A stretch of 64,000 nt of DNA from the NCBI RefSeq assembly GCF_964204865.1, contig NC_135253.1, positions 14,322,001 through 14,386,000 on the forward strand. The letters are read 5' to 3'. This document shows positions 1 to 64,000 of the stretch, in pieces; positions within the stretch are counted from its first letter, which is position 1, and the number at the start of each line of letters is the position of its first letter. The translations under genes were made by a program, and so were the position numbers. The notes beneath the pieces were generated by a model that saw nothing but the letters and a program-made list of their open reading frames with translations, was not told the origin of the DNA and ran no database searches. The stretch is from Styela clava (lineage: Eukaryota).

Positions 1-288
1 TTCACAAACACAGATTCAAAAAATAAAGTTAAAGACAATGCTGTGCATGTATGTCCAGGTAAGGTGAAATCGAGATATATCTAACTTGAACTGATTAATT
101 TTCCATCTAATTTGTATTGATTGATTTTTAGGCGGACACATATTTTTGAATTAGCTGTTCCTGAGAGATGGACAATTGGATTTCTACAAAATGCAATATT
201 GGTTGCAGCAGAAATAGGAACAGAAATTTAAATATATTATTTACTCAAAAAAATAATGACAATATTATAAAAGTAAATATCATCCAAC

Positions 289-3200
289 CTCCGCTTTTAT
301 GGCTCTTTGTTTTGAGTCAGTGTCACCTTTCTCTTGATTTTCAACTCGTTGACGAAGCTTCAAAATTTCTTTCATATGATCCTCACGATCTTTTTGCATT
401 CCTTCCATCAATCTTGAAAGATTCATTTGAGCTTCACGTTCTTTTGCTTGAGACTGTTAAGTATTCAAGACATATAAAAAATGAAAATTCCACAATTATT
501 ACCTTGTATTATCTTTTAAAGAACACAGATAAATTGAATTAAAAACTGTAAAAAAGCTGGTCTTTGCTGTAGTTTTACTTTATATTTAAATTTTAATTTC
601 TTTTCACATAAATTTTTTTTTCTGAACGAATTTGAAAATTTGAAATGGAAATTTTATTGAACATTCAAGGCTCAGTAATAAGGGTAGAATGTTGTATTAT
701 GAAAAGAAAAAGAAGATAGAATAGCATATATATAAGAGATGCTGAGGTCTCCTAGGGGGGTCTGGTATTGTGGTAAGCTGAATTCCTGAAATTCAGTAGA
801 TCTCTTTAATCAACATAAGGGCATAGTTCGAAATCAAATGGAAGACACCTCATAAATATGCTTTGAATCCTTTGATTCACAAGAAATCACAGACTAATGT
901 TTCATCTCGGTTGGATTACTGTTTAATGAAGAGGAAATTTGTAAAAACTTAGTCTTTATGACACCAGTAAGTAGCTTTTGAAACTTTAGTGGTTGTCTGT
1001 AACTTCACTCAAAGATCATTGCCCTTGTTTCTGAGTGAGTGTGAGTGAATTTGCTTTGAGCGAATTGTCTTAAAAATCTGACACTGTTTACAAAATTGAA
1101 ATGTGTGAATGTGAATACCTGGTATAGTGTATTACTTTTAATTCAATTTCACCTGTTCAGCCCTCGATTCAGCTGCTTGTACTTTATCTTGCGATTGCTT
1201 TTTCAGGCTTGATACTTTCGCCAGCTCAGAATCGGCATATTGCTTCATATTTTGTTTTTCTTGCAGAGCGATCTTTTCTCTTTCTGTCACCTCTTCCATT
1301 TGCTTCAAAAGAGACTCTTCACGGGTTTGAGATGTTATTTTTAACTTTGTTAAACTGTCTTGCATTTCCTAAATTTATGCAGAGAAAAATGAATTAATGT
1401 AGAATGGTTTAATATTTTAACTCAATCTTTTGACAGTTACAATTTGCAAGGTAGAACTTGGTTTGGATTAGCTTTAAAATTGGCTCTTCTTAATGCCTGA
1501 AATTTTGTGATACATTAGATTCAACCAATCCATTTTAGACATTGGACTATTGTTATAGCTCGGCTGTGTGGCGCAACGTGCTTAGTGGTCTGTTTACTCT
1601 GCGCACTGAGGAAAAATGATGTGCAAGAGGATTGCTGGACTCCTCGCCGCCATAGTATGGTTCGCGATTCCGCTGGTCGGTTACAGCTCCCTGCACCATC
1701 AAGTCCATGTATCTGATACAAATAACTGTATGTGTGGGATTGAGTAACTTTTAGCACTGTGTTTTAATTGATAATACTTATACATAGAAGACAATATAAA
1801 ACATTACTACGATTACAATGGGTGGATCAATGAATTGACTAGCAATAAAGAAGGGATTTCTTGCCTCCAAACGTTCTTGTAATCTGGCAACAGCTTCTTT
1901 TGCTTTTTCTGCTTCATCTCTTCCTTCAGTTTGTGTTCCTGCTTCTGCTGTTGTGACAACAAACTTTTTCTTGCCCTATAAAGTAATAAATAATAGGATT
2001 ACAAAAATTAAATCTCAAGCAAAATTTCTAAAGCGAATTTTCGAAATACCAAGAAATGATGTGTCAATAGCATAGACATTTAATCACTAGGAAACCTGAA
2101 TTAACACAAAAATAATAAGAAAAAAATTGCTTCATATGATATAACGATATGATTCACCTATTTACGATAGGGAAGGGAAATATAAAAATACAGCCTGATT
2201 ATACGACAAAGTATGGTCTCTTGTCTGGTTGCCAACCCATGTCGGGAATAGTTAACTAGTTAATTGTTTCAGATGCAGGACTTAATGGTGGTGGAAATGG
2301 TAACAGACTAGCAATTACGACAAGTACAAAGCAGTCCAAGAATCCTCCCGCACATAATTATCGCTCATGGTATTTGAATGTGCGATTCTGTGCAGGGTAA
2401 TCGGGTGTGTGATAGCAAGTGTATGTGTTTATCTTTACTTGCAGAATTGGTTCCAAATGTGAAATAAAAAAAAAAAAAGCAGAATCTCATAAATAATACA
2501 GTTCTGAACTGCTTAGTTTTCCAGTGATCAGACTGAAACAATCAGTTTTCTAAACAACATGAAACAAAATTTGGAGTAAAACAATGGATCCAGACAAAAT
2601 GGAAATAAAATGAGAAAAATACTGCATTCTAGAAGACATTTTAACTATTGCAAATTCAAGAGCAATGGGTCAAAAAAAAGCATAACAACAATTTATTAAA
2701 ATGATCTCAAGAATAACTTTGGAGTCTAAAAAAATCTGCAAATGGCCTATAAACATCTTGTAAAATTAACAGTTAACACAGAAACACTGAAATCAAAGAA
2801 TCCTACCTGTTTCTTCATCATCCCAGTACCAACATTGTTTGTCTCTCTAGATTGTGGGATATGTTTTGTAGATTTCATTGAAACGACTGATTGCTTGAAA
2901 ATCTGTTTATCAATATCACAACTGGCTTGACTCCCTGTTTCACTACGCTGCTCCGACAAATCTTAAAAAAGAAAAATACCGTGACTGGAGCTTCGCAATA
3001 TCAAGATGATTTTTAGATTGAGGTTGAAATATAGTTCTAAAATACAGCCACAGATTTAGATACTCTATAACTACAATTTTTATTGAATTATATATCTTTA
3101 GACCAGTGGTTCTCAAATATTTTTCTTTTGTGGCCCATTTTCATTGCTCAAAAATTCTGTGGCCTACAGAATGCAAATTAAACACTTAAAATAAACACTT

Positions 3201-3681
3201 TTATTTAAATAATCAGAATGCAAATTACCACTCAGCAGCAAATATAGCATCATCATTCATAGCCACTACAATCAAAATTTAACCACAGGGACAAAAATAA
3301 AACTGAATTTATTAACTCTTGCTATTTTCATTGGGTTTGTGGCCCATTTGAAAATATTATTCCAGCAATGGGTCATGGCCCATCTGTTGAGAACTGGTAA
3401 CTTAGATCAATCTGATAAACTTATTTACCTTCTAAAGAATACATGCTTGAAGTCTCTGAATTTTGGCTTCTTTTCATATGTGGTGAATCGTTTCCATTGA
3501 ATTGATCAAGTTTGTTATCCAGACTACTATTATCAGACCCTCCAATCAAGTTAATTATATCAGATTCTTCTGCCAGAGCTCCCATATAAAATTCTTGAGC
3601 AAATTGGGACAATCCGATGGCATCCAAATCCGTTGTAAAATCATGATCAATTATGGAAGATGAACAAGAACCTCTGTCAGT
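289..3681 (-). CDS. TTC3: TTC3-like exons 3681-3429, 2961-2807, 1975-1865, 1368-1153, 453-289 (disordered linker and coiled coil)
   Basis: Phase-consistent exons; E/K/Q-rich heptad sequence (EMQDSLTKLK..., REAQMNLSRL...RAIKAE); one inferred GC donor at 1864. Confidence 0.75.
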
Positions 3682-6600
3682 CTGAGATACAAAATAATAT
3701 TAAAACATACCATTGCTATAGGGCAGTGATTTTCAACTAGTATTTTGTTGAGGCACATCATTGAGGTCTAAAATTTGCTGAGGTAATAATAGCTATAAAA
3801 TTGACGAATGGCAATGAACTTGGTGGAGAAAGGTACTCAAAACAATTAAAGTGCTGGTATAATATTTGACGACAGCTTTTATTGTGGAAAGTGCACGGAA
3901 TTCTTATACATATTGTTTAAATACAAGGATGTCTGAAACTCCTAAATTCTTGTACATGATTCTGTGTCCTGAATCTGATATTTGTTGTCTTTGATAAAGG
4001 CCAGAAAAGTTTCTGGCAACTGCGATGTCGCTGTTTCACAATATCACTTTATGTTGTACATCTCGAACGCCGCGAGGATTAAGTAACACAAATGGAAGGA
4101 TTTACAATAAGGATGTACAATATAAGTTTAATTGATATTTATATTATTTGGATTGTTTTTGCCCTACTTTGAGAAATGGTGGGTAACCGAAAAAAACTTG
4201 TCACATCAGTAATTCCTAATCTCTGCTATAGAGGTAAGGCAAGCAAAATAAATTGATATTATTCATCACTTGGAGTTTTATTTTGTAAATTAAAATTTGT
4301 GACATGAAGTATAAAATAGCTAGTGAACTCCCCGGATGTATTTTTTATATGTGGTTTTCACTCTCTCACTCCACACTTGACTCGAGTACAATCGTATATT
4401 CAGCTAGAGATACATAAAGATATATAAGCTCAAAATACTCACATGTTCGACATAATCTCCAGTGAGTTTCCTTAATTGAGCATGATGAGAATGAACACCA
4501 ATATAAGGCGGGATTTGAATAAACCTAAAATTTTTAAAATAACAAAAAATGAAATCCCATTAATTTATTTGACACAATGTTTTCATTCACTTTTCATTCC
4601 GAATAAGACTTTGCACAAGCCGTGAGGAGTTACCATATTTAGAGAAACCATAATCTTTCCAGTTCGGAATTGCCGAAAAAATTTATCACACCATGGGTGT
4701 GGCGGAAAGCAAGAGATTTGATCCTGAGATTTTACCTGCAATGCCAATATAGTCCAACGCTTACCCACAAAACGCTAAAACAGGGTCGACCAACCCATGG
4801 CCGGCCGAAGGTATCAGAGTGGCCAACGCGGTATTATTCGATTCTCAATATCTTTAACCATTATTGAAACCTCTAATGAAAAAAAATATCCCCCATCATT
4901 CAAACCTCCGAGAAGCACCACCCAGCTATCGAAAGCTCAGTTATTTCCCTTTGTGAGCGTTATTGCTGGAGAGAGTTTGAATTTATTTTTATCGTCTGCC
5001 ATGTATTTCAATCTGTTTTTCTGTCTTTTTCCTGTGAAGCTAGAAGAGGCAGTTTTTATGACCTCAATATTTGACAGCACTTAGGCTACTTGTACGAGCA
5101 AGTTTTTTTCGCGGATAACCATGTTAAATCCCCCCTGAGATCACTAATTTCTGACAGTCATATGAAAACTTCACTATGCATTGCAGCATCTTCCATCGCA
5201 TCGAACATTGACAAACTTATTAGATAAAAGCTGCGTCATACTTGACATTGAAATATCTATGTGTGATGAAAACTTTTGACCTAACTGTGTCTTCGTTTTT
5301 TCATTGTTTTTATAATTTTGAGTTTTGAGGGTTTCTGTTTTTTTATTAATCTGTAGTCGATGTTGTGAAAACTAGAACATAACAACAATGTCAAGTGGCC
5401 CGCACAATCATTCGTAAACTAAATGTGGCCATTTGGCTAAAAAGGTTGGACAACCCTGCGCTAAAAGAAAAGACTTTAAAAGAGCAATCGTGTTTACGCA
5501 ATTACATAAGTAACGAGGGAATAGAAGTATGAATGGAATGGTTATAATGTTATGGAAGAAATACTTACAGAGGGCTTGAATTAAGAAAAGCTATCAGTCC
5601 TCCACATTTGTTTACAATTTGTTTCATATCTTGCGGTAATATTATGAGTTGACTTGAAAATAATTCATCATTTGTGTCGAGAGGTCCTTTCACTGTAAAG
5701 AAATCTTGAAAATATCTGAAAATAAGTGTGATAATTATAATTCATCAGTACAAAAATGATTAGGTGGCGGTCTTTACTTTTATCCAGCAAAAAAAGGTGT
5801 TTGCGACAAAATACAGTAGCGGAAGTAATAAATTATTCAATTTGACACTATGGCCAATTATAATGATGCTCATAAGCAGAATTTTTCAGAACTAAATTCT
5901 TCCATTTTTGTTTGTGCCATGCTTCGAAAACTTTCAACACTCGTGGACCGTGGCCTCTTGCTCTTACATGAAAATATCTAGTTTTTCTCTTTAACATGTT
6001 TGCATCAATTATTTTATTAGACGCGTTCAATGGAAGATAAAGAGCCAACAATCGACGAAGTGAAAGGATAAATGCATTAAGGAAAATTAACAAATCCAGG
6101 TTAGCTCACTCTAAATGAATATGGTCATTGCTAATGGCACTTTGGGAAAGCCGCTGCCCATGCCCCCAGAGAACTGCCCCATGGGTGGTGCAAGAGCCCA
6201 GTTTGATCTAAAAAATCAGGACTCTCATCCTGTGGTGCATTAAGTGAACCTTTTGAATATTAATCATTCTTGAAATACAATGATTGCATTGCACTTTACC
6301 CACAACTGAATGGAAACAATCTTAAAAAGCCTCGGTTTCACACGATTTTTAGTAAACTTCTTCAATTTTAAAAATATCATTAACATTTTTCGTTTAATAT
6401 GAATGACTAACTATATTCATTAGTTTTTGATAGTCATTAGAATCAATTGCGACTTACTCGAACAGAAACGGCATTTTATATTTCTCATCATCAGTAAAAT
6501 GTACATTTTCATCATTATGACTCAACGAATGTTCAAATTGATCAATTTCTTCACGAAGATCGTCAGGTAGAAAGAACGAAGTACACTCAACTTTCGCCCT

Positions 6601-9600
6601 GAAATATAGAAAATTGGAATATAATTTTCATGTCATCCACAAAAAGATGAAAGCCTATAATAGGACTTAACCATAAGAATAGACTAGGCTCTGTGGTGGA
6701 GCAATTCCTCCACGTAACCGCTCAAGTCCATGCTTCTGAAAACAAATAACCGGCTAACTAATTCCATACAAGACATGGATTGCTAACCGGACGTGAAACC
6801 GTGATTCGACAAATGATTTAGCTGTCTTATCGGCTTTCCTCTCCCCCAGAATAAATATGTAAGTCATACCCTAGTAATGGCGGAAATATGTAAATCCTAA
6901 TAGTGGAGGAAGCAGTGGTAATCAACCAACATAGTCTAGTTTTTCACATAATCATCACTAAGTAGATTTGACTCCCTAAGGGTGAACCCCATCTACAGCA
7001 CAATATTGACAGCATTTCTAATTTTCTTAGGTATATTATCTTACTATACTATAGTATCAAAATCTCAAATTATATAATGGAACAGTATATAGTTTGAAAT
7101 ATCTGTGAGTTATTATGTAAAACAATGAATTATCAATGCCATAAATCTATTAAAAAAGATAGGATTAGGTAAAGTATAAAAACGACTTAATACCATTCCT
7201 AAACAATGTCTGACATCAGTGACATGGGATTTTAAACAATTCAAGTCATTACTGCTAAAGGAACAACTACCGTAGTTGTCAGTCTTGCAACAGATAAATT
7301 TTTAGTTAATAATTATGACATCACAGTAGGCAATGGAAAAAGGTATTCGGTAAAAGCCAATGAATTATGGGAAAATAGTAGATTCACATTTCAAAACAAT
7401 CATCTCATTCATAATTAGAATAATGTCAACAACATCCAATAAGCAATATACATACTTATCAATTGCTTCGATGATTTCCTCTATACTCATATGTCTACGA
7501 TATCCTGGGAGAGATGAACAAAATTGTTGCAGAGATACGGGACCCATTCGCTTGTTGTTTCGATTTCGATTTCTAGAAGCCTGTACCTGTGAAAATTTTT
7601 GAAAAAGAAGATATATATATTTCACAATATGCTTGAATAAAGTGAGAATGAAAGCATCTATGTTGAATGAATCTTCGCGAAGAAGTCTTCTTATTAAAAC
7701 CAGTTGTTCTCGAACTTTCATGACATATGGCCCCCTTCCAAATACTCTCAACACTCTTGCTTTTCACAAAGGAAAACCATTTTTTTTTAACGTTTTTCCA
7801 TCAGTTCAATATCGACATAAAAATGTTAATAAATGAAGGTAAAAGAATGAATGCGTAATAGTCGAAGAATTAAACAAACCACAATCAAATTGACGTAGTC
7901 ATCACAAATGGCAGAAGGCCTTTGCTGGTGGCCACTGTGAACTGATCTGTGGCCCCCTGAGTGGGTACAAAGAGGGCACAGGTCGAGAAACTCTGTTCAG
8001 TACTAAAAAGCAATCTATGCTTAGCTCAAAGTGTTGGGAATGTGCCTTCGAATGAAACGCGGTTCAGGATTTGAATCCTGTGGAAGATGATTATGTGGGA
8101 ATAAATTGTTGGACTTATTGCTATTCTTATAATCATGATAAGCTCAGTTATTTCAATTTTATTCAAATATAATGAGACACAGTCTGACTTCACAAAAGCC
8201 TAAAAAAGCCTACTTTTTGAGAATTGTCAGCACCAGTATTCTTCACGTAAACCTTCGCATCTGTGAGATCCTTGTCTGCAGGGATGTGAACTAAAAATGA
8301 AAAGAACAATTTTTGCTGATATTGTATAAACAAAGCACAGCGATGAAACTCATATACTTCTGTAGCTAGCCTAATAAAATGCAACATGACAAAATTCGGC
8401 AATTTTCGACACCATGAGATACAAGACAATGTAAATTTTTTTGTAAAGCTACACCATAAAATATGGAGAGATTTTAGATATTAAATTTGGACAATTTCCT
8501 TTCCTCATAATAGTTTCTGCTTTTCTAGACACTACTTTGGAGTGGAACAACACATGTTACAACGGTATGCATAAAGACTATTGAAATTAAATTGAATGAA
8601 AGTAGTACAATAATTTTAAATTTCTTACCATTTGAAAAACTTTGACGAATTTTATTTTTTGTCGATTGCTGCAAAAAGTAGAAATATATTTTACATTTGA
8701 ACTGGCATAATTACCGTAGTAGCAGATCCATTTGCATTTTTGCCTCAGAGAAAATGAGTCAATTAGAGACCACGAAATTACCGTATAACGGTAAACTATT
8801 ATCATAATTTAGTTTTAAATCACTGTCTGGGTATACTGCTGTCAGTGGAATAGTTACAGAATATGGTTACTAGATGAATATGAGTTGCAATAAACTACCC
8901 TATAAAAAGAAGCTTTTAACAAGCTTGGCGAATAAAAAACAGAGCTTATATGAAAATTTTTATCAATGAACCATGTATGAAAAGATATAAAAGATCAATA
9001 GCTTTCATGTATACAAATACACTTTTCATGAAAAGGTTGAAATTGCATAATAATGATGGATGAGTCTGCTTACAGAAATAAAAATATTTTGGGTCGCTGC
9101 GAGAAATTGTTGAGTAAATAACGAGCACATAATGCTTTTTTCTTGACATATTTAAGTGCTGCACGAAACGTCATTGGTTGCAAATTTATTTTCAAGTTAA
9201 TGAGACTTTCACATCAAACTACCAGAAATAGTTTTTTGTTAAAGTGAATAATATTCTTGAGTATGCCTCGTTCAGAGTGAAAGACAAAATGTGGCTTGCT
9301 TTTTTTATTTTAAATACATTACAGGGTGACTCAGAGAAAAACAGAACCCATAAATGTATTTAGCGATCAAACTTTTGCATCTCGTAGCGTTGCTCGTTAA
9401 CCAGCTTTGGATCAGCGCGACTTCCCTTCCCCAGTAAAACTGTAAATTAACATTTTCTTCTAATTCTGTTTCTGGGATACATTTTTTACTTGTTGAAAAA
9501 CTTGACTTGACCTGGACAACACACTACAAAAAAATTATTTCGTCTTCAAAATAGGTCACCAATGACTCAGGTTTTCTTGTTAATAAATTGGAACTTAATC

Positions 9601-12600
9601 TTGTTCTAATCTTAACTTTATTTCACTATTAGTGTTAACTATAAAAAAATTTTGTATGAAAATCAAACCAAACCTTTATATTATGAAGATTAGTGTCATC
9701 TGATTTTCGATATGCTCTTCTTTTCTTCTTTTTCGCAGTTTCCGCCTCTCTATATTTTCTTAAATTAAATTCACTCTTTGATGTTCGCCGATCATATTTC
9801 GTCCCTTGAATTTTGTTTTCCTTGCCTCTACTTTCATTAGGTAATTTCTAGGAAAGAAAGTAATATCAGAATCAGTAAATAATGCCAAATAACATATGTA
9901 CGATATATTATTTGGGCAAAATTGAAGAAAAGGTAATAAAAATTGTTTTCTGGTCGGTCTATAATCATAAGTAAATCTTACCAGGTCTTTCTTGTATGCA
10001 GCATTTTCATCAAACATTTTAATTAAAATAATTTTTCCGTGACAATCTGGAGTGTAGCAATCTGATCCTAATACATCCTGTAAGAATAATCATAGTTAAA
10101 AAATAGTTAAATAAAGAAATCAATGTGATGGTACCCTAAAAATAATCTCGAAGATAACTTTATAAATTATATTCTACAAACATAGAGGTAAACATCCAGA
10201 AATTTAAAATTAATTCTAGCTAAGAGTATTGAGTGTGTGTTGAGTGTTACTGAGCTAGTGAGAAACCAATTTCTTGCTTATTAACAGTCTTTTTACATGA
10301 CTTTTGACACAAAGACACTTTAGCTGACATATTAGTTTATATACACAAAATACCATCTTATTATTTAACAAAATTGCATGGTATTCAGCAAAACATATTT
10401 CGACTTTTTCAGTAAAGAAACTTTTATCTTTTTGAGAAAGTTTGCTGATATCGAGTTCACGTAGGCTTATCTTGGAACAAAAAAAAATATGTAATCAACA
10501 AAATGCCAAAACTACTGATACTATATGAAAATTACGATTCTGAATTATACAACAGTAACTAGGTTGCCATGATACTTGAAGCAAGTCAAGTCAATATGAA
10601 CAAGAAAAGGGGCTGTAAGGTAACTTTCCTAAACAGTTTTTTGGTTATTTCAAGTTTGATCAATGATCAACCAATGGAGGTATGCCAAAAAATCAGCAGC
10701 ATACGCTAACCATCACAATAAATTTCAAGGACAATAATAATTAAATTCTACAACCCATAACCAATTTTATAGATGAGAGAAACAAAGAACAAATCTACTC
10801 AGAGAAGTTCAATTTCAATGAGGCAAATATTCATAATATTTTACATACCTTGTCACCACTCACTCTGAGTACTTGATGTTTGAATTTTGACCAACATCTC
10901 AAGTGATAGCTCAATTTACACGACCAATCACAAGAAATTGCAAAGTAACCCTGTAAGAATGGTATTATTTCTGATTTTTTTCACATCGGATCATCCATAT
11001 CATTTAGGAATACGAGTTTCTACATTAAAGTAAGTGCAGGAAAATAATAATAGTGAATTACTTATATCGGCAAATCGAATCATCATAATGGTGTTTTAAA
11101 ATGTCAAAAAAACTTTTGCATAAAATTGAATTTTTAAATGTCATTGTCCTAGGTTAAGGGTACAATGAATGTATAATAAGCACAACAGTCGGAAAAAGGA
11201 GAGTGAGGTATTCCAAAGACTATATAATATAAACAATGAATCAGGTTAACAAAAGAGTTTTTGCAACAAGAGACTACTCATTTAACATAAAAATATGTCA
11301 TGCAATCCCATAATTTAAATTATTTTCCAATCCATGTTAGATATCCACTAACTATACAAGAACTCTTGATAACAAACCTCAAAATCCAGATCATTGACAT
11401 AAATAGATTTTCTCTGATAATCTTTCAAACATGCTTCATATTGACAAATAGCAGTAGGTATAGGAGGAACTTTGCATTGTTTTAGTAAAAGACAGATTTC
11501 TCGTCTCAAAAATCTTTCATTGGATTCAGGGATGTATTCTGTAGTGCCTGTTGATATAGAAAATGACACAATGACCAAGTTTTAAAGCAGATTGATATAT
11601 TAGGTTAGAGATCCAAGCTTCTTTCATTCACAGATTCACACATCTCATCACTTTGGTAGGTTAAGCTGATTTGTATATAGTTTCATGGGTGTAATGGTCT
11701 AGCGCTTGGGTGGGCAATAACTTTCCTACTTACTACCACTTACAGATAATAGACTTGGTTACTGGGCCGATGTATAAAACTCAATATGAAATTATGAATA
11801 TAAAATACAGTTTATTTACAAATAACTAGTTTCGAAAACAATCACCTGTCTGTTCATTTCACTGATGTCATGCAATAGAAGTTTGTCGCCGGAAATGCAT
11901 TAAAAGTATTGGAATATTGGAAAGATTAGCAAGTGATGTGAGTATAGACCGAATACTGGAATTTAAGCGCTGAAATTGATGTACGGGCAGAAGGATAAAA
12001 TATGTTGCAGACTCAACTGTGTTGGCATCGCAGGATACATATATCAGATTCAAATCCGATTTTAATCGCCTAACCCAACATGTAATAAATTGGATAAGCA
12101 ACATCGAACCAGAAAGATTCCAGTTTTTCCAAAAATAGGAGTTCCTTACATATCAGTTACTGCTTGCTTGTTCGAAGAGAAATTTGTGAAAAAGCGATAT
12201 ATAAAAAATACAGTTGAAATGGGAACCTGATGGCTTGTGTGTTCGATTTGTTGTGGTTTATATTGGAATTTTATTGAGAAATATAATCATCTCAACATAC
12301 AGAGGAGAGATGAAGAAATAGACAATGTACCTGGCCAACTCAATAAACCATTGACTGGAAATTTGTTCAATGTCTTCAAAGCAACAGTTCCTTCCTTCAA
12401 TGCAATGTCAAAGCTACAAGAACAAAAATAAAAGATTAATTACAAGTCAAATCTATTTTTCCGTAAATACAAGGCTGTTATTGCACACAATTAAGCGGTG
12501 GAAACAACCCGATTGACTGGTGAAACACCAACTTAACTTCATATTTATGAGGGTGACCCATAGATATGGCTATATTAGGGTGACCTAAAAAAAGCCTGCA

Positions 12601-15600
12601 GCTTATCCCAATAAATCAACTCAATTTGATTGAAACGATTTGATACTTTTTCCACACCAGACATGCAAGATGAAACCATATCAAAAGCAGAGGCAATGGT
12701 TTGCAACATGATTATGCTATTCTATTTTCTAGGCAACACAATTATATAATCATTTCTATCCTGGTACAACACCATTGTAAAATACTTTACATTCAAAACT
12801 CAAAAAAAAAAAACTGCAACTTACTCATTCAATAGGTAGATTGATTTTGCATCAGCAAATTGAACCATGCAGGTGTGAGAAAATGCTTTATGTTCAGTAA
12901 TGATTCGACCAAAATATTTTCTTGAAGTATTGATGTCCAATGGAGTACCTTGTCGCTGTGATGACATTCCACGAGAATACAACAAAGTAGCAACATCATT
13001 GTCATTACACCCACGAATCTGTTAAATATTAAAATTTATTAAGTCGATTTCTTGCTTTAGCAAAGGGTGGAATATCTGGATAGTTATGTATTCTAGAGAT
13101 TTAAGTTTAATGCAATTTCCACCATTTTGATAGCTCATATTGGAGAAAAATCATAATACATGCCATTTACTACATAACATTGACAATTTGTTTCAGTCAG
13201 TGGGATTCATTGGACATCACTAGTTAAATCTGTAGAATGACTGAAAAGTTATAGTCCACATCCACACATAACGCAAACTAATTGGGGAGACTCTATTTCT
13301 TTGATGCAAAATGACATTTGAAATATAATAATTTAAATTGTGATTATCTAGCGAACATAGGAGCATATTTATATGCAAGATTGAGTCTATTAGATAGTTT
13401 CGTCTCCTTAAATACGATAAACAACATTTCCTACCACGAATGTATCAACCTATATTTTGCGTTAATATCCACTAAACTTTTTGAGCCACTTTATCATTAC
13501 TACTTTCAAATTTTACATTGAAACACATTTTACAACTGGGGGTATCGAGACATCCAAAATCTGTCATTCTATCATTTGAGAAATACTCATAGAATAGAAA
13601 ATTTCGGCCACAGCTGCACAACAATCTGTTATATCTCACTGATAGTGGAAATAGCAAATAATTGGACGAAATGATAAACAAACCTCTTTGTGTTTTTCCA
13701 CAAAATCAATGGCAAGTGAATACGATTTACATGCATCTCTGTAACAATCTTTGAGAAAATAAAAAGTAGCTTTTTCCATATAAGATTCAAATTCCTTCTG
13801 AACTTCTTTTTCTTTTCTTTCTTTTTTCTCCCTCTAGAATATTAAATAATAAGAATAATAAATAGAAATAAATGAATGTAAAAAATATATATAAATTCAA
13901 ATCCATTCAATATTATTGAATTACAAGATTTGACTCTAGATTTGACAAACCATAGTAGGACATTCAAAGATTCCCCCATAATAACTAAAAAATATAGTTC
14001 TGAGTAGTTTCTAATATTCTTAGAAATAGGCCATGAAAAATTCAGAATGAACTCAAAAATTAGTCTAGCAATGCTTCACCACATAATTACCCCAACAATA
14101 GTAATACGATAGCAAGTTTATTCGTAATGCATTACAATGCATCAATGTAAATTTGAAAAATGACTCAAAAATTGTGAATCCAAATGCAAATTTTTTTGAC
14201 GTTTTGCATGTGAATAATTTCAAACAATAAGGTTTGGTTTTAGTGTCAGTTATTACCGTAATTATGGTATCAAGTATAATATCATACCGACAACAATAGC
14301 TGTCTTCTCTCTTCTTCAATCTTTTTCTTTTCTTCACTTTTTTTCTGAAAGGAATTAATTTGCTTTAAAATAACCAGTACATAATACAGGCATATGTTCA
14401 AAAGAAAAAAACATGTACAAATATTGTCTAATAATTTATTTAGAATTTCGATATATGAATATATGACAAAGTGGTTAACAATGGACGTAAGTACATTGGT
14501 ACGAAAGGTTAAAAATCCCAAATCTATGGATACAAAAAGTTGACGACTCGATGCAAACAAGTAGCAGCATAAGACCATTTTGAGGCAGGAGCGAATGCAA
14601 TGGCGTCCCTAAATACACATACATTGAAAGGGTCACGCAGGTTGATATTTTCCACTTAGTCCAACTATAACATTTCGGTCGAATCCATGCTGTACTCTGT
14701 CAGATTTAGCATATATGAAAACAGTTCATGAGCAATTTATCAATCTGCAAGTCAGTTATTGAATAAACTTAATAAAATTCTAAATTCCACACAAGCATGG
14801 GAAATGTTTCCTTTGGATGACAGATTAGCGGTTATGTTTTTTTTATTTATACTCAGACAAGCATGGCCCAAACGTAGAGTAAGAGTACAACATAACCACA
14901 AGGCATCCTTGGTAAAATCATTCAATATCAACTTTAACGCTTAGTAATAATCGGATTATTTGTAAAATGTATTTTTCACATAATACTGAGCAAGATAAAG
15001 CCAGAACCACTCCTGACTTCTGGTTTGATTATAGACTAAACACGATTGGATACGGTCTGTCGATATTATGAAAATTCATTCATAAAGTCACATTACTTAG
15101 TCACGTATAAAACATAAATCTTCAACGGGGATTCATAATAAGACATCAGCTCAACGGCACAGGTGCACACTTGTCACTTTTATTCATAACAATACGAAAC
15201 TCAACGCCTAAAAGTACTTTCCCAATTTCCGCTCATATAAGTTTTGGATTGTGGATTAACCAAGAAATTGACGGATAGCACAAAAAAAAACCGCAAAGAC
15301 GGTAAACTAAGGCAAAAGTTGCAAATGATAAAATTGTTTTTTTCTCAAAAATTTCAAGAAAAGACTGATATATCATTCGTGGTAAATTATAAGAATTCTT
15401 GTGAAATGAATGGTTATTTCCATGAATGATGTGGAAATGTCACGCCCGATATTGCCATATCCAATCGTGCGTATATGTCGACAATTCAAATCGTCCGAAA
15501 CCGGGTACAAATAGAATGAAAGAAAGAACTATCTCGGAATGGGATTACGTATTTCGGACAATTGGATTTCATTATCGCAGAAAACAAGCTTTTAGTAGTT

Positions 15601-18600
15601 TGGGTCATTCACCTTTAATCTCCGTGGAAATGATGCTTCGGGATGTTTTCCTTTTGTTATGCGAGATCTAACTTGTGTTATTGATAAATTGGTAATTTAA
15701 TATCTATTTTTTCGTTGGCCGGTGCTGTCGAAAAAGTGATAACGTACATATCAATGCTTATACAAACATAGTTTTAACGGAATGAATTAGTTGATGGATG
15801 GAACTAAAGTATGAACGATTGTCCTTAATTGGATGTTTTGATGTTAGAACCACACACGTTTAGATTAAATTGTTTTCTGCATTACTACAAAAGATGAAAT
15901 CCCACTATGAGTCTCGAGACATATATGTAGATTGTTTTGTTCATCACGTTGTTTTGTTGTTCTACTACAAATGATGTTGTTTTGCGCAAAACTTGGCGGA
16001 ATTGAGCTTGAGTTTGTTTTTTACCGCTGCTGAACTGACAATACAATCAACAGAAGAAGTCACATGTGAGCAAAGCAAAATTCCATTCTACGATATATTT
16101 TCTATAAAAGGTGCATTTTAAATGAAGAAAAATTAATGGCGTAGTGAATTATTCAGAATGAAGTAACATCTGCTAATCTATTCTATCCGTGTTGTTCAAA
16201 TACACTTTTACCGAGAAAAGGGCAAATCATGAATATAAATATTCCATTAAAATTCTTAACGTGCTATAAATTTTCGTATGCAATGTGTGGCATCGCGAAC
16301 ATTACCAGGCTGTTTTCAAGGTGATGATCTAAGGAGAAACAGCTTCAGAATGCACAAAATAAAGATTGATTGTAGAAAATCGACAAAATCTATAGACGTA
16401 ACGCCGTGTTTTCGTTCAAATCGGCTTAACCTGCATATTTTGGCAAATTGGTCGTCGGTGACTAATCGACGAGTGAATGAGGTTTAGCCTACGGTATTTT
16501 GGTATGGACTGCTCCTTTTGCTGAACTATTGGTGTGAATTGATTCTTAGGGAAAGACGTCAACAGACGTCTGATTTAACAGCAGTTGTCATATAGTAGAG
16601 GTGAATGAAATGCTCTCCAATCATGATTTTAAATGAAGATTTCACAAAGGATTATTTCATATTTATCCCGGGAAGAGGAAAGCAGAATAAGAGCAGATAG
16701 AGAACCACAACCCCTCGTCCGGATAGCAGTCCAGGTCTTGATACACGGTCTTTGATGGTGGCGGGAGCCTTTAACTGATCACCCGTTACATTAACAACAC
16801 TGTGATGGCGACCAGTTCGGACATTTTCTCCCACAAATTTTTTCCATCATTCGATTCCGCGAATTCACGCATGTGTAATTAGCGCTGGGATGGCAAGTGT
16901 GTATATTCTGAATACATAAGCCCAAAGCTTCCTAGGTTTCTCGTCATGTGTCGCATGAATACACATATATACACCAAACTGTAGATTTAAGAACGGAATA
17001 GGAATTGTTTATATATACTACTTTTAAATTCATTTGGCGAAATCGACATAATCCATGATTTTGGCGAATCCGTTAACAATACTCAATCAAAGCGAACAAT
17101 TATTCGAATTCAGTATTATCAAATAAATCGTGCAAATCGTATCGATCGAATAACGCACGTCGCACGCTAGCTATAAAAACGAATAAGGGATAAGTGCGTC
17201 TGTTCGTAAGTCGTGACGTGATCTGTCCATAAATAATGCTTATATTTTATTTATTGCCTAAGACATTATTATTATCTCATCCGTACTGTGCAAATATTGA
17301 CTATGGAGTGTCAGATATGGTGAAGATCGTATTGAAATCAAAAGTGAATCGATATAGTTCCACGCTGGACAATGAGGACCACCCGTCCTATATGCAATAA
17401 CATATAATATATCGTTCGATAAAGTAAATCTGCCAGTGTTTGATAAAAGAGGTTACCTATTTATGTCAATGGTTAACGTCGCAGCGTATATCATCTGTAT
17501 CGTTTGTACGAAACATTTTTTCAAAACGTAAAAAATTATATATTTAGTGTAATGGAAAGAATTGTTTTCCAGATATCGTTTTTTCTTATAAAAAGAGTCA
17601 AGAGTAATTTCTTTAAATTGTGCATTTTAAGAATGAAGATTATATTGCAATTAGTGATTTGTTGTCTTGTGTAATTAAACCTTATGCGCGAACCAACTTT
17701 AATAGGAACCTGAATTCAAAACTTACTCCAACATGTAGTTTTATTCCCATCTTTGCTCAGAAAATATCATAAAACACACTTTTCCTACAAGTTCAGCGCT
17801 TTAAACAAGCAAGGTTCCACGCTAAGTAATAGTCTCGCCCTCTCTTTCTTTGCTTTGCTTTTGATTGTATTCGTATTCTTATATTTTCAACACTCTCCGC
17901 ATTTCTTATATCATTTTTACAACATAACAGATCTTGACACAGTCAACATCATTTTTCATTTAGGTAAGGGACATTTGACAATAGTGAAAGAAAGTGTGAT
18001 GCAGCATTAAAAATTAACCCGCTCTTAGTTTTAGTATGATAGCCCGACATGCCGTCTATGGAGGAGGCCATATTCATTTTGCGACGAGAACCATGTATCC
18101 ATCCATATTCCTATCCTTCGCCAAGCACACATGTTGAACATTTTACCTATAGTTTGTGTTACTTTATATGTATGAATGCAGACTGTTTTAAGACCAAATT
18201 GGTACATATACTAAAGTTCCAAACGATACGATTGGGTTCGCCGGTCTAAATCTACGATGAGGAGACATGCGCAGTTCGGCCTTACAAGGAAATGACAGTG
18301 AGGCGGTAATCCCATTAAATGTCAAATAAACAATGATGAAGGATAAAAATAATTGCGACCAATTTCCGGATAAGTCTGTTGTTTCTATATCCGGGTAGTA
18401 TTTTGAAGCTTATTAGATTTGAAATAGCTTATACAGCAATGTTGTTCACCCGCATCCGCTCCGTGCGGTTATTATCCGATTGTTACGCGGATTATAAACA
18501 AACTCAGACACAAGAAACTTTTCCCAACCAACATGAAACGACTTTCGCTGAAAAAAGAGCGATAAGTTTGCCACAAGTTACCGCGAGCCAGGATTGGTCT

Positions 18601-21600
18601 GAAGATGAAGACGCCCTAATTACCAAATCTATATTTCACAGTCCACGTGTGGACTAAATCAAAATATATGAGCGATAATTTGACAATTCCGATATTTCGA
18701 TACTCACACAAGACTAGTCTACATTTGAACGCTAGGACATATGTTACAAATAGCGTATTTCTGAATTTTGGGAAGTTTATATTATCTAGTTTATTATGTT
18801 TAGGATAGATATAACCAAGGATATCCAAAATCGAATAATTTAAGCTTCGAATATATTATAAATTTAGTAATTATTCACAAAATAATTGCACAAATCGTTG
18901 TAAGTTCTTAGAATTGAAGATGGTAATGCAGAAATGCTGAAATCAACGTTGTTTCGGTTCATTTTCTTTTTTTATGGTGTCAGAAGATGGATGAAATCTA
19001 TTCTTTTTGTCTATAACATATACTGATATTTTTGAATATCGCCAATTTCATATCTATATTATATTCGATTGATTTTTGATCTTTGGCATTAACTGCGCTT
19101 ACAATCTCCCAATAAAACAAAGGGTAGTTATCACGTCGTTAGGGAATATAATGATTCTCACACATGAGTGATCGTTTCAGTTCATACAGATACCTGATCT
19201 TTAAAGCTAATTAGTCATTAAACCCACCAAATGGGGGTCAGCACTTACGGATCGTTGAAATGTTGATCCAAAGAAATACGAAAAGATGGGTATAGGAAAC
19301 CGGCCTAATCTTATTATCGTTTTTACAAAAACACATTTGTCATTTGTAAACTAAAACAAACGATAATTCACTAGAATGTGACAGTAATTATTAATACAGT
19401 AATACAGTAATTTTGATGAACAATACTATTTAAAGTACATGTATGATTTATGTAAGTGTATATACCCCGACGATGGGTCTGGTGTAGCCCATACTGTCAA
19501 TAACAAGAGACGAATATGAACAAATCGTATTTTAGCAAAATGTTAGGTAATTGCGTTTAATTTCTAACAGCACGATGGAAACTCATTTGCAATAACCTTT
19601 TGGGCCATAAACATGAAGGAATTATTATGGGTATTTTCGTTACATCGGCAATAGATCACAAAAAGTAGGTTAACAAAAAATATGATATCGGCTGAATAAG
19701 CAAGTTGCCATTGACCATGCAATCTGCGGTTGCAAATAACGAAGACGTATGTATGTCCAACCAGAATCGTCACCGAAAAATTGCCTTCGGGACAAGAGTC
19801 CGCGCAGGTGAAACTTACAAGTAATAATCGTGAGTTGCAGCATAAATGCCTAGTTACACGGCAACTATTTTGTAGTTGTTGTTTTAACATTTCAGTCGCT
19901 CCAATCTATCTATAATCCTTAGGTGGAAAAGTTGGATGCTTTCTGACATGGTATACAGATCGAATAGTTAGATATAACATGATGTGTTTCTGTAAAGGGC
20001 GAGTAAGCAATTTGGTAACTTATCCAGGAATGTTATCAGATAATCCTGATTAATTACTTGAAATCTCCGTTTATGAGACAATTCATTTATCATTTCCAAC
20101 CACGTTAAGAATATATAGATTATTAACAAATAAGAGATATGTCGATTTTCCGCTTGGTACCGGTTGTTATCTATTGGGGTTATCTCGAACTATATTGCTT
20201 CATACGTTCATACACTGCAGTGTTTAAATAAGGATGCAACGTAATCGTTGTTGAGTATGACGCACCATATGTGACCCACAATCAAACGATCGCGGTTGAA
20301 AGTGGATATCTAAATCATTTTATATAAGTACAGTAATGTAAAACAACAATAATAGTCCTACAGGGAAAATTGATTATCTACATAAATTTTTTTTTGGTAT
20401 GTATAAATTCTCACCCACCTGGGGACCCCAGGGTAAGCCTGGGGATTTTCCGTCTGTCAACGAAATTTATACAAGTAATCAACCAACATCAATTTTATAG
20501 AGTCCGTGACTGCTCAGAATTTTACTGCATTGGCGAAAATTGGTCTTGTCAGACAATTTTTGAAGAGGTCGTATCAATAAATTTATACGCAGCGCTTCGC
20601 GTCTCAAGGATAGCTTGCAATTCTTCCATCGATGTTTTTTTAACTTTTAAGCGAAGGCTTGTCACTTTACTTACTATGTGAGATATTGCATTAAAAATAT
20701 TGTATTATAAACGCTCCTTTTAATACGAGAAAACCGTTGGATGAAATACCATTCTCATTCGTCTGTTCGTAAGAAAATGTTTCCATGCTTTTGTGAATTC
20801 GTTTTTTCACAATTACATAGTTATGCTACAAAACTTTAGAGATTTACATTTATTTAAAACATTCTGGCAATGTTATAATTCAAGCTCATTATATTAGTAG
20901 AATTTGAAGTACTTCTGAGCATAGATGGTATCGGAAAGCCGTGTGGGAATCTTCGACGAATTCTGACATCATTCTGATGCTTACATTTCTAATACAAATA
21001 TATTCACCTGGGTATAGAGAGAAAATATGTTTGAAGCACACAAATTAAACCAGACATTCCGTGTTCTTTCCTCATGAAGTTCACAAATTGAGTCGGGACA
21101 CGACAGCAACGTGATGAATCTCTCGCAACGATTATTTATGTCGCAATTAGTAATAGTGTCAAAAGATGAGGATCAACGCGGCTATAACCCAACCAAGAAA
21201 TATATGCCAATTATTACACAATCAAGTATGGGTGACGCTTACCGAGTCAAAAAGACCACAAACTACAAAATGAAATTCCTATGGTGGATACTTCGCAGAG
21301 CAAAGTATTTGTGAACATAGGTAGGTATAATTTCAATTAAAACCGTGGTGTTTTTCGGAATCTGGATTTGAAGCAACAACAAATTACCCGTTTTCTATTT
21401 CAGAAACAACTTTTGAATTAATAATTACATTATATTGATTTTACAACCGCGAAGTGTATTGATTTTTAACTACGACAACACATTTGCTAACAAAACAACT
21501 TGAACTACACTAGAAAACAGCTGTCATGCAAACAAGCTCGTTAAAATGTATTTACGATCTTCAAACAATTGCGGACAAGAGCGATTCTCCTTTCAACCTG

Positions 21601-24600
21601 AATTGATACCGGACTGTGCGCATGGTAATACGTATAGAGTTTACGTGATACAAGATGTAACACTTCCTTTTCCATTTGAAATTATCGACATGCATCAGTC
21701 TACTGTTATCCGCAAGAAATAAATAAAAGACATAATGTCTATTTTCAATTCGTTTAAGTTGGGGAAAGAGACCATAAATTTCCAAGGAAGCGGAAGTAAC
21801 AGAAATAATTTGTCGATTATGTCGATTGGTTAATATACAAGACCATAATGACAGGAAGTATGTATGTATGTAGTATGTTTGTTTGTCTCGCAATGATGCA
21901 CATAAAAGATGACAATATTAATGTTGGAGGCGGAATATGTGGTGTTGTGCACCATTTTGCCACACATGTCAACATTTATCCCACATTGTCCCGCCTGCCC
22001 CCTTTTAGCATACAGCCCCACTTCCCTATGCATGTCCCACCTAACCCACACTTGTCTCACTTGCTTGGTCAGAGCATAGATATGAAGTGGGATTGATGCT
22101 ATGTTCTGTGTTATGGTGGATATCCGGAATAAGATTGAGGTGTTCATATGATGTGTGATTCATACAATTGAGACAAGTGGAAAAAGTGAAATATCTTCTG
22201 AAACAACTTTCGGCTCACCACAATTTCGAGACACCAGAATACAATTGCACGAATGTGCTATGGTTTCATTACATTTGAACCCTTGACAATTGCACCTGTA
22301 TGCTATTGCACCTATGGGATTTTTTTTGTTTCACGGACAGTTAAACCCATACTAACCCTAACCCATGGGTTTTAGCACCCGCATATAGATTGAACCCGTG
22401 GATATACGCATGGGTTCAAATGTACGTGGGCTCAAATGTACGGTCACCATGTGCTATACATGCATCAATTTGGATGAATCGGAAAATACAGATGATATGA
22501 TCACCGGATCAGGCGGTTGACGTTCATTATACTCGGAGGGCGGGCAGAGTAACTGAGGTAACATGAATGTGCTGATATAGTCAAATCTGTAACAGTCAGA
22601 CAAGAATATGTTGATTAAGTAATATTCCGTCAAATGACAAGAAATGGATTTATTAAAACTTCCAATAGGCGTCCAATATTGCCAAATTGACTTTTTATCA
22701 TAACTGTCAGGTTGGGTACATTTTTAATATTCTAGTGTGCGTGCTTTCATTTTGAGAAATGAAGTCTGCGGAAAATACCAGTGTTTTTCTACGCTTCGTC
22801 AGCAATAATTGAAGATAAATTTTCATCAAGTTAACCAAACCCAAAACAAATAAACTGAATATGTGTAATGCAAAATAATCTATACAGATGAGACGAAACC
22901 TCTGCGGGAATGGCACGTTATGCAATCTGAGTTGCGTAATATATAGTCTGCCAACAAAAGAAACAAAAAAATTGAAGAACATTAATGAGAGAGATGCGCG
23001 CTGTAGGAAGGATTGTTATACAATGGGGATCTTATCTTGACAGTGTGATGCTACTTTCCATAATTAAAATTTGATTGCATCACTCAACGCGATGGCGAAT
23101 GCGCATTGAACTGGAATAGTTCCAAATTGTATTTAAACAAAGGATAACAGGAATATATTCAATTTATGCGAAGGTAACAGGGTTGATCTATATCAGGGGT
23201 CACCAAACTACAGCCCGCGGGCCGGATCCGACCGGTGGCGTCCTTTCATCCGGCCTGTAATAACACGTAAAAATGGCGAATTTTTTGCGAGGGGTGTTTC
23301 CCCGAGCATAGACTTCCTCGTTCACTTCGTAACATTGGCCAATCAGCAAGATGCAAAAAGTGACATAACAATAGACCCTTTCGCATCCGCTCAGACACTC
23401 TTGACATTGGGACATATTTTCAGTCATGGTTTCAAACAATACCTCATATTCGCGATTCTGAACGCTATTCGTTAGTTTTTGGTCGTGATTCCGAAATTTA
23501 AGAATGAATCAAATACGTCAATCATCATTTTGCCTTCTTATGAGTTTCAATTTAATTGCAGTAATGAAAATTGTCTAGAAATAGCTGTGATAAAATAGGC
23601 TTGAATTCTCTACCGGTACCGAACATTGCGAAGGATGCACTCATGGCGCGTGCTTTCGGCGAAACTGTTGCTGTCTAGGTTTGTCTTGCTAAAATGAACG
23701 TCGAACGTGCATTTACGTCAATAGTATACTAGTCACGTTAACTTTTTACTGCTTACATGCGGATATTGATGACAGCAATTGTTTTGCTAACAGCTAACCT
23801 CAGGATGGTTGTCTAGAAATCTTGTATACTTGTTTTGCTATGATGTTCTTCATCTATATTCTGCGATACTGGTATAGAATTTCATATTCAAGACTTATAT
23901 TGTTGGATAAATTGAATGGATTTCACAGCTTTTGGGAATTTATTGTATTGCACTGCCAAAAATATTCGTCCGGCCCGTTTCATCACAGTTTGAGTCATAT
24001 CTGGCCCGCGGTCAAGAAAGTTTGGTGGCCCCTGATCTATATCAATGCGTTTAAATTATATTTGAAGATCCATAATGAATCTGCTGGAATAAAAGTGCTT
24101 AAAATTAGTTTTATCGAAAATAATGACCTTCAAAAATACATTGTGGCTTATGGTTGTGAATTTGTTTCGCCATTTATGTATATTATATGCTTTGATATAA
24201 ATTATATATCTATTTATAATATAAAATGCGAAACAATTCTGTATTTCTTAGATAGACATCTATAGTATCAGGCTCTTTGAATATAAACATCCCGACACTA
24301 CATGATTGATATGATAAAATCGGTGCATAAAATTGATTTACGGGAAAAATAAAACACTTAAAATTACAAAGACTGAAATGAATGTTTATTCATGAGTCAC
24401 GTACGAAAAGGAAATGGGATGCCGAGATAACTTGGACCTGTTACTTTAGTAAACTGACATAATAAAAAATCATTTCATGAGTATTCCTGAGAACTACCAC
24501 CCAAATAAAAGGTAGCGGATCCTTTACGCAGAAATACGTACTGTGTTTCCCCTTTTTTAATCGAGATTTTAGAGCTGGACTAATATTTGTCCATTTTAAT

Positions 24601-27600
24601 TAATTGTACGTCGTCAATCGGCATATTCAATTCTTCTAATCGATTCTGAGGGCCGACACACTATTGGATATAACTTTTTTTTTCATGAAAGAAATCAATC
24701 AATGCCCAAAAATTCTAAGAAATGGCGGCAGGAGAAAAGAAGCAAATCAAAAAAATTTCAAATCAAAGTTAAATTAATTAAGTTAAATTATTACATTAGA
24801 AAGGTCTTGCATAAGAACTTTCCCAAACAGAAGTCAATATCAATTAATAAATTATGTATGACAATTACTCGTGAGTGTTTCCTGGAACGAAACAATTCAC
24901 TGAATATTTTAGACGACCTGGATTGAAATGAACAATCCATATAATATCTCGCACATAAAACCGTTACTTTTTCACATTTTGGTTAAACAGAGGATAATCA
25001 AACTGTAGCGACGCGGGGCCCAGATTGAAAACCACTGATCTAGCTGATGTAGTGATCTAACACCTATCAATTTAGGCTCATTATCAAGGCCCGGGAAAAA
25101 ACAGTACGATGTTCATCATAAGCTTCATCATGAGCATAATAATGTATTACGGAAGTGGAACAACAGAACAAATCTCAAACTATTCCCTAGCAACCGACAA
25201 CCGAAATAAGAATAGTATATTGTTATATCCTTGTACGAAATCAGTTCAAAAGATTTCTTTTTCGGCCACTTAATTATTTTTACAAGATTTCCTTGGAGAG
25301 AAACCGGAAGGGACATAATACAGGACAAACACACCCTATTCCAGGTAGATATATGGACATGTGATAAACAATGATGGATAAGTGCGAAAGTGGGTGGTCA
25401 GTTACTATGAGGGAGGTCAGAAGACAAAACGAAAATGAATTAGACATATGGATAAGTGATGACGTTAACGTTATGATGACAATATGAACAGGGTTAGTTA
25501 TAACGAGTGAAAAGAACGAATAGTGCATTTTATTAGGTTTCCTGCTTAATTGGATACGAAGTGGACCGTTCGACCTGGGATTCGTTCTTCATTTTGAAGT
25601 TTTGCGTGATGAGTCTGATGACGCCATCAAAATTAAAATTTGCGCAACGCGTGGCGTTCCGCTTTCGCATTTCAGCGACTAGTGATCAAGGTAGTAGCGG
25701 TACTGTAAAAAATTTGATACTTCTTTGTATTAGCATTCGTGTCAAATTATTTGACTGTTGCACTCTTGTTCATTTTAAACATGAAGAAATCTAGCAAGCA
25801 CGAAGAAATGCGTGAGCTTCACTCCGTGCATAGATCTGCATAAAAAGCCGCTAAGTCTTAAATTAATAATAGATTTTTTTGCCTAGCATTAGAAGAAGGC
25901 CATGACGGTCAGCATTTCAAACGAATATTTCATTAAAAAAGTGTTCACAATAATACGGATAATTGACTATATGTAACAATGGGGGTAGGAATAAAATACC
26001 AACTTCTCAAACCACGAAATAATCACATGTCATCAGCGCAAACCTTACGAAACGAACACGTCCGCATGACATCGTAGGACAGACTGTTCAGCGCCTATAT
26101 ATTCCACAGAGAATATTAATAAATTACCTCTATTGGGAAGTGGTGAAATATTACAATTTATTACCGTCAATTTCGAACAAGTATGGGGTATTGTTTATTA
26201 GAGTTTGTATGTCCAACTAAGCGCGGCCCCACGAAGGGTTGAGTAAAACACAAAATCTTTCAAACAGGCATCAGGGTGACAAGCGCGGAATGATTAGCTT
26301 GTGCTGCATCGAAATAGCAACTCGACCAAACCACAAACTTGTATTATTATACGGGTAAAACCAATCTCACAGCTGTACAATAATGCTGACAGCTTTGTTC
26401 CTCATGTATACTGCAATGAAGTTATGTAGAAAGGAGGATTTGCGGGACGATCCCTATACTTCAATCCTCTATGACGGTGTGTTCAATTAGCATTCCATAA
26501 ATAGTAGGGGTAAGGGTCATTTTGAACGGTTTGTTCAAACAATGTTGAAAGCAGGTTATTTTCACATACTACGCCTGCAAACTTTCATTTCTTAAGTTCT
26601 CCGTGAGTGCCTATAGGTTGTCACTTTTAAACATCGGGGCCAGTCGTAGTTGAAAACCATTTGAAAAAATGAATGAATACAGTGCGAAGGAGTATAATAA
26701 CAGAGAAACTTTGTCATTTTGTTTTGAAAATTCCCCATTTGGAGTTGAACTAAAGAATGAAATACCGATGCCAATGTGTTCTGAGGTTCCTATAACAATC
26801 ATGTCCACTACAAATTTGGCTGGAAAAAAATCAAACGAAAAATATTGAAAGAAAACAAAAAATACAAAAACAACATAAATAACACGATATTGGCTTCAAC
26901 TCAGAAGGGAGAAATTTGAAAAGGATGCTGTGGAATAAAATAAGAAAAACTTTTTTTTTTGATTTAACCCCTAAACCTTTTATTCAAATACTATACTATG
27001 ATTTAATACCAGCTTGAAGAGCACTCTTTTACAGTACGAATAAATTTTTTCTTCAAAATCTCAACAGTTGCCCTTTCGTTTTGGCACTCTAGTAATGCCT
27101 TTACGTACATCACAAAATTTGCCATGATTCGTTGCATTATTGACCATCTTCATTGATCGGATTTACAAAACCGCAAATATTTTAAACAGGCACACAATTC
27201 ATTTCATTTGATGAAAGTAAAAGCTTTATTGGGAATTTCCAAAAGTCGTTACCTAATTTTTAGAAAATTTAATTTGGTCGTTCGCGTGCGGTTCAGCAAA
27301 CTGATTTGCGGTTGAACGCGCTAGAAAATTGGGCAACGCTTCATTAAATTAAAAGAAATTAGATTTCAAAGTAATTTGTCCTGAACTGAATTTCGATGAA
27401 TAAAGTTGTTTTTCGATTAGTGATGACCTAATATATTTGATATAAAATGGATTCAAAATTAATAATATTTGATAAAAGTGTTTTCATAACAAAATTAGCG
27501 TCTTTTATTGAAATGTACTGATTCATGATTTATGCGAAATTTGGTTTATATCATGATTTTAGGAAAAAACAGATACGTCATTGAAAATTGGGGCCAAACC

Positions 27601-30600
27601 GGAATTCTGGAATATCAAATTATCCCTATCCCAGGACTTCCCCACGACGTCCAATAAACTTAACTAATTAATACACTAATTAAAGTGCTTTGATCATAGA
27701 ATATTTAAAATTAGAATCGAAATGAATATGCAAACTTAGTATCCGAACCAAACGGAATGAAAAGCTCAAACTCGGAAGTTCCACAGAAAGAAAAAGGTTG
27801 GGAAACCCTGCCATGGACAATTGAAATAAATCAAATATTCTATCATTTTTAGGTGCACAAAAATGCAAGACCGCGAAGAATACAATTAGAAAAATTTTTT
27901 AACGTGAAAAATTATAAGAAATAATTTAAGAATCAACCAAGAGCAACTTTTTCTCACATGAACGTTGATTATAAAAAAAACATACAAACATTTGCGAAGT
28001 GTTTCAGAACCAGCGCTTTGCATGAATACAATGGAATATCGTATAATAGAAAGCGAGATATTGGGTCTAACTCAAGTGGTACGGGTCGTTTGTCATAAAT
28101 TAGAGGTTGTGTGACGAAGGGGAGAGAATATGGCTAATATAATATCAGTAAGCCATGATAATTGTGTCGATTCCGACTCTATATCACATATTGGCGTCAT
28201 ATCATCGTAAATTCGTCTACAATAAAGCATCGATGATGCTGTTTCGTGCATTTGTCAATAATTATACGAAATAGATGAAAAGGTATAAACCTCATATAAA
28301 CGATAATTTATTCCACATCGAGTGGGTTGATATTTTTATGAAATACGTTATATGTGATTTTCATTTATAGTGTGTATATACCTCCAATTCCTGACATTGC
28401 ACAGATGTCATTGGGATTCCTTGAAATTGGCATTCGTCATATAAAGCGTAATAACACGGATATCTAAAAATATATGGAAATACCAACGCACAAAAATTTC
28501 TTTCAGGAAACAAAAACCAAAAATTTGAGTCAACATCAAACACTGTTCTGTGTAATTTAAGACGTTGTAAATTGTTAAGGACCATTTCAACTACAAAACA
28601 TCCGAATTTCGTGACAGCACAAGATTTGTAACTGATTTTGAGATCCACAATCATGCATAATTGAAGTAGTTTTTCTCAGGGAGTTTCATTATCACAATTG
28701 GCCAACAAGTCAAAGATAGGACACTAAAATCAGTAATACGGTCAGATTCTTTAGAACTGCACAATACACGAGCCATACCTCCATCCTGTTATTCGATTCT
28801 GCATAACAAGAGCTGGCACAAGTTTTCGCCACAACAAACGAATTCACAGGATCTGTGGCGGAATTGAACTTCGGATGCATTTCAAAGAAACCGAACCTCG
28901 AATGCACGGTGGCAACATCCTTTATCACTGTCCGTGACCATGACTTGAAAGGTGGAACGCATGAAGTAAAACAACGTTGTCAGCGTCGCGAAGGACCACT
29001 TATTGCGTAGATTTCCAGTTAAAACACTCGCGCGGCAAGTTAACTGCAATTGATATTCAACGATATGATTCTTGTGTTGTAGGACCCATTTCGGCGGGAA
29101 TAAAACGATTACGTCATTCTTAAGTCAAAAATACAATTTTGATATGCAACTAGAGCATAAACCGTAGTCTGGCAACTATCAGCTACGCGCGAACGAAAAT
29201 ATAATGTCATCTTTGTTACCGGTGTTCAAACAAGATCCAAGTTTAACTCAGCAAAAAACGAAGTTTAGAACATTGAGCGAAACAAGACGTCACAAGCACT
29301 TCAATTATAGGATAAGCATGGAATCACATACAATGACAAGGTTAAAGGCTTGGGTCAGTTACAAGTGCCGGGTAGCAAGTCCGTGGGATCGTTCACTATA
29401 GAGTGGGATTACGTAATGTGAAAAAGGTATCTCCTTTTACAATGACAAAAGGTACTATAACAAGCAAGTTCTATTTAATGAGTATATGAGTGGATTTGTT
29501 CAATTTCAACTGTGTTCCATATTCAAGTTTATTGTACGAGTGTATTATAAGATTTCATGTACTGTTTCAGACTTAAAAATGATTTCCGTACATTCAACTT
29601 TTAACTGAATACCTTCCTAGTTGAAAAAATAAAAATCCTCAACTATTGAGAACTGAACATAAAAAAAAACAAATTTATTAGTTTGCCGCGAAACACTATA
29701 GAAAACGACAGGTTCATATCGAGATAAAATCAAAAATTTCATATATACCGAATTTTAGGGTACTATCTTTTATTTTATATTCACCCCAAACACCATAATT
29801 ATGATAATAACAAAAAGACACTCCCAATAATGCACAAGTCAATAAACTGTGGATAAATCTAAATAAATAAAAGAATGCACTGACAAAGCATGTGTTAAAT
29901 TTCGTAATGTTGCATGATATATATTACAATCTGTTTATTTATGACCAAATTATTACTTGCAACGTATTTTATATGTTGTCAGGATGAAGCAAGATTATTC
30001 CGGTCTAGACCAGTCCAATACCTAGTGGGGTAAGCTTAGCAACTTTAAACAAAATGGGATAAGTAACTGGGTATGTTAGCCCGAGAAAACGATAGTCGTG
30101 GGTAGGTGTTGGGTTTCCAGAAGGAAAATGTCAATGTTGATATTGGCAAATTTTGTGCATCGTCATGGCCAAAGATTCGTTAAAGCGTGTCCATAACAAT
30201 TGTGCACGATACAAAATAATCGAAAATAAAAGGTATTCTCATGGAAACATGAGAAAACTCTTCCTTAACGCCAAACTTTCCGTATAAATATAAACCTCAG
30301 GAAATACAAGCTTGCATTAATGAAAACAAGAAATTTTAACTTCTATTCAACAATCGGACGAAACCAGAAATAGGGGAGGAAACCATGGTTGGAAACCCAT
30401 GGGTGAAGCAAACTCAAGTCCCCGTACACAAGGGGTAAGACTTTCCCATTTGATATGGACAGTCAGATGGAGAGTATAGTTTATAAAATGGCTCACAAAG
30501 TCACTTGCTCTCAACTCACTATCATGTATGTTTTGGGAATATTTACTGACTGGAAGAGACATACGAGCATACTCGACAAAGAGATGAATATGTGCAGTAC

Positions 30601-33600
30601 ATAAAATAATATACATAACTGACATATGCATTGCCGGCTCTAAACTGGCACTTTCATTTGGCAAAGTGCTCTCCCATTTAATTTCTGAAAATATAGGCGT
30701 TACAACAATCTCGACATCGAGATATTTTATTGAATTCACGCAATTGGCAATATTTAAATTTGACAAGAAGGTAATGAAGAATATTTTTGAGTTTTTTAGA
30801 CCATAGACCAACTACACCTGAACCGCAAATATGTGGGCATACCGCTGAGGATATTGTCGAAGGCTTAATTAGATTTCGGTTCAACATAGAAATTGATCAA
30901 ATATTTACTTTTCACTTATAGGAATCATTTTATTAAAAGTCAAACCAGATTCAAATGCAGGTTAAAAAGGCTATTTTGAATATCGTTTTTTGTTGCAGCG
31001 GTCTGGTTCAAGTATTATTATTATATATAAATCGATCTGAAATACAATTTAACATCCTTTTTCGTCAGGTCAACATTGTAATTTTAGGCTGGAGATATTC
31101 GAAGAATAGTTTTGCACGCAAAATCAGGGTTGTCGAAGAAAATTAGATTCGAATTACTATTGAAATTATTTGTTTTTTTCTTCCATCATCGAAATGACAT
31201 AATGATATATTTGAGTTTGAAGGTTCAAAATTTTCTTTTTATCGTTATATTAGTATTAGAATATTATCTGAATTCCGGGCCTAGAGCATTTCTGCCTAAC
31301 GTATTGCAACATTCGGTGCTTTGATTCAACAATGTGTGAGGTAATTCATTCATCGTAAAATACGACAAAAAGTTTGCCGTTACCTTGAGACTATGGCTCG
31401 AATGAATTCTAACGTAAATTGTATTAAACTTACACTATAATCTTTGTACGAAATTGGGAGTCAGTGGGTCGGGGGTAACAGACAAAAATAGTAAGATTGG
31501 CGGAACCAAATAAACATCTCAAAATATCTACGACTAGGAAATGAGTTGACGTCATAGTCATGGTTAGCTCAGGAAGCGTACACAGAATCCGTACATAGTA
31601 TCGAAAACACTCGTGTTCAAGAGCAATTGACACTTCATTGACGTTGATTATTGTTTATACCCCAAGACGAACAACCCAACAGTAAATCTGCGCTTTTTAG
31701 GTCCGGGTTATCCATGACCCATTCATTTTCACGATATTTTATCGACTCAAAATCTCAGGGTGTCTCTGATTCATGAGACAGTAGTTTCCCATAAATGTAA
31801 TAGTTACATTTTAGGATTATGATTCACATTGCAATCATTATCACAAAAACATTTGGTAAAATGTGATATACAGCAGTGATGCGGGATTCGTAAATATCCC
31901 ACTTTCAACGATAAAACTGACCGATACTGATAATTTATTGCTCAAAAATGACGATATCGCCGATCTTCTATATTTTGAAAATCGAACATGAAAATTTATA
32001 GAGATAATAAGAGTAGTCGAGATTTCTTCTGATTTTCAACATGTTTTATTCCACTCGGTAATGCAGACTTTAAATAAACTATCGATACAATCAATACCAA
32101 TAATGCTAAACTGAACGATATTTTCAACCAAAACCGATTAATCGGTAAGTATATTAATAGTATGTACATTAACTGAAAAGCAAATTCAGTGTTATCGTAT
32201 ACTCATACGAATAGTTTAAGCATATAACTAAATACCGAAATGCAACGGGATAAGAATGTACTGTAAAACTAAAATTTATGTTTGCACACCTTTATGAATT
32301 GAAAGACAGAAGTTGTGTTAAAATGACTGAGTAGCCTAAAATCGATGTTCAATTCTATCTTTTATTCATTTTTTTATTTCGTGTTTCGATGACTAGTGGT
32401 ACGCATTCCGCACGTCATTGCACTATATGTTATGAATTATATATATTAATCAGGGGCTTCACGACAGGGAAAACCTATAAATCATACGCATAACCGCGAA
32501 GCATCATTAGGAACTTATCTCTCTATTATGTAAACAACTTTATAAAGCAATCCCGCCCTGCAATCACCCAAGGGAATCATGGAAGATGACGTCACTTTCC
32601 ATCAACCATTCTATTTCTATACGATATTATCATATCCCTTCAAGCTCAATTAAGTCCACGAGTGTTTAGAATTGACTAGTTTAAATAAATAGAATTCATC
32701 AACTCATATGGCTGTGATTTGTTATTGTTTTATTGCGTTTGATGTGTTTCACTTCTGAATGCTCGAATAAAATCAAGTTAAATCTTATTTCAACATTATA
32801 TATCTAAATTTTTATCGATCGAAGATGCCCTGCTAATAAAGTCTAATAAGTAAAGTTCAATTTCGTTATACTTATTTAAAATTAATACTGTTCAAAAATT
32901 GTGTTTAGAGTAATTCGGATCATCGTTTATTCGAAAGAATTTTATGGAATTTGATAATTTAAATATTAGATTTAATTGCAAAATGCATTTCTAGAATATC
33001 TATCTATTTGGAAGTGGGCATTTTAAACTATATTTCACAAAAATCTAAGCAATACTAACTAATAAATAAGTGATATCTCTAAAAAATATTAATTTATATT
33101 CAATATATAAATCGGTAACATTCACTTACTCAATATCACAATCTTGAAATTTCCAAAGATAAATTAAAATTCGATAATATGAATACATAAGCATAATCAA
33201 ATGTGACCGCAAGTTCGTAGATTTTTATTGACGTAAACTGTACAGTTAAGTATAGGTCGGTAGGTTCATTACATAGGAATTTGATAATGGTTATATTTAA
33301 CCATGAATACGAAATTTACTTGACTTTTGTTCAATTCGACGAACTTTGATTTTCTACTAATTCGTGTAGTTGGTTTCTGTCATTTAAATCATTATCTGGG
33401 TGATAATTTTCGATTCTCATAATTTTGTGGTTAAATAATACGTGGAGGAAAGTGATAACGTAAATCGCGCTATTTTGTTAAAAACGTAGCATAGGATATT
33501 TGTTACGATATCTAAAAACAAAAATCACGATATCATATGACAAATTGGTTTGACCGACCTACTTAGACTTGAAAAGACCAACCTCTTTGAAATGAAGTGG

Positions 33601-36600
33601 GTGGATGACATCATTTTATTTTTGTTAGACTGGGCAGGTGACAGGTCATGGTGAACGACTAAGGACCTATAGATGTAATCGTAGTATGGAGAATCCTGCA
33701 ATCAAAGTCGTTACAGGTCAGGAGTGAATGTCTGAATAATAAAACTTCACGATATAATCACAAAATTTGGTGAACGGCCCAGTCCACAATTGATTATCTT
33801 CAACATGTTACCATACATACCAATGAATATAATAAAACGTTCTCCATAAACAGTATCAAATCACAGCAAAATTTTACTGAACTTCAAGTTAAATGGTGAA
33901 ATAAAAATACATCCATTGTGATGTACTCGCGTAAATGAGACGATAAATCTAAGAAGTGGCAAAAGTAGAGGGTAATACAAGATATATTTGAAGTGGTGGA
34001 ATTAAATCAATGGTTGTTTAGACGTGAATACCATGGGCATTATTCAAAAGGGAAAGACGTACAAACAGATGAAAAAAGTTCCAATGCGCAATGACTAATA
34101 TTAGAAACGCAATATACAAACAGCAGAATAGAACAATGACACCCGATTAGGGTCTGTCATCAACTTCATTTGCCTAGAATATTAGAAACAAAAAGGTAGA
34201 ACAAAAGGAATCGTTAACTTCAATGAAAACGATAACACGATTGATCATCATTTGAACTTTGGGGAATTAACCACAAATCTGCAAGAACATTCGTTTTATG
34301 TATATCATCACATGTTACGCCAAATCAAACATTACAACAACCATTACTACATGCTGGTACTGTACTGATATCACCAACGTCAATGCAGCTGGGTATATCA
34401 TCTTGTAAGTAACGTCCTATCAACAATGCAAGACGATGCCAACAGCTGGGCTCGAATAATAGGAATGAAACTAATTACCGACCGCATAATTGAGGCCACT
34501 GGGAGGAGTACGGATGTTATATGGTATTGATGACATGAACTTGGATTAAGCTATAGATTAATGATGACGTATATACTTTACAGTTGTGTCCTATTTTTTA
34601 CAATTTAATGAGAAATTACGACGCGACAATAAAATGTGGCTAGAGCCTTCGAAAGCTTGTTCAATACGAATGCAATTCAGTGAATCAATAAAAAACTTAA
34701 TAATGATTTGAACAACTTACTACCTTAGCACCGCATCAAGATTGGTATTAAGTAATCCACATGCGAACACATAGCACCAATATTACAAAATTGTATAGGT
34801 AAATTGCACATTGTAATAAAGTGGCAACTGTCGATAGAAGTTCTACTCGTGAAGATATCGACAATACATAAAGCACAGCTTCGGCCGAGGTTCAATACAT
34901 ATTGCGAATATATTGAGTGAGAAAATGGGACTTGCAGATTGAAAAGTAGGGAAAGCGAGTCGCTTATTTTGTTAAATCTTTTATGATTTTAATAATTATC
35001 GAAAATCTGAAGCGAGTAAAAACGTGATTGAAATATAATAACTTGTAATACGTGATGAGAAATTTTGTAAAACGTGCTGAAAATTCAATTGAAAGAGTGT
35101 TATCTTTGGTAAAATCCGATTACCTTGTCATATTATGTCGATTTATGACAGTATTAAATAAATATCTAATGAATAGTAAAACAAGTAGTCTCTCACCACT
35201 ATGATGTGTTAGTGCAAACAAATTATACGTTACTAAACATGCTTGTGCTATGACGATTTTTTAAATCAAATTATTAAGATTTGTATATCGAAAATGAGAC
35301 TGTATTACAGTCGTTCGGTTAAGTCAAGCAAAACTATCAGTTTTTGACTCTACGAAATTGATAGTATAGTCTTTGCAGTTTAAATATTGTACTTTTTTTC
35401 AATGGATTTATCTACCGGTAATTTTAATTTTTTGTTCGAATGTACAATTTTTTTACGAGATTAAATATCTGAATTTGACTCTAATTTTAAATATTTTATC
35501 GCGGATGTCATCAGTTTGTATGTATGTATTGGGGATAGATTTCATGCATATTTTCATTTTTAAGTTTTTTTATTTCAAATCTTCGGCATCGAAAACCACA
35601 ATGACATAAGACAATAATTTATGTATTTTTTCGCTATTGTAAGTAAAACTTTTTTACTGCATTATCACACGTCTTAATGATTGTGTACCACCCACATATA
35701 CTTAGTGAAGTGATGCAAAGTCGGCGGTAAAGAGGTGTCCTTGTTTGTGTTTATCGTATGCCTGAAGCGTATTGTCGATCAAAAAGTGAAAGAAAACATG
35801 ACAACATTCAAAATCGTGCCGTAATTGGGCGAAAAATATTCGGCAAATATCGTAACGCGAAGTATGATATAATGATTTGAAATAGACAAAATTTACTGGC
35901 ATTTAACAGTAAATTGAATTTACGAACTGCCCTAAAATGTAATTAGTGTATTTGTCAAAGTAGCACAAATCGACCATCTTCTAAGTCGAAATAAGAGTTG
36001 ACGAGAATCCATCAGCACCTTGCAATTACCATTACCAATCAGTCAACCACATGATTAGACGGGTCAAACTTTACTAATGAAAATCAATAATTTTACTAAA
36101 AAAGTTTTTACTCAAAAAGTAAAGGTGATAGCATCTGAATTACCTGAGGCGATGCGATTATAGATTGTGCATCCCTGGTACTGTGTGAGTGTTGAAAATA
36201 GGCATGAAAGCCTATGAGCTCATTATATCTTAGGTTAGAAAATGTATACAGCCTGTTGCGCTTGGTGTGCAACATTAAAATAGTGTTAATATTAGATAAA
36301 ATTGAGAATTCGTGAGTCAACGTTAATGTCACTGTCTTTATAGAAAACATTCCTTTCAATTGTATATTATGAAATTTGAAGATAACTTTGTACGTGCCGC
36401 AATTCTGAGCATATACCTGAAGATGTTGTTTCTGTTTGAAAGTGTTTGCAGGGCAGAGATTACCAGTATTGACAGAAATAGAATGAAGAGAGTTTGCACT
36501 TTCGATCAACCCAGATGATTTTCACTTTTCAGACTCAGAAGTTAGTTTCATTGGCAATTGTTTGGTCAGAACAATAGTTAAAATCCCACAGGCGGTCTGA

Positions 36601-39600
36601 CCTTAAATCATGTTTCTTTATAAAGGAAAAAAAATTGTACACGAACTCGACTTGTGGGAGAAAACGAGATGGTGCGAATGCGCTTATATACTCTTTGTGT
36701 AACAGAACAATAATTGTGGGGATAAAGTGGGTTCGGGGTTCACCGAGAGGACTATAATGATACAAAATAAACCTTTTAGGTGGCCATTAACGAACCAAGC
36801 AAACAAACGGAATCCTTTGATTGAGCATAGGTAATAGCATTGAGCATAGGTCGCTATGTAATAGATAATTTCACATTCTAGACCTCGGGCAACCGAGAAT
36901 CGTCGTATTGCAACATGGATATGAACGAATCTCAAACAATCCAAAAGCGGATCCCAGATGAGCGCAGTGTGGAACGCGTACAAACCCGTTTGAATTGATC
37001 GTGTTTGATGTGATCATAGATATTTTGATTTCATATATCTGACACCTGACTGGCGAGTACTGAATAAAAATTATAAAAAAAAACGACAAAGCGAGACGAT
37101 TGTGGGAAAACGAGAAATATTTTTTGTGTATATTTACGTAAAATGTATGAAAAGATGTTGCCTTTGCGTGTGATAGGGCGATTTACGCTCTACGGGATTT
37201 TGTTTGGCTTCCGGGCCCGCTGCGAAGGCGCAAATTATCTTAATGCTGGGCGATTTTAACACATTTAGTATATACCTTACTGAATAATGTGGAGCCCACC
37301 TGTTTTCAAAGTACATTTGCCGATTTCCATGTATCAAAGAAAATTGTCGCGGGATTATGCGGTATAGACATAGCATAAACAGCTTCGTGAAAAAATACGA
37401 TAGAACATTCGATATTGATGGTGAAAGTTTTCCCCCAAAAAATGTTACATGCATCGCTAGCCATATGGTTTTTCGGACAGGGGGGGATTAATAGGCGTAA
37501 TAGCATTTTCATATAATTAATTGCCGGTACATACGGTACCTCAATATCAGGGTATTTATTTCTCACAATAACCACAGTGACTCTGTTGAGTAATAGTATT
37601 AGCTTCAAGCAAGTTTGAGGATGCTATTCAAAAAATTACGTGTTGTATCCATGTTTGATAATCCTGTTAACATACAAATTTAAATGTGTATTCAGTTATT
37701 TTATTTAAGGCAATTTGGTTGAGCAAAGGCTAAACTGAACAAATATTCAAATTAGCAATGTTGGGTGCGTTAAAATATAGCAAAACCACTTTAAGAGTAA
37801 CTCAACTACAAGTGATACTTGAATGATGCTTGAGAGGTTAAGACGATTTAGCTAAATAGACATGGATTAAGATAGGTCACACTTGAACCTCTACCTACAA
37901 TACGGTGTTTTGATTGTTTCAGGCTTGATCACATATGATCTGGTGAATACGTAGTTCACAAAAGCTCACTTTGTTTGCACATATTTCACACTGAAAATGA
38001 AGGTCGTCAGAAGAAAAATGATAGCACGTTAACAGGATGAAATCTGACATCTAGCCTTATCTGGCATGTTTCAGCTGATATAAATTGATAACTGACATAT
38101 GAGACAGTGGGTTTTGCGATATGTCTATCCACATCCGCTGGTGTGCATATAGAATTTAAAAAAAAGATTTGATGCAAATGATGAGATATGACAATTCAGT
38201 TATCATTGTTAACTCGCAACTGAAATATCAACGGGAGTCTATGGGACCATTGGAATGCCAGTTTCTCCAGCATTTCTAGGAGGCAGACACCACAAGAATC
38301 TACGGTGCTACGTGCAGCAAAAATCTTAAATTTGCCTATACCAAAACGCTGCACACACCTGGCAAGTCGCCAAAATTGCTTATAAGCTATTAGGTTTCGC
38401 CAACACAAAATGGCACATACTTCAGGGGTCATCATATTACGTAGCCCGTTGACTTTGACAAATACACGAATAAATATTTGAATAAGTGCGATTTCACCAT
38501 GATCGTATGTATACATACGTACACACTACATGACCACAATGCCTCGCACACAATACCTTATTATTGTACCACATGCAGACACACTGTCTGCAACGCTAAC
38601 ATTGTATGTTTAACTTTGAGCCACAATGAATGAAACCATTAAATTAATGTTGGCTTTGAATTGTTTAGTTAAAGATTGCTTGCTAAGTAAAAATATAAAG
38701 TAAAGTCGAAGGTACTGTCCAGAATATTGCGACACGGGTATTTGAGAATTCAATAGACCAGGGTACAAGATTAGCCTTGGCATTGATGTGATTGGAATCG
38801 TTGCATTTTCTTTTTCATTGTTCTTTATTAAGTGAACACCCACTAAATGTCTTATTTTTCAACAGAATTGTTTTTCAATACTTCATCAATACTACATTTT
38901 GAACAAAATTCCGAAATATCAGACTGTGTATTGTCTGTCAAACTCAGATGAACCATATAGTTCCAGTTCAACCGTCCGCAAAAGAAAATAACAAAAATCT
39001 TTGAAGTATAACAACCACAGTAAGGTCATACATAGAAAAATGTCATAATAATTGAGTTGCAATATTTACCTGTCTAAATCTAATATTGATTCGGTACATG
39101 GCAACGTTTATAAAACTAAATAAAAGTATAAAAACTCTGACGTCAAGAAATTTTAGTATATCTGCAACTCGAAGTTTCAAAATTCGAGAATTGTAAAAAA
39201 ACAGTTTACCCATGAACATCGAGAACGTGGACCAAGCTTGAGTAAGCGTTTGTCAAAGATAAGTTGATGAACATACAATTGGAGCATAGTAAATAAAGTT
39301 ATCAACGTCGCTTCCTCCCTGATTTTCCAGTAAATATTGACCATTAAATATGGAGGTTTGTAGTGTTTGATGAAGTCATCTATAAATTTTGATCCGCCCG
39401 TGCTCAGCTAACTTCAATGCGCCAAATTTGAATTGACATTTGAAAAATTGAACAAATTTTAGCTCATACAAAACAGATGGTATTTGATAAGATATTTCAG
39501 ATTAATTGGTTTAAATCCTCATGTTGGTTACATCAATTAACGTTCCGATATCACGGCCTAGTAATAACATTAAAATGTCGATTTGAATTTTCAACATTAT

Positions 39601-42600
39601 TATAGCTTAAGGTAGGATGGGTGCGGTATAAAATCGTGGTGATAAGCCCAGTTGAGTCAGAATCGTTTTAGACATGTCGTACACTCAATGTCCCGTCTAA
39701 ATAAAAAGTAGGCAATATGGAATTATAGTTGAAATATGGATGGATATATGGTCCGGATCACCATTTGAATGTAATCTTCTGTAGAGAGTTATTGCGCTGC
39801 AATATCGGTCTGGATTTAATCACTGCCAATCCGTATTATTTACTGATATTAGATGAAATTTTCAATATTTGAGATATAGTTTGCTGGTACTTTACAAAAC
39901 GGGGTCTGAGAATCATGTCACATCTTGACTCGTCAATCCGTCCGCATTATGATCTTAAAGATAATCTATGTATGTATGCCGTGTACAATCTGCACATCAC
40001 GATAATATTTTCGTCGATATGTAGATTTTGTGAAATAAAATAAAAAAGATGGTGGATGATAACAAGAGTTGAAATGTTAGTATCCTGTACGCAACTATAA
40101 CTGAATGTTAAAATACCATGCGTTGTTTGTATACGTGAATCCATGACCATATCTATGTAATAATCTATCTTATTTTCACTTAAATATGGCCGGGGGCGAA
40201 TGTCCCCACCGCGGCATGCACGTCATCAACATGCAGAATATTCTAGACTAGAAGATATGCATCAAAATCGTACCTAGGTAAGGAACGGTAAATTAACTTT
40301 TGCAGAAAATGAAACTCTAGCTGCATGTCGGAACGCCCAATATGGGTCCTTTACAAATCTTATTCTAATAAATGAAATGCTATGCAATTCACTGCCACTG
40401 TTTTAATACAGAATTGAACTTGCAGAATGTAGCAGGCAGTTAAACGTGCAATGGTTTATTATTATTAATCATGTTGTAACGGAGTCTTACAATGCAGGAT
40501 TTGGAAATATATATACCTTAATAAATGCCTTTGCTAAAATCGAGCATCCATCCAGTTTTATGTAGTCCTAAAGACTCTAAATAAAATCATTTCAAATTTA
40601 AATCATCTTATCAGTTAGTACAGAATTTCAGTAACTTTCTTCAATTCAAAAATGCAACGCTCGTCCAAATAGAAAATATTGAGTAGGTCAGTTAGTATCA
40701 GATAGATTAGTAGCTTTCGATATTTGTTAAGACAGGTGCTTAACTTCAAGTGGTCTTGTCAGCAACGATATGTCATTTTCAATAGATTGAAGTCTTTCTT
40801 AAGATATTATGTTTACCGGATTAGGAGCTCTTTGAAGTATAACAAGTAGTCATAAGTAACGAGACTGATCAGTTGAGTTCGGTGACTGAGAAATGTTGGA
40901 TCCATTCGTGTAAGTCAACAAAGGTAATACACTGATAAGCAGAAACAAAAGACAAATACCACAGGGATGGCCACCAATACAGATGCATTCTGAGAAAATA
41001 TTTTTTGATTTGGAATATGAGATGTTAATTACCAGTATGTACGTTTAAATCTACTTGTGTGACGGTCTAAATTCCTAATTTTTTTAATACGATTGTTTTA
41101 AATTAATCCTAGACTTATTATATCGAATATAATTTATTTTAAATGAATTCGAATCGTTTTGTACATCCATGCAAATACGTTTTCAATCAAAGAATACAGC
41201 CAATACTAGTCAAGATAAAATTAGTTGACAATTTGGTAAAAGGTCACAGGTGCTATTACAAGGAACCATTTATGAAAATCATTGTTTCAATCGAAGTGAT
41301 GAGGAATAGCTAGCGAATTCGTTATTCCTACTTTGACAATTTAAATAAGATTGGGAAAAGTAGGAAATCGTATCGTAGCTCGGTAGATATACGGGCATCA
41401 ATTTTGAGGGCCGGCATATGGCTATTGATGCCTATTGACCACTCTGGCAAATAAGGGTGATTGTTGCGACGGTGACGTAATGGTAAACTCGACAGAACCG
41501 ACGCTGATGTTGTTGTATCAGCAAATGAAACTAAACACTTGAATACGCTCATTGGTGATTGAACACCACTCTCGAAAAGGACTCTAATAAGAGAAAACGC
41601 AAGTTTTATTAGAAAAGATTTAGGACAGAAAGTATAAATTGGGATCGAGTTTGAAAAAATGATAACTCATATCTTGACGCACAAGGGTTGAGCTTTGTTG
41701 TGATTTTGTCATTATTGCCATTCTTAGATCGAAAGACCAATTTGAGGCAAATGATATCTATTTTCTTATGTTTCTTTGCAACGAAGCGATAAAATGAAAG
41801 TATATTCCGCCTTTCATTAATGTGTGGTGAATTCAATATAGCATAATGATGAACTCCGAAATGGAACAAAATGAAAATTGTAAATTTTTTCAAATGAATT
41901 TGATAAAATGATATTAGAACCACAATCAATTTGTATATTTAAGAGTAATGCGACATAAACTGGTATGAAACGAAGGAGTGTTGTACTTGTACACGATATT
42001 ACTTGTGTAACAAATTGCAGTGAGGAGAATGTTGTGATATAGAGGAGAAGCATTACTAGAAATTGATTTTTTTACATGTATTTCAGTTGTTAAATAACGC
42101 CTAACGCCAAACGTTTGTGACCCACAAATGTGTAAGTGTTGAGAACCAACTATTGAGAAAGTGTATACATTTGAAGTAATATTTATTGTTGATCGCCAGG
42201 CTGTGCCAGAGAATTTAGTATAAACACGTGCGTAACTCGAGAAGGTTGTGGTGAAAGGTTTAAATCAATGCGGTCGTGCCGGCAAATCCTTTGTCAGATA
42301 AACTAAAAGAGCCATCGCACGCGATTCCGAGAATGACACATCCGAATGATATTGCTGGGAATTATGGTCCTGATCGTAATCTATTGTTAAACATCAATAA
42401 GGTAAACTAACTTCAATGTGTGATATCCGAGGTTATAGAATTAGGACTGGTGAAAAAGCAGTGTATACTCATTCAAATTTGAAATTTCCATTTTAGTCTG
42501 AAATGTGACGAGAAGAATGGCTATTTTTATGGTTATTATGAATCTTGCCAATTTTTTTTCCGCCAAAACTAACATATCGTGTAACAACAAAATTAAAGAC

Positions 42601-45600
42601 AAAGTTTTCACCGAATTTATAAATACGGGTATATTTCTGATTAGCCGTAGTGGTATGTTATGTTACTCGTGTGCTCGACGACTATTTAACTGGTTGGAAT
42701 CGAAAAGCTTCAGAAATTGAGATAAACCATGAAGAAACAGTGAATCATATAGTATATAACAATTTCGCTGTAACTTGGTTATAAAATATTAGTCTGTAAA
42801 ACACATGGGGTGCGACGGCATATTTAACACATTCAAACAAAAGAAGCTTAAATTTTCGTCAGTCTGTGAGAAAAAACCTGGCCACCACGACTATTTGATT
42901 TGGGAAAGATAAACACTCGTGTTAGTTTGTTTACTTTTGATTGCAAACGATGTCCGAAGACAATGACCCAATTCACAGCATGTCTGTAAATTCACGATAG
43001 TTTGTGGGAATCGTCAAAGGTGATTCAATGCGTTTTACTACTAACTGGAAGTCACAAAAATAAGCAGAGTGAGAAATATTTGTTATGTGTAGAACATAGC
43101 ATGTCTTATTACAATATTTTACGATTTTACAATGTCGTATGTTTATCGGAAAATAAAATTACTAAAAGGACAAAGCATGTGGCTGTTTTGCCAGAAAAAT
43201 AGTAGCAAGGAACAGCTTCTTAGATGGTGTTGTCGCGTAATCTTCAAGAGTATGTTCTTATCAAGTGGATATGTTGTTATACTTGGAATAATAGCGTAGC
43301 TCAAGTGGCCTTAAGATCAAATTAAAATTGCTCTTTTGATAAAAAATAGATGAGAAGGTTAACCGTTATCGGTGAATAATAGTACAAAAGGCATATATAT
43401 ATAGGCAGTATATTAGGTAAATAGGAATACGATAACACCTTAATGTCGTCATCAACGCACACGTGTATGGAGGTAAATTACATGACTATGTATACGATAC
43501 TGAAATCTAATAAGTATAATTAACATGAATGAAATTAGACATTACACAACGACGTCCTTTGTATTGCACACTGATAGTAGGCCGGTTGGCGCCAATGTAT
43601 CTTTGTATTTGCCAAACCATGGTGCTGGACAAAGTATATTCTATATTTGTGCACAGGCTACCGTATATAAAGAAGACTGTTGAAAACTAATGAAAATTTC
43701 AAATATAAGACAGCAGACTATGTATTCGCAGAGGTCATGACCGACTAGTTCAATTTGTGATGGCAAAGGTTGAACGGAATCACGTTACCAAAAATTGAGA
43801 CCCATGAGACACTGTAGCTTGAATTCTGCAATACAAGTCATAGAAGTATTCAGAATAAGCCCCTGCCCTGCAGCTTATCAGGTTATTTATACTCGAATAG
43901 GGTTAAAATGTCAGCACTGTTTACGGTGGTCGTTAGGTAAGCTCATATGAGAACAAGAAAAGACAGGGTAAAAACCGACACAAAAGTAGGCAATATCGTG
44001 CGATAACGTTAGTCTGTAACTAAAAAAGAAAAAGAACGCAAGAAAGCAATCGCCATAGCTACACGCCCGAGGTTTCATCGGAAATTCAAATAATAGAGAT
44101 ACGAGCAGAGGCAAGCAACGTACGAAGAAGAGAAGATATCAACAATTACCGCAGGCAAAGTGGTTCACCTTCGCCGATTCCGACGTAATTAGGCGCGGAT
44201 TGAGCCTTGCCGTGCGTGCAGTGAAAATTTTAGATGAAAGTAGATGAATGTAAACTGTTGCATTCATTCAGAATTCCTGTCAGAAATAGTTAGTTTTTTT
44301 TTTCTGCAACTAAAATATTTTAATAAATATAAAATTGTTTTCGTTGATTTGATTTCGGTCATATTTGAAACGATGGCGATGCAATAAAATTCATGCTCTA
44401 CTTTGAAGTAGACTAGCATAAGATGATCGCAAGTTATATTCAATGAAATCAGTTTCAGTTTTTATTGATCTCAAAGGTGTAAAGGTGTTATTATTCCGTA
44501 CATTATTGCAACCTTTCTTATTATTCTCAGGTGTAAATAATAACAGTTCCAACTTAGTGCAAAATGGTGTAAATAACGAGTCAACCCTACAACTAGAAGT
44601 TGGAAATTTCAACTCGAGTGTACTTCCTAAGTTGGTATTCCGGTGACTGAGCAGTAAATGTTGATTGGTCGAGCAGAATCCCATTATATTGATCGGATTT
44701 CCGTTAAAGAACTGATAAAACCGGAATTTTAATTATCAGTAATATATTTGGGATATAAACACCATGGACGAATTGGATTACTATCTTCGAGTTGTCATTG
44801 GAAAAGATGCTGGACTTATATTTCTATGTGTGTTTGGAGCAGTTTTAAACAGCGTCATGCTGTATATGCTTTTGTCGAAAAAACAGGTACGTATTTGCGG
44901 CGTACTTCGAACGCATCCCCGGTGTTCATTTTTTCTGATTGGTAAAATATCGAAAAATATGTTTAAATTTTGTGAAAATGATTTGAAATCAATTTTGTAG
45001 CAGTTCAATTTATTGGCAGTTACAGAGTTTAACATGGCGAAATTACCGCCAAACGATACTGATAAGCATGTTGATAAGCATCCGACCAGACGTATCGAGC
45101 TGTAAGGTGAAAATCAGTTCAACGTTTTAAGACTAACAATTTATCACAGTTTGGTTTGATCATCACCAGACTAATATTAACATGAGGCGGGAATTTCGAT
45201 AAGCAGAAACTAACTAACTTTGGATCAGCTAAAATGTATGAAAGAAATACAGATATGAAGTTTGGAGCAAAAATAAGGATAGATTGGGATAATTCAGAAA
45301 ACAAACGTTAATCCGCGAACCGCAAAACGATACGTTAATCCGAAAAACATGCTACGCATCATCGTAAGTCGTCATCAAATGTGGATTTTTGCAATACCTT
45401 CGAAGGAAGCTATAAGTAAGAAAAACAATAACAGTTCGAACATAAAATACATTTACGACTCGGTGACTATATAAATAGGCCACACACGAATAATACAAGA
45501 ATTAATATAAATTGTTGCTGTAAGCTGTATACTTGCTCAAATGTGTTATCAAAACGACAAAAGACAAGTAGAATAATTTTTTGACAACCAAACTAAAGTT

Positions 45601-48600
45601 CGTCATTAAAATTGAATAACAAGATGATATGGGCCAGTTGCCTAAAGTTATATATACATGAATTATAACGATCCCAAGAATCAAAATTTAAAACAATTTT
45701 TCAACATCAGAACTTTAAAAATTCCTAGTTACCAAATTCGTGGCATCTGAAAGTGATAATGAGGTACAATTTGGTCAAATTAAGATAATTCGTTAAAAGA
45801 GAAATACCCGCAATTCTGCTAAATATTTAAACATTTTTGAGATTACCACTGGCAAGCTAGCAGTAATGACCTCGGGCATCATTTTGGGAATTATAATAAT
45901 AATAATATCAAGATTATATACAGAATGAAAGTAGGTTCAAAACTACGGATGGCATGAATTAAGACAGCGTTATTGTGATTGTTTTAATTTAACTGGAATT
46001 AGAAGCAAATGAAGCAAAATCTATGTCCTGCCAATCTTTTGATGTCACTCCTATATGTCAAGTAAATGTCAAGTTTCAAATCCACGAATACCATAAATAG
46101 TCGCGGTATCGGGAGATTATTTTATCAATATATATCAATATTTTGATTTTTAATCAACGAAAAATTTCTATTTCGATTTGGTTTGGACATAATTAGACGA
46201 GATTATTTTACGTATAGCATAACAGCTTCAACAGCACATCATTTACCTGCCAGAAGGCATGAACGGTACGGCCCCATGATCTTTCGAACGTCATGCTCGG
46301 AGTTGTTTAACGGACAAGATAATCTTATTAACGCAAATTAGGGTATGGTGCGTAAAATACCTCTCATACCCTATGTACATTTTATTACGAATGAAAACAT
46401 ATAAATTAAACAGCAAACTAGACATAAAATTTGACACTAAAACCATCTTAAAAAGTATGGATTGTATACGGAGAGCTTTGGTCACTTTATCAAGATAGTG
46501 CGAATCCGACAATTGTGGAAATATACACATGAGGTCCGAGTAAAAAGTTTGGGCACATGTTGAAACAACTACCACTGGTGCATGACATTTAAGGTGGGAC
46601 GATGAAAACAGGGGAGTACATTGTACTGTACATTATATATCTGCTCTCCAGCTGAGAAGTGATTAGCAACCAGTCAAAATATGTGTTCTGTTGCTATCTA
46701 GATCAAACAATTTGCCTACTTTCAAAATCGTTCGTCAATTCGGTAACTGACGTAATGCATTTTTGGGCAGCTTCAAAATTAATTATCCTGTTAATTTAAT
46801 TTATCTCGGAGGAAAAATTTATGCTATTACTCTCAATGACAATAAACAATCGAAATATGCATATTTCCGTATGAATTTTGAAAAGAGATTTAAAGTGGCA
46901 AAAATATTTCCAGAAAAATTCCACATTTATAGACTCATTGTAATTGCTGGCTTATAAACCGATTAGAAAAACTGTCATACAAAGAAAAATAATTTTACGT
47001 TGCTGTTTATCTATTATCTTTAATCAATAATGTCGTCAAAATCTAAAGGGTTTATACAAAATAATTGCTAAGATTATCAATCAAATTTAAGTAAGAATGA
47101 CATTATAACGCCCACACAAAACCTTTTTGATACCCAACAACTGATCAATGAAATTCCACGCATTAGTACAAGAAAATGTTTTCCCATGATTTCAATTTTA
47201 TGATAAAATATAATCTGAAGGCGTCATGGGCGGGCTTTACGTAGACGGGCTGTCTGAAAGTGCCTCCATACAAAGTCAAAATGCGCGACCAAATTCAACT
47301 ATAGGGACACAAAAGAATATCAGCTGGAAGTTCATTATCCCGTAACACAATAGAATTCATTAAATGTTATGAAATCACAAGGTCGCGGGATTATTTCTTA
47401 AGACTTTGTCGGTCCGTATCAGATCAAACACAAACTGCCATTGTGTTGACAAAGGTTGAAAATGTCACACGAAATATTATTTTGCATCTGACGCCAAAAG
47501 ACAAAAATGTAAATATAAATATTATCCGAGATTTGATATTAAATTTTGATGAAAGATGGTGGTGTTATAACACGAAAAGAGAACAGAAAAAAGTTGTTCG
47601 AGAACTGCGATCTTGCTATATTTCTGTAGTCAATTTGTATAGTTTGGTCCACAAGTTTTAATCAACAATAAAATTGAGAAATATATTATAGTTTAACTAG
47701 AATTAACATAACCAGCATAATAAGACTCTGGATACTGAATGCAAATTGCGTCACCACAACAACTACCTCATATTACACAACACTATTTATTAAGTAGATT
47801 AACCGATTAGGTATTTTTCAAATATTGTTATTGTTTAAAAGTTTTTGTTATCTTGACGTCATTATGATGTCATAACCCGCTGTTGTTTGTCTCGAATTAG
47901 TTTCCTAACCATTCTCCATTCTCGAAGATCCGCTTGCCTGAAGCGTTTTTTATGTTTATTGATTTTCTGCGAACAGCAGCAAATTTCAAAAAATATATTC
48001 GGTCGTTTTTATAAGCAACATAGAGTGAATGACATCCCAAACATTTTGAGAATGGAATCACAAGTTTAAATATATTCTATACACTAAATTTACTGTGAGC
48101 AATATTTTGTTCATAATGTACCATGTCGTTGGAGACAGGTGATAAAATATTCGAAAGGAAATTAGCAAATATCATATTAATGTCTTGGAAAAAGTCGTTA
48201 GAAATGAATATACTACTAATTCAGAAATAAAAATTCTTGGTTTACATAGAGTATCAGGCTTCTCCATAATATATCAATCACATATTCGAAACCCATACAC
48301 TATGCGACCCTTAAATTCCATCCAATGATAAAAGGATGAGTTTTAATCTTGTTATAATTGATCACCATCGGAATGCACAACAGGAAAGTAATAATACTGC
48401 TTCCACTCCATTTGGGTAATTCGTTTTAGTTCGATCGCAATATTGAGATGATTTCTAATATAATGTGTCCATTAAGTCTGATGTTTGTCAAGAAGAACAA
48501 TCTAATAAAGAAAAGCTGAAAACATGCGACGGTCTGCGTTTCGTGGAATCGCAATTTCATAGGAAAATGAATTGATGACGTATTACACAACACTGGTGTT

Positions 48601-51600
48601 TCCATGTTTCGGCATAAAAACAAACTACTTTTAGGAAACCGGATGACAGAAAACATCCAAGAAAAACGATCAATTGTAATAAATCAGTATTGGTATTGAA
48701 TATAACAGAAGAATTGGATTTTATCATTATACCCAACAGGTATATATATTCAGTACATCAACTCATACTAATTCCCAACTTTAATTGCAGATACGATCGT
48801 CGGTTCACACGGTATATATGGTACAAATTGCATTGACGGATCTCTTGGTGTGCGCAGTATGGTTGGTCCTAACAAGCGTCATCATACACAACCTACTACT
48901 AGAGACACGCGATTCTCCATCTTATGGTAAGTAATATCAATCTCAACAACACTGATATGTTTATTTGCGTTGCGTTTACGTTTGGCCTTTTGGTACCAAG
49001 AAGTGTTTACGTCAGGAATACAATGCGATTGTTTGATAACCACACCAAAACATTTATATAGCAATACTGTGTGATATTTTCCATCAAAAGATTCAATAGG
49101 GGCACACCCATGAACGCACAAAAATAAGATAACGATTCTGAAGCTTTGTGTGATAAGAATTTGCTAGAGTCTTACAGAGCAGATGGCGCATTTATTTCTG
49201 GCGTGGACAAATCAACAAACGTGATGTAACCATCGATATCAAATGTCAGCTAGTAATATAATAAATATTAGCAATACATGATAAACTATTGAGCAACGGG
49301 GCCTTTAGCAATTGTTACTCACACATTGGGCAAAAAAGAATCGTGGGAAACTCAAGGCAAAACATAACCAAAATGCGCAACTGCTTTATTTAGAGAAAGT
49401 TTTGCATACAAGAATGATATATCATACAAATAAAACAATGAAATTGGGGAAAGCTAACGAGGTGTATCTATGCGTAACGGCATTTGAAATACCGATATAG
49501 TGCACGTATTCGTAAGGGGCATATAGTGATCATTATTTTTAATTTTCGAGTAAATGAAGAAATGAGATTTGCAATGGATCAACGCAGTGAATTTTTTTTA
49601 TTTTTGAAATAACGATCGCTTACCCTTACTCTATTTGCAATTGGGGATGGGTTACAACCCCATAAGTTTCCATCCTGCTATCATATGATATCGGAGATTA
49701 CGATTCCGCGATAAAAGTTAAAAATCGGTTTTAATATTTACCGAGACAGAGGCCATTTTGGCATTGGTCAATAGTTTGTGCAAACAGTACCCGTGCGTGC
49801 AGAATACGTTGGTCGAAGATAGCTTTACTTTCTCTTCCTCACGCTATCAAAGCAGGCTTTGTCACGCAGGTAGAAAGCATGTCAAAACTTTAGCGAAACC
49901 AGGTTTCAAAATAAAATATCGAATCACGGGTGAACGAGAAGGTGAGCTACATCACGTGCATTCGACGATCAGATAAAAGGGGGTGGAGTTTGTTGCGAAC
50001 TTGGTTTAAACACCATAAAATCGAATAATTATTTTACAATTAATCACATACACCAATCATTCAGGAATAAAATAGGTAAAAATGATTGTACTCCCATTAA
50101 TTTCTCTTTCAACTTAATACTACAAAACAAGCCGTAAGTTATTGGGACGACCAAGAACGTGTTGGGGTACATTCCAATCGTGGTATATGGGTCATGTGTA
50201 CATCAACCTTTTTGTAATATAATGCCAAATCCACTCGTGGGAACACACTTCGAAAAAACCAGAAAAAGGTGATAGGAACGAACCAAATACATCGTCCAAG
50301 GTGGCAAATTTCTCATTACAAAATAGTTCACTTTGACGTAAAAAAGCTTTACATTGTGCAATTCACAACCTCTGTGTTCATCGAAATATCAAACCTTCGT
50401 GAGCCAAATCAAATTTGTAGAATATCACATTGGTTTGAATTTTGTACACCATGGTAAAGCCAGCCTGGAAATCTCAAGAACTAAGTTTGAGGTGTTCTTT
50501 TACAAAACTAAGGCCCCAGAAGTCGAGTTAATCTCTTGCGCGCGGCTAAAAAGAGATTCTTGATGTGATTTGTTTACATACGCACAAAGAGCTTTTATCT
50601 ACGCCTAACCCGTCACGCGATTGTCGATGAATTGGGAAGATGAGATAGGTTTACGATTACGTGGCTAAAATGGACAGTATCTCCCTTTCGGCGCACGCTA
50701 ACCTTGTATGTATGTCTTTTTGTGATGGTTGTGGCCAGCTGAAAAAGTTACAGACTATTAATACTATTTTTTCTATAAGAAAATCAGTTTTAAAAATCGA
50801 CTTTCCGGAAGACTATTTGACACATGCATATTGTTAAGAAAAAATAAAACGGGAAACGGAGGAGGCGGTTTTCCATAACCCTGTATTTAGCCGTAAGTCT
50901 TGATGGCAATGAAAAATTTATGAAAATATCAATCATTATTTAAAAATACCATGTGTGATATATAGGCGTATTGGATCATTCGATCGAGATTCGTATAAAA
51001 TATAAACTCTTATTATAAGGATAATAATGTTAGGTCGGGCAGAACAGCCCAAATCCGATAACGCTGGTCTACGCTTCGGCGAGCAAGACGACATAATACT
51101 TTAATTTCTAGTTTAGAGCCGAGTGTAGTGAATCACCTTGTCGACACGCGGAATGCATAAACATATATGAATCCTGAGATGGTACAAAAAAAGATAACAG
51201 TTTCATAGGTGATCGTGTTTTTGAAGAATGAAAAATCTAAAACCTAATCATAATGTTGCCCGAGGCTATTTGAAGCAAATAAATAGTTTTTTTTCATGTC
51301 AACTTCAAACTCAAATCTATTTGGCGCTTATAACTTTGCATTACGTGCGCCAAATATATTAAATGGCAACATGCTTGGGAGGATAATTAAACCATTTATC
51401 TGATAATAGTGTTAGTGACGTGGTTTGTCAACCCAGCGCGAAGAAGATGAATTGAGATTATCCCTAGAGATTCGCCGGGTGGTATAGTAATAATAATAAA
51501 AACAATATGCAACGACGACTATTTGCGGCATACCTGCATCCTGGTTTTAATCTAGTAGAATGTTAACTAACAATTTCTAGGAAAAACTTATCAACTCGCA

Positions 51601-54600
51601 ATAGGCTACGGATTATGGCCTATAACCTACCGAGTACGTACACAGTAACTAAGTACAAGATATAAAGGGGCAAGGGATCTACTGAAATGGTGATTCCACC
51701 AACAATACGAAAAATTCATTTTTCACACTCGCAATTGTAAAGAAAAAGAAAACTGTAAACCAGTAGTAGTTTGTGAAAAACTACTGAATAAAAATCAAGT
51801 ATATGAACACAATGATTTATCTAAGGCTTAGCCCCGAAAGTTTTAGTACCGTTAGACGCTGAACCACATACAGTCGTATGCAATGGTCACACAGTTAATA
51901 AATACGAAACTTCTGCTCTCTGATGGCTAACAAAAGTGAAGACAATAACTATATACATATAAAGTATATAAATTAACGTGACAATTCTACTTTTAGAACC
52001 GAACCACACGGAAGAAGTGGAAACAAATGAATCCTCTGAATACGCCACAATCACTGAGGATCCTCAGGCTGGTCCAATTCAATATCGGACATGGAGAATA
52101 ATGTATACATGGTACAATTTTCACTATTACACGAACATATTCCTGTTGGCAAGCATGAGCGTGGAGCGTTGCGCAGCTGTCTGGAAGTCAATGAGATGTC
52201 AAAGATATCAGTACAACGTAAGTCATATACTCATTAATAAAAGATTTGTGGATGTGATTTCGTCATCATCTCCACAACAACGACCCACTATTTCGACTCC
52301 GTTCCTTGACTTGTTCGTTTATGATGAAATCCTTCGAACAGATTATCACCCAGGGATGAACAATTCAAAATAGGTTGGTTCATCTCGTATTCAAAATGGT
52401 GTACACCGCAAAATGAAAAATAAATTTTTTCTGCCGTGTGTTCCTGGTGCAGTGATTCATATCTCAAAATCACCAATTTTGACTTAGCGGATTTGGGTAT
52501 CAGATTTCAAGGTAAAAAAACGGTGTCAAGTTTCCTTGTATGACCTAGTTGTTTAGCAGATATATCTCAGAATGATTTAACCTCAAATTTAGCTAACCAC
52601 TGCGGTTAGCTGCGTTTTGACATTATTGCGATTGGCATTCATTTTGGCTCCTCAAGATAATGATTTTGGCTATAGCAGATATATCTCAGAATGATTTAAC
52701 CTCAAATTTAGCTAACTACTGCGGTTAGCTGCGTTTTGACATTATTGCGATTGGCATTCATTTTGGCACCTCAAGATAATGATTTTGGCTAATTACTGAA
52801 TGAAATGGCCCCGACACATACTGGGATCTACAAAAAGCCAGTATAATATTCAAACACAGTATTCATTTTACGAAGAATAATTTCAATTATAGCACCAATA
52901 TAATTTATTCTAAACATTGACATATAGCATATGTGAAATTGTAGTTGTTATCCAAGAAAATGCAATTGTTAGAATTATGATTTATCATTTCGATTTTAAA
53001 CAGAGAAAAATCATCATCGGCGTCAGTATTTTAATGTGGATTCTGGCGTTTGTTTTTGTACTACCAAATTTGATTGATCCTGATTTGATGGTAAGCGACA
53101 GTGACTCTCCGAGTAGCGTAAGTCGAACGATCAAGTCAGAAGAAATTCCTTCAGTAAGTCCCCAGGAATGGGACGAAAAAACTTCAGATGCACTACAGCA
53201 AGTTTTTCGCGATCGCGCTTTAAAGCACAACGAATTGATCGGAGTACCGAGAAGGTTAGTTCACACATTACTTTCATTACAAGATAACTTACGTTGCTAT
53301 TCCATTCCTAGTAAATGTACTTTACTTGGGGAGATTAAAATCGAACTGTACCCTTAATATCAATTCACATTTTCTTATTTTTATTTCAGTGGAAAGATCA
53401 AAGTTGACGAAATCGGCACAGGTAATTTTATTACTGTTACTAGTTAATCATATTAAATTGAGAGAAATAAATAATCTATGAATATATTTCTCGAGTAAAA
53501 AAGGAGTTATGTAGCAGCGGATTAAGCTGTTCGCCGCTCGGCATCAACGACTAATCAGAATCAATTTTTCAGTAAATCCAATCCTTGTCCAGTGTTTGAG
53601 GTCACTAACTAAATTAAAAACTAACAAAATAATTTTTTGCCCGATACAGACCCTTTGGAGAGACCTTTTGATGCTGAAGTGAAAATATACAAGGCAGATT
53701 TGGAAACACTTTATGAATGTTACACTCTGATGCTACATGCGTACAACAATAACAGAGACTATGTACGTGATCACGGAGCAATAACGATCGAAGGTTGTCT
53801 GACAAGCATAGTGGGAATTATGCATGCCTACTCCGCGGAGTTCAGAAACGCATCAGCAAATAGGGGAGACGATGGGCCAATCCTTGATTATTCAAGTGAG
53901 TAACAAACATAGCGTACTGCATAACTAAATCAAACGAATTCAGCTATGTCAATATACTTGTGTCACTTAATGAAAAATATGACGCAAATTTCAAACCAAA
54001 TTCAACGCATTTGACACAATTATTTTGATTCATATCCATCTGTCGATTGTAATCGAGAATTAACATGGAAATTCCATTTCCAGCTGACTACTATCAACCA
54101 TTTAATGACCTTTACGAAAATTATGGCACTGATCCATACGATGAAATGGGCAACAGGGAACCACCACTAATCCCCGGAGACGACTCGATGATTAAACCAG
54201 AAATATATAACAACGAAACTGGAGTTCTGGTGAGTGATATTATATATGGCTGGTTGTCAAGACGTGACAATATCGTACCAATTATATAAAATAAAAAGTA
54301 TTATAATTGCATTTATAATATTCGGCATTGCGTCATTACATTACCGAAACCAAATTGAACAACTGGCTTGCAAAAGCAATAGTGAGAAATTAAGTAACAA
54401 GATTATTCTATCTTGTCCACAGGAAGCAGTAGAAAAGCACTTTTATCAAGAGCTATTGGCTGACGCTGTCAAGACTCTATTGGAACATCATCACAATGCA
54501 AGCCAGAATGAAGCCTGCGATCCAAATTTGTCAGACGCGGCAAGAGTATACGTTCTTGTCGTAAATTTGGTGCTGGGTTTCTTTGTTCCATTCTCCATCA

Positions 54601-57600
54601 TCGTTTTCAGTTATGTCTCTATTGCATATATGATAGGAAAGCGAGCACGCAGTCGAATGAATCCCGGCATTAGTGAAACCTCTACAACACATTTCGCGCA
54701 CAACTACCTCCAAAACCAATCGACCACAAACATCCCACTGGGACCGATTAATATGAGAGAAAAGCATTCCCGCACACGAAGAGATTCAATGGGACGTCGC
54801 ATGTCTGACTTTATGAGATACGTTGTTTTACGAAAACCACAAGGTGGTGCAGACAATCGTACGTATTGGACTGAAAGCGATCGCGGAGAGACACCTTCTG
54901 GAAGTATGCACAAATCGCCATATTCCGCTTCTTCCAGGCCGTACGAAGACTCGAGCAGTGCAAACGGTAAATCTGACGGCTTCAGTCCATCCGGGAAGTT
55001 GTCCGCAAAAACGCCAGAAGAAACCAAATCTTCGTCTTCGTCGCCTGAAGACGATCCATTATACGACGAAGAACTTCAAGAAGCTATAAGGCAATTGAGA
55101 TCAGTACAAATGCGGGGCACTGCCGGAAATGACACAAACACAAAAGTGAATCCGAGGATCAAAAAATATTCTTTTTGTTTTGATGCAACTAACGAAAATA
55201 TACCTCAGACGATCGAAGAACATCCCTATGAAATGGAAGAAAATGATGACGACGAAAGCTTTCTCACTACGAGTAACAGATCGAGCGCCAACGAAGTTTT
55301 GCAATCAGGGGCAACCAATCACGCTTCACTGTTATTAATGCAGCGTAACCCCAGGCGGGAAAGTGGAGGATCCTACGGGAGCTCAATGGATAGTATGGCT
55401 ACTGATCAAACGTCTTTGCACACCAGTCTTCATGATAAGCGTTATTCTGCAGCGACAACAATGTCTGCGCTTACGCCACCCACACCTATTGAGCCGAGCA
55501 ACCCGAATGCAAATGCATTTTTCCCACCTGATGAAAAGTTACCATACAATCGATCACAAAGTGCCGAATCAGGGTATCCATTATTGGGAGATAGAACAGA
55601 TGGACATCACTCTGGGGACCAACGATCTCCAAGACCCAACAAACCCGGCTCGCAACTCAACGACATAAAATTAAAATTATATCGAAACTCACTAAGAAAA
55701 CAAGGAGATGATACAGATATCGGAGCGCTACTTTCAAAAGAAAATGACGGTCATTCTTCACCTGATATAAGCAAAACTGACCAAGGTTAGTTGTAAAACA
55801 TCGATGATCGCCTTTTAGAGTTCATATTATTGTATAGGGCAAAAAGTGTTTGGACTCGTTGTCGAGCGGAAAGCACTTTTATCACCGGTGGGATGTTGAG
55901 GAAAATCTCAGTGCTCATTTGTTACGATTTTACAAACATTTTTTCGACAATACATAAAAATATTTGTTTTCTTTTCGCCACAGCCTCTACCTCATCAACT
56001 GTTACTAAACCTACAGCGCGTGAGCGATATTCTTATCCGAGAATGACCAGAAGTAAGTCTGCTCCAGGAGACCATATTAATTCTGTGAAACATGGAAAGA
56101 GATCAGGCGATGATCATGGACAAAGTAGCATATCACAGTATCCTAAATACCACAGGCAAAATTCGTCAACGTCGACAGTATACTTTCAGCGGGGTCGAAC
56201 TTATTCTACAACATCAAGAGGTAGTGTCGGAGGTAGGCATATTAGAATCAACATTGTTTTGCTTTTTTACAATAACAACAACTCATATTTCTAATGAAAA
56301 TGACACATTTATTCTAATGATAATGACACATTTTTCCAGGTACCAGTATTTTGCACAAAACCATGGCACGAAAAAATGCAGAACGTCATCTTCGGGTTTC
56401 TCGCACTGTACTCGCCTACGTCATCGTTTTTGCCATTTGCTGGCTGCCTCAGCGTATCACTTACCTTCTCTACGTCATAGAGGTAAGAGATTCAAGATTA
56501 AATTTGAAATAAATATCTTACAGAGCCACTATAACCAAGCGCTATGGTAAAGTAACAATTACCAGTAAGAAAACGGTACTTTTTTTTTGGAAGTTCTCTG
56601 ATTATATAATTTATTTTGCAGGCATTAATGGGAGCTACAGACGATATTTGCATCAAGCTAATATCGGGGACCAGATTGCTGAGTTTCATAAGCGTGCTTC
56701 TCAACCCTGCGGTATACATCATGACACAACGGGATATACGAGCTTATATTCGTAATAGTTATTGCGTGACTAAACTGCGTCACTGGTACACAAAGTGCAC
56801 ACGCAAACGACACGTCAGAGCGGAGTACAACGCAGCTAGAAGTCGTGATAATGAAGAAACCACCGATCGAAAACATGACATTGAACTTCAGATTAGACAT
56901 GACCAGGAAATAGAGAAAGAATTATCAAGTAATCGTCAAACAAATGGTGCTCGGCCAAATTTCCGCGTGGCGAGTCCACAACGTATGTCCAGCCCACAGC
57001 GACCTGCAATACATGCGAGGAAAAACCAAAGTGGTACAACTCATGAAACATTTGCACCGACAACTGCAATTTTGCGACGTGGTGCCACAACGATTGATGA
57101 GATGAAAGAAGAGGAAGAAGCTGCGGAAGAAAGCCTCGAAAAGGAAATGAAAAGAATCGCAGCGGAAGAGGAAAATTGCCGCAAAGATGATATAAATAAA
57201 AACTGGTTGGAATCCTCAGAGGACGATATTATATCTGCAAAAAATACTTCAGGCAGTGGGAATAAAACATCAAGTTCTAGCTCAAAATCAGAAAACTTTG
57301 AAGAATTTTGGATGCGTTGGTTGAAAAGTGGGGGAGCTGAACTTTTGTCACCAGCCAATGGAAATTTATCAAGCACTGACACCCCAAGTAGAATAGACCC
57401 TAGTCTTGCAGAACTGGATGACATTGTACAAACAAAAATACCAAATGGCACAAATAATGAAATAAGTGAAACGATGATATTGAAATAGCAAAAACAATGC
57501 AATCTACAAGTAAGAAGTGAAATTATCCCCTGACCATATTTGGGTTCAAAAAATAGGTACGTCAGCTATGCTTCAAAACCCAATCTATATTTACGAACAA

Positions 57601-60600
57601 CCGAAGGTGTATGTTCCGCATTTTCATCTTGACAATGCTATGTTTTTGCTGCTATGGGTTTACCTGTCAGGTACGAACCAGTTCCATTTGACTAATCACT
57701 AATTCCTTTCAGAACTTTTTTTTAATATCGAGTTCAATCGATTTCTGACTGGAAAATATACTCATCAATAACGCTAAAATTATTTGTTTCATCATTGTAA
57801 GCCACCGTTTTGTCCACTGTGCAATTGCAAAACATAGCTTTATCTGTTTTGCTTTTCAACATCTTAATTATTGTATTTTTTATTATTATCAACTGCCTTG
57901 TTTTGCTCTACATGACTAAGGATTTTGTTCTTGTTCAATCAGTGAAATATATTTTGTTGTCCAACTTTCTGTCAAGCAACATCAAGCGCAATAAACTAAC
58001 TGATATATTTGGACAATACTTGGTGTGTTTTTCATGAAGTCAGTGGGATCGGGATGGGGATTGTTGACAAGTTAATTAAGGAAAGTGACATATATTACTT
58101 CATATTTTGGGAATGATTTTAAAAGTAAAAACCAAATCGCTACACCCAATGAGTGAGCTAAACAACAATTCGACCAACCATAACAAAGATAATACAACAA
58201 TGAATTTATTCTAGTTAGTTTTAACTAGGTTGATAACTTCACTAGTAACTGTATAGCAGATTGATATGCTAATGATAAGTCAGTTTTAAGCAGAATACAA
58301 GCATATATTAGATAGGCTATACAAGTTTGTGTTTGTGGAAAAATGCTCAACTTCGTTCAAATGGTAACATGATTTTCCGAGATCTGATGTATAACCTTTC
58401 CTTAGGGGTTTTGCATCTCCATTTCAATGAGTAAATTTGTGTTAGATTTGTTTCAGATTGTGTTACATACATTACAGCAGATTTTGTGAACATTGAGATA
58501 AATTTCTTAGAGTATGCCATTGAGAGATAAAGCATAGTAGTGTGCATACCGAAGAGTTTCAAGTCGAAAAGCTGATGCCAGGAGAATAAATGAACTACGG
58601 AATAACGAGACAGCAGCATTCAGCTTTCTCTATAGTATTGATAATGATCCTAATATGTTCTACATGCCCGGATGTTCTTTATCAAATTCACCAAATAAAG
58701 AGTAGCAAATTTACCAAATAAAAACTACCAGCAATACATTAGTTTTGAAGCTATGTTATTCTCAACTGCCTCATGTTGTCAGTTGTCACATGGCCTATCA
58801 CAATGTCATTTTACGGCCTTATTTGGATGCATGAGATACAATCTTAAATCAATGTGCATGGGAAAAAGAATTTAATCCCATGTCTAGCGCTAGCTCCTAC
58901 TGACTCTAGTTTAGCATTACTGAATAATAAGAAATGACTCACAGTGTCTGCAATAACAGGACCTGTAATATGTATGAATAAAAAATAAGAATATTTTGAA
59001 CCCAAATTGAAGATCAGCTTAAATCAGAGCCTGAATCAACCTTAATTAAAGAAGAAAAGATTAAGTTGTAAGTTGTACATGAAGTGCATCATATGAAAAT
59101 TGCTTCAACTAAAGTGAAATATCAACATTTTTGAGCGTTTATGGCCTTTCATTGAAAAAGCATGAAAAATGAAAGCTGAAACAAATTTTGACTTACATTC
59201 CTCAAATTCATCATCTGACACCAAGACTGGAACATCCTAAAATAGTTAGAACAAAAATAATCATCCAATATTAATATAGTCTGAAATCAGTAGATAGAAT
59301 TTGGATTAAACAAAATTTGAAATTAATGCTACATTAAAAAGATTGATTCAAAATTATTTATTTTTCATAAAATTTGCTATTTTGTAGTTAATTTATAATT
59401 CATGTTAAACTTTATTGGACACCCTACTAAATTGGACTACTGGATTATTTTGGTAATATTTTGACGTGATTAGTCTTGTTGTTATTGCTGAAGAGATTGT
59501 TATTGTGAAAAAATCGCTTTTATTCGCAACTAATAGACCAATTGATTATGAATACTTTGATTTTTTTTTCATTTCTCGCCGTGTCTCATGAGAACAGACA
59601 TTTCACCAAAAATGTTGCTATTTTTTTTTAATTACGGAAACACTTGTTATTCCTAGGTATTGCTTTCCCTCCTGTCAACATATTAATTAAAAGCTTACTG
59701 TATTTTATTTCTGATATTTCACTAGAAACTATATTAGATATATTTTTGTGCTTAAAATAATTGATATAAACAATTTCATGCTTTCACTATATTTAGGGAC
59801 CCAAAATTAACACTCAGCGACTATTTTGTAAATGACAGTTTGAAACCTACATCTTCATCTGCTTCTTTTTGAAAAGGCTTCCTTTTCTTTTTACCCTTCT
59901 TTTTTGGTTTACTGAACTTCTCTTTTCGGATTTCACTTCTATTCACTTCCATGCCGACTCCTTTGTCATGAGTTTCTAAAAAAATTGATAGTAGAAAAAG
60001 TAAAAAACATGAAAGAGGTATTGTCAATCAACAAATAAGAAAATTGATAAAGAAATGATCCTAGCTATAATGCATAAGATATTGATGCACAAAATTATTG
60101 CACGAAAATTAGATTTGCGGCTTTGCGCAATAGAATTTCTTTTTTAGCATCATCATGGAATAGAAGATGTAAACATTTGTCAGCCATGTCTTTCTCCAAA
60201 AGCTATAAAATGCTATGGGAAGTAATTGAATTAGCTAACTAATTCAATATTATACTAGCACATACTGGACAAGGAGGCATTGTCCAATAACCGCACAGCT
60301 TGCCTCGCTCAAGTGTAAACATGAAATTGTATTTCACACACAGTTTTCTTCACCCTATAGTAATGCTTTAGGACAAAGGATAAGATATCATTTTTATCCC
60401 AGGGGAGAGGGAAGCTTATAAGACAGCGTAATGATATGACGCACCAAGACTTATCACCACAATTGGTCACCAATCCATGTCAGGTATGTGATTATTTAGC
60501 CAGTTATTTATTCTTTTCAGATGCATGGACTTGTGGTGAAGAAAGCCATAACCGACCAGCTGTAACGTGAACCTTTATGTGGTAGTTAGAGTTAGCGATC

Positions 60601-63600
60601 ATCTTGCACAAAATGATCACCCACAGGATTCGAACCTGAAACCCATACAGGGTAATCAGAGTTGCAATGGCAAGTGTATTCCAGATGTTTGGCATGATGT
60701 GCCACCCCTGCCATTTGCTTTTTATCCATTGAAGAACCAAGCACAAAAAATAGTCTTTTTATAAGTGCAAACATCATCCAACTAGTCAACTACTATACCC
60801 AAACTGACCTAGTGTCTCGCTTTTCATCTTTTCTAAAAGTATATTCAGATTCTTTTGAATCTCAGCATCGTCTTTTTTGCATTTTATAAGCCCAGCATGT
60901 GCCCAAACCATTGCTTCTTGTATATGTCCAAGTTCATAAATACAAATGGCAATCTTCAAATATCCCTTTGACCATTCTGGATTCAAAATTAGACAACGAT
61001 ATGCATCAACATATCCTGACCTAATAATAAAAATATGAAATTTAAGAGTGATGAAATAGCAGCATAGAAAAACCTTTATTGAATGTATTACAATCATAAA
61101 ATTAAATTATTAACAGCGCCACATGGCTAAAACTGTCGCCATATTTTTTCAGAAACTAAATGCCCCAGCTGGAAGTGACAGAAACAAACCAAAAATTATT
61201 ATTTGGTATAAAGTTGTGTTGGTTCTTTATTCATAATTGGTATTTTCATCTCAATTACGGTAATCAATCCATAGTTTTTAGACCAAGAAGAAATCAAACT
61301 CAAAATTTTATTTGTCATACAAGATCAGAACAAATTTTCCGATATTGCGAGCTTACAACTCAACAAATTTCACAATTATTCATAATATACAATACTTCAT
61401 TGTCAGTTTAAAACAGATATAAAGAAAAAAATATTACTGGTAATCTTCTTTGCGAATCGCAACTTGGCAACGATTACTGTACAACAAGTAGTGGAAAGGA
61501 GCTCTATCAATGGCATAAGTATATTCTTCAAATGCTTCATCAAACTTCCCTTTTTTATAGAATTCGTTTCCATTTTTCCTGCCTTCCTCTGAAATCTTAA
61601 TTTAAAAAAATAACAAAGAAGATAATTTGAGAAATTGACAATATAGTTGGTGGGTGATAATGTATTGTACAGACTTCAAATCTTGGTTTATGCTATTTTA
61701 TAACTATATTTTACTGAATGACATAAAAAACAGAACCCAGAATCCCAGATCATTCGAAAAATATTCCATAGGGAACATAACTTTTGTGTAAACACTACAG
61801 TCCTAGATTAGTGAAACTTATGGGCACAACCATACACTAATAGAAGTTCAGGTGTTTAATTTTCTTCATTTTGGTAGAAGTTGGAGAAGTTAAATTTTAG
61901 TAAAAGTTTTGTAGAACCCAGACTATATAAAAAAGGGATAAATCTTATTTTTGGTCAAACATTGGTACTCTCAAATTAATCTAACATTTCAAACACTGGA
62001 CATGTTAAATTTCAGACTCAGAGTCCCTGCATATGGGCGGGTCGGCAACCTTTAGCACTGAAAGAGACATTTGCCATCCTTTTCATGTAACTCAAACCTA
62101 CTGAGCCGCAACAACTAATCTAATGTCAGCGGCTATTAAAAATCTCGGAAAACCACTTATGATGCAATATTCTAGTTTTTACCAAGAAAAAGCCAAATAA
62201 ATGATGAATGATGCAATAATTCAGTTCACGACAAATTGAGAACTTGGAAAATGAAAAGAAAATTCTTGTTTCGACAGATATGAATTACCTTAATGCGACC
62301 CCCTAACTTTCATTGAATCCCTACGGCTTCCCACAAAAAACTATTGTAGCCACTTTGATTAACGCGAAAAACAAAATGCCACATGCAGTTCCAGAACCAC
62401 AGGTTGCTGATTATTGCACTATGGAAATGTTTTCTAGCAGACATACCTCCGATAAATAATAATATTTTTCACTGTAGTGATGAGCCACTTCCCTGTAAAT
62501 ATTTCGAGCTTCGCATGCAACGATGTGAACTGTTTCTGCGAATTGACGGAAGCACAAAAGTGCAATAAGTACAACACGATCCACAACTTTGAAGAATACT
62601 TTATCATAATCCGGATAATCTTGAATGATCGAATAGATGAAATCACTAAGAAAAAAAAATAGGAATTTTTCGTTAGGGTTTCGTTAAGTTGCAAATTCAT
62701 GTTAAGCGAAACAAATACTATTAATAAATAACAAAATTAAAGACAGCATCCAAATTTGTTTGTTGGTGTTATTGATCAGTAATCCGTCAATTAGTAGTTT
62801 ATTTTTCCACCCTGGAGAAAATACATACTAAACACACAGATCTGGGGTGAAGGGAGAATTGGAAAACCAACACTGGTTATTAAATAGTGACATCTTTCAG
62901 AAAGTCTAACAGGAAATAGTATGAGGAGTAGTATGAGGAGTCGCGAAGGACATAGTGTGTCATCTATTCAGTAACACCTTATTGCTGAATTCAAGCAACA
63001 AATATAGCAAAGAAACAATATTTTGAAGAAATACTTAAACTACACAATCGTGAATAGAACAACAGATTAATGAGAGGAACTAAAGCAACCTTTTACTGAC
63101 CGCGTACCACTTTTGTGTTTTTTACCATGGCCGCGTACCACCGACGAAACCGCTTTTGTGGCGGGGAACAATGGCACAAGAAACGCTCTATGGTAGTATT
63201 TTATGTGGAACTACATCCATTTTTAGAGCTTCTTTTGTAGAAGAGCAAAGTTTCAACGTATTAATTATATGCAGTAACAACGTAATAATTGCGTGCAAAA
63301 TCACGAGAGAATTTTGCGTCGTTTACCGTCGGCTGTAACCCACGTACCACACAGGTTGAGAACCACTGAACTAGAGGAATGAGAAAAACCATTGGGAACA
63401 GCAGAGCTGGGACGCATAGTAGAACTGGCACATAGTTCGTTGAAGAGCATTGTTTCGCATGGCACAGGGTTGAGGACAAAACAGAATTTCCTGAGTACAC
63501 AGCCTACCAAGTTGTTGTTGAGTAGGTTATAAACACAGTTGGTCAAGTAACAAACAAAATGACATATTTGGGAAGAAAAAAGATAATATTGAATGTACTC

Positions 63601-63795
63601 ACAAAGCAATACTCAACTGCCCAACTTATTAGAAGGCCATGTCGCCCATGATATATATTGTCAAAGAAAATCATTAAAATGAAGTTAATGAATCAGCATT
63701 AAAATTATAGCTGATGTAAGTACTTACACCACTACTTTCATAAGTTCGTTCTGCTTCGTCTCATTCAGTGCTCTGTCTACTTCAGTAGAAGGAAT
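289..63795 (-). CDS. TTC3: TTC3-like (TPR / TTC3-DZIP3 family) E3 ubiquitin ligase, multi-exon, partial at both ends (start codon and C-terminal RING not in window)
   Basis: Exons, mostly GT-AG: 63795-63728, 62645-62447, 61595-61438, 61020-60809, 59975-59851, 59236-59197, 58962-58943, [44.6 kb intron], 14344-14288, 13833-13684, 13018-12825, 12413-12331, 11547-11378, 10950-10849, 10077-9982, 9847-9674, (phase unresolved), 8290-8214, 7586-7456, 6598-6458, 5715-5569, 4524-4443, 3681-3429, 2961-2807, 1975-1865, 1368-1153, 453-289. The peptides follow the vertebrate TTC3 domain order as I recall it: TPRs, second TPR block, Cys/His motif CKVPPIPTAIC..ISCDWSC..HLRCW..CYTPDC, YFQDFF..GPLD..GGLIAFL segment, coiled coil ending RAIKAE. 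Confidence 0.85.
1561..1745 (+). mobile_element. Same SINE family, partial copy
   Basis: GCTGGTCGGTTA...CAAGTCCATGTATCTGATACAAATAACT matches the family body; A-box-like GGCTGTGTGGCGCAA head. Confidence 0.55.
2155..2430 (-). mobile_element. Same SINE family, diverged copy
   Basis: Shares TTTCAGATGCA.GGACTT, CCATGTC and CAGGGTAATC...GCAAGTGTAT with the 60370-60712 copy; boundaries approximate. Confidence 0.6.
3104..3396. mobile_element. Degenerate hAT-like MITE
   Basis: Ends CAGTGGTTCTCAA ... TTGAGAACTG with subterminal GTGGCCC motifs; TSD not clean. Confidence 0.6.
4443..8290 (-). CDS. TTC3: TTC3-like exons 8290-8214, 7586-7456, 6598-6458, 5715-5569, 4524-4443
   Basis: Phase-matched GT-AG exons; FFLPDDLREEIDQFE and YFQDFFTVKGPLD..CGGLIAFLNSSPLF resemble the TTC3 segments F.VPD.LR..VEEFE and YFSQFLEEHGPLD..GGLKPFL. 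Confidence 0.8.
4781..5458 (+). mobile_element. Non-autonomous hAT (Charlie/Buster-like) element with a degraded transposase C-terminal remnant
   Basis: TIRs CAGGGTCGACCAACC / GGTTGGACAACCCTG; perfect 8-bp TSD CGCTAAAA; internal remnant SIFDST*..EQ.F..ISDSHM resembles the hAT dimerization-domain FGSTYLCEQ.FS / LTD.HL motifs. Confidence 0.8.
6683..6875 (+). mobile_element. Same SINE family, 3' half
   Basis: CAAGTCCATGCTTCTGAAAACAAATAACCGGCTAA...GCTGTCTTATCGGCTTTCCTCTCCCC matches the reverse complement of the 60370-60530 segment. Confidence 0.65.
9674..11547 (-). CDS. TTC3: TTC3-like exons 11547-11378, 10950-10849, 10077-9982, 9847-9674 (Cys/His-rich TTC3/DZIP3 conserved domain plus basic segment)
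   Basis: CKVPPIPTAICQYEAC..IYVNDLDFEGYFAISCDWSCKLSYHLRCW..CYTPDCHGKI parallels the TTC3 motif CKFPPVPDAIC..IYITDPDFKGFIRISCC..FHMNCW..CLTPDC (recalled, not aligned computationally). Confidence 0.88.
12331..13833 (-). CDS. TTC3: TTC3-like exons 13833-13684, 13018-12825, 12413-12331 (second TPR-like block ending GLLSWP)
   Basis: GT-AG exons in matching phases; FESYMEKATFYFLKDCYRDACKSYSLAI / LLYSRG..FGRIITEH / GLLSWPG resemble the central TPR region of TTC3. Confidence 0.8.
14288..14344 (-). CDS. TTC3: TTC3-like exon (KKSEEKKKIEEERRQLLLS), first exon after the giant intron
   Basis: TTTCAG acceptor and GTATGA donor; phase 0-0. Confidence 0.7.
16648..16915 (-). mobile_element. Same SINE family, diverged copy
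   Basis: TTTATCCCGGGAAGAGGAAAGC at one end and GATGGCAAGTGTGTAT at the other match the family. Confidence 0.5.
22262..22448. mobile_element. 187-bp MITE with 9-bp TSD (Mutator/MULE-like)
   Basis: TIRs GGTTTCATTACATTTGAACCC / GGGCTCAAATGTACGGTCACC; TSD ATGTGCTAT on both sides; internal CTAACCCTAACCC. Confidence 0.7.
23194..24034. mobile_element. hAT-family MITE (841 bp)
   Basis: TIRs CAGGGGTCACCAAACT / AGTTTGGTGGCCCCTG; perfect 8-bp TSD ATCTATAT; subterminal GGCCCG motifs. Confidence 0.85.
44764..44886 (+). CDS. GPCR exon 1 (short N-terminus + TM1)
   Basis: MDELDYYLRVVIGKDAGLIFLCVFGAVLNSVMLYMLLSKKQ, followed by a GTACGT donor. Confidence 0.8.
44764..57488 (+). CDS. Class A (rhodopsin-family) GPCR, ~1258 aa, with giant ECL2 and ICL3; chemoattractant/C3a-receptor-like features
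   Basis: Kozak caccATGG. Exons 44764-44886, 48791-48926, 51997-52217, 53004-53254, 53390-53421, 53650-53895, 54084-54229, 54423-55785, 55984-56232, 56340-56482, 56622-57488; all GT-AG, phase-consistent, total 3777 nt. Motifs: TM1 GAVLN, TM2 IALTD, TM3 LASMSVERC, TM4 W..AFVFVLP, TM5 GFFVPFSIIVFSY, TM6 FAICWLP, TM7 LNPAVY. Confidence 0.88.
48791..48926 (+). CDS. GPCR exon 2 (TM2)
   Basis: TTGCAG acceptor; IRSSVHTVYMVQIALTDLLVCAVWLVLTSVIIHNLLLETRDSPSY; GTAAGT donor. Not in the ORF track. Confidence 0.85.
51997..52217 (+). CDS. GPCR exon 3 (long ECL1 + TM3 with ERC motif)
   Basis: YTNIFLLASMSVERCAAVW; TTTTAG acceptor and GTAAGT donor. Confidence 0.88.
52554..52791. repeat. Tandem duplication, 2 x 119 bp, in GPCR intron 3
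   Basis: TAGCAGATATATCTCAGAATG...GATTTTGGCTA starts at 52554 and again at 52673, with 2 mismatches. Confidence 0.9.
53004..54229 (+). CDS. GPCR exons 4-7 (TM4 + most of the extended ECL2)
   Basis: Four GT-AG exons whose phases chain 0-2-1-1-0, all open. Confidence 0.75.
54423..55785 (+). CDS. GPCR exon 8 (end of ECL2, TM5, most of ICL3)
   Basis: Lies within the 518-aa ORF; TM5 VYVLVVNLVLGFFVPFSIIVFSY; CACAG acceptor and GTTAGT donor. Confidence 0.88.
55984..56482 (+). CDS. GPCR exons 9-10 (end of ICL3, TM6)
   Basis: 55984-56232 and 56340-56482; RVSRTVLAYVIVFAICWLPQRI. Confidence 0.85.
56622..57488 (+). CDS. GPCR exon 11 (ECL3, TM7, long C-tail, stop)
   Basis: TTGCAG acceptor; SVLLNPAVY followed by helix-8-like RDIRAYI; TAG stop ending at 57488. 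Confidence 0.88.
   Translation, partial: ALMGATDDICIKLISGTRLLSFISVLLNPAVYIMTQRDIRAYIRNSYCVTKLRHWYTKCTRKRHVRAEYNAARSRDNEETTDRKHDIELQIRHDQEIEKELSSNRQTNGARPNFRVASPQRMSSPQRPAIHARKNQSGTTHETFAPTTAILRRGATTIDEMKEEEEAAEESLEKEMKRIAAEEENCRKDDINKNWLESSEDDIISAKNTSGSGNKTSSSSSKSENFEEFWMRWLKSGGAELLSPANGNLSSTDTPSRIDPSLAELDDIVQTKIPNGTNNEISETMILK
57990..57995 (+). promoter_or_regulatory. Candidate polyadenylation signal of the GPCR
   Basis: First AATAAA I found downstream of the stop codon (~500 nt after it); further copies near 58.6-58.7 kb. Confidence 0.3.
58943..58962 (-). CDS. TTC3: TTC3-like 20-nt microexon (CPVIADT) preceding the giant intron
   Basis: TTACAG acceptor and GTGAGT donor; restores phase 1 to 0, as needed to join the exon starting at 14344. 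Confidence 0.6.
59197..59236 (-). CDS. TTC3: TTC3-like 40-nt exon (DVPVLVSDDEFEE)
   Basis: TTTTAG acceptor and GTAAGT donor; phase 0 to 1. Confidence 0.7.
59851..59975 (-). CDS. TTC3: TTC3-like exon, Lys-rich linker with NLS-like KPKKKGKKKRK
   Basis: TAG acceptor and GTAGGT donor; phase 1 to 0. Confidence 0.75.
60370..60712 (-). mobile_element. tRNA-derived SINE, near full-length copy
   Basis: On the minus strand: A-box-like GGCAGGGGTGGCACAT, B box GGTTCGAATCC (60626-60636), and body AAGTCCATGCATCTGAAA...CTCTCCCCTGGGATAAA shared with other copies. Confidence 0.7.
60809..61020 (-). CDS. TTC3: TTC3-like exon, TPR2-3 (SGYVDAYRCLILNPEWSKGYLKIAICIYELG...)
   Basis: TPR motif LNPEWSKGY; TAG acceptor and GTCAGT donor; phases match neighbouring exons. 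Confidence 0.85.
61438..61595 (-). CDS. TTC3: TTC3-like exon, TPR1-2 (ISEEGRKNGNEFYKKGKFDEAFEEYTYAIDRAPFHYLLYSNRCQVAIRKEDY)
   Basis: Clear TPR consensus (GN.FY..G.F.EA...YT.AI; LLYSNR); AAG acceptor and GT donor. Confidence 0.85.
62036..62416. mobile_element. Degenerate hAT-like MITE
   Basis: Ends GGGTCGGCAACCT ... AGGTTGCTGATTATTG; internal GAGCCGCA motif; boundaries approximate. Confidence 0.45.
62447..62645 (-). CDS. TTC3: TTC3-like exon (DFIYSIIQDYPDY...YYYLSE)
   Basis: Poly-T tract with TAG acceptor and GTATGT donor; open, phase 2 to 0. Confidence 0.7.
63086..63368. mobile_element. hAT-like MITE with truncated left TIR
   Basis: Right end GGTTGAGAACCACTG; left end begins CAACCTTT; flanks AACTAAAG / AACTAGAG; repeated CGTACCAC subterminal motifs. 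Confidence 0.6.
63728..63795 (-). CDS. TTC3: TTC3-like exon (IPSTEVDRALNETKQNELMKVV)
   Basis: CAG acceptor and GTAAGT donor; only one frame is open; its phase-2 end matches the next exon. Confidence 0.6.
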
Positions 63796-64000
63796 CTGTC
63801 AATGTTTTATTCTAATTTAATAGACACCTTCAAATAGGTATTAAATTGGTATTAGGACCAAATTGCAGATAGGTAAATTAGAAATTTAGTGAATTGGGTA
63901 TGCTATGAAGAACTGCCAATTTTAATCAGGGTAGATAAATGACAACAATTGGTTGTCGGTTGTCGGTTATACGGCTTTATTGCTCTAAAGACATAAAAAG

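What the first reader, a model, noticed from the sequence alone, without database searches (positions are those of the whole stretch)
14345..58942. One TTC3-like gene split by a ~44.6 kb intron that contains an antisense nested GPCR
Seen: the TPR exons at the right end and the exons at the left end are both on the minus strand. They join in phase (..CPVIADT | KKSEEKKK..) and the other introns of this gene are only ~0.1-1.4 kb. Established: TTC3 has N-terminal TPRs followed by a second TPR block, a Cys/His domain and a coiled coil, which is the order seen here. Inference: this is a single transcription unit whose one giant intron holds a 12.7 kb opposite-strand GPCR gene plus ~30 kb upstream of it. 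Transcriptional interference or mutually exclusive expression is possible, and automated annotation could split TTC3 into two models.
Basis: partly seen in the sequence, partly recalled or inferred. Interest (0 to 1): 0.75.

Follow-up and report, generated by a model that had tools for sequence, protein, structure and literature searches.

The report
One gene, giant intron, nested receptor
The two minus-strand exon groups are one sea-squirt TTC3-type ubiquitin-ligase gene whose 44.6-kb intron holds an opposite-strand receptor gene; this is real but already in the public annotation and ordinary for this genome.

Summary
The window is Styela clava (G000:C4:14322001-14386000). The splice from 58943 to 14344 on the minus strand is canonical GT..AG, phase 0, and 44,598 nt long.

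Spliced contigs from two runs of two separate studies (X1, X5) run through the right-hand exons to 58943. They then continue with 29-30 letters that equal window 14316-14344, a word found once in the window. A DNA run (X10) shows none of the splices.

RefSeq protein XP_039249643 (1650 aa, first named "E3 ubiquitin-protein ligase TTC3-like") already contains ...DEFEECPVIADT|KKSEEKKK.... So public annotation did not split the gene. A limpet homologue aligns in one collinear piece across the junction.

The gene is the only TTC3/DZIP3-domain locus found in the assembly. Its coding matches span about 73.7 kb, past both window ends. Its other introns are about 0.13-1.7 kb.

The intron holds a plus-strand rhodopsin-type receptor gene (44764-57488, poly(A) signal at 57990). 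Contigs of both genes occur in the same two runs, so they are not mutually exclusive at sample level.

The S. clava genome paper states that genes there tend to have one large intron, and this scan noted two other antisense nestings in this genome. Interference, internal promoters and conservation of the nesting remain untested. Verdict: confirmed, already known, low interest.

The parts
14345..58942 (-). Giant intron of the TTC3-like gene: 44,598 nt, GT..AG, phase 0
   Evidence: Sequence read. Loose ends at 58943 in X1 and X5 equal window 14316-14344. The junction is present in RefSeq protein P0001.
58943..58962 (-). 20-nt microexon encoding (C)PVIADT, the last exon before the giant intron
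   Evidence: Acceptor CAG and donor GTGAGT read. Depth in bin 58800-58999 equals 18 letters of the main contig in X1 and X5, and the loose end sits at 58943. Residues 429-434 of P0001. The joint 58962/59195 is not itself listed in table 5.
59195..59235 (-). Exon DVPVLVSDDEFEE(C)
   Evidence: Contig piece of X5 record 15, and joint 59235->59850 in X1 and X5. tblastn at 100% identity.
59850..59975 (-). Lys-rich linker exon
   Evidence: Contig pieces and joints in X1 and X5; tblastn.
60809..61018 (-). TPR exon (second and third repeats of the HOP-TPR1-like block)
   Evidence: Contig pieces and joints; tblastn 98.6%. P0001 residues 253-360 match STIP1/HOP TPR1 with E 2.9e-21.
61436..61595 (-). TPR exon (first repeat)
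   Evidence: Contig pieces and joints. Pfam TPR_2 E 2.7e-4 on the ORF, below the gathering score.
62447..62645 (-). Upstream helical exon (residues about 184-250)
   Evidence: Contig pieces and joint 61595->62447; tblastn 98.5%.
63706..63795 (-). Further upstream exon (residues about 161-190; ends approximate). The gene continues beyond the window's right end.
   Evidence: tblastn. The loose end at 62645 'behind' in X1 and X5 reads, by my own hand translation of its reverse complement, KQNELMKVVV, which is in P0001. Exons for residues 1-163 lie at C4:14386935-14389477.
14288..14344 (-). First exon after the giant intron: KKSEEKKKIEEERRQLLLS
   Evidence: tblastn 100%; sequence; loose-end letters of X1 and X5.
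12326..13845 (-). Three exons of the second helical/TPR-like block (13681-13845, 12824-13021, 12326-12412; ends approximate)
   Evidence: tblastn of P0001; aligned to the limpet protein. No Pfam family.
9982..11548 (-). Three exons of the Cys/His TTC3_DZIP3 domain (11378-11548, 10849-about 10980, 9982-10080)
   Evidence: Pfam PF19179 profile positions 2-51, 50-84 and 85-114 on three successive ORFs; 110.3 bits on P0001.
5511..5723 (-). Exon of the TTC3-like winged helix-turn-helix domain
   Evidence: Pfam PF24812 E 2.3e-12; tblastn.
286..1975 (-). Coiled-coil / TTC3 helical-domain exons (1865-1975, 1153-1368, 286-456). The gene continues beyond the window's left end to the RING finger.
   Evidence: tblastn 100%. 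Pfam PF24525 on P0001 residues 1147-1375. Remaining exons down to C4:14315778.
44764..57488 (+). Coding span of the nested rhodopsin-type receptor gene (multi-exon)
   Evidence: ORFs. Pfam 7tm_1 fragments: E 2.5e-5 (ORF 54234-55790, profile 131-190) and E 2.5e-6 (ORF 56327-56509, profile 191-228). Motifs CWLP and NPAVY read by eye. Long contigs of X5 (4475 nt) and X8 (4047 nt) cover its last exon.
57489..58014 (+). Receptor 3' untranslated end; AATAAA at 57990-57995
   Evidence: Contigs of X1, X5 and X8 stop at 57987, 57963 and 58014. Sequence.
23184..24044 (.). Dispersed repeat of about 860 bp inside the intron
   Evidence: Matches of 76-84% identity at many places on many contigs of the same genome; 4983 first-look candidates for the 20-kb query as a whole, 39 scored.

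Best explanation
This is one minus-strand gene of the sea squirt Styela clava. It encodes a 1650-residue RING-H2 ubiquitin ligase of the TTC3/DZIP3 family, and it is the only locus with that family's signature domain found in the assembly.

Its coding matches span about 73.7 kb in roughly 36 pieces and run past both ends of the window. Between a 20-nt microexon (58943-58962) and the exon 14288-14344 lies one canonical GT..AG, phase-0 intron of 44,598 nt. That is about 26 times longer than the next largest gap between its matched exons.

This intron is removed from the mature RNA, which is shown directly. Inside it, on the opposite strand, sits a complete multi-exon rhodopsin-type receptor gene with its own poly(A) signal, ending about 930 nt short of the microexon. 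About 30 kb of non-coding DNA with dispersed repeats lies upstream of the receptor.

Contigs of both genes are found in the same samples. That the long intron delays completion of the ligase transcript, or that head-on transcription of the two genes interferes, is inference only.
For: Junction in RNA:
- Contigs of X1 (1406 nt) and X5 (5459 nt), from two studies, carry four CT..AC joints, which read GT..AG on the minus strand. The joints are 59235/59850, 59975/60809, 61018/61436 and 61595/62447.
- Both contigs reach 58943 and run on with 29 and 30 letters.
- The 29 letters equal window 14316-14344, and that word is unique in the window.
- DNA run X10 covers the introns and shows none of these joints.
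- The X5 contig goes on for about 4.15 kb past 58943 by my count, which is about enough for the rest of the coding sequence.

Gene model:
- P0001 = XP_039249643.2 (S. clava, 1650 aa) contains the junction.
- It maps in order on the minus strand on both sides of the intron at 97-100% identity in most exon cores.

Single locus, no intronless copy:
- All 28 of 28 scored matches of P0001 in the genome lie at C4:14315778-14389477.
- PF19179 matches only this locus: 2 matches, with all 6 candidates scored.

Ancestral architecture:
- The limpet protein P0008 aligns 148-774 to its 128-735 in one piece, E 7e-48. It has the same Pfam domains.

Domains of P0001 over Pfam cut-offs:
- TTC3_DZIP3_dom 110.3 bits
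- wHTH_TTC3 71.3 bits
- TTC3 helical 41.1 bits
- zf-RING_2 43 bits

Context:
Against: - The runs are only guessed to be RNA by the tool. I infer RNA from the splices.
- Contigs cannot show strand, transcript ends or expression levels.
- The joint between the microexon and exon 59195-59235 is not listed as a joint. It rests on depth arithmetic, the place of the loose end and P0001.
- The X5 contig differs from the window at the 30th loose letter (14315).
- The third RNA-guess run (X8) shows receptor contigs but no contig on the ligase exons of the laid stretch.
- Only 6 kb of the locus could be laid, so the interior of the intron (14345-56999) was not checked against reads for misassembly.
- The close relative P0002 (Logan contig, 1220 aa) starts at the exon after the first post-intron exon and lacks the whole N-terminal part. 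This could mean a truncated contig or a second promoter.
- Only 3 proteins were found, and only one of them is outside tunicates.
Confidence: 0.93

Rival explanations
1. There are two separate genes: a small TPR gene at 59-64 kb and a TTC3-like gene starting near 14.4 kb. The apparent join would come from chimeric contigs or an over-merged gene model.
For: P0002, a transcript-derived protein of a relative, begins at the exon homologous to 13681-13845 and has no N-terminal TPR part. Run X8 shows no contig on the right-hand exons.
Against: Contigs from two studies both cross the exact GT..AG junction. The exon 14288-14344 has an acceptor and no start codon. The limpet homologue has both parts in one protein in the same order. 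No poly(A)-type contig end is seen after 58943 in X1 or X5.
Confidence: 0.02
2. The gene is single, but the 44.6-kb size or the content of the intron is an assembly artefact. For example, the receptor block could be misplaced.
For: Only 57000-62999 was laid against a DNA run. The rest of the interval was not checked.
Against: The window has no N. DNA contigs of X10 tile 57000-62999 with overlaps, across the receptor's 3' end and the microexon. The receptor's exons lie in order on one strand. The RefSeq protein comes from a 25.4-Mb contig. Large single introns are a described feature of this genome.
Confidence: 0.03
3. Alongside the full-length transcript, the giant intron or the small intron after it holds a second promoter or first exon. 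This would give an N-terminally shortened ligase without the HOP-like TPR block. This reading is not exclusive of the main one.
For: P0002 starts with Met directly at the exon boundary corresponding to 13845. Its contig is 3888 nt for a 1220-aa product, which leaves little untranslated sequence.
Against: There is no evidence from S. clava itself. 
Confidence: 0.12

Closest known systems
RefSeq model XP_039249643 (LOC120327250, Styela clava; version 1 named 'E3 ubiquitin-protein ligase TTC3-like')
   Same: It is this very gene. It holds the junction CPVIADT|KKSEEKKK and maps exon by exon on both sides of the intron.
   Different: Nothing of substance. The mapping shows 97-100% identity in most exon cores, and the lower figures come from matches running past exon ends.
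TTC3/DZIP3 family of RING E3 ubiquitin ligases (Pfam PF19179, PF24812, PF24525; vertebrate TTC3 and DZIP3)
   Same: All three family-specific Pfam domains plus a C-terminal RING-H2 are over their cut-offs and in the family's order. An N-terminal TPR block is present. The alignment with a limpet member is collinear.
   Different: It is the only locus with this domain found in the S. clava assembly. Whether it corresponds to TTC3, to DZIP3 or to both was not resolved, because no vertebrate sequence was in hand.
Genes nested antisense in long introns of host genes (textbook cases recalled, not from a call: OMG/EVI2A/EVI2B in NF1, F8A in F8). In this genome, the scan's notes s1-825784 and s1-809843.
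   Same: A complete gene with its own 3' end lies on the opposite strand inside a single intron of a larger gene.
   Different: No functional coupling between host and nested gene has been shown here.
The 'one large intron per gene' pattern described for Styela clava (PMC7540406, section 3.1.3, passages read)
   Same: One intron of 44.6 kb stands among introns of 0.13-1.7 kb.
   Different: In the passages I read, the paper does not mention nested genes ('nested' occurs 0 times). Its supplementary tables and figures were not seen.

Membership tests
TTC3/DZIP3 E3 ubiquitin ligase family | TTC3_DZIP3 Cys/His domain (PF19179) over the curated cut-off | tested here: met
   110.3 bits against a cut-off of 26.9 on P0001. 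Split over three window exons with profile positions 2-51, 50-84 and 85-114.
TTC3/DZIP3 E3 ubiquitin ligase family | TTC3-like winged helix (PF24812) and TTC3 helical domain (PF24525) | tested here: met
   71.3 and 41.1 bits against cut-offs of 27. The window exon 5568-5741 gives E 2.3e-12.
TTC3/DZIP3 E3 ubiquitin ligase family | C-terminal RING-H2 finger | tested here: met
   zf-RING_2 43 bits against 27.3 at residues 1583-1624. Matches to solved RING-H2 domains. The exon lies outside the window at C4:14315778-14315921.
TTC3/DZIP3 E3 ubiquitin ligase family | N-terminal TPR block on the same polypeptide | tested here: met
   Residues 253-360 match HOP/STIP1 TPR1 with E 2.9e-21. They are joined to the rest in RNA contigs and in the limpet homologue. 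The Pfam TPR models alone stay below their cut-offs on single exons.
TTC3/DZIP3 E3 ubiquitin ligase family | Ubiquitin-ligase activity | not testable with these tools
   Needs a biochemical assay.
Vertebrate TTC3 specifically (as against DZIP3) | Orthology to TTC3 rather than DZIP3 in a gene tree | not tested
   No vertebrate TTC3 or DZIP3 sequence was returned. The single locus in S. clava is compatible with a gene that predates the vertebrate pair; that is an inference.
Rhodopsin-type (class A) G-protein-coupled receptor | 7tm_1 (PF00001) over the curated cut-off | tested here: inconclusive
   There are two collinear exon fragments: 24.3 bits (profile 131-190) and 27.6 bits (profile 191-228), each under the cut-off of 30.5. 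The other exon ORFs tested gave no 7tm_1 match. The exons were not joined.
Rhodopsin-type (class A) G-protein-coupled receptor | Seven hydrophobic segments with the usual motifs (motif names recalled, not from a call) | tested here: met
   Read by eye. Hydrophobic segments lie in ORFs at 44743, 48785, 51972, 52914, 54234, 56327 and 56610. The motifs seen are LTD in the second, ERC at the end of the third, CWLP in the sixth and NPAVY in the seventh.
Nested (intronic, antisense) gene pair | The nested gene's coding span and 3' end lie wholly inside one intron of the host, on the other strand | tested here: met
   Receptor ORFs at 44764-57488 (+), with contig ends at 57963-58014, lie inside the intron 14345-58942 (-). 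The receptor's 5' end was not mapped.

The most novel reading that the evidence does not exclude
The giant intron is more than passive. It would carry a second promoter that gives an N-terminally shortened ligase lacking the HOP-like TPR block, as hinted by the relative's transcript P0002, which starts at the second exon after the giant intron. Head-on transcription of the receptor gene would then help decide which ligase form, or how much of it, a cell makes.
Probability: 0.08. Interest if true: 0.4.

Novelty: already known. Interest (0 to 1): 0.14.

Why it matters
It matters little beyond good bookkeeping. The locus is one more example of two features already described or noted for this genome: one very long intron per gene, and antisense genes nested in such introns. 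It could serve as a handy test locus for host and nested gene interplay in a compact chordate genome, but nothing here shows such interplay.

Tried and rejected
1. Two-gene reading. I rejected it on the contig junctions, the RefSeq model and the limpet alignment.

2. Retrocopy as the source of the spliced contigs. I rejected it because all 28 of 28 scored genome matches of P0001 lie exon by exon at this locus, and DNA run X10 has no such joints.

3. More genes in the left 30 kb of the intron. The ten longest ORFs (100-154 aa) between 19.5 and 42 kb gave 0 Pfam families at E <= 0.01. No tRNA was found in the window. Only 5 short tandem-repeat rows were found. This is a limited test, because small exons would be missed.

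4. Repeat content of the intron. One family of about 860 bp at about 23184-24044, and short pieces of 70-150 bp at about 35370-35500, 39730-39805 and 41020-41170, are repeated in the genome. The tool scores only the best candidates, so no repeat fraction can be given.

5. Recursive-splice consensus in the window. There were 0 matches against 0.02 expected, so there is no lead.

6. The loose end at 61594 in X1 and X5. Its 30 letters are neither in the window with up to 3 mismatches nor in the genome with up to 2 mismatches. It is left unexplained.

7. Conservation of the nesting in other tunicates.

8. Papers.
- 'TTC3' + 'Styela': 0 papers.
- 'nested genes' + 'intron' + 'ascidian': 2 papers, seen as listing only, neither on this locus.
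- Of PMC7540406 I read the passages returned only. Its supplements (Table S10, Figure S1) are closed and may hold the intron statistics.


Full report
**What is in the sequence**

The window has no N and is AT-rich, with GC of 0.31-0.42. On the minus strand an exon ends ...GCAGACACT at 58943 and is followed by GTGAGT. A TTTCAG acceptor precedes AAAAAAAGTGAAGAA... starting at 14344.

The gap 14345-58942 is 44,598 nt and in phase 0. The exon ending at 58943 is a 20-nt microexon (58943-58962). The coordinates and the reading frame of the observation are correct.

**Whose gene it is**

I searched my own exon translations one at a time and left the joined step out.
- Three successive minus-strand ORFs (11351-11581, 10834-10980, 9763-10089) match Pfam TTC3_DZIP3_dom at profile positions 2-51, 50-84 and 85-114.
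- ORF 5568-5741 matches the TTC3-like winged helix with E 2.3e-12.
- ORF 61437-61601 gives weak TPR matches below the cut-offs.

A search with the single exon 11351-11581 against 1.84 billion representatives returned 6 proteins. The best, P0001, is 1650 aa and is RefSeq XP_039249643.2 of Styela clava. Version 1 was named 'E3 ubiquitin-protein ligase TTC3-like'.

tblastn of P0001 on the window gives 25 pieces, all on the minus strand and in order. Residues 161-428 map at 63795-59195 and residues 435-1283 at 14344-286. The microexon is too short to be reported by tblastn.

In the whole assembly the window is G000:C4:14322001-14386000. All 28 of 28 scored matches of P0001 lie at C4:14315778-14389477. 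The coding span is therefore about 73.7 kb and runs past both window ends, and there is no intronless copy among the scored matches. Pfam PF19179 matches only this locus in the genome: 2 matches, with 6 of 6 candidates scored.

**RNA evidence**

The look-up of sequencing runs listed nine runs guessed to be RNA, from three studies, and four DNA-sized runs. I laid X1, X5, X8 and the DNA-sized X10 on window 57000-62999.

- In X1 (contig of 1406 nt) and X5 (contig of 5459 nt), one contig each carries four joints. These are 59235/59850, 59975/60809, 61018/61436 and 61595/62447. All have CT..AC ends on the + strand, which read GT..AG on the minus strand.
- X10 covers the same introns as continuous DNA and shows none of these joints. 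I therefore take X1 and X5 to be RNA, although the tool calls that a guess.
- Both contigs reach 58943 and go on with letters that do not fit the stretch: 29 letters in X1, and 30 shown of 255 or more in X5.
- The 29 letters are identical to window 14316-14344 on the + strand. That word occurs once in the window.
- The 30th letter of X5 differs from the window at 14315. This is probably a polymorphism.
- By my count from the pieces listed, the X5 contig continues about 4.15 kb past 58943. That is enough for the remaining 1216 codons plus an untranslated end.

Points against, or short of proof:
- The joint between the microexon and exon 59195-59235 is not listed in table 5. I infer it from the depth in bin 58800-58999 (18 letters of each contig), from the place of the loose end, and from P0001.
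- X8 has no contig on the ligase exons of this stretch.
- Contigs show neither strand, nor transcript ends, nor expression levels.

**One gene in other animals**

Searching residues 180-720 of P0001 (by id, as returned) found 3 proteins: P0001 itself, P0002 and P0008.

P0008 is a 1959-aa protein of the limpet Patella vulgata. It aligns with residues 148-774 of P0001 in one collinear piece (E 7e-48) that crosses residue 434/435. That piece includes the conserved DD(V/L)P.LVSD motif just before the junction, and a 7-residue gap in the limpet sequence near the position of the microexon. P0008 has the same Pfam families.

The two halves therefore belonged to one protein long before tunicates.

P0002 comes from a Logan contig of 3888 nt from an unnamed relative. 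It is 73% identical and 1220 aa long, and it begins with Met at the exon corresponding to 13845. It lacks the whole N-terminal part. This may be a truncated contig or a second promoter.

**Domain order of P0001**

- An N-terminal helical part.
- A HOP-TPR1-like TPR block at 253-360, with E 2.9e-21 to STIP1.
- A Lys-rich linker.
- A second helical block with no Pfam family.
- TTC3_DZIP3_dom at 602-715.
- wHTH_TTC3 at 867-976.
- The TTC3 helical domain at 1147-1375.
- RING-H2 at 1583-1624.

**The intron and what it holds**

Introns measured directly by contig joints are 417-851 nt. Gaps between protein matches elsewhere in the gene are about 0.13-1.7 kb (approximate). The 44.6-kb intron is thus about 26 times the next largest.

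On the + strand inside it, ORFs from 44764 to 57488 carry seven hydrophobic segments, with the motifs LTD, ERC, CWLP and NPAVY (read by eye). Two exon fragments match Pfam 7tm_1 collinearly, with E 2.5e-5 at profile 131-190 and E 2.5e-6 at profile 191-228. Each is below the curated cut-off, and the other exon ORFs tested gave no 7tm_1 match.

Contigs of X1, X5 and X8 cover the receptor's last exon and stop at 57963-58014, just after an AATAAA at 57990-57995. That is about 930 nt short of the microexon. The receptor's 5' end was not mapped.

For the remaining 30 kb (14.4-44.7 kb):
- The ten longest ORFs gave no Pfam family.
- No tRNA was found.
- A repeat of about 860 bp at about 23184-24044 has many copies of 76-84% identity across the genome.
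- Several short dispersed pieces lie between 35 and 41 kb.

**How it most likely works**

Shown: the host gene is transcribed through the receptor gene on the opposite strand, and the 44.6-kb intron is removed at canonical sites. Contigs of both genes are present in the same runs X1 and X5, so the two are not mutually exclusive at the level of a sample.

Inferred only:
- At usual elongation rates (recalled, not from a call), the intron adds many minutes to each transcript. That could keep the ligase from being made zygotically in fast early cleavage cycles.
- Head-on transcription could lower the output of one or both genes.

A search for a strong recursive-splice consensus found none: 0 matches against 0.02 expected.

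**Comparison with what is known**

The gene model with this junction is public (XP_039249643).

The S. clava genome paper (PMC7540406; passages of section 3.1.3 read) says three things:
- The species has more genes with introns over 10 kb than Ciona.
- Intron elongation within a gene is not homogeneous.

Its supplementary tables and figures were not open to me.

This scan has already noted two other antisense nestings in giant introns of this genome: s1-825784 (an FGF gene in FAM227B) and s1-809843 (receptor genes in ASCC3). It has also noted the receptor of this window (s1-825925). I did not test those notes beyond the receptor's class.

No paper holding both 'TTC3' and 'Styela' was found. 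Two papers holding 'nested genes', 'intron' and 'ascidian' were seen as a listing only and are not on this locus.

**Verdict**

- Observation: confirmed.
- Interpretation: supported. The exceptions are that annotation did not split the gene, and that sample-level mutual exclusion is not seen.
- Novelty: already known.
- Interest: low.

Noticed in passing
window 58943-58962: The exon upstream of the 44.6-kb intron is a 20-nt microexon. In the alignment with the limpet homologue, a 7-residue gap falls at about its position, so it may be specific to the tunicate lineage.
   Followed up: partly
window 61594 (loose end in runs X1 and X5): A second contig in both runs fits a few dozen letters above 61594 and then runs on for 255 or more unlike letters. 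Its first 30 letters are found neither in the window nor in the genome with up to 2 mismatches. This is unexplained. It could be another haplotype, a word that spans a splice, or a contig of something else.
   Followed up: partly
window 60388-60700 and 62000-62200: Intronic repeats. Many contigs of all four runs end loosely here, and summed DNA contig depth rises to 34 and 56 against about 12 elsewhere.
   Followed up: no
window about 23184-24044: A dispersed repeat of about 860 bp with many copies of 76-84% identity on many contigs. It coincides with a local GC rise. No Pfam family was found in the overlapping ORF 23822-24265.
   Followed up: partly
window about 39730-39805: A piece of about 70 nt resembles units that stand in tandem-like rows about 88 nt apart on contig C6 near 23.33 and 23.90 Mb. 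ARAGORN finds no tRNA in the window.
   Followed up: no
window 52554-52791: A perfect-looking tandem duplication of a 119-nt unit (2 copies, 98% matches) lies inside an intron of the receptor gene.
   Followed up: no
P0002 (Logan contig of an unnamed relative): A 1220-aa orthologue, 73% identical, starts with Met exactly at the exon boundary matching window 13845 and lacks the N-terminal 454 residues. This may be an alternative first exon or a truncated contig.
   Followed up: no
window 14315: The X5 contig has a different letter from the window at the 30th base of the exon after the giant intron. It would change Glu to Asp. This is a likely polymorphism.
   Followed up: no

Follow-up and report, generated by a model that had tools for sequence, protein, structure and literature searches.

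The C3a receptor of Ciona intestinalis is the only invertebrate C3a receptor reported, and owing to its long second extracellular loop (ECL2) it is usually seen as a forerunner of the vertebrate C3aR. It is pertussis-toxin sensitive (Gi), and the evidence that Melillo et al. gathered for it is said to have been the blocking of chemotaxis by antibody and not direct binding to the expressed receptor. Its identifiers are CAI84650, Q14SS9 and NP_001072020, from Melillo et al. (2006, J Immunol 177:4132). In the text and Table S2 of PMC7565592 the sequence published by Melillo et al. is CAI84650 (P0007 in our set), a protein that databases label 'putative'. According to section 12 of PMC5465252, C3a recruits hemocytes in Ciona by binding a GPCR of PO-containing hemocytes, and the C3a receptor gene is described as LPS-induced in PMC6707023; general context is provided by passages of PMC6504862, PMC3342567 and PMC3074122. 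In human C3aR, Cys3.25 and the ECL2 cysteine C172 are both kept and a long stretch follows C172 (PMC7565592, Figure S2). As presented in the relevant parts of bioRxiv 2023.01.18.524551 and PMC7615941, residues K175-P330 are unresolved in cryo-EM and largely dispensable, and C3a is bound via Y174, R340(5.42), Y393(6.51) and D417(7.35), of which the TM residues form the pocket for the terminal Arg. Here we compare with these systems a receptor gene of Styela clava that had been singled out for its very large ECL2.

Gene structure, transcripts and orthology

The window, that is, the whole stretch of 64,000 nucleotides that was analysed, carries on its + strand (44764-57488) a class A GPCR gene of 11 coding exons and 1258 aa, in which all introns are GT-AG and the reading frame is kept (Table 1). 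Its translation equals the 1258-aa RefSeq protein XP_039249644.2 (P0002), listed for Styela clava as 'uncharacterized LOC120327251'. The 7tm_1 family (PF00001) scores 85.8 bits on this protein against a cut-off of 30.5, and the class A motifs N1.50, D2.50, R3.50, P5.50, CWxP and NPxxY are present. All ten splice junctions, including both flanks of the 32-nt exon, were found within one contig per run in three of three RNA-like runs from three studies, so that exons 5-7 of the loop are present in transcripts; none of the ten was found in one DNA-like run, RNA-like and DNA-like status being a computed guess. Among the three contigs (one per RNA-like run) no alternative splicing of the loop exons was seen. 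An overlooked exon in the N-terminus or in ECL1, through which Cys3.25 or N-terminal glycosylation might be regained, was rejected, as the three contigs join exons 1, 2 and 3 directly. Exon 9 ends in two candidate GT donors 12 nt apart (56221-56232), the second of which (56232) is used by the contigs and by RefSeq, and intron 3 holds a 119-nt unit in two tandem copies that are 98% alike (52554-52791).

Table 1. Exons of the Styela clava receptor gene, with window positions and the parts of the protein they encode
Feature	Positions	Strand	Content
5' UTR	44531..44763	+	Contigs run without splicing from 44529-44546 through exon 1
Exon 1	44764..44886	+	Short N-terminus without sequons; TM1 (N1.50 = aa 29)
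Exon 2	48791..48926	+	TM2 (D2.50 = aa 58); start of ECL1
Exon 3	51997..52217	+	Remaining ECL1 (39 aa; two sequons); TM3 (W at 3.25, 52092-52094; ERC); ICL2
Exon 4	53004..53254	+	TM4 (P181 at 53064); first ECL2 linker, mostly low model confidence
Exon 5	53390..53421	+	32-nt micro-exon, first ECL2 linker; both junctions in 3/3 RNA-like contigs
Exon 6 (phase 1-1)	53650..53895	+	ECL2 core 1; C278 at 53718, C304 at 53796
Exon 7	54084..54229	+	Linker rich in Tyr and acidic residues (aa 338-357 at 54086-54145), predicted to be disordered; candidate sites for sulfation
Exon 8, 5' part	54423..54545	+	ECL2 core 2, with a strand and a helix predicted over aa 385-415; C417 at 54516
Exon 8, remainder	54546..55785	+	TM5 (P5.50 = aa 441); most of ICL3 (483 aa)
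Exon 9	55984..56232	+	ICL3
Exon 10	56340..56482	+	TM6; invariant CWLPQRI (Q6.51, R6.52)
Exon 11	56622..57488	+	C7.31 (aa 980, 56649); R7.39 (aa 988); NPxxY; C-tail of ~250 aa; stop

Contig X2 begins with a loose 5' end of 13 nt that is absent from the window. This leader end together with AG-GT occurs 148 times in the genome, and a reversed control 0 times; the mRNA is likely trans-spliced to a spliced leader at 44531, with the acceptor AG at 44529-44530. Many copies of the leader are arrayed in tandem every ~1634 bp (G000:C8:4.23-4.57 Mb); these are likely the SL RNA genes. The 5' UTR carries an upstream ORF of two codons at 44564. It also holds an in-frame open stretch (44531-44644) with three N-glycosylation-like words, followed by several stops ahead of the ATG, which looks like either a lost longer N-terminus or a product of chance; as coding sequence this sequon-rich frame was rejected, being crossed unspliced by the three contigs and closed by stops.

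Based on sequence comparison, the gene is orthologous to the C3a receptor of Ciona intestinalis (CAI84650) and occurs as a single copy. BLASTP of CAI84650 against the Styela protein gave E values of 5e-68 and 1e-37, and the two proteins are 61% identical over 232 TM columns. In the Styela genome, the best 5 of 10 matches to CAI84650 fall on exons of the gene, with E values of 3e-16 to 1.5e-6, and the next has an E value of 0.015, while exon 6 as a query finds one place only. Orthology was read in the direction from the Ciona protein to the Styela genome, with database-wide searches as the reverse. The original prediction had proposed either an invertebrate anaphylatoxin-type receptor or a new orphan. 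The first proposal was correct and had been published for the receptor of Ciona; the second was wrong, ruled out by the BLASTP and genome matches to a published receptor. The receptor type has been known since 2006, and the Styela gene itself is unannotated.

Database relatives number at least five: P0004, P0009, a Phallusia 'putative C3a receptor', Clavelina LOC143445111 and Ciona CAI84650. This list is incomplete because the searches were limited by length and shared words. A search of exon 6 against 1.84 billion representative sequences returned two proteins only, exon 6's own and a 67-aa fragment, and relatives were absent among 208 pattern matches of a metagenome scan. The six members compared (Styela, Ciona, Phallusia, Clavelina, P0004 and P0009) all share a signature consisting of ERC/F..AVWKSxRCQRYQ, three ECL2 cysteines, CWLPQRI, C7.31 and the lack of a cysteine at 3.25, a position that is a gap, and so without Cys, in P0009.

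The cytoplasmic side is also distinctive, and the original prediction had mentioned neither the missing Cys3.25 nor the ICL3 of ~480 aa nor the C-tail of ~250 aa. Ten of 12 residues of ICL2 (52183-52217), C154 among them, are invariant in all six members; it is the best conserved loop, which is unusual in an otherwise fast-evolving receptor. ICL3 (aa 453-935, 54624-56380) measures 483 aa in Styela and 235-435 aa in the relatives, contains the words RRMS and RRxSGGS in 6/6, and is predicted to be disordered in the Ciona model.

The second extracellular loop

The description of the loop in the original prediction was borne out: 245 aa separate TM4, whose FVLP ends at aa 181, from TM5, where VYVLVV starts at aa 427, and they are spread over five exons (4-8). 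The loop contains the sequons NAS321, NET380, NAS410 and NLS420, cysteines 278, 304 and 417, and the acidic Tyr/Asp cluster at aa 338-357. Two HAY words, which had been taken to mark a possible fold, are both present in the Styela loop but are found in none of the five other family loops; only the Ala of the first HAY is invariant, and the repeat was rejected as a motif. What is conserved instead are Cys278, Ala285, Val293 and Cys304, the third helix, and Cys417.

The loops of the family measure 245, 229, 183, 178, 161 and 154 aa and are 12-27% identical to that of Styela overall. A profile built from the Ciona, Phallusia and Clavelina loops scores the Styela loop at 46.0 bits, and the best shuffle, with 966 of 1000 shuffles listed, reached 9.8 bits, so that conservation goes beyond chance; the same profile gives P0004 19.1 bits and P0009 only 11.4. 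Seven loop residues are invariant in 6/6, including the three cysteines, and four of the invariant positions (C278, A285, V293 and C304) lie in the exon 6 core. The two linkers behave otherwise, with identities of 4-28%, one and zero invariant residues respectively, and lengths of 19-81 aa ahead of the core and 42-67 aa inside it. The first linker measures 81 aa in Styela and 69 aa in P0004, as against 19-30 aa in the four other relatives. Since the linkers vary in this way, the record length of the Styela loop reflects linker growth and no new domain.

A helix-hairpin-helix plus strand-helix domain of ~85 residues is predicted within ECL2, accompanied by two variable, mostly disordered linkers; no such folded domain is known from the loop of human C3aR. 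The AlphaFold model of the Styela loop (7 sequences) places helices at aa 260-287, 301-315 and 390-415, with a short hairpin between the first two; pLDDT lies between 79 and 92 for aa 262-311 and between 69 and 87 for aa 382-411, and pTM is 0.45. A model of the whole Ciona protein has the same helix pattern, with pLDDT of 66-81 there and a pTM of 0.38. The models rest on 6-7 sequences, and the two are not independent because most of the alignment is common to both. In the Styela loop 124 of 245 residues have pLDDT <50, and low confidence in the first ~60 residues is partly uninformative because these were misplaced in alignment A5 against other regions of the relatives. The earlier idea that a helical-looking segment could form a fold is supported by conservation and by both models.

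Fold searches returned generic answers. Foldseek of the loop gave 0 matches at E <= 0.001, an ESM Atlas search gave no usable match and no Pfam family lies within the loop. In a VIA search the best Z was 7.6 (rmsd 4.0, 81 aligned residues), with 0 of 48161 entries at Z >= 8, and the matches are generic helical ones, which do not show a new fold. The Ciona model matches class A structures with Z of 22-24.8 and rmsd of 2.7-4.5 over 248-283 residues, values that do not rank subfamilies. By title and abstract start, in a search mainly of openly available papers, no paper was found on a folded loop domain or an absent Cys3.25 in this receptor; the same holds for the Styela gene, complement topics included. 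The three conserved loop cysteines and the predicted loop domain thus seem to be undescribed.

C278, C304, C417 and C980 are invariant in 6/6; no other extracellular cysteine is, and this points to two bonds. Throughout the family the last loop cysteine (C417) stands nine residues ahead of TM5. The Styela loop is acidic (47 D+E versus 21 K+R), as are all six, and sulfation of loop tyrosines at candidate sites is plausible; a crude acidic-context rule picks out 2, 1, 0, 3, 6 and 3 Tyr in the six loops, at positions that are not aligned.

Ligand, mechanism and rival readings

By analogy with its Ciona ortholog, the Styela receptor probably senses C3a, the fragment of complement C3, on blood cells and would drive chemotaxis. 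A C3-like gene is present in Styela (L019:6250-7550; G000:C5:11.98-11.99 Mb, - strand). It has a basic processing site and, upstream of thioester-domain exons, an anaphylatoxin-like exon that carries four Cys and scores only just above the Pfam cut-off. A second anaphylatoxin-like exon (L012:1127-1647; G000:C19:11.60 Mb) with paired Cys follows an exon that bears two basic processing sites, and none of the 40 thioester-domain matches listed is nearby. Modelling of a complex between aa 258-426 and 60 aa from the anaphylatoxin-like exon of the C3-like gene, made without an alignment, gave no answer either way (score 0.00).

We suggest the following mechanism. C278-C304 would staple the helical hairpin, and C417 would pair with C980 (7.31), tying the domain over the pocket and replacing the TM3-ECL2 bond. 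The acidic loop may capture the body of C3a, whose tail would enter a pocket of H3.35, Q6.51, R6.52 and R7.39, a set that differs from that of vertebrate C3aR. The long Ser-rich ICL3 likely offers sites for phosphorylation and desensitisation and may regulate signalling. That the tunicate C3a receptor was built in this way independently of vertebrate C3aR, with a stapled helical ECL2 cap, a C417-C7.31 bond and a two-arginine pocket, is a possibility that we put forward tentatively.

The gene and its Ciona ortholog might instead belong to a tunicate orphan family whose main ligand is other than C3a, for example an acidic peptide or carboxylate lipid at R6.52/R7.39 or a protein at the ECL2 domain. 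We consider this unlikely. It would suit a pocket that lacks D7.35 and R5.42 and has two invariant arginines, the weak and query-dependent affinity to vertebrate C3aR in profile ranks, and the ESM Atlas neighbours, which were GPR75, GPR61 and others, with C3aR absent among the matches listed. However, the Ciona protein is treated as a functional C3a receptor in the passages of PMC8359198, PMC5465252 and PMC6707023 that deal with it, the TM3-TM4 half matches C3aR best, and the loop is acidic throughout the family.

It also seems doubtful that the gene is a true ortholog of vertebrate C3aR/C5aR with an inherited long loop, the domain having been lost in vertebrates or gained inside the loop. Neither Cys3.25 nor three pocket residues agree between the two groups, and the tunicate loop core is unaligned to C3aR in the alignments listed. 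The published tree, as it appears in PMC7565592, had FPR-type outgroups only and pools receptors in which Cys3.25 is present with Ciona R1, in which it is missing. A genome-wide study of Ciona (PMC2396169), in which C3a is not mentioned, describes chemokine-cluster-like receptors as poorly supported in trees. These points have to be set against the alignment of ERC..VWK..RCQ with human DRC..VFK..WCQ and the chance that C278 is a displaced equivalent of human C172.

The original prediction had further suggested a tethered ligand, and a loop acting as built-in agonist or lid in a self- or protease-activated receptor would accord with the very short N-terminus, the loss of the canonical disulfide and a folded loop predicted to be tied near TM7. 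This is very improbable and found no support, given that the linkers (4-28% identity; one and zero invariant residues) have no conserved cleavage-like or ligand-like word and that an external ligand is reported for the Ciona ortholog in PMC5465252, in the part on hemocyte recruitment. Lastly, a gene-model artefact or unconserved disordered spacer, to which the 124 residues of pLDDT <50 might point, is refuted for the core by junctions spliced in three studies, 46.0 versus 9.8 bits and three invariant Cys, and holds for the two linkers only, so that as an account of the loop it can practically be dismissed.

Comparison with described receptors

The Styela receptor and vertebrate C3aR both belong to the class A GPCRs, and both have an ECL2 that is very long and acidic (245 aa and 47 D+E in Styela, where a vertebrate C3aR loop is one of >150 aa and acidic) and a similar GF..P word in TM5. 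Human C3aR has Cys3.25, whereas the tunicate family has W, Y or H there and a cysteine in none of six members; human C172 adjoins TM4, whereas the first tunicate loop Cys comes 31-97 residues after it. The C3aR pocket residues R5.42, Y6.51 and D7.35 are absent in 6/6 tunicate members, being replaced by N/H, Q and I/V/T/F/M, and R6.52 and R7.39 are invariant in them. PMC7565592, in its account of Ciona R1, gives no Tyr equivalent to human Y174. ICL3 is far longer in the Styela receptor than in human C3aR. The likeness to the vertebrate loop that had been drawn earlier is superficial: the human long loop follows the ECL2 Cys, is unresolved in cryo-EM and is largely dispensable, so that the two long loops probably arose separately, an origin on which we lean to the side of independence. 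On the tentative reading of an independently built receptor, the shared 'giant ECL2', for which these receptors have been called homologous, would be convergence, and the tunicate loop would be a class A ectodomain of a new kind. If the loop is folded and both the pocket and the disulfides are different, the origin of chordate anaphylatoxin signalling needs re-examination. The domain boundaries (aa 260-315 and 385-417) allow direct binding and structure tests.

Profile searches against solved receptors rank differently by query. The single Styela protein puts nociceptin and bombesin receptors first, and other searches gave a tie of C3aR and CCR6, C3aR ahead by 1.5-3.6 bits, or CCR6 first. For the TM3-TM4 half, the only half favouring C3aR, C3aR is best among the solved receptors at 27.6-29.2 bits. 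One non-significant alignment sets C417 on the ECL2 Cys of neurotensin receptor 1. This fits an insertion ahead of the canonical ECL2 Cys but is no more than a lead, and the counterpart of that Cys may be C278. MAS and MRGPR receptors were the top non-significant matches of the TM3 exon (E 0.09-0.6), likewise a weak lead. Receptors of this kind have short loops and are not known to form the TM3-ECL2 disulfide.

Several other ascidian class A GPCRs with a long ECL2 bear the same name, namely Botryllus 'C3a/C5aR' R1, Ciona R3/R4 and Halocynthia R. Judged by eye from Figure S2 of PMC7565592, they keep Cys3.25 and have neither the conserved ICL2 word nor CWLPQRI nor a long ICL3; because Cys3.25 is kept and the family signatures are absent, they are seemingly not orthologs of the Ciona C3a receptor. 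In the tree given in PMC7565592, Ciona R1 groups with Botryllus R2/R3. By these sequence features, two families appear to be mixed in the published set of 'ascidian C3aR' sequences.

The Ciona C3a receptor is the closest described system. It has the same ERC, ICL2, CWLPQRI, three ECL2 cysteines and C7.31, the same lack of Cys3.25, a long ICL3 with shared Arg/Ser words and the same predicted loop domain. The Styela receptor differs from it in length, with an ECL2 of 245 versus 161 aa, an ECL1 of 39 versus 18, an ICL3 of 483 versus 287 and a C-tail of 250 versus 151 aa.
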